Positions 1 through 64,000 of a DNA stretch of 64,000 nt are shown here, one piece after another. The notes below the pieces were generated by a model. That model searched no databases. It was not told where the DNA came from and was given only the letters and a program-made list of their open reading frames with translations. Made by a program: the position numbers and the translations under genes. Position 1 is the first letter of the stretch. Each line of letters begins with the position of its first letter. The DNA is from Lepidodermella squamata. Its lineage: Eukaryota; Animalia; Gastrotricha. The stretch is from contig JBLDXI010000054.1 of NCBI GenBank assembly GCA_047495785.1, positions 2,542,001-2,606,000 on the forward strand, in the 5' to 3' direction.

Positions 1-66
1 CAAAATCTATCCAAACAGAAGATAAGATCATAAAACTGCTATTTTTGGCTGGAATTTCTTTTTTCT

Positions 67-1565
67 TTATTTTGGCATTGAAAAACTTTGATACATATTT
101 CGTCTCGTCCATTCGTCTTCCGATAAAACTGTCCTTCTAATTATGTTAGGTTGATTGGCCCAATAACTTGGGTCCCTTTTAAGAGGCGTTCGCCAGTCTT
201 TCCCATAATGACCTTGCAACGCCTTTTCCGGCTCGCATGGTACCAGGTATAGATGGCGTAGAAATATTGTTGAGCAAAGCGACAGATCTGATGGATAAGC
301 ATAGGTTAGAATTGTCCGATTTTCGGCCAGGAATCCGTCGGTGTGGGGTAAATCGTTCGGTAACAAAGCGCTACCCAAATACCAAATGAAAACATCGACT
401 TGAAAAAGTGATTCGATGTATTGAGGCAAGGAGCTTGTGACGTAATACCGAGCCTCAACACCTGAAATCTTAAAATCTCCAAATCTACTGTCAAGTCGCA
501 TTTGAAGTTGTTCGATTTTGTCGGTCCGCTTCAAAGTCAAACTTGCTTTTAATTTGTCATCCTTTTTCATCTGTGCGAAAAACAAAAAGTATTATGCGGA
601 AACGAAGTAGAAACTATACTTACATGAAGCATATTATCGTAAAAGCTGTCGTTCAAGCGCGTGATTGGAACCATTAGATCAATGTCAGTATCGCCTCGAA
701 TTGCTGAGCAATCTCGATACAAGCCAAGCAGTGATCCGCCTTCAAGACCAACGGGCATTCCATTGAGCTTGTAGAATTGTCGAATGGACCATGCAGCGCT
801 CCAAGGTGCTTGATCTTCAATTTCACCATTGACGAATATTTGGTCCATCCTAAAAATGCCATTCTTCAAACAAGGCACAAATCTAGAGTATTTATGCCGG
901 TAATTTGCTTCCGAAAATGAGTGGATATCCCCGACTCCGCGGAATTTAGGAAGATTTTCTGTTTCGAAAATTGCTGGACATAGACAAGGTGGGCAGTTCT
1001 TGCTGATGAGAGAGGTTTGAAACTTGTTCGGAGGCATCCCGTGGCAATACGTGTAGCCTGTGTTCTGGGAATAAAACCGACGAATTTTAGCGAATATAAC
1101 AGCAATTCGATTGTTGAATGCATTTTCGACGACTAGATGAGTTAGATTTTCCGCTTCATTCTGCTTGAAATCGCCACAGCGTATGGCATCCACGTTGATG
1201 GATGCCAAATCTACTGTCGAACAAGCAATAAGTACTTTTTCCGTTTTCAGAATTTCCATCAATGCATCGTCATCTTGAAATCCAATTATCACAAATTTGG
1301 AAAAGCCAAACGCTGCGGTTTCGTTCCAGTCTTCATCTATAAACGGGTAAGCCATAGCAAATAATCCATCCGTCCCATTTAGAGGCAAAGAAGTCCCTCT
1401 CGCCTGAGAAATCGTCCGATTAGCTGAATTTTTCTGCCAGTCTTGAGCAACGGTGTAAATCCAAATGAGTCCAATTAGCGAGTAGATCAGCAAAATACCA
1501 TACAGTGAGCTAGGTATTTGAGTCGGAGCATTTCGCGCTAAACAATCTGTAACACGAAAGCACAT
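67..1565 (-). CDS. LicD/fukutin-family nucleotidyltransferase-fold protein, type II membrane, 2 exons (intron 571-623)
   Basis: N-terminal TM (LYGILLIYSLIGLIWIY). Motif LEGGSLLGLYRD..IRGDTDIDL and C-terminal L..HYGKDWRTP typical of LicD/fukutin/FKRP. A phase-0 GTAAGT..CAG intron joins ORFs 567..1565 and 67..585. Confidence 0.8.
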
Positions 1566-2267
1566 CTTTAATACAACAATGTATATTCTCTTTTCATATG
1601 TATATACTGTCTTATTATACTCCAGGAAAACTAATGCGGCATAACGTTAACAATAGAAATGCCATGTCATTTCCACGTTAGAGAGAAAAACAATCTATTC
1701 CCCTGCTGCTGAAGATGGTGGTTTCATCCGACCCCATTGTGCCCATCTCGCTCTAGTTTTTCAGTCCGGTCAGGTAAAAGTCATTGAAGAGATGAAAATT
1801 CATTTGCTCATCTGATTACTTGGCACGGGCGATAAAACAGGCAGGACAAATTTTACTAACCGGCCTCACAAAATTCCAAGTTTTCAATCTTTTCAGGTTT
1901 AAAATCGACAGTATAATGTATAAAGCCATTTTGCGAGTGAATATGTATTGAGTTGGCTCAATCGGAGCAGCGAATTTCGCGCAAAATTGTCTGATTTATA
2001 ATCCCGATTTAGTCTTTTTAAACTGCGTGTGCCTCGTTATTCTATTCTCATTACTCAAAACCGCAAGTGCACTGAATAGAAGACACTGAGAGTGGCCTCT
2101 TACCAAGGTGTGAACAAAGTCGTCATTTTTCCTATGGCGAGTCGGCGGCGATAAGCCACCAGCGTAATTAACAATGACAAGAAATCGAAGAAAAGAGGCG
2201 CGCATGAATATCAATCGCGCACACGAGGTGCGACCGCGCAAATCATTTACATCACTACCTCAGATTG

Positions 2268-4716
2268 ATGATGTGTTCAGCAATCGCCACTCTCTTACTG
2301 CTCATCGCTGTAGTTCAAGCCGTTGGCCAGGCGTTATCTAATCGGCAGTTGAAGGCCAATATTCAAAACCCGATATCCGTGTTATTTTTGTTACCAAACG
2401 ACGAAGGCGCTGATGACTGCAAAGTGGCGGCTCAAATCGCGTTTGATGTCGCGAATTATAAAGAAACCGGGGCATTGGGGGCTAAATTTGTACCAGATTT
2501 CCGAACGACAGGCATTCAATCGTATGTGACGATGGCGTTGAAATATTCGAAAGCCTGTTCCGAAGAAATGATGAACACCTGTTCACCGATCATCAACGGG
2601 CCGTTCAGCGAGTCAGATTGCGATGCGATCGGCTCATCGGCACATGTCCTTGGCTTGATTAGCCTAACACCAGGGTGTCGCGTGACCACATTCACCGATC
2701 GAACACGCTACCCGAATTTATACCGAAACCAAATCCCTGTCGAAAACCAAATCTACGCAAAAATGAAATTCATCACCGACGTTGGAGGCTGGTCGAGAAT
2801 CGTCCTGCTAACAGCTCTCCCTGGGACTGATAGCAACTTGGTGTCTAAACAATTACAGGCTGAGGCCTGGAAGTACAACATCAGCACACCAATCTTTATG
2901 ACTCTTTTGCCAGATTCTTACCAAACCGCTTTCTCTGAAATCAAGAATAGTCCATTTCATATAATTGTAGCGGATTTTGCGGAGACAAAAGCGCAAGTTG
3001 TGCTGTTTCTCTGCGGGGCAGCTGCCGCAGGAATAACTGCAGATCTCGGCTATGTTTTCATTTTTAAATGGCATGTCTACTCCAACCCTAATGCGCCTGG
3101 TACGGTGCCCACGGCAGGCTGCGATCGATCGCAGCTCCAAAACCAGGTAAATATTTCGGTTATCTAAGGAGGATTTTTTTCAAAATTGTTTTTCATAGTT
3201 TCGTGCGTCCTTTTTTATCGGTGACGCTATTTTACCGGCTTGGTATTACAAAAGTGTCAATAAGACGCTCCTCGGCTACAACTTGACAGAATTTCGCCAG
3301 CAATTTTTCGCAAGAAAGCCCCAAGAGTTGAATCACCCTATTGCCATATCGTGCCATGACACTGCTCTTCAGACAATAGCAGCTCTTCGCGCAGTAAAAT
3401 CAACTGAAAACAAAACAGCGATGAATGAGACTCTCCAAGTTATCTCATCTAAAGTGAAAAAAGTTCTTGAAGCGCTGGAATTTGTTCCTATTGCCAACAG
3501 CGGACGCCCTTTGAAATTTTCACCGCGTCTCGCGATGGATGGCCAAACTCAGTTCGTCTATCAGTTCAATTATATCACGAGTTCAATCGACCTCGTTTAC
3601 CAAATACGGCTGAGAGATATCGAGCAGCCTAATGAGCTTGCTAGCTATGTTATTGAACGGATTCAAGGCCGCCCTATTGAATGGCGGACTGGGGCCAAGC
3701 CACCGACTGATTCGAAACTGATCACATCTACTATAGATTTGATTTCAGTTTCAGCTTACGCGGTTTTATTCGCCATCATTATCTCTCTGTTCCTCGGTCA
3801 ATTTTTCAGTCTAGCAATGACGTTGAGCCTTTTCGGCTTTTCGCCAGTCATGGAAACTCTACCTCGTTGGAAAAGTGCTTTGTTGGAAGGCTTAACTTAC
3901 ATCAACGTAACGGCAATTTTATTCCTTGTCAACACTCCTTCTAGGCTCGATCTACTCTGTAAATTTCGCTGGTTTGCTATTATTGTGGCTACATCTCGAG
4001 TTCACGGTGTCTTGGTTCCTAAAGCCATTCTTTATTACAAGCGAATCAAATGGAGGGAAGACTTCAGCCGCTTCACAAAGTCTGAAGTTGTACAAAAGAA
4101 TGAACGTTTCGTCTTAACCGGATCGGCGATATTTTCGACGGTACTGATTGTCCTTCTACTACTCTGGTTCATGTTGGATCCTCTACGCGGGGTCCTTGTC
4201 CCAGTTTTCGGCAATCCAAAACCAGTTAATGATTTTGTTTTCGTTCAAACTTTGGCGGAGAGTTGTGATTCGGATTACCAGCCCTTTTGGATCGCCTTAT
4301 TTTGCCTGGCCAATGTCGCTTTTCTCGTAGCTGGGACGATTTTTTCTGTGCTGACTCGAGGTGTCGTTTACCAGGTTGAATACGGCTTTGCAGACATTGA
4401 TTACGTCCGATACGCGATTTACGGATCGCTAGTGAATTGTGTTATCTTCATAGTGGTCGTAGCTTCGCTGCATGGTGTGCCAACTCAACAAATGCTAGCA
4501 ACTGCTATTGGATTGGTGATTCAGTCTGCAACTATTGATAGCTTCATCTTTTTCCCAGGAGCAACGCGTAATGCCAAGGAGTTTTTCTTGGTCATTTTCA
4601 AACGCAGAAGGCTTGGCGCTATCGGGATTGAGCCGCGAGCTGGCGAGCCAGAAATGGACTTGAATGACATTTCAGCGCAACAGGTACGGGCCAGTAGTAT
4701 ATCTATCGCGACTTGA
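2268..4716 (+). CDS. Class C GPCR, GABA-B-receptor-like (signal peptide, Venus-flytrap/ANF-receptor domain, 7TM), 2 exons (intron 3147-3198)
   Basis: Hydrophobic signal peptide; GPFSESDC, FTDRTRYPNLYR and GWSRIVLL Venus-flytrap motifs; ~7 hydrophobic segments with LCKFRW, WFMLDPL and ESCDSDY..W; no cysteine-rich domain; in-frame phase-0 GT-AG intron. Confidence 0.8.
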
Positions 4717-5097
4717 ATTGCTGCCATCTCCAGAACGATGATAAATTTTTTGATCAGCTAATAAACGCTATGTGTGGTTTCATAAACATCGTACGGGTGC
4801 AGCTTTCATCATTTTTAAATACTTAGCTCAAGTTTAGAATTTGATCTATATAATATGTCAGAGCACCGATTGATTCGAATCAAGAAGCGCGAAAGTAGCA
4901 ATTAGCAAGTAATCTCGGTTAAACGAAGACGAATGCTTCTACCAACGCTTGCTGTGTTTTATTGAAGTCGAAGAGCATGCAAAGGCTTTCTTTCTCAGCA
5001 TTTTATTTTCAGCCAAACAATTTTCATCTCCAGGTACAAACTTCTCACAATTTATAGAGAGTTGGAGCCAACTGCAGCCAACTGAAGACGCTCCAAC

Positions 5098-5334
5098 TCA
5101 GCTCTTCAGCGATCCGAGGCATAATTCACATTTACCGTACTTACTGTCGTAACCATAAGCACTGCAGCTTTTGTTATGTTCGCATACCACCTGACAGATC
5201 GATTCATTCTTGGCGTATTCACGGTGGACTCCAACCGAGCATTTCGTGGCCAAATCACTCACTTTCTTGCTAGCAGCCGCCATTGCAAGTAAAATGGCTA
5301 ATGCCATAAGCATAGCAGTCTTTGTAAAGGCCAT
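5098..5334 (-). CDS. Small secreted Cys-rich protein, PAN/apple-like module
   Basis: 78 aa, clear signal peptide, 6 Cys, pattern CQVVCEHNKSCSAYGYD...KCELC resembling the PAN/apple core. Confidence 0.55.
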   Translation of the reverse strand: MAFTKTAMLMALAILLAMAAASKKVSDLATKCSVGVHREYAKNESICQVVCEHNKSCSAYGYDSKYGKCELCLGSLKS

Positions 5335-5637
5335 TGTAAGATATTAAGTTGATGTATATTGAATGTGGAAATTATGAAGAAAGATCATAGCTATGATCTC
5401 TCCAGCAGGAATTCTACGTTAAACAGCTGCTCCCTCTTATCGACAATTTCTAGGTGCAAAAATGGAAAAACAAGCAATCGAGCGTAGAAACAGACCGAGA
5501 ACTGGCTAGTGCTTTCACGGACTAGAATGAACTGACGCTTCCTACATCAGAAAAGCAGGCTATCTTTAAATAAAATTATTGACGAATTCGGCCACGTCCA
5601 CAGTAAAGATGCCTCTTCGGAGGTAGGGAGGTAGGTG

Positions 5638-5680
5638 GGACCTGTAGGTAGGACCTGTAGGTAGGACCTGTAGGGAGGTA
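5638..5680. repeat. Short tandem repeat, 13-bp unit GGACCTGTAGGTA, ~3 copies
   Basis: Directly visible. Confidence 0.85.
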
Positions 5681-5983
5681 GGAAGCACAGAAAGGCCATT
5701 AAACACATAGCCATAAGCTTTAATGTAACAACAGTGTCCATCTTCCACGGTCAGATAGATCAGTGCCCGCAAACTTTTTTTACCGCCGGCATTTTTGGCC
5801 TGTTACATCTATTGACCACATTTCTAGATGAATTAAGGATAACAAAAGGCAACGGAACAGCTTGAGAATCATCAATTTTAATACGCGGCACGTTTGAAAA
5901 AGGATTCATGATAAATATATGGTACAGCATACACTGCAAAATAAGAGATAGTATTTATAACGCAGCTTCAAGACGCATTCATT

Positions 5984-8273
5984 TTAAAAATTTTGCTCAG
6001 AGGTGCTCAAATTGACTGCTTCGAAAAATTCTGCAGGAATATTTGCCTTCGGCATAGGAACAGCGTCGTAAGGCGGTGTGAATTTCGTGAATTGGAAGTA
6101 GAAGTCTTTGAACAGTGGCGATGTTACAGCAAATGTATACGGACAGTAGACGGGGGGTCCTCGAATTTCCATCTTGAAAACGTGAGTGCAGTTGCCAAAA
6201 AATGTAAGAGTCTCTTGAAACGCAGCCAGCCGCTGTTCGAAATATGGTTTCTGACTCATGTAATGAATCAGGGCCAACTCGTACCGCGACCGCACTGCTC
6301 GCATTCTATCGACATCTTCAAGCTTAGCAAAATCTGAGAGAAAAACATTTCAAAAACACATTGCTACAAAAGAAACAATCAACATTACTTGGATCGAAAG
6401 TAAGAAGTGTGCAGAAAAGGGCAAACTCTTGAAGATCGCCAACGGATGACATCATTTTGTTGCCAGCTTGGCAAAGGAATCGTTCGAGCACAAAATGCCA
6501 CGGGTTGCATTCCGAAACTTTCTGCCATGCCCCGTTTCTGTCCAAAGACATCGAATTCGGAATTTGCCGCTCCATGTCAAAGTCGAGCGAAAATTGCGCG
6601 ATGAGGATCGGAAAAAAGGCGTTGGTAAACACGACCAACCGGTCTTCCATTGTTGTTGTACTGGTACCAGGTAACAGGGTAATGAATTCGCTGATGCAAC
6701 GGATGTAAGTGTCAAGGGCGACGGACCGCTGAGCAGTTAATCCCCCCATAGCGAAACCTCTCGCAGCAGAGTTAGGCTCAATCTTAATCCTGATTTGAGA
6801 TATCGGAGCCAAGCGAGCGACAGCATCAACAGCTTGATCCAGAAGCCACCGAGATGCATCCCTTTCATCATTTCCGATCACATCGTAAATCGGCGCTGAG
6901 GCTTGAAGAGCGTAATTGAGCGATATGTTGGAACTTGAATCAAACGCTATGGTATCGTTACAGAGCGATAGCGTCGTAGACTCTGGTTCTAGCTGGAGTA
7001 GCTCGTCGATATCGTCCAAAGACATTTCATCCTCTTGTAAGGACAACGTTGGTGATAATGACTTTGAGCCATTCCTCTCCAACTTGGTTTCGTTCTAATA
7101 TGCAAAACATAGAAAATTTCAATTTTTGCATTACTGGAGTTAAGGCTCTAGAAAAGTTAGTTCCGAAGGTGTGGTCATTCGGCAAACTTCGGGGAATCTT
7201 ACCATAGCAGGAACCAAGTTTGATACTCCCCCGCCGCTTGATAACGATTCGCTTCCAGCGCCATCTGAAGTCGAATTCCCGGGCAACAGGTGGTTGCGAT
7301 TGCGTCGGAAAACCGGCTCATGAATCACTGAATTTTGCTGTGCTAATTGCGCGACAGTCGCCTCGATTTCAGCCCGCAGTTCTGTTGTCATTCGGCCCAT
7401 AGCCTTCTCACTCATCGACATGCCAGATTCGACACAGCGTTCAAGCCGGCATTTGCGGCAATTCGAACTGGCCGGGCATCTTCCACCCGGCTCTAACGTC
7501 TTGCATTTGTAGCCGAGTCGAAATTTCCCATTCATCGACCGGCGGAAGAAGCCTTTACAGCCCTCACAAGAAACTACGCCGTAGTGAATGCCCGTGCTTG
7601 ATGCACCGCAAATTCTGCACGGAATTTGTGTGAAATCGAACTGAAAAAATTGAAAATAATGAAAATAAAGAAAATTTCCAAAATTTCGAACTCTGTTTAT
7701 CGCAGCAACTGGTTGAGGCGTTGGCGTTACTACCAGCTGTAGAGGCGAAAGGGTCCTACGTCTCCGCATTGGCGTTTTGATGATGCTCTTCGCAGCTTTC
7801 GGTGGACTAACCCCCGTGGACGATGCCGTACTCCCGGGCGAAATCGATGATCCATTGGCAAGGTCGGATCCCATCAAAACCATACGGCAGCGGATGAATT
7901 TGCAGTAACGGCACTCGCTGGCCTTGTACGTGGTAACCTTACTGATATTTTGCGCACCCTCACCGCCACAGGTGCATGCAAAATTATCGCCGGTTTTGAT
8001 ATGCCGGCAATAGAATCTCTAAAATTTCGAATGATTAATTCGCTTAATTTTTTTTAATTTTTTCCTTACCCGGCAAGATTCACAGATTGAGATAATACTC
8101 GGCAGTATGATTCGTTTGCTTTTTAGGGCGTTCTTTCGAACGGCAACTGAGATCATTTTCGCGCAAACTTGGCATTGAGTCGATATTCGCGACGTTAGTG
8201 TTGTTGTTGTTGATGTAGAATCAGCCTCGGCCAGCTCTAAATTCAAGCTGGTCACAAGCCGCGGGTCGGTCAT
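5984..8273 (-). CDS. Two-DBD nuclear receptor NR1 (5 exons; introns 8019-8069, 7641-7691, 7095-7202, 6334-6388)
   Basis: DBD1 CQVC..CESCR|RFYCR..CTC..CRYCKFIRC; DBD2 CRICGASSTGIHYGVVSCEGCKGFFRRS..CRKCRLERC..GM; LBD signature FITLLPG..EDRLVVF, EFALFCTLL, SPLFKDF. Splice junctions keep the frame. Confidence 0.9.
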
Positions 8274-9373
8274 TTTTCCGTAAGCACCGAAACTAAAGCC
8301 AAAAAAATGGTCAGAATAATAATATCCTGAAATTTTGAGAGTGAGCAGGAAAAGGGACTAAATTGCTGGAAGGTTCATTTCACGGTGTGGATATATCGAA
8401 TATTTGAAAAAGCAATTATTGCCTGCCTTGTTTGGCACGCCAGCAAAAAAACTTGCTCGTTTTCCAGCGATGTATAATGTGTTCTAGCGTTTTTTTCACC
8501 GCGATCAATGGCTCAGGTAGCAAGGTGCGTACAAATATTATTATTAGTATGCTTATATGTAGTAGCATATAGCAAATAATGGAGAGAGGCTATACGCACT
8601 CGTCGCGTTTACTTATTGATGCAAAGCCTGCTCCTGTGGCTATTGACTCAGCAGTTTTTTTTTGACCGACATGTGCTGCGCTCTACGAAAAGCCGGCAAA
8701 CAGTGAATCATGAAATTTGGCTGAAACCGCATTACGCATTATTTGATTTGCGCTTTTAAATTAAATAAATATTAAATCAATTTTCGAACAATGTTTAAAA
8801 AAATATGAATTTTTAATAAAATCAAGCCTAAATTGGTTTTATTGAACTTGAAATCGAAAGCGAAAGTGGAAATCTAAAAATCGAAATATCCGAAAGCAAA
8901 ATAGCAAAACGCGTTCATTAATCGTATCTTTTCAAAAAAATAAAAAATTAAACTTCTTGCTTTCAAAGTGACCCTAATTTTTGGGTCATTTCGAGAGTCC
9001 ATTTTCAAGACATAAAAACCGGCAAGAAAATACCAACTTATCAAATTTTTGAAATTCAACGAAAACAAATATCGAAAAAATTCATCGAAGGTCATTCTTT
9101 GAGAAAAACACATCTCTCAAAAATATTCATTATTTTATTCGGAACGAATTTTTCATAATTTTACACAATAAATAGATGTATTCGTTACAATTTTAGCAAT
9201 AATGATTATCACTTTTCATTCAAAAAACAATCAACCTTCATTGTTACCTGGACAGTGTTTTTACAACTTCATCCTAGTGATATTCACAATGTTTTCTTCG
9301 AAAATAATAATATATGACAGCATAAGTTGCGCAAAATAGCAGAAAATAGTGTCGAGCGGTTAATTTTTTTCGA

Positions 9374-11702
9374 TTATTTACAACTGGGTGCCTCTTGCAA
9401 GCTATTGCACGGCACTGGCGGCGTAAGCGTAACAAACTGCAATTGGAAATCTCGGAATAACGGGGATGACATATTCAAGAACATTGTACAATGCGTTGGC
9501 ATCATGCGAATTTCGCACTGAAAAATGCGCGTCGATCCGCGGAAAAAGTCAACAAGTTGCCGCATTTGTTGCATGCGCATATCGCGCTCAGCTTCATCGA
9601 GAACATTTTCGGCTAAATAATGAAACAACGCCGTTTCGTATCGCGACTCCAACGCCGTGATCAGGCTTGGATTGCTGAGGCCGGGGACTTTCGTATTGAA
9701 ACAAAGTAGACCGCAAAATATCGCAAATTCGCGCAAGTTGAATACCGTTGACGTCATTTGATTGCCGGCATCACATAGAAATCGTTCGGTTAACTGGATC
9801 CATGAACTGCATTTTTCAATCATTTGCCACGCGCCGTTTCTATCAAGATTAAAATGATTCGGAATTTGCTTTTCAACATCGAATTGCAAAGATAACTGCG
9901 CGGCAAGAATCGGGAAAAAGCCGTTTGAAAACAAAATAACGCGATCGTTAATCGCCAACTGGTTCATTCCAGGTAGATTGGTGACAAAATCACTGATTGC
10001 TTTAATGTAAACGTCGAAAGCCTGAACGCGTTGCGTTACTATGTCCCATTTTGTGGTGTTAGCATCAGCTCGGATGACGAGATTGGAAATAGGAGCAAGC
10101 CTGGCAGTGGCTTCAGCGGCGCGATCTATCAACCACCACGATGAATCAACATCGCCGTTAGACATGTTGAAGTACAAATTATGAGTAGGGCTGAGGGACC
10201 ACTCCAACGAGTTGACATCCTCTGGCAGCGTTATTTGAGGTGGAATCATCGACATCAGCGTAGTATTCCAGCCTTCTCCGGAAAAACCTAAATTAGAAAA
10301 ATAAAATAATTTCGAAAAAATCCTCCTTAATTTTTTTACCTTCAAAATTATCCGAATAATTAGAATAATTGTCGCCAAAGGGAACAAGAGCCGTTGAGAC
10401 TTGCATTTGCTCGGCCTCATCCGACGAAATGCCGCTGCTTGACGCCGATAACAGCGCCGTTTCCATCGGCAAATCATCGAGCGAAATCAGCGCTAGTTCG
10501 TCGACATCCGGCTCGAGTTTGACCGAAAAGTTGTCGAAAACGCCACTTTCTCGCGCATCAACCATCATGACCTCGTCGCCGTTGATTGTATTATTACTAG
10601 TAGTCGCATCTTCGTCGGATGAGTTGCCGCTTGAGGTCGATGAATCATCGTCTGATTTTTCCAGTGTGGATGACCTAGCGCGTTTATTACCCCGCCGCGT
10701 AATCGGCTGGCTGAGGGCTGATTTTTCCCTCGCTAATTTCGCAATTGTCTCATCGAGTTCCCGGCGTTGTTGACGATTCAGCCGGCCGATTGCGGATTCA
10801 TTCTGCGACATGCCAGCGGCGTAGCAGCGTTTCAGCCGACATTGCCGGCAGTTCGATGATTGCGGGCAGAGTTTAGCCGGTTCTGCATTGGCGGCTGCGT
10901 CTTTTTCGAATTGTTTGCAACGGTATTGCAGCCGGAATGCGCCGCGAATCGATCGTCGAAAAAAGCCTTTACATCCCTCGCATGAGACAACGCCAAAGTG
11001 AATTCCAGAGCCTAAAAAATTAAATTTAAATTAAAAAATTACGTAAAATTGATTTTTAGTTACTTGAACATCCGCAGACTTTGCATGGAATTTTCGAGAA
11101 ATCAAGTCGCGTATTCGACGTGTTCGTAGAACTGCCGACAGGTTCCGCTTTCGGCACCCTGTGATTAGCCGGCTTTATTGTCGATGATGGCGATGATGAC
11201 GAAACGCCGGTCGAAGACGACGACGAAGATCCGCTCAAGTTAGACTGCGGCGTCACCGGTTGCGATGAAGTTGACGTGCTGAGAAGGGCGGATCGAGAGG
11301 TGGTTGTTCGCTTTTCAGTCGCATTGGCCTTGAGAGCGGCCTGGCAACGGTCGAACCGGCAGCTGCGGCACTCGATCTTGTCGAGACTGAATTGCGACGA
11401 GCCACCGCACGAGCAGACCAGCTTTTCACTCGCTTTCACGCAACGGCAATAAAATTTCTGCAAAAATTACATGTGATTTTAGCAACGGACATTTTTTGAC
11501 CGATCGAGCAGACATAATTCGATTTTTTTAATTTTTTTCGAAAAATTTAGAATAAACTTACTCGACAAGCTTCGCAAATTGGCGGGATGGTTGCCATTTT
11601 TCCGGATTTTGTCAGCATTGGAACTTTAATCGGCCTATCGCAGGCCTTGCAAATTCGAAGATCACCCATAGCGGCTAAACTGTCGTTAGCTACGAGGGCC
11701 AT
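9374..11702 (-). CDS. Two-DBD nuclear receptor NR2 (4 exons; introns 11458-11561, 11012-11063, 10288-10339)
   Basis: DBD1 CKAC..CEACR|KFYCR..CSC..CRSCRFDRC; DBD2 CKVCGCSS|SGIHFGVVSCEGCKGFFRRS; LBD FVTNLPGMNQLAINDRVILF, SPLFRDF. Confidence 0.9.
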
Positions 11703-13216
11703 CTTTAGCGGATTAATTTTCTATGAAAAATAAAGCGCCACCTCAAAGTTAATTAGGTGCAAAATAGAAACAGTGAGCACCCGCGACACTTTGCGGCTTT
11801 TATAAACAGCTCAATATGAGATAACGAATGGTTTCAGGGTAAACTAGATAATAAAAAGCCGAGGAACTTGAGATAACACTGCGGCTCTTGTGTCATGCAG
11901 CAGCTAATTCTTCTGGCTGCTGTGGTGGTGGCGCTTTCTCTTCTCGACATGCGTCTGCTGGCTGGCTGGCTATTACACACATACAAACACGTGAAAGCAC
12001 ACAAAAAAGAACCGTTCTTAGTAATAAAATCACACATATTGCAGAGGCCGTTGTAATAAGAGCCGCCGTGTTCCATCAAGTAATTATTGGGATGTAATAA
12101 TGCTATTTGACACTGCCACGCAGACCCACTATCAATAATCGATGACCGTAAATCATGTGATCTACTATAGCTGGACAAATAAAAGACAAAAATATCGAGC
12201 TCAAGTGAGAAGGGTGCTTAATAATTCAGAGGATCAAAAAGACAATATTTGATCTAAAAAAATCCCGCCTATTTTTATCAAATAACGCAGTTCTTTTCAA
12301 CTTGTCTCAAGTTTGAGGCCAACGACCTTGCAATAAATCGCAACAATGATGTGAAAAAAATGAGCTCATTGCGCTGACAAGCACTGAATGAAAGTTGATG
12401 GAACCAGCTATGATTAAGAGGGCACAACTACAAGGTCACGTTTGCAGTTTTATCGCTTGCGATATGGCAGGAAAGAAGTGTGTTATCTCGCAAACCAGTA
12501 ATAATTGAAAAGATAAATTACGCCTAAACCGCGCGCTCGGTATAGATAGAATTTTAACGTTAACATAAAGGTGACGATCAATAGCTTTCTTCTTTTCCTT
12601 CATTAATAAACGCATATAAAGCGAGCGCTATGTAATAGTAAAAGCACTACGCATGTTTATCAGCTGGTTTTTTTTGACCGACTATGCTTTTGCAGACACG
12701 CGTGAATCATAGTAAAATAACACGTGCCATAATCGTGTACTGCGCTGCGCAATTGAAAAAAAAATACGTGAGTGTTATTCAGTTCTTGTCCGTTAGGAGT
12801 AGAACGCATTTTGACGGGATATGGGAGTTCAGCAGATTATTTATAGCTTCACCTAAAATTCTGCTTTTTATTCAACAGGTATTTTGTGGAAAAATATAAT
12901 CAAGTCACGTGAAAGAAATTCGCGTCAATAAAATAACCACATTATTGCTTGATTTGGGTGGTTTTCCAGGTTAATTCGAGGAAATGAACGAGGCAGCGTA
13001 TTTCAACCGGCATAATTTCCAACGCTTCGAATATCTTGTTATAAAAAAATAGGGTTGACATTTTGTTGAAGAATGAAACCTTGTTTATAGTAAAATCACA
13101 TTTAATTAGAAAATCAAAATTTTATCGCGCAAGAGTCCGGATAATTTTTGTAAAAATCCAGCTTAAAATGTGCGAATACAGATGCGCAGTTGACGTGATG
13201 AAAAATAGACGACGAA

Positions 13217-16016
13217 ATGTTGAATCGAATCGCGGCACTTGCCATAAACTTCTTAATAGTAAAGAAATCATCCGCTAACGATCAGTTGAAGACGACAGCG
13301 CATCCCGTAAGCTGCGTTGATCATCTACATTATTTAGATTTCAAGTTTAACCATCAGCTAACAAAATTAACCGTTGAAATATGAATTATCATTTTCCTGA
13401 AATTTCTCACCATGAATCTTGTTTTACAGAAAATTTACGTCGACTACGATTCGTGCGTATTCAGGCCTGAACTGTCGCTGGTCAACCACCCTCAAGATCG
13501 GCTGGCCTATTGGGAATATTACCCTTATCCTGAATTAGCCGAAGCTATAAGGCTGGGCAATGTTTCGATACAACATGAGACTGTAATGGCCGAGAGGATT
13601 AATGAAAAAGAACACGGACAGAAGAGAACTAATCTGTGGAACGTTTCGGTTAAAATTACAAGAATAATTACTCATTTTAATTGCTTTATTTCATTCATTT
13701 TTCTAGCCATTCAACGTTTCGAATTTCTACGTAGAAATTGAGGTCACCCACCTTGCCTACGTTGATAATAACTCAGATCTTTTCGCGTTTTTGGTCGGGA
13801 ATTCAGAATCGATACAACGTCGTAATAATACTCAAAATGAATCCAGCAATGATGGAGGTGTCGATGGACTTAAGTTTGTCGGCCTTATAGCACCATTTTC
13901 GCTATGGCGAAAAATAGCTTCCGTTACCTTGATTGTGGAAACCGGTCAAACAGAAGACGATGTTACGAGAAGCTTCTCTCCTATTATTGAACCCAATAAC
14001 AAATGGCCGAATTTCGAAAAAATTAAGCAGACAACGCGAATCAGGTTCGAAGTAATTGAAGGTGCCACGATAACGGTGAGCTTTGAAATTTGAAAAAACT
14101 ATATTGTGCAAACAAAATTTGACCTTTTTTCCATGTTTTTCCCAAGGTGAAAATGAGATTTTGCCCAACAAAATTCTGATGTTGGGAAATTCGATTATTG
14201 ATTACGATGAATTGACCTGATATCGGCTGTTCAAAGATATAGTTGTTTACATATTTCAGATTTCTCTCTGCGCTAAAAGCCAACCGTGCGATGTCGAAGG
14301 AACACGGACGTTCAATTCGTCTATTACTAGTCTCTTCAATGCCTACAAAATGTTTACGGGCTTCGCGTCTCGCAGCGGCGGGAACAGCGATTTCTTGGCA
14401 TTAAAAAGTCTCCACTTCTACGACTGCAGCCCGTCGATAAGAACGAGAGAAACTACGCAAAAACCTGTTGTAAGATGTAGATCATTTATCGATACATTTT
14501 TTTAATTTTTTTTTTAATTTTCACAGGATGACGTTCTAACTAATAAATCACAAACGACTGCAAGAATAACCACAGAAACTACTTCAAAACCTTCCGTAAT
14601 AATAGGGATATCAATTATCGACGAATATTTTAAAATTTACCCAAATTTTCCTATAGGAATTCACTACGTCGTCGACAACGGCGCATCCCGTGAGCCACTG
14701 CGTTGATAAATATATTTTAATTCAAGTTTAACCATCCGCCAAGAAAACAACCGTTAAAATCGGAACCTTATGTTTCCTGGCGTTCCTTGTCATTATTTTT
14801 ATTTACAGAAAGTATACACCGACTACGATTCGTGCGTATTCAGGCCTGAGCTGTCGCTGGTCAAACACCCTCAAGATCGCCTGGCCTATTGGGACTATTA
14901 CCCCTATCCTAAATTAGCAGAAGCTATCAGACTGGGCAATGGTTCGATCCAACATGAGACTGTAATGGCCGATGGCTTTGACGAAGACGGGCGGAAGGAG
15001 ACTGGACTGTGGAACGTTTCGGTTACAATTAGACAAATAATTTCAAAGTAATTCATTGATTATTTTTCTAGCCATTCAACTTGTCAAAATTCTACGTTGA
15101 CATCGAAGTTGCCAACCTTGCCTACGGTGACAAAGTCTTAGCTAGTTTTGCGTTCATCGTCGGCAATTCAGAATCGATACACCCTCGTAATTTCAATCAG
15201 CTTGAATCCTACCAAGGCGGAGTTGTCGACTTCACAAGGTTTGTCGGCCTCTACGCAGCAATTCGGCCCAGGCAGCAGGACGCTGTCGTTGCCTTAGTGA
15301 TCGAACCACGCGATCAATTTAAGCCTGACACCTTTAAAGCATCGGATGATGCTGCGAGGAGCATGCATCGCATCATTGATCTAAAAAACAGCTGGCCAAC
15401 TTTTGGCCAAAATAAGCAGACCACAAAAGTTAGGTTCGAAGTGATTAACGGTGCTACGATAACGGTATGCTTAACACATATATTTGAAAATGACTAAAAA
15501 TCAGTAAAAAATCAATTTAGCTTTTAAAGCAATTCGTGATTTTTCCGGGGATTTTTGAGAATTTAGATAAATTTATTAGTTTTGGCAATTTTAAAGCGTG
15601 TCTTTGTTAAATTTTTCAGATTTCTTTCTGTGCTAAAAAGCAACCGTGCGATGCAGAAGGGACATGGACGTTCGATTCGTCGATTACTAGTTTCTTTAAC
15701 CCTGTCTACAAAATGTTTATGGGCATTCGATCTTACACCGGCGGGAACAGCGATTTCTTAGCATTGAAAAGCCTCCACTTCTACGACTGCAGCCCGAAAA
15801 ATCCGCCGGCCCCGAGAACGAGAGTAACAACTCCAAAACCTCACGTGAGATTAGGAATGATTTATCGATATATTCTTTTGAAATTTTTTGAAATTCTCAC
15901 AGAAATTCTTTCGCACAACAAAACCTTGGTTTAAATCAAATGGAATGGCCTTAGCATCCTTCTACTCAAAACTCTCGATCGTGTTAGCTTCGTTCAACGT
16001 TTTATTCAACAGTTAA
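13217..16016 (+). CDS. Lectin-like gene A: signal peptide + 2 divergent L-type-lectin-like domains + Thr-rich linker + GPI-signal-like tail
   Basis: Exon 1 13217-13306 (MLNRIAALAINFLIVKKSSA..). Each domain is built from three phase-0 exons (e.g. 13430-13648, 13707-14075, 14260-14469). Last exon 15903-16016 ends SNGMALASFYSKLSIVLASFNVLFNS*. Motif similarity to VIP36/ERGIC-53 (ELSLVKHP..YWDY, GLWNVSPF, FAF, MFMG..SYTGGNSDFL.LKSLHFYD). Gene structure is firm, lectin call moderate. Confidence 0.7.
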
Positions 16017-16193
16017 ATGGCCAACGAGACAAAACTCAGAAAATTTAACCAGGCTGTTAAAGATAGTCAAATAAAATTTGAAAAAAAAATCAAAAATTGT
16101 TATTGCGAAAGTGACCAATTTTTTCTGTAAAAAATCCAGCTTAAAAAATGCGGATGCAAAAGTAGTTTAGGTGATGAAAAAATAGACGGCGAA

Positions 16194-19100
16194 ATGCGCA
16201 AACCGATCATTCTTGCGTTTATCATCAACTTTTTGATAGTAAAGAAATCATCCGCTAACGATCAGGTGACGTCGGCAGAGCATCCCGTAAGCTGCGTTGA
16301 TATCATGTATCTTTTGATTTTAAATTAAACCACCTGCCATCTAAACTAACCGTTGAAATTTTGATTATCATCATTTTTTTGAAATTTCTCTTCTTTTTTG
16401 TTAATTCAGATAGTTTACGCTAACTACGATTCTTGCGTATTCAGGCCTGAGCTGTCGCTGGTCAACCACCCTCAAGATCGGCTGACCTATTGGGAATATT
16501 ACCCTTATCCTAAATTAGCAGAAGCTATAAGACTCGGCAATGTTTCGATACAACATGAGACTGTAATGGCCGAGAGATTCGATGAAGACGGCGACAACGG
16601 GCAGAAGAACAGTGGACTATGGAACGTTTTGGTTAATAAATTGGACCAATAATTACTTATCTATTCACCAATTTCTTTTGTTTAGCAATACAACGTGTCA
16701 AATTTCTACGTTGATATCAAATTTACTCATCTCGCCTACGTTGCTGATACCTCGTCAAGTTTTGCGTTTATTGTCGGCAATTCAGAATCGATACAACGCC
16801 GTAATAGCACTCAACCCGAATCCTACCATATTGTCGACCTCGCAAAGTTTGTCGGCATTTTTGCAGAAATTCTGCCGTCGCAGAAGAACGCTTTTGTTAC
16901 CTTGACTGTGGAAGCAGTTAAATCAAGTGATGATGCGCTCAAGAGCTCATTTCATCTTAACCTCAATAACAATGGGCTGGAATTCGGAAAAAATAAGCAG
17001 ACTTCGCGAGTCAGGGTCGAAGTGATTGAAGGCGCCACAATAACGGTAAGCCTATCAAACCGGTGAAAAAATAACCCATAATTCCAAAAATATTGTTATA
17101 TTTTACCGTTAACAAGTGAAAATTAATAATTCGTCGCGAAAGAAATTCCGATAAATGCTCAGACACAATTTTTGGGGGGAATCTGAGGTGAGGTATCTAG
17201 GTAGATTGCATGGAATCAACCTAAATCGATGAGCCTTTTCACTTGTTAAACGGTCATTTCTATTAATGACTTCGTTAAAATAATAAGCCTTAATTTGGCT
17301 TAATTTGGTATTAAGTTTTTACAATTTTTTCAGATTTCTTTCTGCGCTAAAAAGCAACCGTGCGATGCCGAAGGAACACGGACGTTTAATTCGTCTATTG
17401 CTAGTCTCTTCAATCCTGACCAGAAAATGTTTATGGGCCTTGCGTCTATCAACCGCGAGAGTACTGATTACTTGTCGTTAAAAAGTCTCCGCTTCTACGA
17501 CTGTAAGCCGCAACCTTCCGTAAGATGAGTATAGCAATTATCGGCGAAATTTATTGAAATTTACCCAAATTTTTCTATAGGATTCCTCCCGCTCTACGAC
17601 AACAGCGCTTCCCGTAAGTTCCGTTGATAAATATATTCCATATATTTTAGACAGGCGTCGCGCAAATTAATTTGAATACCGCGCAAATAAAATCAAAAAG
17701 TGTCCCGCAAAATATTAAGGTGCGCGCAAATTAAAAAAAATGGTGACACGTGACGCGCGACACTTAAAATTTAGGCTGCGCGACATTTCGAATTAATTTG
17801 CGCGAAGTTTTGGGGTTCTCTCATTTCAAGTTTCAAGTTATGGTTTTTCACAGAAAGTAAACGTCGACTACGATTCTTGCGTATTCAGGACTGAGCTGTC
17901 GCTTGTCGACCACCCTCAAGATCGGCAGGCCTATTGGAAATATTACCCCTATCGTAAATTAGTCGAAGGTATAAAGCTTGGCGATGTTTCGATACAACAT
18001 GAGACTGTAATGACCGAGAAGTTGGGCGAAGACGGCGGCGAGTTGGAGGAGACTGCACTGTGGAACGTCTCGGTAAAATTAGGCAAATACATAATTAGTA
18101 ATTAATTCCCCTGATTTTTTTAATTATTTTCCAGCCATTCAACCTGTTGAGCTTTTACCTTGAGGTTGAAGTTAGCCACCAGGCCTACGGTGATAAAATC
18201 ATGGCTGGTTTCGCGTTTGTCATCGGCAATTCAGAATCGATAATGGTTAATTCGTTTGGAAATTCGGATCAAAAATACCCCCAAAGAGCTGTCGATTTGA
18301 CGAAATTTGCCGGCATCTTTGCAGTAATCTGGTTAGGGCAGAGGAAAGCTTTCGTTACCTTGATAAACGAACCACCCAAAGAAATTAAAGATGCTGCTAG
18401 AGGCATGCGTCGCATTGATCTCGATAACAACAGTTATTGGTCAAATTTCGGGAAAAATAAGCAGACCTTGCTGGTGCGGTTCGAAGTAATTGAAGGCGCC
18501 AGGATAACGGTATGATTTAAAAATAATTCGTCTGGGTCAATAGAACTAGAAATATTGTTGACCAGCTCGTTATTTTTTCTAATTTTCTTTTTTTCCGAAG
18601 GTTGAATTTTCTGGCTAGAAATATTTTCAAATTTAAGCCCAAGTTATGCGATGTTTTTATTATTATCTTTATATCGAAAATATTTGATCCTATAAAAAAA
18701 ATGGGTCACATTTGTCATTTGTCTATAATTAAATTTTTTAAATATAAATTTAGATTACCTAAATAATAATTTAATTTTTATTTTAATTTTTTAATTTTTA
18801 TAAATTGAAAAAGTATGAATTTTTCAAAAATTTCAGATTTCTCTCTGTGCTAAAAATCAACCTTGCGATGTCGAAGGGACTCTGACATTCAATTCGTCGC
18901 TGGCTAGTCTCTATAACCCTGACCGCAAAATGTTTATGGGCCTGTTATCTCTCGGTAGTAACAGCGATTTTTTGTCGTTAAATAGTCTCCACTTCTACGA
19001 CTGCAGCCCGCCTCCAAAACCGTTGGTAAGATAAATGTGAATTTGAAGTTTACTCGAATTATCCTATAGGATTTCTCTCGCAGCGATGGTAAATAATTAA

Positions 19101-21032
19101 TTGTTAAAATTTCATGAATCTTTCTAAACAGTACGTTGACTACGATTCGTGCGAATTCAGGCCTGAATTGTCGCTTGTCAAACACCCTCAAGATCGGCTG
19201 ACCTATTGGGACTATTACCCCTATCCTGAATTAGCCGAAGCTATAAGACTCGGCAATGGTTCGATACAACATGAGACTGTAATGGCCGATGGCTTTGACG
19301 AAGACGGGCGAAAGGAGACTGGACTGTGGAACGTTTCGGTGAAATTAGACAAATAATTACTAATCAATTGATGATTTTTTTCTAGCCATTCACCCTCTCA
19401 GATTTCTACGTCGACATCGAAATTACGCACCTTGATAATACTTTCGCTGGTTTCGCGTTTCTCGTCGGCAATTCAGAATCGATTCAACGCCGTGAATCGC
19501 TTGAAAAAGACAGCAATGAATCCGAACATCATAGAGCCGTCGACTTTACGAGGTTTGTCGGCCTCTTCGCAGAATTTCGGGTATGGACAAGAGAAGCTAT
19601 GGTTAACTTGGTCATGGAACCAAACGATAAATTCAAGCCTGACATCTATGAAACACTAAATGATGCTGCGAAGAGCAATAATCTCGATAACAGCTTGCCG
19701 AAAACTAAACACACCACGCGATTCAGGGTCGAAGTGATTAAAGGAGCCACGGTAACGGTAAGTTCAACTTGGAAGTGAACAAATTAGGTACTAAAACTAA
19801 GTTTATGTCGGCAAATTTCTGAAATTCAACCCAAAATTGGGCAACAATTTCTGTCAATTTTGAATAATTTTCCTGGTATGGACGAGGGTCAGTTATAGGC
19901 TAATGACGGTTTTAAAGCAAAAGTGATGAGCCTAATATTGTTAGAAAGTTGGGGATAGAAGCCGGCTGGGGGTCAAAAAGAGAAAAGCCGATTTGCGATT
20001 TGTGTTGTTTTATTGAAAGTTTTGTTTTTCCGAGTAATTTGACCTTTTTGACCTTAAATTTTGACCCATTAAAGCCTAGAATGTTTTCGGAAGGTATTTA
20101 TATTTTTCTTTCCCTATATTGACTTGTGCTTTTCCGATGGAGAAAAATTCGGGGATTAAGAATCTGAAAACCGCATATTTTTATCGTCTACCCTTATTGA
20201 GATATTCCAGTGTCAAGTTATCACGTGACCTTACCTTTTGTCACACCTGGACGATTATTTCAAGAACGGCGATAGCTAGGAAGCCGCTCTCAAAGAAAAA
20301 GTTCATCAGCGTGATGAGATCTATCTAAAAATGCATTCAGTTGGGTTATAGGTGATACTCCGTGCAGAATCGATTTTGAGGACACTTTAGTGCAGTTTGG
20401 TGACAGTCCCAAACAACGGCTCCTAGCTCATCACCAGCGCGGAGATATGCCTTTTAGACACCCTGGGGTTGTAGTCACCCTACAGGAATTTTTTATATAG
20501 GGTAGCTGGAAAAGATGCCGCTGGGCTCTAACGGGTATTTTTTATTTTGGAATTTAGATTCAAATTAGCTTCATATCCCGGTCTACCTTATATAGCATGC
20601 TGAATTTTTTCGCCCCTGAATTTGACGAGTTATGAGTCATGTGACCGATTTTAATTTTTAAACCCTTTTACACCTGGGGCTGATTTTACCTACTAACCGG
20701 CCCTCGTTCTTTTTCAGGTTTCGTTCTGCGCTATAAAGCAACCCTGCGAAGCCGAAGGGACACTGACGTTCGAATATTCTATTGCTAGTCTCTTCAACCC
20801 TGACCAGAAAATGTTTATGGGCCTGTTGTCTCTCAGTGGAAGGAACGGCGATTTCTTGGCATTGAATAGTCTCCGCTTCTACGAATGCCCCGTAAGATAT
20901 GAATCATTCATCGATGAATTTTTTTGAATTTTTTTGAAATTTCCACAGAATGGCGGAATGCCCTCGACACGCGATTTCTACTCAAAACTCGCGATCGTGT
21001 TAGCATCGATTAAAGTTTTATTCAACAGTTAA
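16194..21032 (+). CDS. Lectin-like gene B: signal peptide + 3 divergent L-type-lectin-like domains + GPI-signal-like tail; paralog of gene A
   Basis: Exon 1 16194-16286 (MRKPIILAFIINFLIVKKSSANDQVTSAEHP). Three repeats of the same 3-exon module at ~16410-17519, ~17854-19025 and 19132-20891. Last exon 20949-21032 NGGMPSTRDFYSKLAIVLASIKVLFNS*. Confidence 0.7.
17658..17805. repeat. ~150-bp foldback (MITE-like) element in an intron of lectin-like gene B
   Basis: Ends TCGCGCAAATTAATTTGAA ... TTCGAATTAATTTGCGCGA are near-perfect inverted repeats; internal repeats of CGCGCAAAT. Confidence 0.6.
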
Positions 21033-21129
21033 ATGGCCAACGAAACATATCACACTAAATTAGCAATTAAAAACAGGCCGTGATTTGAGATATTTTGAAA
21101 TTATTAGACAACATCGAAACTTATATGAT

Positions 21130-23344
21130 TCACTGATAACCCAAGTAAAAATCGCATGGCGACGCCGGTTTTAACATTTTGAACTGAAAGTGAAAATCTT
21201 GACAAAGCGGGCTTGAAAATTTCAAGAACAATTCACAACGTAGCGGATCAGTCAAAATTTCACAGTGCAACACGCGCGTCGACGAGCGGAAAAAATGCAC
21301 CAAATTCATAAGGTTCGCCAGGCGTTCCGAATCCACCATGGAACCACCAGCCGGGTCGTTCTCCATCAAATAGTGGTACAAGGCAGTTTCATAGCGCGAT
21401 TCAAACGCTTTGACAAGTTCAGGGTTCGTCAAGTCGGGAACACTCGAGTTGAATGTTAACAGTCCGCATAGTAACGCGAATTCTCTCAAGTTAAACACCG
21501 TCGTCATCAGTCGATTTCCGGCATCTTTGAAGTACCGATCGGCCACGTGCTGCCAAGAATTATGGCAGCCGGCCAGTGCCCACTCTTCACTACTACGGTC
21601 GATGCTGAAGTGATTAGGCACCTGTTTCTCAACGTCGTAATCAAGCGATAATTGCGCGATTAGTACAGGGAAAAATGAATTTGTAAACAAGGTCACGCGA
21701 TCTGTGACAGGTAATTGATCAACGCCAGGCAGGTGCGTCATATATTCGCTGACTGACTTGATGTAAACGTCAAACGATTCGGCGCGTTTCTTAAAGAAAT
21801 CTATCTCCGTCATGCCCTGCTCCATTTTTATCTTAATTTGAGAAATGGGCGCGAGACGGGCCGAGGCCTCAGCAGCGCGGTCAATTATCCACCGTGAGGT
21901 TTCTAGGTCATCCGTCGCGAGGGCAAAGTTCATGGTCTCGGCCGGGTATAACGCCCAATCGAGCGTGCTGGCCTCGCCTGTTGGCTGGACCATAGGAGGC
22001 AGCGATTCGTAAACCATTAAAGCAGTCGGATCTTCGACGATTTCGTTCCAAATATCGGCACCTAAAAAAATTAATTAAAATTAAAATAAAAAAATCCTCC
22101 TTAAAAATATAATTTTACCAATTAAATCTTCTTCAGGCAAAGCCGCGTTAGACGAATTGCCGCTGCTTGAAGCACTCAGCTCGTTCTGATCGAAATCTTC
22201 GAGCGAAATTAGAGCCATGTGATCGATATTCGAATCGGTAAAACAGCCCTCGCTCGCTGAATTCGGGCAGGTCAATTGAATTTCGGCGAACTCATCGCCA
22301 AGCGATGAATTGCCGCTGCTAGACGCATGGGTCTGCGGATTCATATTAGCCGGATAAGAATTCGAAGACTGGTTTTCCGAAAAGCTGTTCGAATCTATCG
22401 CAGCTCGGCTGCGTTTGTTACCACGGCGTAAAATCGGCTCGGATATCACGGCTTTCTCCTCGGCGAGTTTTTCGATGGTTTCATCCAACTCTTTGCGCTG
22501 TTTTCGATTCAACCGCCCGATTGGTGATTCGTTTTCAGACATGCCAGCGGCGATGCAGCGTTTCAAGCGGCATTGACGGCAGTTCGATGACTGTGGGCAG
22601 AGAACGGACGGTTCCGAGCCGGGTGGTGCCTCTTTAGAAAATTGTTTGCATCGGTACTCGAGGCGGAAAGCTCCTCGAATAGACCGCCGAAAAAAGCCCT
22701 TACATCCCTCGCATGAAACCACGCCGAAATGAATTCCGGAACCTAAATAAATTTAACAATTTTTTATCAATTTTTAAATGAATAAAATTGCCTACTTGAA
22801 CAGCCGCAAATTTTGCACGGAATTTTAGAATAATCAAGGCGTGGCGGATTTGCGGGATTTTGAGGTTGTAAGGCGTCGGTTTTTTCAGCTGACTGAGGCT
22901 TCACCGGCGTGACAATTCTCGGCAATGGCGTGACTTTCGACACGGTACGGCTCGTGCTTGTTTGAGACGATGTTGAACCGGCTAAAACCGGCCTGTTATT
23001 AGCCGCCATTCGCTTTTCAACCGTATTGTCCTTCAACGCTTCCTGGCACCGTTCGTACCTACATTTTCGACACTCAGTCTTGTCGAGGCCGAGTTGAGAA
23101 GCCCCGGCACATGTGCATGTCAACTCCTCACCGGCTTTAGTAGCACGGCAGTAGAATTTCTAAAAATTGAAGATTTTTCTAGGTTGAAATGATTTGAAAA
23201 TGTTGACATTTTTACCCTGCAAGCCTCGCAAATCGGCGCGATGGTGGCTAGTTTGCCGGGCTTGGATGACGGTGGAGCTTTAACAGGCCGGTCGCAAACC
23301 TTGCACGGCCTCGAATCATTCGAAACCAATAAAATCTGAGACAT
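21130..23344 (-). CDS. Two-DBD nuclear receptor NR3 (close paralog of NR2, 4 exons)
   Basis: CKVC..CEACR|KFYCR..CTC..CRKCRYERC; DBD2 VSCEGCKGFFRRSIRGAFRL; LBD YMTHLPGVDQLPVTDRVTLF, SPLCQDF; same intron positions as NR2. Confidence 0.9.
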
Positions 23345-24289
23345 AATAACCTAAACGGAACATAATTGGAAATTACCAGAAAGCCCTATGCCAATTTAAA
23401 GCAAGAGGCACTACGCAGTAGAAATGAAACGCGATAAAACTGTTTTACAAACATGCCTGTACTGCTGCGTGTATAAAAAAGCGAGGATCAATACTATGCT
23501 GGTAATATAACACGACGAAGGCATGAATAATAATATAATAATAATAGGCATGCGGTTAGCCAAAATAGCGTGTTTTCATAGTAATAATAATAATACATAG
23601 CAGCTGTTTTTGACCCACTCCGAGATATCAGACACGCGAATGTTAATGCTTGTCATTATGACCGTGCGTTTTTGAATAGCATAAGACTTTACAAGTAATT
23701 ACGCAACAGAAAAGTACAACAATCAAACCAGCAACAGGAAGCTAATGCACAGTTGTTGATTCTTGAAGAAAAGCTTTCCGATTTTTCTTATCGATTTTGA
23801 TTGTATTGGCCGCTGTTGAATCCGCCGTAGAATAGGGGAATTTCGAGGATAACCGTCAAAGAAAAACAGAAGAGAAATACCTACTATGAACTGATCAAAG
23901 AAATGAAAATTCAGGTTATTCCAGTAGAATTTTCTAACTTGAATTCTAACTCGGTTAATTATCAGGTTAATCTGATCTCTATGCTTGAATCATCTCTTGT
24001 CTGAAATCGATCGGCTCCCATATATTATTCATTATTGGCCGGGAATCCTGCTCGAAATAATGCCAGAATAATCGGTAGCACCAAATTGTACAGCTAACGA
24101 AGAGAATGGAAATTGAGAAATTAAACTGAACGCAGAGGACCACAGTATAGTAGGCGTGTGCAATAAAATGCAAAATCGTGTGCGGCCTGACGATCACGCG
24201 GTTTTTTTTAAATCAGAAAATCGATACGAGGCCACTTACTGGCACAGGTGCGAATCGACTGGCCTAAATAATGAGCAGCTAGTGCAAGA

Positions 24290-24634
24290 GTGAAATGCCA
24301 ACTCGTCCGTGACAAGTCATCCGAAATTAAATAAATGTTTAAATGATTATTTTTAGTGACAGCTCAGCCGACTTGTGACTAAAAATAAGTTATTTTTTTT
24401 CAAATAATTTCAATCATCTGACAACTCGTCCGTCCTCCGCGTCATCGTCAACTCATCCGCTATATAAATTTTTCTGATAAATTTAGGAGGATTAATTTCG
24501 AATTGACGAGTTGTTAGATAATTTAAAAAAATCAATTATTCGATTTTAATGACAACTCATCCGCGACAGCTCGGCAGAGTTGTCACCGCGAAGTTTTCAC
24601 TAAATTGGTTTCGGATGAGTTGACGACCCACGGG
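24290..24634. repeat. Cluster of short GACAACTC(G/A)TCCG-type motifs in both orientations; probable non-autonomous transposon relic
   Basis: Multiple copies of caactcgtccg/caactcatccg/cagctcggc, with inverted copies (cggatgagttgac); bracketed by a GTGCAAGA direct repeat. Confidence 0.45.
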
Positions 24635-25214
24635 TGCAAGAACTGCGTGGCAGCCTCATCATGGCGCCCCGGAATGGGCATACAATGTCATTTTTCAACC
24701 TGAGCCGCTATCACAGAACGCTTTTTAAAGTAAAAACGTGACAAATTTATTTTCTCTCAAAACTTTTCGAAAACTCGAGTCAAAAACGACGATTAGCCTC
24801 GCAGCAGGTAAAACAAACAACTAAAATTGAGTCACGAGAGATTAGTTGCCGCAAGTAATAATCATGGCATAAATATTCAGATTTTTATGATCTATCACGT
24901 CGCATTCGATCAGAGGCCTTTAAGTCTCTCCGCTTGTTATCTTTCTCTCCTCAAATATTCACTAGACACATAAAACATACGTAAATTTGCCACATTTTAA
25001 TCATTAAAAAATTATCAGTGAAAGTCATGTTGTAGGTAGATAGATTAAGTTTCCTCTAAATACTTTTTGGCGATTAATTGCAGGTGCGGTTATAGCAGCG
25101 ATATATAATTAGAGCCGTCTCGAGACACTGCCAGCCGGAATTGAATGGTCGAATTCGCGAAAAAATCGAAATCTATCAATTTCCCGGACCTCGACCCATT
25201 CCTGCTGTATGATG

Positions 25215-25323
25215 TCACTTGACGATATAATACAAATTCGAGTAAGTGCCGCCAACACTCGGACCCGGCGTTGCACTTGGCTGCGGTTGTTGCAATTGTT
25301 GAGATTGTTGCTGCTGCTGTTGT

Positions 25324-25356
<33 letters not shown>

Positions 25357-28300
25357 ATAAACTGCTTCATGCCGACGAATTGCTGCTGAAATTCCTGAAC
25401 GAGCGAGTTGGCAATTGTGTGAAAGCTCGAACACCGGTTAGGAATTTCGCGCATGTGTGCGTAGAATATGTCAACGCCGCGCCGGAAAACTGTCACCAAA
25501 TTTTGCATTTTCGCGAAGCGAGCTTGACACTTTCCTGGGCCGCCGAGTAAATGCATCATTGCTAGCTCATAAGAGTGGCGGACGAGGGGAATTTGACCCG
25601 AATTGGCCAAAGTATTGTTATCTGAAAATTATTGAAAAAGATACTTTTAAATATTGAAAAAATTGAAATTAAAAAATTGAAAAATGTATAAAAATCCCAG
25701 CTTAAAAAATCAAAAAAATCCCAAAATTATAAAAAAAATTGGAAACAATTTAATTTCAAGTTTAAATTTAAATTTGAACCTTTTAAAATAAAATAAAAAT
25801 CCCAGAATTTTTTTTCGAAATAATGAGTACAATTACCTGGGCTAAAGCATAGGAGAGCGCAAAATACGGCGAATTCGCGGAGGTTAGCAATAGTTGCCGC
25901 CATTTGATTGCCAACATAGCACAAGTAGCTTTTGATCATGAAGTCATTTTCGGCGTCTGTATGCGACGTAAGCATCGAAATGCCGGCGCACAGCCCGGAA
26001 TTGCGATCAATAACAAAGTTGGCCGGCATTTGTGAGGCGTGGTCAAAGTTGAGCGACATTTGCGCGGCCAGGACAGGGAAGAATGAGTACAGGTACAGCA
26101 GCGTTCGGTCCTGTATTCCGATCGACGTTACGCCAGGTAGGGTCGTCAGAAATTCGCTGATTGATTTGACGTAAACAACGAACGCATCGGCTTTTACAGC
26201 AACAACCTCTTCAACGGTCATTTCTGGGGTGATTACAACTTTTGTCTGCAAAAAAATAAGAATTTTTTAAGAAATATGGAAGATAGGAAATTAGTAAAAA
26301 ACTAGCTTAAATTTTAAAATTTTAAAATTAATTTTTATTGAAATTTACCTGAGCAATTGGAGTTAATTTGACGGAAGCCGCCACGCATCGCTGAACTAGC
26401 CATTCAGCGAATGAATTTTGGGGTTGAGACACATGGGCCGGTCTTTGCGGTTCGGGCGAGGTTTGCTGGCTACTAGACGACGGGCCCATGAGGATCTGAC
26501 TCAAGGTCAACCGCGGCGCCTGGGCGTAGGCAGCACCCACCTGCGCCGCCACACTCGCCGCCACCGCCGCAGAGGTCGCCGAGGTCAAATCTGTGCCGAA
26601 AATAGCGGCCATGTCGTAGTCGAAGGCAGCCGACGCAGCTTGGACGTTGTTCGGGGTTTGGGCGGGTAGTGGGACAGCGACCGGGGTCGGAGCGGGCGCC
26701 GGGGTGACAATTTGCGCAGGCTCAGCCGCGAACATGTAAACATCGCCGTTATTGGCGGTTGTTTGGAACAGCGAGAAAAAAGTCGGCTGTTGCGACTGTT
26801 GCTGCTGTTGCTGCTGCTGCTGCTGATTCTGAGGGCTACCCAAATTCGATGCCTGACTATGCTGGCCAGGCGATTTCATCGAAGCTGAATCGCAATTATT
26901 ATTGCTATGCGGGTTGATAATTTCTTGTTGTTGTTGCTGCTGCTGCTGCTGATGCAACTGTTGTTGGGACATGTTGATAGCCGCAAATTGCTGGTTACTC
27001 GCGGCTTGGTACAGCGCGTAGTGTTGGATGTTGCTAGAGTCGTTATTCGCGGATGATTCTAAGAATGCTACTGGTGAGACCGAGCGTGGCTCAGGGCTTA
27101 GCATACTAGTAGTTGCGCCTGGTGATTGGTCAGGCACGGCTGATTCGCAAGAAAACCCAGCATTCACCCCACTATCGGGCGAATCGGCCTCGTTTTGCTG
27201 TGGTATTGGGTTCAGGCGTCTAGCGACCGGTTTCTCCCTAAAAAAATAATCAATAAAATGTTGTTATTTTTCTCCGAATTTGTTCGAAAAATTTCAATTT
27301 TTTATTCGATTTAATGTGTTAATTTTTTTCGATTTTTCAAATATTTTTCGTAATTTTAATCTAATTAATTTTGATTTTATACTTACACAATGGTTCGCCG
27401 TGGCGGTGGTGGGTTGCTCATTTCCATGTCATCCTCCGAAAAGTCGTCATCGATATCATTCTGAATCATATCATTAGTCATATCATCCGGCCCATCGTCG
27501 GCCATGTCATCAATATCGTCCTCAATATCGTCTAGGTCATCGTCGTCGTCTAGGTCAATGTTGCTCACGGCATTATTGCGCGCGCTTATTTTAACCAACG
27601 CCTTGATCAACTTGCGCGTGTCCTGCGAATACCGGCCCAGCTGGCAGTTGTCCAGCTTCATGCCGGCATCGTAGCACCGACGCAGGCGGCAATGGCGGCA
27701 CTTTGTTCTAGGGTCGCACAGCGATTTCGGTTTAAATTCCACGTAAGGGTCGAGATTGCGCGGCCGTTGCTGGCAAACCAGTCCTGTTCGATGCTTCTGA
27801 CTCGTCGCTCGGCCGAAAAAAATCTTGCACCCTTCACATGAAACCACACCGAAGTGAAAGCCGTTGCCTGTTAAGAAACAATAATAATAATTTTTAATTT
27901 ATTCATAAAAATTATTGATAATTTTAATGCGCGCAAAGTCCAAATTTTCAATATTACCGCGCGCGCTGATGTCAAAGGGCTACTTTTGAATAACCAGGCG
28001 GTTTTTATACCAAATTAAAGCTCAGAAAATTTGCAGTCGATTGAATACTTGGATCCCGCTCGAACAAATTGACGGGAAAATTGTATAAGCGCACAATAAG
28101 TTGTTAGTCGGTTGTGAGATGGAACTTGTGTGTGCGCACACAATTTTTTAAGCGAAAAACAAGAATTTAATCGACTGCAAATTTTCTGAATTTTAATTTG
28201 GTGTAAAAACCGCCAGATTATTTGAAAGTAGTCCTTTGACATCAATTTTTTGATAATCAGCCAAATTAATTTAAAAAAGTCCAGCTTAATTTTTCTGAAA

Positions 28301-28799
28301 ATTATTACAAAAAATCCGGAAAATTCTTACTTGGAGCACCGCAAACGGCACATGGGATTTTCGCAAATTGAGCGCCGAAGCTACTCCGCGGCTTTTTCCC
28401 ACCAGTCGCATCTAGCATAGCCCGTCGTTTCGCCGCTCGTTGCGCCTTCAACTTTTTAAGCGCGGCCGTCGTCGCCGCTGCTTTATCTTCGTCAGTCAGC
28501 GTCGGCCGTTGCGTAGCCTGAATGTGCTCCAGCACGCTGGCGCACAGCTTAAAGCGGCATGGCCGACATTTATTGAGGTCAGACGATGTTTTATGCTTCG
28601 CATTCGGCTCTTGGCACACGCACTCCGTATCCTTTGGCACGCCTTTCGTCTGACATCGCCAGTGAAATTTACGGCAAGCTTCGCAGATTGACAACTTTGG
28701 CAGATCGACGGGTTCCTGGTTGTGGCGACCGATCGGCCGCCGGATAATGCCGGGTATTGACCTGCGACACACGCCGCAAAACAGCGTTGGACCATCCAT
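25215..28799 (-). CDS. Two-DBD nuclear receptor NR4, long divergent member with polyQ and Asp-rich tracts
   Basis: DBD1 CGVC..CEACRKFHW..CVC..CRPCRFKLC; DBD2 CAVCGAPS|..FHFGVVSCEGCKIFFGR..CRHCRLRRC..GM; LBD FLTTLPGVTSIGIQDRTLLY, EFAVFCALL, SLVQEF. Some internal and 3' exon boundaries less certain. Confidence 0.85.
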
Positions 28800-31169
28800 C
28801 TCAGGGTGAGTAAAAAACTAGGAGAAAAAAATATTTAAAATTGCCTTCAACTTTAAACCTGAAGGTTGAATTTAAGTTATTAAAAAAATAATGGAGATTG
28901 CTTATAACTTTGTAATAACTTTTCTAGAGTGGCGGAAATTAGTTCACCAAAGAAATTCGGGTAATAATCTAGAAGCATCCTAAAAGACTCTAGTTTCGAT
29001 TTTCGGTAATATTTCAGGCTGGTCAATAAGAGGTTGATACAACTGTAGACAGGCCATGTGGGCCATTCAAAATTTGAAACGCAAAAAATAGCTGCAAATG
29101 TTTTTTATGTAATGATCATCCCCGATTGAGCTTTGCACCGCACCGTCCGAACCAACCAGCTGGCGCGCGACTGTGAAGAAACATGTTTATCACCAGCACA
29201 ACGACGACGGCCTTTTTCAACTCGGTGTGGTGATGGCCTATTCATTCGAAAGCGCGTGCTAGCTACTCATTCGTGTTTATGAAGCTTTAAAATAGTTGCT
29301 TAAGAGAGTTGTTGTACACTTTTTTGTTTAATAATAATTGACTTAAAAGGCTAGCAGTAGCTTGTATTATTGCTGCTCATCGCGGCCGACCTGGTTCGTC
29401 CAAGCGCATCATCAACGCGCGCACGGCTTTATTGTTTTTATTATATAGCGTAATAACAAAAAAAATTTTAACTACGCAAAACGCGTGGTTTTCGAATCGC
29501 CGTCGTCAAAGTTTCTTTGTTAAAAACTACTTTACATGAGAGATAACAAAAGCCAAGTAACCGGCCTTTTTGTGGCTTCAAGGTAGGCGGTTAGTATAGT
29601 TTCGACTCACTATTATGCGATTAATAATAATAATGGCCTTCAAATATATAGTTAATAATTATTACAAGTGGATTTGATGTTAACGTCATCGCAGTTGTTT
29701 TCTCTCTTATCTCATGGTAGATTTGAGGTGCATTTTGTTATTTGACAGACAGTGGTAACCTTGCGATGTTGACAATAGGGGACTAATTATCAGCCTAATT
29801 AACGAGTTCACAATTATTAGTAATTAGCTGACACGAATCGCGACTGACGCGCGCGAAGAACACGCGCCAAGAACAATTAAGCAAGAAAAGACAATTAAAG
29901 CGGAAATAATGAAAAGAATAGGTGCAGGTCGATAATTCAGCCAAGTTTCGAAGGGTGACACAAAATGAAGTCTTTGCAACGTTCGCAATGTTCACACTGG
30001 TTACCTCGCAAAAACGCATCGCAAGGCGAATAATATATACATTTTTAAATAAAATATTTTTTCTGAATGGATTATTCAATTTGAAAAGAAGTGCCATGAA
30101 AAATGTAAGAAAATTAAACTTCGTATTGACTATTTGGGTCTTGGAACGAGTGGAAGCGAATATATTTCATTCATTAGCTCAAACGTGCAAAGTTCGAAAT
30201 TTCTCAAAAAAATTAATTTATTTTGATTAAAATTTCGCACACTGCCGAATCTTCACTTGGGCAGCTTGGCTCAATTGAGATATAGCAAAATTATCGGAAA
30301 ATTTAAATTTTTAGCTCCGTCTAAATTTTTAGTTTTGAAATTTCCGGTAGAATTATTCTCTTTTTTATTGCGAGCTAAACCTGATTGGTCAATAATTTGC
30401 CGAGGTGTTCCAACTGTCAAGTATTGAACCTTAGATCCCCGTAAAGTTGAAATAAAAATTATGCCGAATTTTGGATTTTGCTTCAAAAACGTTAAAATTG
30501 CAAAAAATCATAATTTGATGATTTCAGGCCACATTGCGGGCAAAGTCCTATGCGGGTCTTTAAGCGGATCCTGCGCTATAGGATCTAAGGTTACACTGCC
30601 TTTTCACCAAAATGAAGCGCAAGACATCCTGTTTCCTGTTTGAAAAAAAATTGAAAAAATATTCTACCTCCGGTTTTACCAACTAGTGACATATTGGTGA
30701 CATTTTCCTAACGTAAAATGGGATTTCCGCGAAGGTTTTTATTTTGCAATCCCAATTTGACGTGGAATACAGAGTTTTCGAAGAAATGAATACTGCGTAA
30801 CTTGGAACTCATCCAAGCGCTCTCTTTTCAAGTGGGAGCCACTTTTTCTGAGTGCAAACCTTATATACCTATAAGATCACCTGAACCTTATCGGCACAGG
30901 GTCAAAAGACTTTGGCGTATCGAGGAGCAATACTATTCAACAATCTGTCGACTGATGCACAAAGTGCTATCTCAGCTAATAGCTGCCGCCAACAAACTTA
31001 CCTGGAACTCCTGAAAAAACCATTCGCTTTTTCTAATAATTCAAAAATCATTAAATAATTCACCGGAAATCTGAAACGGAACTGATACTATCATGGCACT
31101 CTGACTACTCTACTGCGGCTGCACTTTCTTTTTTCACTATCGAGCTTCCTTCCTGGATATCATGCTCAT

Positions 31170-31198
31170 TAAATAAATAAATAAATAAATAAATAAAT
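31170..31198. repeat. (TAAA)n microsatellite
   Basis: Directly visible. Confidence 0.8.
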
Positions 31199-33059
31199 GC
31201 TGTTATAAATGTATTCCTGATCAATTATGGCATTTTCTTGACCTATTCCACGGTTGAGGACTAAAGAAATCCCGAAATTTTTAAGCTGGATTGAAATCTT
31301 GAGATGAAAAATATGGAGAAAGGAAGAATTGTATGAAGCTGTATCGATATGTTATCAGTGCCTCGGATTAATCCTTGACAGTGAATTATGAAGCTATAAA
31401 ATTGAAGCTTGGTGAAGCATGGTCAAGAGAACTTGGGAATTATTGCCGGTAAAAAGGGGTGTTTTATTCAAGCAGAAAGTTTTCAACTAATTACCCCGAG
31501 CCCAATCCACGGGGTTGCGTTTTTAGCAATTAACATGAAAGCGGGGTGCCTGGGAAAAGCACTTATTTACAGCCCACGTTTTAATTATGAATTTTCTTCA
31601 CCCGTGGGCACCATTACATGTAAGATAACAAAAAGACAGTGCTTAGAGCTTCTTTATCATCTATACTATATTTTTGTGTTGAACTTATTTTCAAAATGTC
31701 TGGTAAACACACAGGTAATTTCAGTAATTAAAAATTGAAAATCTATTGTTAAACATCTTGTCGCCCGCGCGAGCCACTAGTTTTCAACCTCGCTTGCGGG
31801 TAAATACTATAATTGAGTAATTAAGAATTGTTACGTCACGTGTAAGTTGCCGCTGCCAATGCGCGTAAAAACAAGCAACCCACGCAGTTGAATGAAAAAA
31901 TTGACTCACCACCGCAAACCTGACAATTTTAGGCTAATGACAAGAGCAAAAAAAACTGAATACGACCGGACTTTGTATCAGTCACAGAGGTCAGACTGGC
32001 CAGATAGAAAACAGGAAGCAGGAAACAGATATGTTTTCATTAAATCATTTTTTTAAGGAGGAGTATTTATTTTCTTATTTGCATTGATTTCCTGAATATG
32101 GGCCATTCTTCTCCTCCATCGAACCTCGAACTTCATTTCCAAGTCGGCTCTTTTCCGCGATTCTCGGCGAATTCGGCAATTAATACAGCGATTAATACAA
32201 AGATCCATTGAGTTTATAAACAACACAGAATCAGCCAACTTTCAAGTTAACGGAAACTTGCAAGAAAACCGGCGACCGGCAGAAGGCTTTTAGATGGAAA
32301 GCCCTAACTTGAAGTCTTAAAACTGGAAGACTGGGTCACTAAGCACTACTGCTGGGTTTTATTACATTACGATCCTACCGATATGACTACTACTATTCCT
32401 TTAGTCGTTTTACCAAGCGATTCTTCCCAGTTTCCAACTTTTTAGCATTTCCGCATTTACGTTTATCAGCCTGATGCAATTTCCGCAATAAAACTTATTT
32501 CTGCCGTTCGTTGCATTATAGTCCGGCTTTGCAGGATCAAAGTCCACGTTTAGCTGATTAATGAGTTCGTCAGTTCGTCACTTCGTCGTCGTCGTCGTGT
32601 CCGAAAAAATTGCAGAAAATGATCTAAAGTACTGAATGACCATAAAAATTGGAACCGATGGACTTGGAATCGAACCTTAAAATATCTTATAAAGCACAGG
32701 GCACGCAGCAGAAAAAATCGCAGTAAGGCCTTTATTTCTGAAATCTACCTTTGACTCAACCTTTGTCACATCTGTGTGAATCAGACCCCGCCAAAATTGT
32801 TTACGTTTTTTTATAACAGATTCGAATTCGGCGCATCAAAATAGGGTACTTTACTCAAACCCGAAAGCTAAATGCCGATCTTCGAGATGGACATTTCCGC
32901 TTTTCATCGGGTACAATAATTTTCTGCTAATAATTACCATTTCCGCTGAAAATCAGATGGCCATTCCTTGATTGCTATATGTATGCCATAGAGAAAAAAT
33001 GACCAGAGAAAGCACTCAAGCTAAAATTTCTAAATCCTCATTTTAATTCAAAGTTGACT

Positions 33060-33326
33060 TTCTCAAAACGGATATCTCCGTTTTCTACCAAATTTTGCAT
33101 GCCTATAGAACACGAGCTGCTCTTTCTCGTGGTATAAGATTTGAGGTGGGCAGCCCAACCGTTGTTACGATACAAAAACCTCGTTTTCACTATGGTTTTA
33201 CTTATTTTGATGATATCAAGACTGAGCAGCAATTGCCCACCTCAAATCTTATACCACGTGAAAGAGCAGCTCGCGTTCTATAGGCATGCAAAATTTGGTA
33301 GAAAACGGAGATATCCGTTTTGAGAA
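33060..33326. repeat. Long inverted repeat, ~93-bp arms (33060-33152 / 33234-33326) with ~81-bp spacer; probably a MITE or part of one
   Basis: TTCTCAAAACGGATATCTCCGTTTTCTACC... is mirrored by ...GGTAGAAAACGGAGATATCCGTTTTGAGAA with about two mismatches. Confidence 0.85.
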
Positions 33327-34525
33327 CGCACTTGTATAATAATGGAGATCAATATTTTAGCTTGACATTTTTCTGTAGGGGCATACCCCTTTTTTGCACC
33401 CTATTTTGGCTCCTGAACCGGCGGAATTTTATGGTGAAAGATTCATGGCGATCCGAGTTGTCACTTTTTTGCTGTAATTTTAAAAAATATGAAAATGCAA
33501 GTCGGCTGGTTTTAGTCACATTTTTAGTTGTCATATGAAATAAGACATTGGTCGGATGAAAAAGTTTTCCTCGGTATAATATTATGTATTTCTGTGCGTT
33601 TTATTGAATTACGTGTAATAAGGAATCGAGCTGGCGAAGGGTTTATCTGGAATTTTGCGAAGAAGCTGGCGCCGACTTAGCCCAAAAATAATATTGAGTT
33701 AACCGACTTTGATTCGGAAGCTCTAACCCAGGCTAAATATCCTGAGCCTCGTCCATACGCACTAAAACACCGCACTATCAAATAGTCTCGACGTTGCAGA
33801 AAATGACTCGGAACGTCGGAGAGTCGAAGTTGGAAAAAAGTTGTGTGAATGCCTGGATATGCTGATAATAAGAGACAAATGACAGTAATACCTTCCGTCT
33901 ATTATGCTGAATTCAATAGAACACCAAGGCATCGTCGAAGATATTATTGGGAAATTAACTTAACGGAAACGGCGTTGAGTGTTTTTTCCCATTCAAAAAT
34001 TTGACGATACACATTGGTCCTTCAGCTTTCACAGACTTTATACAATTGCGGAAACCCTGATTATTAGCAATTAGCGGAACAAATGGTTAGGTGGAAGTGG
34101 AGGACGCGACCATCCTCATCTCATTCATTGCGGCTCTTGATCAGTGTATTTTTGATCGGCAATCTCCTCGAATTCCGAACAGCTCTGGAGTTAGATGTTT
34201 GCCTGTCGAAGTTGCTAACGAGAGAAGTTGCAATTAATGATAAGTTTCCTATCTACATCGCCGTCTCAGTTGCCATTTTTCAAGGGTTCGCGAATTTCCG
34301 GCTAGTTACTTGTGTTAGAAGATGCTTCGATCACGTTTATTGTTTAGGGTCACCGGCTGCTTTGTAATCCGACTCAAGTACAAAAGGCGGCACTCCATGA
34401 CACCGGTAAATAATATATTTGAAAAATTGTTTTGCCAAGTTCACATGCATCATAACCAATGCCATCAGGCAAGTTAAAAAATGGCGTCACAGACATTAAC
34501 GATAAGCAAAGTTGTCCCGTGAAAG

Positions 34526-36204
34526 TTACGAATCTTGATGTAAAAGCTGTGTTTTGAAGTCGAAAATAAGCGGCGAGTGCGTTTGAAGTAATTGGCACAT
34601 GATGGGCAGAACGCGGGGCTGGTGGCGGAAAATCGAACGAAAGACGGTAGAAACACTCGGAAAATGCTCCAACATTGCGAAAATTCTCGCCAATCGGCCA
34701 TTGGAATTCGAGTCTCGTCGGCAGAGGCGAATCATCGCAATCTCATATTGCTCCCGCAACTTGGCGACATCATCAGGTTGGTTCAATACAATGCCATCTG
34801 GGGAAATTTAAAGGCTTAAAATGAACCCGACATTCAATCTCCGACTTACCTGCATTGAGGCTTAGCAAAGCGCAGAATATGGAAAATTCGTCAATTTTGG
34901 AAATCGTCGATGCCATCATGTTGCCAGAGGTCTGATGCAGTTCTTCAAGCGTCGCAAAGTGCTGATTGATAATCGCTATCTCTTCCTCATTATCTCGGCC
35001 AGTTTCAGCGAAGCATTGTGAAATCATCAACTGCTTTAAACGAAATCGCGATTCATCGTCCACAAGCGACATAAAGTTGCCCCGCTGCTGGTCGACATCG
35101 AATTCAAGTGACAGCTGAGCTACAACAATCGGGAAAAAACTCGATGTGAAAAGGGCTATACGATCCGCAATGTCTAATTGATTAACCCCAGGCAGAGACA
35201 GGAAGAAATCGCTAACACATTTAAGGTAAATTTCATCGGTTCGGAATCGGAGTGTTATCGCGTCCTGAAAGGAAGTATCAGGCGCAAAAACGATACGAGC
35301 CCTGTTGATCGGGGCTAAATAGGCCGCCGATTCAACAGCCCGCGCTACCAGCGCGTTCGTATCAATCGGAAGATTGAATGGTGTCGAGTTGGAGATGGCC
35401 GATAGCGAAGACGAATCATTCGACATCACAGCTTGCTCGCTGTCAAATTTTTTCGACGAGCTGCTTTCCTCTGATTTTGCCTCCTTACCCCGGCGGCGGG
35501 TGACAACCGGCAGTAGGCTACCCTCTTCAGCTGCTTTTCGCAGAGCAACTTTAATCTCGACTTTTCGGTCAATAGGCGTGCTACGGGGAGCGACTTCACC
35601 CAGGGTCATGCCTGCATTTCGGCACCGTTCTAGCCGGCATTTCCGACAGTTTGAATCCGGTGGGCAGGGTCCGTTATTCCGATTCTGATTTTTGCACACA
35701 TATTGCAGCTTGAAATCGCGCCTCACAGAGCGTCGGTAGAAAATTTTGCACCCATCACAAGCTACAACGCCATAGTGGACCCCGGTGCCTTAAAAATAAT
35801 AAAATTCCACTTTGAACTGATAATTAAGAGAAATCCTCACTTGAACAGCCGCAAATCGTGCAAGGGAACTTGTTGAAATCGATACGATAGTGGCTTTTCG
35901 CAGTATCTTTGATGTCACCCATTGGCAATTCGTAAAATCTGCGCTGATCCACTACAGCTTCGCATTGTTTGAAGCGGCAGTAGCGGCAATTCTTCAAATG
36001 TTCAACATCCACTTGCTGCCCGCCCTGGAACTCTTTGCATTCGTCGATGGACGCGTTCTTGTAACGGCACCAAAATTTACGGCAAGCCTCGCATAACAGG
36101 TGATTCTTGACTGCCTCCAGGTGATCGAGCAATTGCTGCTTGCGGAAGACGATAGGCGAGCGTTTGCAAACTTGGCATTCAGCTTTGAATTCATACGGTG
36201 GCAT
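34526..36204 (-). CDS. Two-DBD nuclear receptor NR5 (3 exons)
   Basis: [21 protein letters not shown]; DBD2 GVHYGVVACDGCKIFYRRS; LBD FFLSLPGVNQLDIADRIALF; HSPLIFDF. Confidence 0.9.
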
Positions 36205-37381
36205 AGTGGGTTATTTTTTTAAAGCGATTCAATTCTACGGACAAAAAATGTGATGAACAGCCTCACATAATGTGTGTAAAATGCTTATCAAAAAATAACG
36301 TTTTTTTGAATGAAAGCCGCTTTGATGAGAACACTCAAGAGTGAGGAAAGCAAGATGTTGCGGCACGAGTTTTTCTGTAATTTTGGCCATGAACTAGGGT
36401 CAACAGTTTGAGCGACAAAAAATGTTCTGCTTTTTATTTATAGGCGGATACATAGTAATAGAAGCTACTTTAAAATTGCTGAGAGCTTAATTTGCCACCT
36501 ATTAAAAGTAGCGGAAAGGATCGATAATGCCTGAGATAACGCACAGCCCTCTACCCGAAATATTTAACGTGGTCAACTTCATATTTAGCGAAATTCCCAA
36601 CCCACGCTTCCTATCAGTACATAACCTTGTATCGAAGGTGAGCAGCATTGCAAGATAGATTTTACTGCTGAATTCCAAGGACAGTATGACACAATATGGA
36701 TAGAATTGGGCGATTAGAAAAATTAAGCCAAACAAATGACATTTCTGTTAGTGGCCTATTATTTGTCTGGGTACAAAAAGTAGGGCAAAAATTTCCGTCC
36801 ACGTTTAAGAGCCAATTGCTAACACGACACCAACCACAACTTCAAGAGTTCGTTTCTTGTCTCGTCATTTTTATAAAAAAGATTAAAGAAGCCCTTCTAA
36901 ATTTTGTTCCTATGAGTTCACCTGTTTTTTTGGCTCTAACTAAACAAGACTCCAAGAAAAAGCTAGTCTGAGAATTTATGGATGACTCAGCGAACGCTTG
37001 CTAACATGGCGTGGCTACTTTGTCTTTATGGTGATGAGATGAATTGTCCGTTGGACTAGCCGTACTAGAGCATCATAAGCATCGATGAATCGCGTGTATT
37101 TCTTTATATAAGTAATGCTGTTTTAGAAGTTGGGAAAGAAAGCTGCCACAAGGCTAGCGAAAAACTATCATTGAAATTAACTGTTAGAAAGCGAGAAAAG
37201 GCACTGAAATGCGCCAAACAGGTAACTGTGTTCAATTTTATTTTTTCAGAAAAAATAATACTGTTGCCGATCATTTACAGTTTCAAGATTACCTGTGTTT
37301 CGATATTTTTAAGAAAAAAAAATGCGCTGCGATTGTAGTATTGTAGTAAGAAGTTGGAAGTATTCGTAATCAGTTCGGCAT

Positions 37382-39887
37382 TTACCCACGAGGAGTTGAG
37401 CCGTTTAATAATCGGTCTCGTAAGTCAGAGACAAGAGGTGAGTGAGTCTCTGACAAGTGGTAAATGTAAGGTATTGAACGGTAATGTTCCGATACTAAAG
37501 CCCGAAAAATCTCTGATGACTTGGGAAATAACGCCAACATACACCTTTTTTCCTTTGCAATTTCATTATTTTTATTAAAGAAACACGCGTTTATTTTTTC
37601 ATGATCATCAGCGTATTCATTCAATTCATTTTCTTACTTTTTTCTACCGAAGAATTTACTCGATCTTCGAAGGTTCGCTGTATGCGAATACGAAACCCGA
37701 ATGGGATGAATTATATATCAAATTGAAGCTAGATATATAATCTATCCAAATATGCGATCAGATTGACAAAATTATTATGTGTTTCGCAGAAACTAAGGAG
37801 TAAGTAGAATTAACTGCAAAGATGTTATCCTTGGGTAGTTTTTAGATTTTATAGGTATAAGGCCCCTCCCTCCTCCCCAAAAATGATTAGAACAATCAGG
37901 CGAAGGTGATATCTCGAGTAGAAGCGATAGAAACTCAACAAATTTGGCTTTAGTAGCATTTTGGGCAATAGCTTACGCGGGTGCTGAGGTAGTTTTCACA
38001 AATATTGCTTTGGTTTCATCATGAAATGATTAAATTAGCGAAGACTAAGTAATAGAATAGTTCCTTAGTAGTTATCTGTTGAAAAATAAACATCATTGTA
38101 GGTAAAATCAGAAGAAACTTTCCGATCAACCAGTTGGCTAAAACGTTGAATACATTCAAGAGCAAAATGGCATCGAGTATTCTAATTTGACAGCTAGATA
38201 GATCGAATCTCTAGCTTCAATTTGATATATAATTCATCCCATTCAGGTTTCGTATTCGCATACAGCGAACCTTCGAAGATCGAGTAAATTCTTCGGTAGA
38301 AAAAAGTAAGAAAATGAATTGAATGAATACGCTGATGATCATGAAAAAATAAACGCGTTTTTCTTTAATAAAAATAATGAAATTGCAAAGGAAAAAAGGT
38401 GTAGCGTAGACCTTCGACAAATGATCATCGGCACCGGGATTGGCGCGGGCCAGTTTGAGAAGAGCTATCTCGTACCGCATTCGCAAACTCATAACGGCAT
38501 CTCTATCTTTCAGTTCCAAGCCATCTGGAAAATTCAAGATCAATAACCAATAATATAAAATTGATGAATCCGAACCTGAATTAAGGCAGCAAAGTGCGCA
38601 GAATATCGCAAACTCTTCGATTCGGGTGATTGTTGTTACCATCAAATTGCCGGCTTCAACTAGCAACCGTCTGTTTTCCGCAAACAGCTTGCGCATACGC
38701 TCGGCGACCGTCAGTCCGTCATCGCCTCGTTCAATTGATTCACATCTCCCTCCGATTAAGTTCTCGAAAATTTCTTGGGATTGCTCGTCTGCGATCGAGA
38801 ATACGACCGCTTTCTGCTCTTGTACGTTGAATGCAAGTGAATTTTGAGCAATAGCAACAGGGAAGAAGGCCTCGGCGAATAGAAGAGTTCTGTCATGCAA
38901 ATCAATCTGGTAGATACCGGGCAGGGAGAGGAAGAAATTGCTGATGTAAGTCATGTAATCTTCAAACGACTTTAATCGGACTAGGAACACTTCTTCGACA
39001 GTCGCGTCTAGAGTAAATATAATCTTAATATCACTTATCGGAGCTAGATGAGCTGCTGATGCGACGAGACGAGAGATGAGGAGATTGTAATCTTCTGGGA
39101 ATTCGACGTTTTTGCACGAATCCGTTGACGTTTGAGAATCTGAATTTTGGATTGACGGAGTTAGGACGGCATTCTTATCAGTGTTTTTTCTTGAGCGTGC
39201 GACAGCAGTTCTCAATAGCTTTCCATGAGTTGCCATGTTTTGAATCGCTGCCTTGAGGTCGACTCGGTTCACCTGATTCTTATCGAGAGTCATGCCTGCA
39301 TCAATGCACCGTTGTAGACGACACTTGCGACAACTTGAGGTGTGTGGGCAAAGTTCGGTATTGCCAGCTCGAGATTTGCAAATGTATTCCAGCTTAAAGG
39401 TACCTCTCATCGACCTTCGGAAGAAGATCTTGCAGCTGTAGCATGCCACTACACCATAATGAACACCGGAGCCTATAAAATGATATTGAGGAATACTTCA
39501 TCAAGGACTTGAAGTAAAAATCTCACTTGAAGAGCCACAGATTACGCACGGAATCTTTGAAGCATCCCCGCAACGACCATGAAGCACTGGCTTTCGAGAG
39601 GAAGCGCCTGAAGAATCCTGCCGCGGGTTTCTTCCTCGAACTGTTTCTTTGCACAGCTGCAGTCGACAGTAACGGCAGCCAAGGATGTGTTCTGATCCAA
39701 TTCCAAGGCCGTAATTAGCGCAAATATCAATAGTAGCATTTTTGTAACGGCTTAGGAATCTTTGACACGCTTCGCAGAGCAGAGAGCTATTGACAGCTGC
39801 CAGCTGCTTAGCCGTCGGTTTTTTGCTCAGGGTTACTGGTGATCGATTGCAGACTTTGCATGGTGCATCGAGTTTGAATAGTGGCAT
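37382..39887 (-). pseudogene. Two-DBD nuclear receptor NR6, last exon interrupted by a MITE
   Basis: DBD1 CEACQRF, DBD2 CYSCKIFFRRS, LBD. Removing 37542-38401 plus one TA restores LSKVYA-MLALFPKSSEIF..HSPLVSDL, collinear with paralogs. Confidence 0.85.
37542..38401. mobile_element. Non-autonomous DNA transposon (MITE), 860 bp, ~190-bp terminal inverted repeats, TA target-site duplication (Tc1/mariner-type target)
   Basis: TA|CACCTTTTTTCCTTTGCAATTTC... and ...GAAATTGCAAAGGAAAAAAGGTG|TA; near-identical arms ~37542-37733 and ~38210-38401; no transposase ORF. Confidence 0.93.
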
Positions 39888-40022
39888 TCTTATAAGTTTT
39901 CTAATAAACAGATAAAGACAGGAATAATCGAATTCAGGTTACCGGAACAGATTCATTTATCAGCGTTACATTGGCAATATTATTGCTATCTTCAGATTTA
40001 CACAGATTCAAAAAAAGATTCA

Positions 40023-41871
40023 TCACACACTGCTGGCAAACTGTTTTTTGAAGTCAAGCACGAGTGGGGAGTGATAAGCGGCTATTTCATGCATTACCGG
40101 CGTGATTGGCGAGTGATCAGTGAACTTAGCTCGGAATATAGTTGTTGCTGTCGGGTAATAATCTAACATAGCGTATATTTGCGACAAGCGACTGTCCGCA
40201 TTAGGTTTGCCCCGAACAATCCTGATCAGAGCCGTTTCGTACCGCATACGCAGATCGAGTACTACGCTTGGCTGTTTCAAGCCTGTCACATCTGTCAGCA
40301 GGAATTCGAATGAAATGAAAGAAAATTCATAAATTTATACCTGATTTGAGGCAAAGCAATGCGCAAAATAGGGCGAATTCGTCAATTTTCGATAAGCTCG
40401 TTGCCATCATGTTACCAGCTTTTAGGAAAAGCGCTTGTAGCTCCTGATGCTGCCGGCATACAAGACTCCTCTCGGGGTCATAACCTCCGCTCTCGTCAAA
40501 GTTAGCAGATGCTATCAGTTTTCTCATAAGTTCTATCGATTCACCGGGAGCTAACGACATGTAATTCATGTGCTGTGTCTCAACGTCGAATTCAAGTGAA
40601 AGCTGGGCGACTAAAACTGGGAAGACGCCCTGCGTGAAGAGAACCATTTTATCATCGAACTGAATTTCGTAGATTCCAGGCAGTGAGAGAAAAAATTCGC
40701 TCACGCATTTGAGATAAACCTCAAATGATGCCAGACGAAACCTGATCGCCTCATGGAGAGTTGTTTCCTCCGTAATGGTTATACGGACATCGCTAATAGG
40801 AGCCAGATACGCCGCTGATTTGACGACTTGTACTAACAAGCTTTCTATCTCGCTTGGAAACTCCACCAAAGGAAGAGATGTAGATGAAGCTAATGATGCA
40901 GAGCTGATTCCTTGATCAATCGAGACGTTACTAACACTAATTTGGAGATTCGAGTGGTTAGAAACTTCGAGAGATTCATTTTTCGGCGGTTCATCCGTCG
41001 GCTCTCTGTCTCTACGGCGAGTCACCGTATTAAGCAGCTTGCCATCATTGGCAGCTTTACGGATAGCTAATTTGATCTCAATTTGTTTATTGAGAGTTGC
41101 GCCACGAGGAGCGACGTCGCCTAAAGTCATTCCAGCTTCGCGACATCGCTGTAACCGACACTTCCGGCAATTCGATTTGGCAGGGCACAGCTCGCCTTTG
41201 CCTGATAGCCCTTTACAAAGGTACTCCAGTTTGAAGTTATGACGAACAGTTCGGCGAAAGAATATCTTGCATCCATCACAAGAAACGACACCATAATGAA
41301 CCCCCGAGCCTGCAATTTGATAATATATCATGTAAATCACGCGGATTGTGATATTATGGTTTTGCAATTTTCATGTTATCATAGCTAATACAACGGTAGG
41401 CCATAAAAAGACCGGCATCTGTCAGGTGAGCAAAATGGGGCCTCGGAAAAAAGCAGTATTGGGACACATTAGACCACATGCACCTATTTTTGATGGGCTC
41501 CGAGTGTTTAAATTCATAAACTTACTGGAGCATTCGCAAATGGTACATGGAACTTTAGAAAAGTCGATTCGACCGTCTCCACTGTTTTCCTCGGTATCAA
41601 TGATTTTCCTCTGATCAATAACAGCCTGGCAGTGTTGAAATCGGCAATAACGGCAAGAATTTGTATGTTCAACTTCAGGGCTCCGATCGCTTCGGTAGTG
41701 TTCACAAACATCCATGGCCGCATTTTTATATCGAGTCCAAAATTTGCGGCAAGCTTCGCAGATAATATTGTCTCTAAGAGATTCAAGCTGATCGACAGAT
41801 GGCTTCTTCCGGAATGTGATAGGCGATCTCTTACAAACTTGACATTCGGCGTCAAATATGAATGGGGCCAT
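40023..41871 (-). CDS. Two-DBD nuclear receptor NR7 (3 exons)
   Basis: [25 protein letters not shown]; [19 protein letters not shown]; LBD FFLSLPG; last exon HSPLVLDF. Confidence 0.9.
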
Positions 41872-42396
41872 CGTCCAGTATCGCAAGTATTTAATAAAAA
41901 ATATCTAAAAATGGAATGGCATTAGCATCCACTCATACATTATTGTTTATTTATCAAGAAACATGATCGTTTGCATGTGCATTGGCTCCTTTTTGCTCGA
42001 AGAAACAGCAATTAGACTAGATAAATTTGTCCAGAAACAACAAGTTCAGAATGCAGGTAAAACAAAAGACATAATGGCTGGTGCAAAACATAATCGGACA
42101 ATTACTTCATCTTAATGATATCGAGGAGAAAATCCTATAATCTCATTGTGCTACAATTAGACATTTTTCCAATTATACCGCAATTGCTCGAAAAGAAACC
42201 CAGGGTTCAGGGGTCAAACCAATTAAAAAAATAAAAACTTGAATGATTTTCCAGCTGTGAATTTTCTCTTCTTTCTTCTTCCAGATTTGTAGGGTGCGGC
42301 CTTCTGCGGGAAAAAATACGGTAATTCTATCATTTTTTGAATTAAATATTAATTTGCTTTACACATTATTCCCTGCATTATTATAAAGCATTATTA

Positions 42397-44098
42397 TCAC
42401 ACAGTCTCAACAAACTGTCGTTTGAAGTCTTGCAGAAGAGGGGAATGACATGCTGCTAACTCATTCTTCGGTGGTGAGATTCGGGCGTGATCACGCATCT
42501 TTTCTCGGAAGATAACCGAGGCTGTCGGGTAATACCCGAGCATGGAGTAAATCCGCGACAAACGTCTATCCGCGTTCGGCTTGCTCCGAACAAACCTGAT
42601 CAAAGCAGATTCGTACCGCATCCTGAGATCTAGAATTGCGCTAGGCCGCTTTAAGCCTGCAACATCTGTGAAATGATAAGGGAATCAGACAGCCGGAATA
42701 GAGAAATCCTGAAAAATACCTGATTTAAGGCAAAGCAAAGCGCAAAATAGAGCGAATTCGTTTATTTCCGATATGTTGCTTGCCATCATAGTGCCAGCTT
42801 TAAGCAAGAGCGCTTCCAACTGCTCTTGATGCCGGCGATAAAGATAACTTAACTCAGGGAAATCGCCGTAACTCTCCATTAAGGCAGAAGCTTCTACCAT
42901 TCGTTTAAACAATCCTACTGATTCACCCGGCGCTATCGACATGTAATTCATGCGTTGTGTCGCGGCGTCAAATTCTAGCGATAACTGAGCGAGTACAACC
43001 GGGAAGAAGCCCTGTGTGAATAGAGCCATTTTGTCCTCGAGCGGAATTTCGTTGATACCAGGCAGAGAAAGGAAAAAATCGCTCATGCATTTTAGATAGA
43101 TCTCAGCAGATTCCAAACGTAGCTTGAATACCTCCTGCATTGTCGTGTCCCGCGTGATGTAAATGCGGACGTTGCTGATTGGGGCCAGATATGCCGCCGA
43201 TTTAATGACGTGCGCTAAGAGGTTATCAGTCCCAATACTTGGAAATTGCATAATCTGGATGGGATTCGATGAAACAGGCGAGATTGAGCGAATTCTGTGA
43301 TCTATCGATGATGTGCTACCACTCGTTTGAGGGATCGACTGGTTTGAACCTTCGTGGGAATCGTGTTTCAGCGGTTCCGCAGTCAAGCCTTTATGCCGCC
43401 GATAGGTAACTGTGCTGAGCAACCTACCATCTTTTGCTGCCTTACGGATGGCTAATTTGATCTCGATCTTTTGTTTGAGAGGTGCGCCACGAGGAGCGAC
43501 GTCGCCTAATGTCATTCCAGCATCGCGGCATCGCTGTAACCGACACTTCCGGCAGTTAGATTCGGCAGGGCACATCTCGTCTTTGCCTGATAGCATTCTG
43601 CAGAGGTACTCCAGCTTGAACTTATGGCGAACAGATCGTCGAAAAAATATCTTGCAGCCATCACAAGAAATGACGCCGTAATGAACGCCCGAGCCTGAAA
43701 TTTGATATTAATTGCTTTCATTTTCGGATCAGACTTCTTAACTTACTAGAGCAGCCGCATATATTACAAGGAACTTTGGAAAAATCTGTTCGGCCATCGA
43801 GGTTCTGTTCGGGATCCGCGAGGGCGTTGAACTTTCTCTGATCAATAACAGCCTGGCAGTTTTGCAGACGACAATAACGGCAAGAATTTGTATGCTCGAC
43901 TTCAGGTGTCCTGTCGCTTTGGTACAGTAGACAAACATCCAGGGATGCATTTTTATAACGGGTCCAAAATTTGCGGCAAGCTTCGCAGATTAGATTGTCC
44001 CTCAGAGATTCAAGTTGATCGATAGGTGGCGTCTTCCGGAATGTAATAGGTGACCTTTTGCAAACTTGACACTCGGCGTCGAATGTGAATGGAGCCAT
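42397..44098 (-). CDS. Two-DBD nuclear receptor NR8 (3 exons)
   Basis: Same architecture; ORFs 43718..44098, 42685..43596 and 42397..42621 joined by GT-AG introns at conserved sites. Confidence 0.9.
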
Positions 44099-44366
44099 CG
44101 CAAGTGTTCAATATAAACCTAAAAATGAGCAGCAATACAAATATTATAATAAAAGAGAAAATTAAATTTCATTGTGCTATCATTAGAAATTATTTACAAT
44201 AATAGGTACCATAATTTTTCAAACAGAAACTCAGTCACTGGTAATCAATCGCTCATTCATCATAACAGCCGAGGGTTGAGGGGTCAAGTTGGTTAGAAAA
44301 CATAAAAAACGAGCGATTTTCGAATTTTGATGAGGGTGCGATAAAAATCGTCGCACAAAAGTATCA

Positions 44367-46082
44367 TCACACATTGTTAGCGAACTGTCGCTTAAAGTCT
44401 TGCACTAGTGGCGATTGCAATGCAGCTAATTCATGCTTTAATGGTGAGATTCGGGCTTGGTCACGGAGCTTAGCTCGAAAGACAGCTGTAGCGGTCGGGT
44501 AATACTCGAGCATTGAGTATATTTGCGACAAACGCCCATCCGCATTCGGTTTGCCCCGAACAATCCTGATCAGAGCAGATTCGTATCGCATCCGAAGATC
44601 AAGAATAGTACTAGGATGCTCTAAGCCTGCAACATCTGTAGAAAATAACAGAAAATTAGAATCTGAAAGAAGGAAATGAGCGAAGCTAATACCTTGTTTA
44701 AGGCAAAGCAATGCGCAAAATAGGGCAAATTCGTTTATTTCTGTTATGCTTGTTGCCATCATATTACCAGCTTGTAACAAGAGCGCTTCCAACTGCTCTT
44801 CATGCTGTATATATAGAGAATTCACTTCGAGGTTACCAGCGTCGCTCTCAGTTAGAGCAGCAGTTTGAACCAATCGTTTGTAACATTCTACTGAATCAGG
44901 TGCAATCGACATGTAATTCATGCGCTGCGTCGCAACGTCGAATTCAAGCGATAACTGGGCTATTAGAACCGGAAAAACGCCCTGTGTGAAGAGAACCATT
45001 TTGTCACCGAGCGGAAATTCGTTAATACCAGGCAAGGAGAGAAAAAAATCGCTGATGCTCTTGAGAAATATCTCGGCCGCTTCCATACGTAACTTGAATA
45101 ACTCGTGAATAGTCGTATCCTGCGAGACGTGGATACATACCTTACTGATCGGGGCCAGATATGCCGCGGATTTGATGACGTGGGCTGAGAGACTCTCTAT
45201 TTCGCTTGGAAATTGTATAACTTGGATGGAATTCGACGACACAGGTGAGATGGAGGCTATTTCTTGATCGATCGATATTGAGCTACCACTCGTTTGAGGA
45301 ATCGACTGATTTGAAACTTCGGGAGATTCGTGTTTCAGCGGTTCCGCAGTCAAGTCTTTATGCCTCCGATGGGTAACCGTATTAAGCAGCTTTCCATCAT
45401 TAGCAGCCTTACGGATAGCTAATTTGATCTCCATCTTTTTCGTCAATGGAGCCCAACGTGAAGCGACATCGCCCAAAGTCATTCCAGCATCGCGGCATCG
45501 CTGCAAACGACACTTTCGGCAATTTGATTTGGCTGGGCATAGCTCGCCTTTGCCTGACAGCCCTTTACAGAGGTAATCCAGTTTGAAGTTATGACGAACA
45601 GTTCGTCGAAAAAATATCTTGCATCCATCACAAGAAACGACGCCATAATGAACACCTGAGCCTATTATTTATTCGTTTTTAGATTTATTTTCAGTTCATA
45701 GACTCGATAACTTACTAGAGCAGCCGCAAATGTTACAAGGAACTTTGGAAAATTCGATTCGGCCATTTATGTTGGCTACGTCGCAGTTCTGTTCAGTATC
45801 CACAAGCGTACAGAACTTTCTCTGATCAATAACAGCCTGGCAGTGTTGAAAGCGGCAATAACGGCAAGAAGTTGTATGTTCGACCTCAGGTTGCTTGTCC
45901 CTTTGGTAATGCTGGCAAACATCCATGGTCGCATTTTTATAACGGGTCCAAAATTTGCGGCAAGCTTCGCAGATTATATTGCCTTTAAGAGACTCAATTT
46001 GCTCGTCAGATTGCTTCTTCCGGAATGTAATAGGTGACCTTTTGCAAACTTGACATTCGGCGTCAAATATGAATGGGGACAT
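44367..46082 (-). CDS. Two-DBD nuclear receptor NR9 (3 exons)
   Basis: Same architecture; CEACRK and CDGCKI P-boxes; QSPLVQDF C-terminus. Confidence 0.9.
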
Positions 46083-46495
46083 CGGTGAGAATCAAAATTC
46101 GGTATAAAAAATCTAAAATGAATTGGCCAAGATCTTAACGTGAAGATCAGAAAGAAGGAACGGAAAAGAAGGTTCGACCGGTTCTATCGATAAAGGCGGC
46201 TTCGAATATACCCTAATTACCATATCGTGAATTTCAAATTAACATGATAAGAATAAGATTGGAAACTTATGTTTTATGTCCAAGGTTAGTGATGAGTCTT
46301 TGCATAATGAGTCAAGTTACTAGGTTAGCATCCCGATATACGATATAGAAACCGATATAGAAACCGCACAAATGAAGATCCACAGTGAAATTATATTTCA
46401 TTCAATATTCATTTGTTAATCCTTTCAGCCATAACTCTTTTGAATTCTATAGTAATTTTGATGTAAATTAACTAAAATTGCCGCAACAAAATTCA

Positions 46496-48202
46496 TCACA
46501 CAATGTTTGCAAACTGTCTTCTGAAGTCAAACACAAGAGGGGAATGCATTGCTGTTAATTCATTCAACATCAGGGTGATTCGGGAGTGATCACGGAGCTT
46601 ATCTCGAAACACAGCTGTTGCTGTCGGGTAATACTCAAGCATTGCGTAAATTCGTGACAAACGTCCATCCGCATTCGGCCTGCTACGAACGACCCTGATG
46701 AGAGCAGTTTCGTAGCGCAGGCGAAGATCAAACACTGCTCTTGGCTGCTTCAAGCCAGCAGCATCTGTAGAAAGTTAGCGGGAACTAGAACGCCTAATGA
46801 GAAAGAAAGTGGATACATACCTTGTTTAAGACAAAGCAGACTGCAAAATAGGGCGAATTCGTCTATCTCTGATATGCTTGTAGCCATCATGTTACCCGCT
46901 TTTAACAAGAGAGCATCTAACTGCTCTTCATGCTGCCGATAGCGAGATTTCCTCTCAGGGGTATCAACGTCGCCATCCATGATAGCAGCAGTTTCAATCA
47001 TTCTTTTGAAGTATTCTTCTGATTCACCAGGGGCAATCGACATGTAATTCGCACATTGTGTTGCCAGGTCGAATTCGAGCGATAACTGGGCAATTACAAC
47101 CGGGAAGAAGCCCTGCGTGAAAAGAACCATTTTGTCCTCTAGGTAGATTTCGTTGAATCCAGGCAGAGAAAGCAGAAAATCGCTGGCACATTTAAGATAG
47201 ATCTCAACCGAATCCATACGTAGCTTGAATGCCTCATGGAGAGTCGTATCCCGCGTAATGTGTATGCGGACTTTACTGATCGGGGCAAGTTGCGCTGCAG
47301 ATTTTCTTAATTGAGCTAAGAAGTCCTCAATCTCGCTTGCAAATGTCATAGTTTGATTAGAATTCGATGAAGCTTGTGATGCAGAGCTTATTCCGTTATC
47401 GATCGATAAGTTGCTACTACTCGTTTGATGAATCGACGGGTCAACAGTCTTCGGCGGTTTCACGGTCCCGCCTTTAGCCCTCCGGCGAGTAAGCGTATTT
47501 AGTAGTTTGCCATCATCAGCAGCTTTACGAATGGCGACTTTAATCTCAATCTTCTTCCTTAATGAAGTGCTACGAGGAGCGACGTCGCCTAATGTCATTC
47601 CAGCCTCGCGGCATCGTTTCAATCGACAATAACGGCAATTTGAGTTGGCAGGGCACAGTGCGTCTTTGCCTGATAGCCTTTTGCAGACGTATGTCAGTTT
47701 GAAGGTTTGACGAACAGTTCGCCGAAAGAATATCTTGCATCCATCGCAAGAAACGACGCCGTAGTGAACGCCCGAGCCTGCAATTTTCATTAATAATTAC
47801 TTACAATTTATGTATTAATTAGACAATAAACTTACTGGAGCATCCACAAATATTACAAGGAATTTTATGAAAGTCGATTCGGCCTTCGATTTCGACTGCT
47901 TCGCTGATCTCGTCCTTCTCCGCGACGTCATTGAAATTTCTCTGCTCAATAACAGCCTGGCAATGTTGAAAGCGGCAATAACGGCAAGAATTGGTATGTT
48001 CGACCTGGGGTTGTCTATCGCTTCGATACTCTTGACAAACATCCATGGTCGCATTTTTATAACGGTTCCAAAATTTGCGGCAAGCTTCGCAGACCATACT
48101 GCTTCTCTGACATTCAAGTTGATGAGCGGATGGCCTCTTTCTTAATATAATAGGTGATCTCTTACAAACTTGACATTCGGCGTCAAATATAAATGGAGCC
48201 AT
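46496..48202 (-). CDS. Two-DBD nuclear receptor NR10 (3 exons)
   Basis: ORFs 47819..48202, 46750..47790 and 46496..46753; same motifs. Confidence 0.9.
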
Positions 48203-48415
48203 CGATTAGTATCAAAACTTGGTATAAAAAATCTAAAAGTGAATTTCATAAGTGTATCAGCGTGAAGATCAGATAGAAAGAAAATTGGGTAAGACCAAGA
48301 CTATCGATAAAAAGTATTGATGAAAACGGCTTTGAAAACATGCTTAATTTTGTTAAAATGGAATTATTTCTTTCTGCTATAATTCCAACATTAATAATAT
48401 TTATTATATTCAATT

Positions 48416-50170
48416 CTAATGTTCACGAGAATGAACAATGTTTGCAAACTGTCTTTTGAAGTCGAGCACAAGAGGGGTATGTATTGCTGTTAATTCATTC
48501 AACACCGACGAGACCCGGGAGTGATCATGCGAGACTCGGGAGTGATCATGCAGCTTTTCTCGGAAGACAGTTGTAGCTGTCGGGTAATACTCAAGCATAG
48601 CGTAAATTCGCGACAAACGCCCATCGGCATTCGGTTTGGCACGAACGATCCTGATGAGAGCAGTTTCGTACCGCATCCGAAGATCGAACACTGCGCTTGG
48701 CTGCTTTAAGCCAGCGGCATCTTCAGAGAATTCGCGAGAACATAGAATACAAAATGAAAGAAAAACAAACTAAATACCTTGTTTAAGACAAAGCAGACTG
48801 CAAAATAGGGCGAATTCGTCTATCTCTGATATGCTTGTTGCCATCATGTTGCCAGCTTGTAACAAGAGAGCATCTAACTGCTCTTGATGCTGCCGATAAC
48901 GAGATTTCCTCACAGAGGTATCAACATCGCCATCCACGATAGCAGCAGTTTCACACATTCGTTTGAACAATACTTCCGATTCACCAGGTGCAATCGACAT
49001 GTGATTGACACGTTGTGTCGCAACGTCGAATTCCAGCGATAACTGGGCAATTATAAGCGGGAAAAAGCCCTGCGTGAAAATAATCATTTTGTCCTCGAGG
49101 GAAATTTCGTTGATTCCAGGCAGGGAAAGGATAAAATCACTGGCGCATTTAAGATAAGTCTCAAGCGAGTCCATACGTAGCTTGAATGCCTCCTGCTTAG
49201 TCGTATCCCGCGTAATGTATATCCGAACCTTGCTGATCGGGGCAAGATATGCCGCCGATTTGGTGACTTCGAATAAGAGGTTCTCTACGTCGCTTGGAAA
49301 TGTCATCATATGCATATGATTAGCTGAAGATTGTGAGACGGTTGTGACTCCTTGATTAATCGAGACGCTATTTGCACTTGTGTGAGGAATCGAATGACTA
49401 GAAACTTCGGGAGAACCCTGTTTCGGTGGTTCGACAGTCATGCCTCTGGTCCTCCGTCGGGTAACCGAATTCAGCAGCTTGCCATCATTGGCAGCTTTGC
49501 GAATGGCGACCTTGATCTCGTTCTTCTTCCTCAATGAAGTGCTACGAGGTGCAACTTCGCCTAATGTCATTCCAGCATCGCGACATCGCTGTAACCGACA
49601 CTTTCGACAATTTGATTTCGCAGGGCACAGCTTGCCTTTGCCTGATAATCCTTTGCAGACGTATGTCAGTTTGAAGGTTTGACGAACAGTTCGCCGAAAG
49701 AATATCTTACAACCATCACAAGAAACGACACCATAATGAACACCCGTGCCTGCAATATATTTCATATTGGTTCAATTTACGATGAATAGATTCGTGAACT
49801 TACTGGAGCATCCACAGATAGTACAAGGAACTTTGGAGAAGTCGATTCGGCCTTCCGTTTCCGCTGCTTCGCTGTTCCCTTCCGTATCCGCGAGGTCACT
49901 GAACTTTCTCTGGTCAATAATAGCCTGGCAGTGTTGAAAGCGACAATAACGGCAGGAATTGGTATGCTCAACTTCAGGTTGCCGATCGATTCGGTAGTAT
50001 TTACAAACATCCATAGTCGCCTTCTTATAACGGGTCCAGAATTTGCGGCAAGCTTCGCAGATCATATAGTCTCGCAGAGCCTCAAGTTGATCGACAGATG
50101 GCTTTTTCCGGAATATGATAGGTGATCTTTTGCATACTTGACACTCGGCGTTAAAAGTGAATGGTGCCAT
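48416..50170 (-). CDS. Two-DBD nuclear receptor NR11 (3 exons; 21-bp in-frame duplication near the C-terminus)
   Basis: ORFs 49772..50170, 48770..49765 and 48416..48691; HDHSRVS occurs twice. Confidence 0.9.
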
Positions 50171-50608
50171 CGATTAGTATCAATTAATTGCTGTAATAAT
50201 CTAAAAGGGAGGCTATCAATGTACAGACTGGAGAGAAATATGCACTGGACAGCCAGGCCAGCCAGGTACCCAGACGGACCTGTCTTCTGACATTTTAGGG
50301 ATGTTTTCTACCTCAGGCGCGCGTTCAGTCTACGCCTATGTGAAATGTGAAACTCTAACATTTTGAAGTCGTAAGCAGGGAACGAAATTGTAATGAAATC
50401 CTGGGCACGCCTAGCTCGCGGTTGGTGATGGCACTATCAACCCCATGGCTCCCGGCTGTTCACGAATTCATTTGCCACCGCTGAATGACTATTTAAAATC
50501 CAATTTCTCAATATCATCATAGAATTCCTTTTCAGTGAATCATTATTAAGCTGGACATATACGACGAGACCTCAACTTGCGCAGATTTATTGGAGAAATA
50601 AGTTCTTA

Positions 50609-52333
50609 CTATTTCAAAAAAACGCTGTTTGCCAGCTGCCTTCTGAAGTCGGACAAAAGAGGAGATGAGTGATAGACAGCCATTTCCATAATTATCGGCA
50701 TGATTTGGGCATAGGCTCGGATCTTCTCTCGGAAGATAAGGGTGGCTGTTGGGTAATATCCTAGCATAGTGTAAATTCTCGACAAACGATCATCTGCATT
50801 TGTTTTGCTACGAACGACCCTGATTAAAGCAGACTCGTACCGCATCCTCAGATCGAGAACTGCACTTGGCTGTTTCAAGCCTGCTACATCTGTGGAAGAA
50901 TTTCCAAGAATAAATATTTCTGGTAAAAGAAATCACAGCTTTTTCTTACCCGGTTTAAGGCAGAGCAAAGCGCAAAACAGAGCGAATTCGAAATTTTTGA
51001 TAGGCTCGTCGCCATCATATTTCCAGCTTGTAACAACAGCTCACTCAACTGCTCTTGATATCGTCGAAAAACCGAACTCCTCTCGTAGAAATCAGGATCG
51101 TTTTCGTTCAATCCAGCGGTGGCCGTCAGTCGCTTAAAAACCTCCGTTGATTCACCAGGTGCTAGTGATAGGAAATTCATGCTTTGTGTCTCAACGTCGA
51201 ATTCAAGCGAGAACTGAGCGACTAAAACGGGAAAGAAGCTTTCCGTGAACAGAACCATTTTGTCATCGAGAGGAATTTCGTTAATTCCAGGAAGGGAGAG
51301 GAAAAAGTCGCTTATGCATTTCAGATAGATCTCAGCGGATTCCTGCCGTAACCTGACTGCCTCTTCAACAGTAGTATTTTGATTCAAGTAGATGCGAACA
51401 TCGCTAATAGGAGCCAAATATGCCGCTGATTTAGTAACTTGGGCTAACAGTCCGTCTATCTCGTTTGGAAGACTCATTATTGGGAACGAGGTCGATGAAG
51501 TTAGTGAGACAGAGCTAATTTCCTGATCAATAGAGATGTTGCTAGCACTTGTATGGGGGATAGACTGATTTGAGCATTCAGGAGATTCATTCTTCTGTAA
51601 TTCAGCAGTATGGTCCTTTTTTCTTTGGCGTGTAACTGCTCCATCGCGATCAGTTGCCTTCTGGGTGATTACTTTCATCTCGTTTTTCTTGTTCGTTGAC
51701 GCGCCACGCGGGGCATTTCCGTCTAACTTCATCCCAGCATTGCGACAGCGCTGCAAGCGACACTTTCGGCAGTTTGATTTGATAGGACAGAGTTCGTTTT
51801 TGCCGGTTATCCATTTGCATAAATATTGCAGTCTATAATTCTGTCGAACCGAGCGTCTGAAGAAGACCTTGCAGCCATCGCAGGAAATCACGCCATAGTG
51901 AAAACCGGTGCCTGTTTAAAATGGTCATCAAAGATTATGAAGTCTGAGGTTTTTATCTTAACATACTGGTACAGCCACAGATAGTACAAGGAGCTTTGCC
52001 AACCTCAATACGGTCAGTAGGTTTTGCAGGTTCCCTGTTCTTGTCAGCATTTGGAAGCCCCTTGAACGTTTTTTGATCAACAACGGCCTGGCAGTGTTTG
52101 AAGCGGCAATAACGACAGGTTTTTGTATGCTCGGTTTCAGGGTGTCGATCGCAGTGGTATTCTGGGCAGCTATCGATAGTCGCATACTTGTAGCGGCACC
52201 AGAACTTACGACAAGCCTCGCAAAGTAAGCAGTTTTTCAGAGCTTCAAGTTGCTCAGACGATTGTCGCTTTCGGAAGACAATGGGCGATCTTTTACAGAC
52301 TTGACATTCAGCGTCAAATATAAATGGAGCCAT
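50609..52333 (-). pseudogene. Two-DBD nuclear receptor NR12 with an apparent 1-nt frameshift in the LBD (~50990); pseudogene or assembly error
   Basis: Reads TCA AAA ATT TC GAA TTC GCT CTG where paralogs encode SKIDEFAL; the EFALFCALLCLKP motif lies in another frame. Confidence 0.7.
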
Positions 52334-52855
52334 CACATGTTAGTTTAAAAACAGATCTAATGATCATCATGGCAAAGTATCAACGAATTTCAATGGGAGA
52401 ATTTAGAAAACGGCAGATACAGACTCGTTGATGAACTTGGGCCACAGTGTATAGATGTAGACATCTAGAACAATAGCTTCCGAGGTAGAGTAAAAAAGGC
52501 ACCCTTTAATGCGTATAAAGCCTAATCAGCTCGACTCAGCTTTCAACAATGGATGGAAGGGCAGAGTCAAGCCCACCTATTGTTATCATTAGATGTAATT
52601 TCTATTTCTGTATTTCTGCTCAGTAAAGCAATTGAAGCTAGTTGAATCATCAGGGCAAATTTAACGTAAATGCAAGTTTCTTTGAGATGCATTAAATATT
52701 TTGTTAATCTCACAGGAATAACTACCGAAATTATCGTGCAATGTGCAGTACCGAGCATCTCAATTCGAGCTCTTAAAGTAGAAGAGAACAGGTGACGAAT
52801 TCTAATTGTTCAATTAAATTCAATATGAAGCGTGATCATTGTTGTCGCAAACTAA

Positions 52856-54934
52856 TTAGGAAACACTGCTTGCGAGCTGCTTTTTGAAGTCGAGCACAAG
52901 TGGCGAGTGAGATGCAGTCAATTCATTCATTACCGGCATGATTCGAGTATGGTCACGGAACATCGCCCGGAAGATTGCCGAAGCTGTCGGGTAATAGCCG
53001 AGCATGGCATATATTTGCGACAGGCGGTTATCCGCATTTGGCTTGCCTCGAACGACTCTAATGAGAGCATTTTCATATCGCATCCGCAGATCGAGAACTG
53101 CGCTTGGCTGCTTCAAGCCTGCCACATCTGTATAACAAATTGTCCTGAAATCAAGACTGCAAATTGGAAAGGAAGCTCAGCCTACGAACCCCTAATCCTC
53201 TAACTACCCGACCACAGCCTAGTGTCTAGGCTAAAACTCTGTTGATGAAAAGATCGGGAAAAAGCGTGATATCTAACTAGCTCAATCGCTTTAGTCTTTT
53301 TTGCTTTTAGAGTATTTTTCCAATTATTTATTCTATTAAGAAGAGGATACTGGCGATAGGGACATGAAGCTTAGAGAAAATTGCGTACCTGGTTTAAGAC
53401 AAAGCAATGCGCAGAAGAGACCGAATTCGTCGATTTTTGATAGACTTGTCGCCATCATGTTACCAGCTCGTAAAAACAGCGCCTTCAACTCCTCTTGACG
53501 CACCCAATTCACAGACATCTGCTCGTGAAAATCAGGATTGTTCTCATCCAATCCACCAGAGGCCACAATCCGTTTGAATAACTCTGCTGATATATCAGTT
53601 GCAAACGACATGAAATTTATGCGCTGCGTCTTAACATCGAATTCAAGCGAGAACTGGGCAACTAAAACTGGGAAGACTCCCTGCGTGAAAAGAGCCATTT
53701 TGTCTTCCAGCGGGATACTGTTGATTCCAGGCAAGGAAAGGAAAAAGTCGCTAACGCATTTGAGATAAATCTCAGCTGACTCTAGACGTAATCTAATGGC
53801 TTCCTCAAGTGTTGTATGGTCGGTCATGTAGATGCGAACTTCACTGATCGGAGCCAAATATGCTGCTGATTTGGTGACTTCGACTAGCAGATGTTCCATC
53901 TCCATTGGTAGTCCCAATAGTGTGAGAGAGGTCGATGAAGCTGGAGAAACAGAGCTCATTCCCTGATCAATCGAGACGCTGCTAGCAGTTGTTTGAGGAA
54001 TCGACTGATTTGAGCCTTCAAGAGATTCGTGTTGCTGTGGTTCAGCAGTGCGGTCCTTATTCCTACGGAGGGTAAGCGCGTTCAGCAACTTGCCGTCATT
54101 AGCAGCTTTCCGGATTGCCACTTTAGTCTTGATCTTCTTCCTGAGAGGTGCGCCACGAGGTGCAACATCACCCAAGGTCATCCCAGCATCGTGGCATCGC
54201 TGCAAACGGCATTTACGGCAATTTGATTTGGCGGGGCACAGCTCGTCTTTGCCAGACAATCGTTTGCAAAGGTACTGCAGTTTGAAATTCTGCCGAACGG
54301 AACGTCGGAAGAATATTTTGCAACCATCACAAGAAATCACTTCGTAATGAACACCAGAACCTGCAAGAAATATTCACAGGCATCTATATTGAATATGACA
54401 GTGTATAATAAGGTTTACTCTTCAGTTAATCCCTCAATTTTAACAACTCTTTGTTTCCTAGACTTTATTTAAACTGTCGATAATGATCGTATTAAACCCC
54501 AAGCTTGATTCAATTATTACTATTCCAAGTAGCTGAATCTTCCTTGTTAATAAAATAATCAACTCACTGGAACAGCCACAGATAGCACACGGAACTTTAG
54601 AAAAGTTGATCCGGCCAGGAGTTGTTGCAGCTTCGCGGGTTTCATCACCATCGGGAAACTCGTGAAGCTTTCTTTGTTCAACTACCGCCTGACAGCGTTG
54701 GAAGCGACAATAGCGGCAAGATTTAGCATGTTCGGTTTCAGGCTGCCTATCGATGTGGCAGTCTGGACAGCTACCAATGGTTGTGTTCTTGTATCGGCAC
54801 CAAAATTTACGGCAAGCTTCGCAAAGTAAGCAGTTACGCAAAGCCTCTAGCTGCTCGACCGACTGTCGTTTTCGGAAGACGATGGGCGATCGTTTACAGA
54901 CTTGACATTCGGCGTCAAATTTGAATGTAAACAT
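52856..54934 (-). CDS. Two-DBD nuclear receptor NR13 (3 exons)
   Basis: ORFs 54458..54934, 53336..54340 and 52856..53125; DBD2 has HYEVISCDGCKI (G>E relative to paralogs). Confidence 0.9.
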
Positions 54935-55299
54935 TAATTATTAGCAACAATGCGTTTAAAAATGATCTAAAATAATAGAATAAATTAATTTTGCATGCAA
55001 GCGAATATATAGAATACTTGAAAAAACTCGAGCATGAAGAACATTTGGTTTGGAATGCAGAATTTCCTCATACCTCAGTTACTCAACGGAAAACATAGGA
55101 ATAAAAATTATATTCGCCGAAAGAAGAAAGCAAAGCATGGTACCAGAGTCGATCACGGCTAAAGGCGAGGAAAAGCTATGGCGAAAAATATGGAAGCGAA
55201 ACTTCCGCCACTTGTTGCTTTGATTTGCGTGCCAGGAAATTTCCCATGAATATGCCAATATCCCCGCAGATTTATTCGAAAAATTGAGTTCTTCCTATT

Positions 55300-57685
55300 T
55301 TAGAAAACACTATTCACTAGCTGTCTTTTGAAGTCGAGCACAAGTGGCGAGTGACATGCTGTTATTTCATTCATAATTGGCATGATTCTAGCATGATCAC
55401 GGAACATTGCTCGGAAGATTGCCGAAGCTGTAGGATAGTAGTCGAGCATAGCATAAATCCGCGACAAACGGTAATCGGCATTTGGTTTGCCCCGAGCAAC
55501 CCTGATCAGAGCATTTTCGTATCGCATCCGCAGTTCAAGAACTGTGCCCGGCTGCTTCAAGCCGGCCACATCTATAAAATTAAAGCAGAAATGAAAATTA
55601 TTCATTGAAGAAATCCAGGTATTTCGGCCTAATGGACGACAAAGAATAAAAAACCCCTCCAATATTCGAAACGCAACTGCGAGATGGCCAGTCGATATCT
55701 TTCAGCCCATCCCACCCAATCACAACAGATCATTACTTATCGGAGTAAACGAGTGTTTTTGAACAGCCAGGAAAAGAGCTCGCAAATGGACAGAGTACCA
55801 AGAAAAATCCCAAGCCATATGGAGCCTCTTAAAACATCTCTTATTTTGTGAATTTATACCTGGTTTAAGACACAGCAAAGCGCAGAACAGAGCGAATTCG
55901 TCGATTTTAGATAAGCTTGTTGCCATCATGTTGCCAGCTTGCAGCAACAGCTCACCCAACTGCTCTTGATATTGTCGAAAAACAGCCGTCCTCTCGTAGA
56001 AATCAGGATCATTCTCATTCAACCCAGCAGTTGCCATCAGTTGTTTAAAACGTTCTGTTGATTCGCCCGGGGCCAGCGACATGTAATTAATACGTTGTTC
56101 GTTAACGTCGAATTCAAGCGATATTTGGGCGACTAACACAGGGAAGACGCCCGGAGTGAATAGAGCAATTTTGTCCTCGGGTGGGATTTCGTTGATTCCA
56201 GGCAGGGAAAGAAAAAACTCGCTAACGCATTTGAGATAAATCTCAACAGATTCCATACGTAGCCTGATCGCTTCATCGTAGGACGTATCGCTTGTCATGT
56301 ATATGCAGATGTCACTGATCGGCGCTAAGTATGCCGCTGATTTTGTGACTTGGACTAACAGACTCTCCATCTCCATTGGAAGTCTTAATAATGGGAGAGA
56401 GGTCGATGAAGCAGGTGATAAACAGCTCATCCCATGGTCGATCGAGACGTTACTAGCACTTGTTTGAGGAGCGGACTGGATTGAAACTTCAGGAGATTCG
56501 CGTGTCTCTGGTTCAGCAGTACGGTCCTTATTCCTACGGCGGGTGACCGAGTTAAGCAGCCTACCATCATTAGCAGCCTTCCGAATCGCAACTTTAATTT
56601 CCAGCTTTTTCTTCATGGGAGCGCCGCGAGGAGGAGCGATATCGCCCAAAGTCATTCCTGCTTCCTGACAACGCTTCAATCGACACTTACGGCAATTTGA
56701 TTTGGCAGGGCAAAGCTCGTCTTTGCCTGATAGCCCTTTGCAAATGTATTGAAGTTTGAAATTCTGCCGAACGGAGCGGCGGAAGAAGATTTTGCATCCA
56801 TCACAAGAAACGACACCGTAATGAGCACCAGAACCTATAGTTGACATTACAATTCCAAATAAATTTGATCGCCATTTATAAAAAATTGTTATAATTAAGT
56901 GGGGCTTCTCAAAATGGGGGTCGCAGGGTCTTTTCACTTGGGTCGCCGAGTGAGCTGGGGGTCACGGGGTCCGCCTGATGATTTTCATATAGCTAAAAAT
57001 TACATAAATTTGGTTCATTTTTGGCCTCTTTGGACAAAAAGCTGGCTGAAGAGCTCAAGTCCATGGAGAGTTCAAGAAATTATAGGAGAAACTGAGTAAA
57101 TTGGGTGATATTTTCTAGCTTGGACCTCGGACGTAGAATTTCGGAATGTTTAGCATCTTTTCCTATACTGAAAATCGATAAAAAATGGAAAAATCCCCCT
57201 GGGGTTACCAGCTTGCAAAGAACTTATGAATTTGGGGTCGCCAAGGTGTTGGGAAGCCCTGTGATATAGTTTCGATTTTTGATCAACCCTCTCGCACAAA
57301 GAATATCTCGAAACTCACTTGAACAGCCACAGATAGTACAAGGCACTTTGGAAAAGTCGATTCGGCCAGGAGTATTCGCCGCCTCGCTATTCTCGTCAGT
57401 AAAAGGAAGCTCATGGAACTTTCTCTGCTCAACAACAGCCTGACAGTGTTGAAAGCGACAATAACGGCAAGATTTAGCATGTTCGGTTTCAGGCTGCCTA
57501 TGGCTTTGGTAGTCCGGACAGCTATCAATGGTTGTGTTCTTGTAACGGCACCAAAATTTACGGCAAGCTTCGCAGAGTAAGCAATTTCGCAAAGCTTCTA
57601 GGTGCTCAGCGGATTGCTGCTTTCGCAATAGGATGGGTGATCGCTTACAAACTTGACATTGAGCGTCAAATTTGAAAGGAGCCAT
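55300..57685 (-). CDS. Two-DBD nuclear receptor NR14 (3 exons; first intron enlarged by a repeat)
   Basis: MAPFKFDAQCQVC..; [19 protein letters not shown]; LBD; HSPLVLDF. Confidence 0.9.
56900..57261. mobile_element. Probable hAT-type MITE in intron 1 of NR14
   Basis: Imperfect terminal inverted repeats TGGGGCTTCTCAA ... TTGGGAAGCCCTG, subterminal GGGGTC(G/A)C repeats, degenerate 8-bp flanks (taattaag/tgatatag). The intron is much longer than in most paralogs. Confidence 0.5.
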
Positions 57686-57895
57686 CGCGGTTGTTATCAA
57701 ATAATTTGTTGTATAAGAGATCTAGAAAATAGTAAAAGTATACCTGTGAAGATAAACATTAGGAACTCTTTGTAGAGATTTTACTGCTGCGTAGAAAAAA
57801 GCTTATTCGTGTTTATCATAAAAACTTGTCCGACCAAATCGGTCAATTTTAAGTTGACACGCGACTGAACCGAGAGTTCAAGAAACACGGAACAG

Positions 57896-60204
57896 TCACG
57901 ATGACGAATCACCAATAAAGCGTGTAGTAAAATCCATCATAAGAGGCGATGCTTCACTAGTGAAAGCAGTAAACTCTCGGGGTAAGATTTCATACGCTTG
58001 GCGGAAAGCGTGCGATAGTAAAGTTGTCGACTGTCTGTAAAAGGCCAACATATTGTAAATTTGTCCTAATTTCGTCTCGCGTCCGTTCAATCTCCGAGAG
58101 TATTGATGCATAATTTCTTCGTGAAAAGACCTCAAGTCTTCAACAGCGTTAACCTCAATGATACCAGTAGCTTCTAAAACAAGATTTCCTAATAAAAACA
58201 AGTGAAAATAGCAAAAACTATCGAACCTGGGTTAATGGCGAGAAGACTACAAAATATCGAGAATTCTTCGATGTTAGAAATCGTATTCGACATCCAATTG
58301 CCAGCAGCTATCAGATATCGCTCAATCACTGCGCTTTCAGGAGCTTTCTCCCGAACAATATCCAACGACTCGCCTGGGTCCATCGAAAACAAATTCGCTG
58401 TTTGAGTGGCCGCATCGAATTGCAGCGAGAGTTGGGCGATTGAAATCGGGAAAAAAGCTTGAGTGAAGAGGGTCACCTTATCTTCCAGGTTGATTCGGCC
58501 GATTCCGGGCAGCGAATTGACAAACTCGCTAACAGCTTTCATGTAAGGCTCGAAAGACTTCATTCGAATTGTGTGCAAATCGTATAGCTCCATACCGCGA
58601 TGGTAAAATACCCGGACGTGGCTGATAGGTGCCAGGTGAGAGGCACTCCAAGCCAATTTCGGCAGGATCGAATCGATTTCAAGTGGCCTTACGTGACCGA
58701 AATCACTGCAATCTGAAACAGGGGTGGTACCTTGAATCTGCTTGATTTGGCTAAGGAGGATCTCAGAAGTTTGAACTTGATTGCCCCATAAAACCGTGAG
58801 ATCGGACGAACTTCCCTGGACCGATGTTGCTGATTGGTTACCAGAGTCCACTGCCTCAGTTACCTGAGGTGGGACTTCAGAATCAGGTGATGATTCTGAT
58901 TTCTTGCGAGGCCTCCGTAGGACCTTTTTCTTCAAGATGGACCCCTCTTGAAGATGCTCCTTTACTTTGAGGGCAAGTTGCATTTTCCTGGTCATTTTGT
59001 TGTGATTGGCCGATTTATTGTCGCCAGCCGACATTCCAGCATCGAAGCAACGCTGTAAGCGGCATTTCCTACAACTTGAATCCTGAGAGCACAACTGCCC
59101 GGTGTTGTTCTTGCAGATGTAGTGGAGCTTGAATGTGCCCATGACAGACCGGCGAAAAAATGTCTTACATCCTTCGCAGGAAATTACGCCATAATTTACA
59201 CCACTGCCTAAAAATGAAAATAAAATCGAAATAAATTCGAATCCACGGTAACTGAGGGATGGAAAAACTGCGGTGACAAATTTCAATCAATTCAATATCT
59301 AACATATTATTTGGGTATTTAACTGGTTAGGGTTAGGTTAGGATTAGAGGCTGGGTCTTCGAATTGGGGGCTTGATTGGAATAACTGAATGAAATAATTT
59401 GGTACAGAATTGAATTATTTTTGGCACTGAATTCAAAAATTTGGTAATGAATTCACCATACCTGGAGGAATTTTTATTAAACAATTAATAAAATCATGAC
59501 TAAGCCGTTGATCAAAGTGATCAGGAGACGATAGACAGCAAAGTTTTTATGGTGATTAATTGAATTTTCCACACAAAAACATAGAATTTTCAAGATTCTG
59601 AAAAATTAATCGAAAATTAATCGAAGCTTATTTTCGAAAAATTAATCGAAATTTTGAAAAAATTTGGCAACAGGCCCTTTTATTAGGACCCTTTTATATT
59701 AGTGTACCAATAAAAAATGCCTCTGGCTGATTTGAAAAAAAATCACGATAAGTTCAATTTTTTCTAAATTTATCACAGATTTATAATTCTTTTTGCAGTT
59801 AACTGATATTGGCCTGGCGATTTTTTAATTATTTAACCTAAATAGATGATGCGAGAAAATTAATTACTTGAGCATTTGCAGATTGTGCATGGAATTTTAC
59901 CAAAATTAAATCTCCTAGGTCTGGAATTATTATTATCATTAGCCGGCGATAGAGCTGGCAGTAAATTTGAGGTTGAAGTCGAGCGCTGTTGCAAGACAGA
60001 TTCGCAGAGCTGAAGTCGGCAAAATCGGCATTTTTTCGCCGCTGATTTCGAACACAGACATCCGTCCAAGCGCTCGGTTTTATGGCGACTATGAAATTTT
60101 CGGCAGGCCTCGCAAATTTGCGGTTTGGCGTCTAAAATTGCCAGCGAATCTTCGGCAGCCATTGACCGCTGGCAAACACCACAGCTAGCCGATTTTCGTT
60201 TCAT
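57896..60204 (-). CDS. Two-DBD nuclear receptor NR15 (3 exons)
   Basis: MKRKSASCGVC..CEACRKFH..CLC..CRFC; DBD2 SGVNYGVISCEGCKTFFRRS; LBD FVNSLPGIGRINLEDKVTLF; SPLMMDF. Confidence 0.88.
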
Positions 60205-61777
60205 TATCACACATATATTTAAAATTCCTGGATTTAGGGTAAAAAATCGGGAGCTAATGATTATTTTACCAGGCAGAGCATCAGTTCTATGTGAAATATA
60301 GAAACACACACGCTTTGTATTAATGATTATTATAGAAATACTACTGCTAGCATTTATAATGATAGTAAAAGCATTCATAATCGATCGCTGCAAATTATTG
60401 ATTTTTTTAGAGGTAATTTTACCTCTTAAGCAGGCGACATATAAGGCCTGAGCTTGCAGACCTGCAAAAGACGCTGTAAATTTATACTATGTGGTTGTAT
60501 TACTACGTTTCTACTACTGGAATAAATGTACTCGGCCGCACACTAATAATATAAATACAATGTGAGCAATGTCAAACGTATAATAATAATAATGTCATGT
60601 ACTTGCTTTTGCTGAGCTTTTTTGTGTGTGTGGTGAGCGCAGCAACTCGTGAATGGGGTCTAGAATTATCTCTCCTAGTTTTTCACGAGCACTGGCTACA
60701 TAATGCAAAACATACATTTTCGCGGTTTTTTTTATCATAATATATGTATGAAAATGTAACGCTTGAATCTATAAAACGATTTCACAATGAAATTCTAAAT
60801 ATTCTCAATCGCTCCCGCTCGCAGACGCTGAGAGAAGCTGTACTTTATAATAGCGGCGAGGCGGTGTAAATTTCTCGTGAAGAGAAAGCAAAATAAGGAG
60901 GTTTAGAATGAAAAAAGAGCATCTAAAACTACCAAAAACTACTTAAAAAATAACTTAGTAATTTAGAGATAAAAAACATGTCGCAAGACCCGGGTTCATT
61001 TTCAAGCTTGAAGACGCACGATAAGACATGCTCGGTTTGAACGAAGAGAACGGCTGCATTTTGAATTTTATTTTGAAAAATTGGTAACGAAAGCGAAGTT
61101 GTACGTAGCGCAAGTAGAATGAGACGTGGCGTATGAAAAGTGACCTTGGAGTTTCTGTTGCGTCATACAATTGCGGCGACTATGCACTACCACAATCGAC
61201 CTTTCTCAAATTCCCATCTAGCTTAAATGAGGGCCCTTTTCACACGGCTTATGTACGGCAGGTCTCACATTTGAACAGGGTAATTTTGGAAACTCGGCTC
61301 TTCGGCTTTGAAGGCGGTGAATAGCTTTGTAACGCCGTACGAAAAGACACAGAGTTTGCTTCATATAATTCCCTGTCTCTTGAGCTTTCGAATGGCTCAA
61401 GTCTCAAGGTGATCGGAGCAATACTTTTTTGAGAAATATTATGCACAAGGGAACTAAATCTCGATTTATCAAAACACTCAAGTCAGGAAAAATCGTATAA
61501 TCATCAAATTTTAGCGATAATTCAGGGCTCACCTTACACACCTTCGCACCAAAAATCAGCGATTTCTGGAAGTGTTTTATCTTTTCAAATTGAATGAAAA
61601 ATTGAATGAAAAAAAAATTTTACTCAAAAAAATGCTATCTTCACCACAATTGCGTGTGGTACAGTGTATTGTCACCTTATACAGATATTTTTCTATACTC
61701 ATCAGCGCAATAATATGGGAAACTTTCATAGAACTCGCAATAATGCTAAGATTGAATGTGAAGGTAGAATGAGACAG

Positions 61778-63399
61778 TCACCCCAAGCTTGGGAGCTGAG
61801 TGACAAATTTAACATTGAAATCGGACATAAGAGGAGAGAACGCAGCTGTTATGTCAATGATATTCGGCAATTTCATGCAATGAGATTGTTGTTTTCTAAA
61901 TAGGCTTGTTGCTGATCGGAAGAAGGCAAGCATTCCATACATCTTAGACAACCATTCATCGCCATTGGCCTTCTTTCTAGCATAACGCATCATAGCGATT
62001 TCGTAGCAGACTCCAAGTTGCTCGAATTGTTCGTCGTATGTCGGTTCGGAAAGATCTATGCAATTTTAAGAATATCGATACTGAAAATTCACTCGAAATA
62101 CTTTTACCTGGCTTCAAACATATCAATCCGCAAAAAAGGCCAAACTCCTCAATAGTCTGCATTGTTGCGGTCATCATCGCACCCGCTTGACGAGATAAGT
62201 CGATTATTTCATCGAAATGGTACGACATCGTTTTCAATACTTGAAGAGTCTCCACGTCAAGATGATCTAATCCGAATACGTTTGGCTCATTCTTCTCCAC
62301 GTTGTAGTACAGTGATAGCTGAGCCATTATTAACGGGAAATATGCCTGTAAGAACAGCCTTATTCGATCCTGGACGGGCAGTAGCAAAACACCGGGTAAA
62401 TTGTTGAAGAAACCAGCCACTGACTTGACATTGATTTCAAAAGCCTGTGCGCACAGCGAAACTCTGCTCTCGAGGCTCATGCCTATTTGGTATCGTATTT
62501 TCGGATACTTGCCGATTGGTGCTAGAAACGCCGTTAGTTCCGCTAAATGACGGACAAGACAACCAGAATTTGCAACAGGTGAGAACAGAAAATCATTCAA
62601 GTCCGTTGGCCCAACTATCTCGACTGCTTTGCGAAAGTCAGTTTTTGATAGCAGTGAAATTTCCATACATTTTGCTTCTACAAGCGGTAAAGGCGAGGCG
62701 GGGTGCGGATCATTGACGAATCTTGCCGGCTTCCTCTTTTGCGGTGGCATCAGAACTGTTCCGTCGTTCAGATTCTTTTTCAGTTTTGAAATGATTTCAA
62801 ATGCATCCCGCTTCCTGGCAGATTCGTAGGATCTCGTCATACCCGCGTCGATGCAGCGCTTGTATCGACATTTTTTGCAAATCGATTTTCGCGAGCAAGG
62901 GCCGATTTCGCCCTCTTTCCTCGAGCACTTGTATTTCTTATGAGATTCACGGCTTGTGGATCTGATAAAGAATAGTTTACAGCCATTGCAAGCTACGGCG
63001 CCGTAGTGGATTCCAGAACCTAGATAAAAGTATACATTGTTTTGTTTGGTATTTCAGCAATATCTTACTAGAACAACCGCATATTGAGCAAGGGATTTTC
63101 GCATAATCTATGCGTTTGCGGCGCAGACTTGGTAGATGGTCGTTGTCATCTGGATAGAGGTTCTCATTCTGGCAACGCTTTGCTACAACAATTTTGCAGA
63201 ATTCCAGTCGACAGAAACGACATTTTCTGTAGCTCGAAGCATCACTGCATTTGCATGTCTCGGGAGGTCCTCTTTTATTGCGGCAGTAAAATTTACGACA
63301 AGCGTCGCATAGGGATGGGTTTTGGCCGCAATCAAAGTCGCCGATGCTTGATTTAGAAGCTAAAGCTGAGCAAACTGAGCAAATTTCGTTCTCACCCAT
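61778..63399 (-). CDS. Two-DBD nuclear receptor NR16 (3 exons)
   Basis: CSVC..CDACRKFY..CKC..CRFC; DBD2 SGIHYGAVACNGCKLFFIRS..CKKCRYKRCIDAGM; LBD FFNNLPGV..QDRIRLF; SPLMSDF. Confidence 0.88.
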
Positions 63400-63804
63400 G
63401 AAAACATATAGTTTGTCTAAGGAAAATTTGACTCACTTATCATTTGAAACAATGGCATCGGCACGCTAACATTATGAGGAAAAGTTGAAGCTGAGTTTTT
63501 TTGCCCGAAATGTGCTCTCGGGCAAAAAATCACGTTGTAATGTTTGACGAGAACATGTTTCATGAGGATTACAAATTAGAAAAATAGCATGGATGAAATA
63601 AGATAGAGATACCAAAAATAGATACACAAAATAGAGTAGAGACATTTTGATCTCTGTTAGTGGCAAGGCACTTCAGGCTATTTTTCGCATGTTTACGATA
63701 ATTGCGCTCGAATTCGCACACAAGCCCAAATTCATATGCAGATCCCCAACATCTAATTTGGTTTTATGGAACTTTCTCACCATTGATAACTTAGATTTCC
63801 TGGA

Positions 63805-63839
63805 ACTCGTAACACAAACTCGTAACACAAACTCGTAAC
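63805..63839. repeat. 13-bp tandem repeat (AACTCGTAACACA), ~2.7 copies
   Basis: Directly visible. Confidence 0.75.
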
Positions 63840-64000
63840 CAGCCCTAATTTTTCGTTAATTTTGAAAAATAGTTCAACTCGGCTTTCAACACTCTAACTG
63901 CCAAAAATACACTGGCAGTGTATGTAACACTGCGAGATCGATATTTGGATCCAAATCCTGGGTCTGTCAAAAGTCCTTTTTCGGGTCAACGATGCGCCGT

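Follow-up and report, generated by a model that had tools for sequence, protein, structure and literature searches.

Sixteen nuclear-receptor (NR) loci lie side by side in the window (the whole 64,000-nucleotide stretch analysed here), which raises the question of whether each encodes one receptor with two DNA-binding domains (DBDs), and how so many came to stand together. Open-frame maps and enumeration of GT-AG junctions placed all of the loci on the minus strand at 5984-63399; the original prediction had named the same 16 co-oriented genes within identical limits. In a six-frame motif scan of the window, 15-16 minus-strand places carried paired P-boxes, with CEACR(K) first and CEGCKG or CDGCKI approximately 330-900 nt downstream. 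The features are as follows.

G1, 61778..63399, minus strand: three exons (63399-63069, 63019-62108, 62055-61778); 506 aa; P-boxes CDACRK / CNGCKL; unique DBD2-restoring junction; HMM matches
G2, 57896..60378, minus strand: three exons (60378-59868, 59207-58227, 58173-57896), intron 1 of 660 nt; 589 aa from the first ATG, a later Met just before DBD1 being a possible true start; P-boxes CEACRK / CEGCKT
G3, 55300..57685, minus strand: three exons (57685-57319, 56834-55860, 55571-55300); 537 aa; P-boxes CEACRK / CDGCKI
G4, 52856..54934, minus strand: three exons (54934-54568, 54360-53389, 53127-52856); 536 aa; P-boxes CEACRK / CDGCKI
G5, 50609..52333, minus strand: three-exon layout as in its neighbours; frameshifted in this assembly; transcribed
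G6, 48416..50170, minus strand: three exons (50170-49804, 49749-48778, 48720-48416); 547 aa; P-boxes CEACRK / CDGCKI
G7, 46496..48202, minus strand: three exons (48202-47836, 47777-46821, 46764-46496); 530 aa
G8, 44367..46082, minus strand: three exons (46082-45716, 45661-44693, 44635-44367); 534 aa; served as reference model
G9, 42397..44098, minus strand: three exons (44098-43747, 43694-42720, 42665-42397); 531 aa
G10, 40023..41871, minus strand: three exons (41871-41526, 41309-40341, 40291-40023); 527 aa
G11, 37382..39887, minus strand: DBD2 P-box CYSCKI; ligand-binding domain (LBD) broken by a transposon; HMM matches
Non-autonomous DNA transposon inside G11, 37540..38403, no strand assigned: 864 bp; 207-nt terminal inverted repeats, 97% complementary; TA target duplication
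G12, 34526..36204, minus strand: three exons (36204-35841, 35788-34850, 34797-34526); 524 aa; DBD1 above the Pfam zf-C4 cut-off
G13, 25215..28799, minus strand: five exons (28799-28331, 27867-27387, 27237-26349, 26245-25837, 25621-25215); 884 aa; P-boxes CEACRK / CEGCKI; acidic and poly-Q hinge
G14, 21130..23344, minus strand: four exons (23344-23216, 23159-22796, 22742-22119, 22061-21130), one intron splitting DBD1 directly after CEACR and the LBD within a single exon; 682 aa; P-boxes CEACRK / CEGCKG
G15, 9374..11702, minus strand: four exons (11702-11562, 11457-11064, 11011-10340, 10287-9374); 706 aa; P-boxes CEACRK / CEGCKG
G16, 5984..8273, minus strand: five exons (8273-8070, 8018-7692, 7640-7203, 7094-6389, 6333-5984); 674 aa; P-boxes CESCRR / CEGCKG; zf-C4 66 bits

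After splicing, the predicted order of DBD1, linker, DBD2, hinge and LBD was found to be common to the window genes. Uninterrupted proteins of 506-884 aa with one shared layout were obtained from 14 of the 16 models, whilst G5 and G11 are broken. Introns are small in the host invertebrate genome. In 15 genes the first finger of DBD2 (C-x2-C-x13-C-x2-C) was restored only by removing a conserved phase-1 intron of 49-660 nt, with a single restoring junction per gene; in G16, DBD2 is unsplit and lies in one piece. The end of the DBD1 exon already encodes the first C-x2-C of DBD2 and, therefore, DBD2 is incomplete without that exon. Contigs assembled from run X1, a small independent run of 2015 that we infer to be RNA and that covers only G5-G7, reveal that these three genes are transcribed and spliced at or within 3 nt of the predicted junctions. 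For G7, a 58-nt skip with CT..AC ends lies exactly at the predicted junction of intron 1. Both introns of G5 are skipped (joints 51910/51966, 55 nt, and 50889/50950, 60 nt), as are 54 nt at intron 1 of G6, where the cut is 3 nt off the predicted junction. Intergenic spacers had almost no depth in this run. Moreover, a 691-nt X1 contig over 51615-52258 joins the DBD1 P-box region of G5 to DBD2, placing both DBDs on one mRNA, as had been anticipated. The array is not an artefact of assembly: contigs from two public runs, each belonging to a different study, match distinct paralogues at ≥99% identity.

DBD1 is a derived NR DBD, homologous to the DBDs of other NRs. The P-box hardly varies (CEAC[R/K]K): 14 of the 16 window genes have CEACRK, G1 has CDACRK and G16 has CESCRR, and distal array copies have CEACK|K or CEACR. 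The recognition-helix region CEAC(R/K)KF(Y/W)xR is the best-conserved part, with 12 invariant columns across 21 paralogues. Matches to zf-C4 (PF00105) reached 19.9-22.6 bits over profile positions 17-66, which is at the Pfam cut-off, and some copies had no zf-C4 match to DBD1 in the Pfam search. DBD1 aligned to DBD2 in hhalign with 93.6% probability (E 2e-7), and a DBD1 profile searched against PDB sequences returned almost only NR DBDs (best NR5A2, E 2.7e-4), the alignment running from the P-box to the domain end. The AF2 model of DBD1 is of moderate confidence (pLDDT 73), and its top 50 Foldseek matches are all NR DBDs; the domain thus models as the NR zinc-finger pair that had been proposed, in derived form. 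In the window copies the first-finger loop has 18-27 residues versus the canonical 13, and the second finger opens with C-x-C or a single Cys. Six basal array copies retain the canonical x13 in finger 1, and basal copies also retain CEACK|K. The second finger of the young clade is one Cys short and, therefore, its zinc may be coordinated differently or not at all; an 'E(V/T)EH' stretch is a possible candidate for a His zinc ligand in the remodelled finger.

DBD2 is a clear zf-C4 domain, scoring 32-66 bits on open-frame pieces and 44-73 bits at all 16 window loci in a genome scan. In its second finger the sixth Cys is displaced (C-x7-18-C-x5-C-x2-C), and its P-box differs from gene to gene. CEGCKG is the DBD2 P-box of G14-G16 and, across the full array, of 12 genes out of 41; it is altered in the others, within the window to CDGCKI, CEGCKI, CEGCKT, CNGCKL or CYSCKI. 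The predicted pairing of CEACRK with CEGCKG therefore stood for G14 and G15 only, G16 having CESCRR/CEGCKG and the remaining 13 genes other DBD2 P-boxes. The linker between the DBDs is 27-86 residues long in the window copies. A G-box, GMS-x5-(I/L/V)GR(H/L/R), is present in old and distal copies and is degenerate in the G3-G12 clade.

The LBD is of the twelve-helix NR type. G14 matched PF00104 above the cut-off (39.9 bits) and G15 fell just beneath it (23.0 bits versus 23.5); the other 14 window genes align over the full LBD length. On their own, LBDs of the young clade had no PF00104 match in the Pfam search, and one of them had no homologue in a word-based search. The AF2 model of the G14 LBD (pLDDT 83.5) retrieved the TR-beta, LXR-beta, VDR and RAR LBDs at probability 1.0 and TM 0.73-0.78, and the Atlas features of the LBD gave 0.97 to NR-LBD clusters. 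Array proteins end in a conserved SPL(V/L)xDF motif. The HMMER check suggested beforehand, with PF00105 and PF00104, recovered DBD2 clearly, DBD1 at the cut-off and the LBD by way of G14.

The array extends past the window. There are 41 co-oriented DBD2+LBD loci at C54:2,549,413-2,671,938 (approximately 124 kb), with DBD1 motifs or HMM matches upstream of DBD2s along the whole array; DBD2 is partial in one or more of the distal loci. The figure of 16 genes in 57 kb was correct for the window, but the full array is larger. At least 12 further loci lie elsewhere, so that the genome-wide count, another proposed check, is at least 53. All domains are under purifying selection: dN/dS is 0.12-0.28 in every pair (DBD1 0.135, DBD2 0.079, LBD 0.216), and because of these values the copies are old and constrained, rather than young. 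An old group and a young clade had been distinguished, and the clades match ours (the young NR7-14 being G10-G3). However, the 'young' clade is not recent, since its pairwise dS is 0.5-1.8 and its protein identity 63-78%.

Two genes are broken in this assembly. In G5 a 1-nt deletion near 50991 shifts the frame just before the LBD helix 'EFALFC'. One X1 contig has an extra base behind 50991 that restores the frame, whilst run X2 has the same frameshift as the assembly. The G11 LBD is interrupted by the 864-bp transposon, and excising it with one TA gives back '...SKVYAMLALFP...'; at least 24 full-length copies of this element, at 88-96% identity, are found elsewhere in the genome. In run X2, one contig leads from 52400 back to 48434, a hint of copy-number variation or a graph artefact.

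A tree was built from concatenated HMM-matched pieces of DBD2 and LBD, with six single-DBD receptors as outgroups (five NR1-type and one long-branch nematode nhr, HNF4 being left out); its support is moderate, because it was a quick search with few outgroups and SH-aLRT only. The 49 family members in the tree group together as a single clade (SH-aLRT 98). This clade sits beside the genome's own canonical gene on C17. That gene pairs CEACKK with CEGCKG, spaces the first finger canonically in both DBDs and has a linker of 22 aa; its named homologues are 2DBD proteins of Owenia and Crassostrea. The clade of known 2DBD-NRs, the canonical gene and the 49 members (SH-aLRT 99) excludes five of the six outgroups; the sixth, the long-branch nematode nhr, fell inside it. 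The array is, therefore, a strongly expanded and structurally derived variant of the known 2DBD-NR subfamily (proposed NR7), and the birth-and-death radiation of 2DBD receptors originally envisaged for this lineage is supported. Very probably, the window shows a section of a tandem radiation of this subfamily that is lineage-specific and very large.

Published 2DBD-NR counts are at most seven genes per species (PMC10497141). The closest known group is 2DBD-NRA (proposed NR7A), described from Schistosoma mansoni (alpha/beta/gamma), Owenia fusiformis and Crassostrea, with 1-6 genes per species (Wu et al. 2007, PMC1810520; Wu & LoVerde 2023, PMC10497141). Most described 2DBD-NRs have C-x2-C-x13-C-x2-C / C-x5-C-x9-C-x2-C in both DBDs with 17-22 residues between them (PMC10497141), a canonical spacing and linker from which the window copies depart. 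The P-P module of group A, CEACKK in DBD1 and CEGCKG in DBD2, is characteristic but not required by the 2023 nomenclature (PMC10497141); in the window, DBD1 has mostly CEACRK and DBD2 has CEGCKG only in G14-G16. In group A the G-box, RxGRQ(P/S), follows the DBD2 core at a distance of five residues (PMC10497141), and the G-box of the old and distal copies agrees with this; the motif reads SHIGRHT in the canonical gene and SRIGRQP in the Owenia and Crassostrea proteins. Like 2DBD-NRA, older array copies have CEGCKG followed by FFRR in DBD2 and a GR-containing G-box after a pre-Grip of 5 residues; the LBD signatures agree in type, and in the tree the family falls within the group. Unlike 2DBD-NRA, there are 41 genes in one array, and window copies have widened DBD1 loops, C-x-C or a single Cys in DBD1, a displaced DBD2 Cys, long linkers and many DBD2 P-boxes. 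In nematodes, 2DBD-NRC genes number seven in Aphelenchus avenae and four in Caenorhabditis remanei; they are reported to lie outside the spiralian/deuterostome 2DBD group and to have an RDRRGP G-box, A. avenae copies being without AF2 (PMC10497141). They too comprise several divergent two-DBD receptors per genome with variable P-boxes, but, judged by description only, are set apart by the xxGRH-type G-box of old array copies, the SPL(V/L)xDF end and the 2DBD-NRA-type grouping.

The supplementary nuclear receptors (supnrs, nhr) of Caenorhabditis, with one DBD each, are an expansion derived from HNF4 (NR2A; Robinson-Rechavi et al. 2005, cited in PMC7827873). They share with this array an explosive, lineage-specific and largely tandem radiation, diversified P-boxes and LBDs, and short introns. 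Here, however, there are two DBDs, and DBD2+LBD groups with 2DBD-NRs (in a tree without HNF4). By analogy, supnrs may offer the best guide to how such a repertoire is used.

A two-DBD appearance could arise from a small zinc-finger gene upstream of each one-DBD receptor, or from assembly duplication. DBD1 does have its own exon, and metagenome gene callers split a relative in L021 into two products. However, this account is contradicted by the C-x2-C of DBD2 on the DBD1 exon, the transcript contig bridging the DBD1-DBD2 junction and the distinct paralogues in two runs from two studies, and it is extremely improbable. On another reading, unequal crossing-over has left most copies without function, as transcribed pseudogenes heading to decay, which would fit the two broken genes of 16, the partial distal DBD2 and the X2 joint. 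Yet 14 of 16 frames remain open over 506-884 codons despite the dS values given above, the low dN/dS holds in every pair, splice sites are conserved, G5-G7 are transcribed and spliced, and an intact G5 allele exists, so that we consider this very unlikely.

A third reading, less easily dismissed but still unlikely, is that DBD1 is no DNA binder and is instead a degenerate zinc module with another role, for example in protein contacts or autoinhibition, the proteins being one-DBD receptors with an N-terminal accessory domain. The widened first loop, the C-x-C or single Cys, the borderline or missing Pfam matches and the moderate AF2 confidence favour it. However, the recognition helix is the best-conserved part of DBD1, its dN/dS is below that of the LBD, the aligned part matches NR DBDs from P-box to end, and basal copies retain the canonical loop and CEACK|K.

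In the tandem radiation of two-DBD receptors, a canonical 2DBD-NRA-type ancestor, of which a copy still lies elsewhere in the genome, gave rise to the array by repeated tandem duplication, with single copies dying by frameshift or transposon insertion while the domains stay under purifying selection. The proteins would be transcription factors on bipartite DNA sites, where the DBD1 contact would be constant and the DBD2 contact would differ by gene, and probably LBD-mediated dimers, like Schistosoma 2DBD-NR-alpha, which homodimerises through its LBD without RXR (PMC1810520; PMC10497141). No DNA targets or ligands of 2DBD-NRs are reported in PMC1810520 and PMC10497141. Diversified LBDs could let the family answer many different small molecules or partners, and it may constitute a repertoire of small-molecule sensors. 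More tentatively, and perhaps less probably than otherwise, the two-DBD scaffold could carry a second explosive NR repertoire that arose separately from the HNF4 radiation of nematodes. In that case DBD1 would be a constant anchor, and variation in the DBD2 P-box and the LBD would give dozens of receptors, each with its own bipartite site and chemical cue; with their widened loop, Cys shift and possible His ligand, the remodelled fingers would amount to a novel functional form of the NR DNA-binding fold.

The two-DBD subfamily of NRs has received little study, and the literature gives it one to seven genes per species (PMC1810520; PMC10497141). More than 50 paralogues amount to a natural mutagenesis series that covers the two DBDs, the linker and the LBD, showing what is constant (the DBD1 recognition helix) and what is free to vary (DBD2 P-box, D-box, LBD). 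Therefore, DNA reading by two DBDs on one chain becomes directly testable. The array is also a second case, beside nematode supnrs, of a transcription-factor family growing like a chemoreceptor family, and suggests that divergent members may be missing from published NR censuses of small invertebrates. An exhaustive LBD profile search of 1.84 billion proteins gave only 17 matches at E≤1e-10. A few metagenome relatives rank first, and many of the matches that come next (6 of P0042-P0059) are canonical CEACKK/CEGCKG 2DBD proteins.

A six-frame motif scan of the window found paired P-boxes on the minus strand only, with CEACR(K) upstream and a CEGCKG/CDGCKI-like box approximately 330-900 nt downstream. 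Loci were then delimited from stop-to-stop open frames and from enumerated GT-AG junctions that preserve the open frame. This gave 16 co-oriented genes encoding two-DBD nuclear receptors (2DBD-NRs), running from G1 (63399-61778) to G16 (8273-5984), as originally predicted. Introns are mostly 49-60 nt long; their donors resemble GTAAGT and their acceptors TTTCAG. In 15 genes the DBD1 exon ends with the first Cys pair of DBD2, and a single junction in each of G1-G15, always of phase 1, restores the C-x2-C-x13-C-x2-C of this domain; the DBD2 of G16 is unsplit. An additional DBD1 intron is found immediately behind CEACR in G14-G16. Fourteen models translate without interruption into 506-884 aa. 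The two broken genes are G5, which carries a 1-nt deletion near 50991, and G11, which is interrupted by a transposon. The following features lie beside or within the array:

2265-4716, plus strand: flanking gene with an ANF_receptor domain (Pfam, E 6e-8)
13000-21000, plus strand: second tandem family, five or six copies, between G15 and G14
33060-33326: hairpin-like inverted repeat, arms of 93 nt (98% complementary), loop of 81 nt
37540-38403: non-autonomous DNA transposon of 864 bp in G11, 207-nt terminal inverted repeats, TA duplication

The ANF_receptor gene (periplasmic-type ligand-binding) has no relation to the array, whose lower edge it marks. Units of the second tandem family are 1.25-1.9 kb long and 65-94% identical, and contain two plus-strand ORFs with the motifs '...YVDYDSCVFRPELSLVNHPQDRLAYWEYYPYP...' and '...FVGLYAA...RFEVI(E/N)GATITV'; none of the four ORFs tested had a Pfam match. 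The hairpin-like repeat stands alone between G13 and G12, in a gap free of genes. Elsewhere in the genome the transposon has at least 24 full-length copies, on many contigs and at 88-96% identity, and it was therefore active fairly recently. Among the receptor genes, G13 stands out at 25215-27263, where it encodes a very long hinge, in which an acidic D/E run is accompanied by several poly-Q tracts, and a poly-Q tail behind the LBD; these hinge runs and the tail are absent from every other copy. In G6, seven codons towards the C-terminal end of the LBD are tandemly duplicated in frame (48480-48560).

Only two public runs contain the window sequence: X1 (2015), with transcript-like contigs, and X2 (2024), a DNA run. 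X1 behaves as RNA. Its depth drops to 0-6 in the intergenic spacers, and it skips intron 1 of G7 (58 nt) and introns 1 and 2 of G5 (55 and 60 nt), all with CT..AC plus-strand ends, together with 54 nt at intron 1 of G6. X2 covers the whole window and contains none of these skips. A two-DBD layout might arise as a fusion artefact of adjacent genes. This was rejected, since a 691-nt X1 contig spans 51615 to 52258 across a spliced junction in G5 and therefore carries the DBD1 P-box and DBD2 on one transcript, placing both DBDs on a single mRNA as had been proposed. Mis-assembly of the array was also rejected: distinct paralogues are matched at ≥99% in both X1 and X2, which argues for the array as assembled. 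In one X1 contig an additional base behind 50991 puts G5 back in frame, and the frameshift is therefore an allele of the assembled strain. Separately, one X2 contig joins 52400 back to 48434, going back 3967 positions; unequal crossing-over of G6 with G5 could have produced this as a copy-number variant, or the join could be a graph artefact that links paralogues.

Pfam recognises DBD2 as a straightforward zf-C4. DBD1 lies at the zf-C4 cut-off, with 19.9-22.6 bits over profile positions 17-66. A profile of 21 DBD1 sequences aligned to the DBD2 profile with a probability of 93.6% and, when searched against all PDB sequences, retrieved almost exclusively NR DBDs. The best 50 Foldseek matches of an AF2 model of DBD1 (pLDDT 73) were all NR DBDs; the E-values are weak (0.25-1) because the domain is short, and the result is consistent with, rather than proof of, an NR DBD. 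On the Pfam, profile-profile, PDB and Foldseek matches, DBD1 models as an NR zinc-finger domain, albeit a derived one. Judged from sequence, the two DBDs are both of derived structure. The first loop of DBD1 spans 18-27 residues in the window copies, with finger 2 beginning C-x-C or with a single Cys, and in DBD2 a C-x7-18-C-x5-C replaces the canonical C-x5-C-x9-C. The linker also differs, at 27-86 residues compared with 17-22 in described 2DBD-NRs. No PF00104 match was found by Pfam in LBD ORFs from the G3-G10 clade, and the test was therefore made on G14 and G15, whose LBDs lie in one exon; that of G14 matched at 39.9 bits. Its AF2 model (pLDDT 83.5) matches the LBDs of TR-beta, LXR-beta, VDR and RAR at a probability of 1.0, and 14 LBDs align end to end. 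A word-based search with one LBD ORF from G3-G10 returned no homologue at E≤0.001, owing to its sensitivity and length window and not to absence.

Genes G3-G10 had been regarded as a young clade. However, their pairwise dS of 0.5-1.8 makes them old, and their pairwise dN/dS spans 0.12-0.28. By region, DBD2 has the lowest dN/dS (0.079), followed by DBD1 (0.135) and the LBD (0.216), with the linker and the hinge both at 0.24. Old as they are, the copies remain under constraint, and this extends to DBD1.

The count of 16 genes holds for the window, which covers C54:2,542,001-2,606,000, but the array itself extends well beyond it. Pfam zf-C4 matches run on past the window on the same strand, and scanning 120 kb of flanks with HMMs made from the window gene models gave, with the window, 41 co-oriented DBD2+LBD loci (contig C54:2,549,413 to 2,671,938). 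Full gene models are those of the 16 window genes, the other 25 loci being known from motifs or HMM matches. DBD1 motifs or HMM matches were found upstream of the DBD2s throughout the array. In the first 26 genes DBD1 is in a single exon; distal genes have a C-x2-C...CEAC(K/R) first-finger exon upstream, and most of them also a KF(Y/F)SR...C-x-C...C-x2-C-R-x3-C second-finger exon past the intron. The first loop of DBD1 still has the canonical 13 residues in six basal copies, and the CEACK and K of basal copies, when read across, form the classical CEACKK. Two inverted copies lie approximately 30 kb upstream of the array. Across the genome (121 Mb, 151 contigs), profile searches located extra loci on C54 (around 2.01-2.04 Mb), C23, C24, C10 and C42, with DBD1 detectable in nine of these ten. 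The family therefore numbers at least 53 (41 array genes, 2 inverted copies and 10 loci elsewhere).

The same genome contains a canonical 2DBD gene on contig C17, with CEACKK and CEGCKG P-boxes, a SHIGRHT G-box, canonical first-finger spacing in both DBDs and a linker of 22 residues. Its nearest named homologues are spiralian 2DBD proteins (Owenia 45%, Crassostrea 39%). In a maximum likelihood tree of DBD2+LBD, built from 49 family members and six single-DBD outgroup receptors, all 49 members form one clade (SH-aLRT 98) adjoining the C17 gene. This clade lies within the 2DBD clade (SH-aLRT 99), with five of the six outgroup receptors outside. Distal array genes are basal and G3-G10 the most derived. 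One of the inverted copies, L012 (C54:2,514,238-2,516,061, plus strand), is the sister of G5 (SH-aLRT 97); with a DBD1 P-box altered to CEPCRK and a DBD2 damaged at its start, it is possibly a dispersed pseudogene.

When 1.84 billion representatives were searched exhaustively with an LBD profile, only 17 proteins reached E≤1e-10. The best matches were relatives on ENA metagenome contigs, and lower in the list six of the matches P0042-P0059 were canonical CEACKK/CEGCKG two-DBD proteins. One metagenome relative is likely, on sequence grounds, to be the counterpart of G14/G15. It likewise has an intron behind CEACR and another family member is adjacent on its contig; the family, along with its tendency to lie in tandem, is therefore older than the species. 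In the searchable literature, the highest 2DBD-NR counts are seven, in Aphelenchus avenae (PMC10497141), and six, for bdelloid rotifers; no report of a tandem expansion of 2DBD-NRs was found there. What is new is a greatly expanded, structurally derived form of the known 2DBD-NRs.

The genes are expressed and under selection, and their products combine two zinc modules of the NR type with an NR LBD. The recognition helix of DBD1 is nearly invariant, and the P-box of DBD2 takes the forms CEGCKG, CDGCKI, CEGCKI, CEGCKT, CNGCKL, CDGCKL, CDGCKS, CDGCKV, CEGCKR, CQGCKS and others. This pairing suggests bipartite DNA recognition, in which a common anchor half-site would be combined with a gene-specific one. 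Dimerisation would be via the LBD, as assumed from the Schistosoma receptor Sm2DBD-alpha; a homodimer prediction for the G14 LBD scored 0.00, which weighs neither for nor against binding. That the family senses ligands is a hypothesis, drawn from analogy to other NR families that have expanded.

A whole-genome zf-C4 scan listed 438 candidates at first look; 150 were scored, and every one of these lies above the Pfam cut-off. The NR complement of the genome seems very large. Other clusters, of short one-exon DBDs, are listed for C25/C26, C105/C15, C49/C26, C28/C33, C19 and C24. Such clusters recur on contig pairs with identical scores, and some genome regions may be present in duplicate.

Follow-up and report, generated by a model that had tools for sequence, protein, structure and literature searches.

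Few features of animal transcription factors are as conserved as the eight cysteines of the nuclear-receptor DBD. In the gene array described here, from the gastrotrich Lepidodermella squamata, one zinc-binding cysteine is missing from a whole group of paralogs. Six-frame translation of the window, by which we mean the entire 64-kb stretch of DNA that was analyzed, identified 16 two-DBD nuclear receptor genes on the minus strand (NR1-NR16). In ten of them, NR5-NR14, the second finger of the first DBD (DBD1) is probably a Cys3His site made by relocation of its second ligand, as suggested by residue conservation and a predicted structure.

Gene array and its expression

All 16 genes share the same plan, in which a DBD1 exon with the pattern C-x2-C...CEACR-KF...finger 2...IPCxICGCSS is followed by a canonical second DBD (DBD2) plus an LBD (ligand-binding domain). 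Two tandem DBDs and one LBD per gene constitute the two-DBD architecture of the published NR7 receptors (not to be confused with gene NR7 of this array). Homology searches were run exon by exon for each gene. DBD2 matches the Pfam zf-C4 profile (PF00105) with 51-66 bits (E 1e-13 to 1e-18), clearly above the gathering cut-off of 21.1 bits. The LBD profile has the Rev-erb LBDs as its top match (E 5e-5), and every weaker match is also a nuclear-receptor LBD; the Pfam Hormone_recep profile matches the LBD with an E-value of 0.04 only. At least 39 genes of this two-DBD family are located on the one contig.

The products of the ten genes with the modified finger are two-DBD nuclear receptors that are expressed and under selective constraint. 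Transcription of NR8, NR9 and NR10 is supported by RNA contigs. The NR8 transcript is correctly spliced (introns 43694-43745 and 42666-42719), its DBD1 exon being joined by splicing to the DBD2+LBD exon, and NR9 has an intron at 44636-44692. At least nine of the ten genes have an undamaged exon 3, and dN/dS of DBD1 is 0.17, which corresponds to purifying selection. The intact exons, the spliced RNA contigs and this dN/dS value exclude that NR5-NR14 are pseudogenes or an assembly artefact; as a check on the latter, an independent DNA run contains 95% of the sequence words.

Two states of the second finger of DBD1

Finger 2 of DBD1 occurs in two states, which translation confirmed in the genes named by the preliminary description. 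The first is C-x-C-x8..18-C-x2-C (CxC type), found in the six genes used as comparators: NR1 (7902-7976), with the ancestral C-x-C-x18-C-x2-C and the reading CTCGG..ECRYC; NR2 (11359-11415; CSC..CRSC); NR3 (23061-23117; CTC..CRKC); NR4 (28557-28622; CVC..CRPC); NR15 (60019-60060; C-x-C-x8-C-x2-C; CLCSKSAAKKCRFC); and NR16 (63211-63255; C-x-C-x9-C-x2-C; CKC..CRFC). The second state (EH type) is C-x12-H-x3-C-x2-C, where the loop ends in ..EH-x3-C-RY-C. It was found in NR5 (35977-36039, His codon 35998-36000), NR7 (41644-41706, His codon 41665-41667; identical to the reading quoted earlier), NR8 (43871-43933, His codon 43892-43894), NR9 (45855-45917, His codon 45876-45878), NR10 (47975-48037, His codon 47996-47998), NR11 (49943-50005, His codon 49964-49966), NR12 (52106-52168, His codon 52127-52129), NR13 (54707-54769, His codon 54728-54730) and NR14 (57458-57520, His codon 57479-57481), as well as in NR6 (39666-39722, His codon 39687-39689), which has x10 in place of x12. 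The gene order confirms that both states adjoin in one array.

In NR5-NR14 the Cys at +2 after the first ligand is missing, and various residues (H, L, E, Y, Q, D or N) occupy its old position, whereas a Glu-His pair is invariant, with the His at -4 from the third ligand. The distance between ligands 1 and 3 is similar in both types (14-16 residues). The Cys-to-His switch proposed earlier stands as far as the lost Cys and the invariant His are concerned, but it is not a substitution at one position, since the putative ligand is shifted by 11 residues. The ancestral state in the family of this array is itself non-canonical, being C-x-C and not C-x5-C.

The remainder of DBD1 is also divergent. 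Finger 1 is C-x2-C-x24-C-x2-C in the EH type and C-x2-C-x19..25-C-x2-C across the array, and neither Cys4 module of zf-C4 (C-x2-C-x13-C-x2-C and C-x5-C-x9-C-x2-C) is present in DBD1, whereas DBD2 is near canonical. When DBD1 of NR5-NR14 was compared with PF00105, two genes scored above the 21.1-bit cut-off (22.4 and 22.5), five below it (14.9-20.9) and three gave no match. The P-box of DBD1 is EACRK (EACQR in NR6). For DBD2, most of NR5-NR14 have DGCKI; NR12 has DGCKV, NR6 has YSCKI, and the comparators have EGCK[GIT] or NGCKL.

Origin and conservation of the EH state

In a tree built on DBD2+LBD, with DBD1 left out, the EH genes group as a single clade (94/91; recovered in 96% of bootstrap trees) that lies within the CxC genes, in agreement with the single origin in a clade ancestor that had been suggested. 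The same clade includes an 11th EH-type copy outside the window (C54:2514181), which is frameshifted, is probably a pseudogene, and shares an extra loop Cys with NR12. The description of this clade as young was not borne out: dS is ~1 among NR7-NR14, and NR6 and NR7 are only 43-47% identical. The tree length of the clade is ~3.8 substitutions per site (branch sum, DBD2+LBD).

The EH pattern goes beyond chance: over this divergence, 23 of the 90 columns are invariant among the 11 EH-type DBD1s. E65 and H66 (NR7 DBD1 numbering) are the only invariant residues in the 16 columns between ligands 1 and 3. C53, C70, C73, the four finger-1 cysteines and C78 are likewise invariant, with both TGC and TGT in use, while the Glu codon varies between GAA and GAG and the His codon is CAT, or CAC in NR6. 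Recent gene conversion as the source of the E-H invariance is excluded by these synonymous differences, by those in the flanking codons and by dS of ~1. The loop evolves faster than the core of the EH-type DBD1 (dN/dS of 0.46 vs 0.15).

The CxC cysteine is also absent from a second clade (C54:2648190 and C54:2650735), where the sole conserved loop residue is again a His, at C-x3-H. This is a second loss of the Cys, further along the array and independent of the EH clade; the association between Cys loss and a conserved His is thereby based on two independent events only. Other nuclear-receptor arrays of the same genome have C-x-H..CxxC (C-K-H, C-N-H) or H-x2-C..CxxC.

Several searches for relatives were performed. 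The 433-aa DBD2+LBD reading frame of NR9, used as query in a word-based protein search, gave 7138 candidates, none at E <= 1e-5. A profile of a 27-sequence DBD1 alignment, compared exhaustively with 1.84 billion representatives, gave 29 matches at E <= 1e-3; among 11 of these 29, the sole recognized relative was P0019, a 160-aa Logan fragment of CxC type, and none was of EH type. The EH-clade alignment yielded 422 pattern matches in metagenome contigs, none of them confirmed. As these searches found no orthologs from other species, the E-H conservation is known within one genome only.

A candidate relocated ligand

We propose that the ancestral module C-x-C-x12/13-C-x2-C would have lost its second ligand, the Cys at +2, in the clade ancestor, and that its role would have passed to a His at -4 from ligand 3, to give the ligand order C53, H66, C70, C73. 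His66 is the most plausible fourth ligand of the EH-type finger because the three cysteines are invariant, because it is one of two invariant loop residues, and because the independent loss of the same Cys kept a His. With the loop length approximately unchanged and the His near ligand 3, zinc would pin the C-terminal rather than the N-terminal end of the loop. The result would be a fast-evolving loop of 10-12 residues between ligands 1 and 2, where canonical receptors hold the D-box.

The AlphaFold model of NR7 DBD1 (41593-41862; pLDDT 82) has helices at 36-45 and 71-89 and a nuclear-receptor DBD fold, which is typically built of two perpendicular helices that each follow a zinc module. The 50 best-listed PDB matches of the model are all nuclear-receptor DBDs, with middling Z-scores of 5.1-5.8 over 64-75 aligned residues. 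A short helix at 64-69, absent from the model of a CxC outgroup, carries the E-H pair one turn ahead of C70, although pLDDT over 61-70 is only 73. As residues 64-69 are helical in the model, H66 and C70 are placed at i/i+4, as is standard where two residues of a helix bind the same zinc.

Conservation of the E-H pair can also be explained in another way, which we consider rather unlikely: the three cysteines would hold zinc together with water, Glu65 or another group, and His66, with Glu65, would owe its conservation to some other function. It might touch the DNA backbone or a base, take part in an interface between DBD1 and DBD2 or in a dimer, or cap the short helix. E65 is as invariant as H66, so the pair could indeed serve another role. 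Canonical DBDs have basic residues immediately ahead of the third Cys, which make contact with DNA phosphates, and the CxC paralogs retain R/K there; therefore, this stretch is functionally loaded. An acidic Glu, however, would be unusual as a residue that contacts phosphate, and transcription-factor fingers rarely, to our knowledge, have structural zinc sites with three ligands, which counts against this explanation. The second, independent loss also kept one conserved His at another position, which is easier to reconcile with replacement of the ligand than with a contact tied to one position.

The extra loop cysteines introduce a further complication, as they could restore a Cys4 site in NR12, C54:2514181 and NR13, leaving the His as a remnant there and as a ligand in the other copies only. 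We regard such a mixed clade as very unlikely. The Cys of NR12 is at +5 (CPEYHC; C-x4-C-x7-H-x3-C-x2-C) and that of NR13 at +3 (CPDC; C-x2-C-x9-H-x3-C-x2-C). Both are typical knuckle spacings, each a single base change away from the Tyr or Ser codons of sister genes (AGC to TGC in NR12; TAC to TGC in NR13, where the sisters have TAC or TAT), and the His may be redundant in NR12 and the outside copy, and in NR13. Yet the E-H pair is intact in all three genes, the outside copy is frameshifted, and three cysteines among ~120 variable loop residues are about what is expected by chance.

That finger 2 of the EH clade is a zinc-free, degenerate structural element, in a DBD1 that as a whole may have lost DNA binding, seems highly improbable to us. 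DBD1 is indeed strongly remodelled, its finger-1 loop having 24 residues compared with 13 in canonical receptors, and its zf-C4 scores are around or under the cut-off, three of the ten genes having no match; against this stand the invariance of C53, C70 and C73 with synonymous variation at dS of ~1, the low dN/dS of DBD1 and the retained fold of the AlphaFold model. The zinc site thus appears to be retained in the EH clade. C78, the equivalent of which sits five residues down helix 3 in nuclear-receptor DBD structures, is unlikely to be the replacement ligand, being invariant in 27 of 27 aligned family members, including every CxC type.

Possible implications of the proposed ligand relocation

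What the ligand change would mean for function we infer from the proposed site. The relocation of the ligand to His66 may be more than a neutral change: it could re-create a long D-box-like loop between ligands 1 and 2, the diversification of which among the tandem paralogs would set dimer-partner or half-site-spacing specificity, and the module might in addition respond to pH or redox state through its Glu-His-zinc arrangement. We consider this quite unlikely, but if it were true, paralogs of a single array could acquire new transcription-factor specificities through the rewiring of a zinc site. In the array, an ancestral Cys4 finger with an unusual C-x-C knuckle adjoins a derived, probably Cys3His finger in intact, expressed genes, and with both states side by side it is a natural test set for the evolution of structural zinc sites. 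It is equally a test set for what DBD1, which is poorly understood, does in two-DBD receptors.

Comparison with known zinc fingers and receptors

In C2HC/CCHC fingers with H-x3-C on a helix, such as the NEMO zinc finger or the HCCC sites of TAZ domains, one zinc is bound by a His and a Cys that are separated by a helical turn of four residues, as proposed here for H66 and C70. These fingers have unrelated folds, and we know of none with a following C-x2-C that provides the third ligand from the next helix. Nor do we know of a nuclear-receptor survey that covers Gastrotricha.

Published two-DBD receptors share with the array the DBD1-DBD2-LBD order, a DBD1 P-box of the EAC(K/R)K type, and an NR1-like DBD2 and LBD (Wu & LoVerde 2007, PMC1810520; Wu & LoVerde 2023, PMC10497141). 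Their fingers are canonical, both DBDs having C-x2-C-x13-C-x2-C and C-x5-C-x9-C-x2-C, and their P-box is EACKK (PMC1810520, PMC10497141), whereas the array has x19..25 in finger 1, the P-box EACRK, and C-x-C or C..H in finger 2. The published P-box modules EACKK-EGCKG (group A) and LPCKS-EGCKK (group B) do not occur in the array genes. The string EACRK was not found in the literature searched, and EACRKF and CEACRKF are absent from the supplements of the 2023 catalogue. That survey recorded at most seven two-DBD genes per species (PMC10497141), compared with at least 39 on one contig here, and the two-DBD repertoire of L. squamata is by far the largest seen so far.

The closest parallel for the histidine is HR96b (vitellogenic factor 1) of parasitic flatworms, where the second Cys of finger 2 has given way to His (CHC2), as deduced from sequence (Wu & LoVerde 2021, PMC8363021). 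In both cases, ligand 2 of finger 2 of a nuclear-receptor DBD would be a His that is conserved throughout a clade. The His of HR96b, however, sits exactly where the D-box Cys was lost, whereas that of NR5-NR14 is 10-12 residues past ligand 1, with three residues between it and ligand 3. HR96b is also a single-DBD receptor of NR1J type, and the finger considered here belongs to DBD1 of a two-DBD receptor. Wu & LoVerde (2023, PMC10497141) report that they found the CHC2 motif in no 2DBD-NR, and we found no described nuclear receptor with the H-x3-C-x2-C spacing. The other His-bearing fingers of the same genome, which belong to single-DBD receptors, have likewise lost a Cys and have a His nearby, but it adjoins ligand 1 (at +2, or -3 before it), while the His of the EH genes is at the opposite loop end, in receptors with two DBDs. 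The finger with the probably relocated His is a variation on a well-known family, with similar putative Cys3His fingers in flatworms and elsewhere in the same genome.

Architecture and class of the receptor genes

The 121.2-Mb assembly (G000, 151 contigs) carries, within the window G000:C54:2542001-2606000, 16 minus-strand genes (NR1-NR16), each composed of an exon with a divergent first DNA-binding domain (DBD1), a ~50-nt GT..AG intron, and a long exon that encodes a near-canonical DBD2 plus the ligand-binding domain (LBD). The start of DBD2 (..IPCxICGCSS) is already encoded at the 3' end of the DBD1 exon. Gene models were analysed one exon at a time. The Pfam zf-C4 model matches DBD2 with 51-66 bits; for the DBD1s of NR5-NR14 its match is weak (14.9-22.5 bits in seven genes, none in three) and spans positions 17-19 to 65-66 of the model. 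The downstream region, searched as a profile, matched Rev-erb LBDs (E 5e-5), with weaker matches likewise all to nuclear-receptor LBDs, and Pfam's LBD model barely detected this region (E 0.04). Based on the zf-C4 match in DBD2, the LBD profile matches and the weak DBD1 match, these genes belong to the two-DBD nuclear receptors (NR7 in the classification of Wu & LoVerde, PMC10497141), and their first DBD has been extensively remodelled. In DBD1, finger 1 has the spacing C-x2-C-x24-C-x2-C versus the canonical x13, and the P-box is EACRK.

Some variation in gene structure was observed among the paralogues. DBD1 is split just after CEACR (CE[AS]CR) in NR1-3 (window 8084, 11576 and 23230) and in distal genes, and is unsplit there in NR4-16; the DBD1-DBD2 intron is absent from NR1 (window 7557-7619). 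The DBD2 P-box of NR6 is CYSCK instead of C[DE]GCK (window 39443), and DBD2 finger 1 of NR13 has HYE versus HYG in all other genes (window 54331).

Finger-2 states and extent of the family

Finger 2, read in all 16 DBD1s, is C-x-C-x8..18-C-x2-C (CxC-type) in NR1-4, NR15 and NR16, whereas in NR5-NR14 the +2 Cys is missing and the motif is C-x12-H-x3-C-x2-C (x10 in NR6) with an invariant Glu-His (EH-type). The preliminary description was right on this arrangement and its coordinates, but missed an additional Cys at +5 in NR12 (C-x4-C) and at +3 in NR13 (C-x2-C).

DBD1 of NR7, searched against the six-frame translation of the genome, had 36 matches, of which 31 lie on contig C54, and the family count took in 150 kb of flanking sequence. 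This contig holds at least 39 DBD1 finger-2 exons (26 CxC-type, 11 EH-type and two C-x3-H); in the 2023 survey (PMC10497141), no species has more than seven two-DBD receptors. The array extends far past the window, over G000:C54:2010145-2658594 (window 7143-63432 plus loci L031-L045). All of its DBD1s are remodelled: the finger-1 loop is long, the P-box is of the EAC(R/K) type and the 26 CxC-type exons have the C-x-C knuckle. Given this share of CxC-type exons (26 of 39), the ancestral state of the family is C-x-C rather than canonical C-x5-C.

The EH-type copies comprise NR5-14 and a plus-strand copy at C54:2514181 (L042:2181-2600), 28 kb before the window and on the opposite strand to its genes, which is sister to NR12 and combines C-x4-C with E-H. 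This copy has a frameshift inside DBD2 (~L042:2800-2850), with finger 1 in two frames (GSGLHYGVI / SCDGCKVFF), and is probably a pseudogene, the alternative being an assembly base error.

A maximum-likelihood tree was built from DBD2 and LBD only (35 genes, 308 columns), excluding finger 2 of DBD1; four genes with no paired DBD2 exon (three at 2.01-2.03 Mb and g2642444) were left out. In this tree the 11 EH genes are monophyletic (94/91; recovered in 96% of bootstrap trees), and their clade lies inside the CxC genes. The two C-x3-H genes, both on the minus strand, form a separate clade (97/72) inside another CxC group; they are C-x3-H-x6-C-x2-C at C54:2648190-2648477 (L033:2190-2477) and C-x3-H-x4-C-x2-C at C54:2650735-2651022 (L033:4735-5022), lack the CxC Cys, and have the His as their sole conserved loop residue. 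There were thus two losses of the second Cys, and one conserved loop His accompanies each.

The CxC gene g2629985 (minus strand, C54:2629985-2631658; L032:5287-5475) combines C-N-C and ..EEH-x4-C in a single loop, possibly as the remnant of an intermediate that had the new His alongside the old Cys. The His may thus have arisen before the Cys loss, but the DBD2+LBD tree did not place this gene as sister of the EH clade. The gene also lacks the DBD1-DBD2 intron.

Constraint, age and expression

Across the 11 EH-type DBD1s, 23 of 90 columns are invariant, namely all seven remaining ligand Cys, C78, parts of the recognition helix, E65, H66, R71, Y72 and R74 (NR7 numbering). Between ligands 1 and 3 only E65 and H66 are invariant, and the residue at the old Cys position (+2) now varies freely (H, L, H, E, Y, E, Q, D, D, E, N). 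Codons of E65 and H66 vary synonymously, with GAA or GAG for Glu and CAT, but CAC in NR6, for His. Among NR7-NR14 Nei-Gojobori dS is ~1 (saturated), and dN/dS is 0.17 for DBD1 overall, 0.15 for the core and 0.46 for the finger-2 loop. The clade had been described as young; this dS shows that it is old, and recent duplication or gene conversion does not account for the E-H invariance.

The 2015 sequencing run behaves as RNA; the 2024 run holds 95% of words, unspliced. In contigs of the 2015 run, 43694-43745 and 42666-42719 are missing, with CT..AC ends (GT..AG when read on the minus strand), so that the NR8 exons are joined in the predicted way; NR9 (intron 44636-44692) and NR10 are covered too. 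No differing letters were reported at the E-H codons of NR8 and NR9. At least nine of the ten genes have an intact copy of the conserved third exon, which encodes the LBD's C-terminal part.

Predicted structure and the zinc site

The AlphaFold2 model of NR7 DBD1, built with a 27-paralogue alignment, has a mean pLDDT of 82 and helices at 23-32, 36-45, 64-69 and 71-89; its top Foldseek and VIA-align matches are nuclear-receptor DBDs only (TM ~0.5; Z 5.1-5.8 over 64-75 residues). The short helix immediately ahead of C70 contains E65 and H66, and H66 is one turn (i, i+4) from C70, as is usual when two ligands of one zinc sit on a helix. The less confident model of the closest CxC outgroup (L032:2720-2992, minus strand; pLDDT 69) has no helix ahead of its C-x2-C.

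The EH feature is well supported at the sequence and evolutionary levels. The simplest reading is a Cys3His site with H66 as the predicted fourth ligand, which we consider plausible and somewhat favored, because the Cys triad (C53, C70, C73) is invariant, H66 and E65 are the only invariant loop residues capable of binding metal, and the independent Cys loss also kept a single conserved His. One rival reading is that water or Glu completes a Cys3 site and the His has another role. Another rival is that NR12 and NR13 reverted to Cys4: their extra Cys codons are one base from those of sister genes (TGC vs AGC in NR12, TGC vs TAC/TAT in NR13), and both genes retain Glu-His. A third rival, a zinc-free finger-2 module, is opposed by the three invariant Cys, which speak for retention of the zinc site.

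The Cys-to-His switch proposed initially holds as to the missing Cys and the invariant Glu-His, although ligand relocation would describe the change better than a point switch. The distance between ligands 1 and 3 is alike in the nearest CxC genes (14-15 residues) and in EH genes (14-16), but ligand 2, formerly at +2 from ligand 1, would now stand at -4 from ligand 3. A one-residue knuckle with a long second loop would thereby give way to an extended first loop in the D-box position and a tight H-x3-C-x2-C cluster.

Comparison with known receptors

For a genome of 121 Mb the nuclear-receptor repertoire is very large: of 438 first-look candidates, at least 150 are scored zf-C4 matches, many of them in tandem arrays (e.g., C25, C26, C105, C15 and C49). 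The published L. squamata genome paper makes no mention of nuclear receptors. The P-box string EACRK was not found in the published literature searched, and EACRKF / CEACRKF are absent from the 2023 supplementary alignments (PMC10497141). Three public-library proteins (P0002, P0003 and P0006; 746-878 aa) have four or five complete tandem zf-C4 DBDs (4-5 stretches; Pfam E 1e-66 to 1e-83) and then a region that, by eye, resembles an LBD; receptors with more than two DBDs are not described in the 2DBD-NR literature searched.

A 'CHC2' second finger, in which His replaces the second D-box Cys, is known from HR96b of parasitic flatworms (Wu & LoVerde, PMC8363021). The same authors later stated that no 2DBD-NR has this motif and that both DBDs of most 2DBD-NRs are canonically spaced (PMC10497141). 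Other nuclear-receptor arrays of the same genome have C-x-H or H-x2-C second fingers (read at loci L055, L061, L063 and L030), and thus His substitution in finger 2 is recurrent in L. squamata. What sets the EH genes apart from these other His fingers is where the His is placed and that it belongs to DBD1 of two-DBD receptors.
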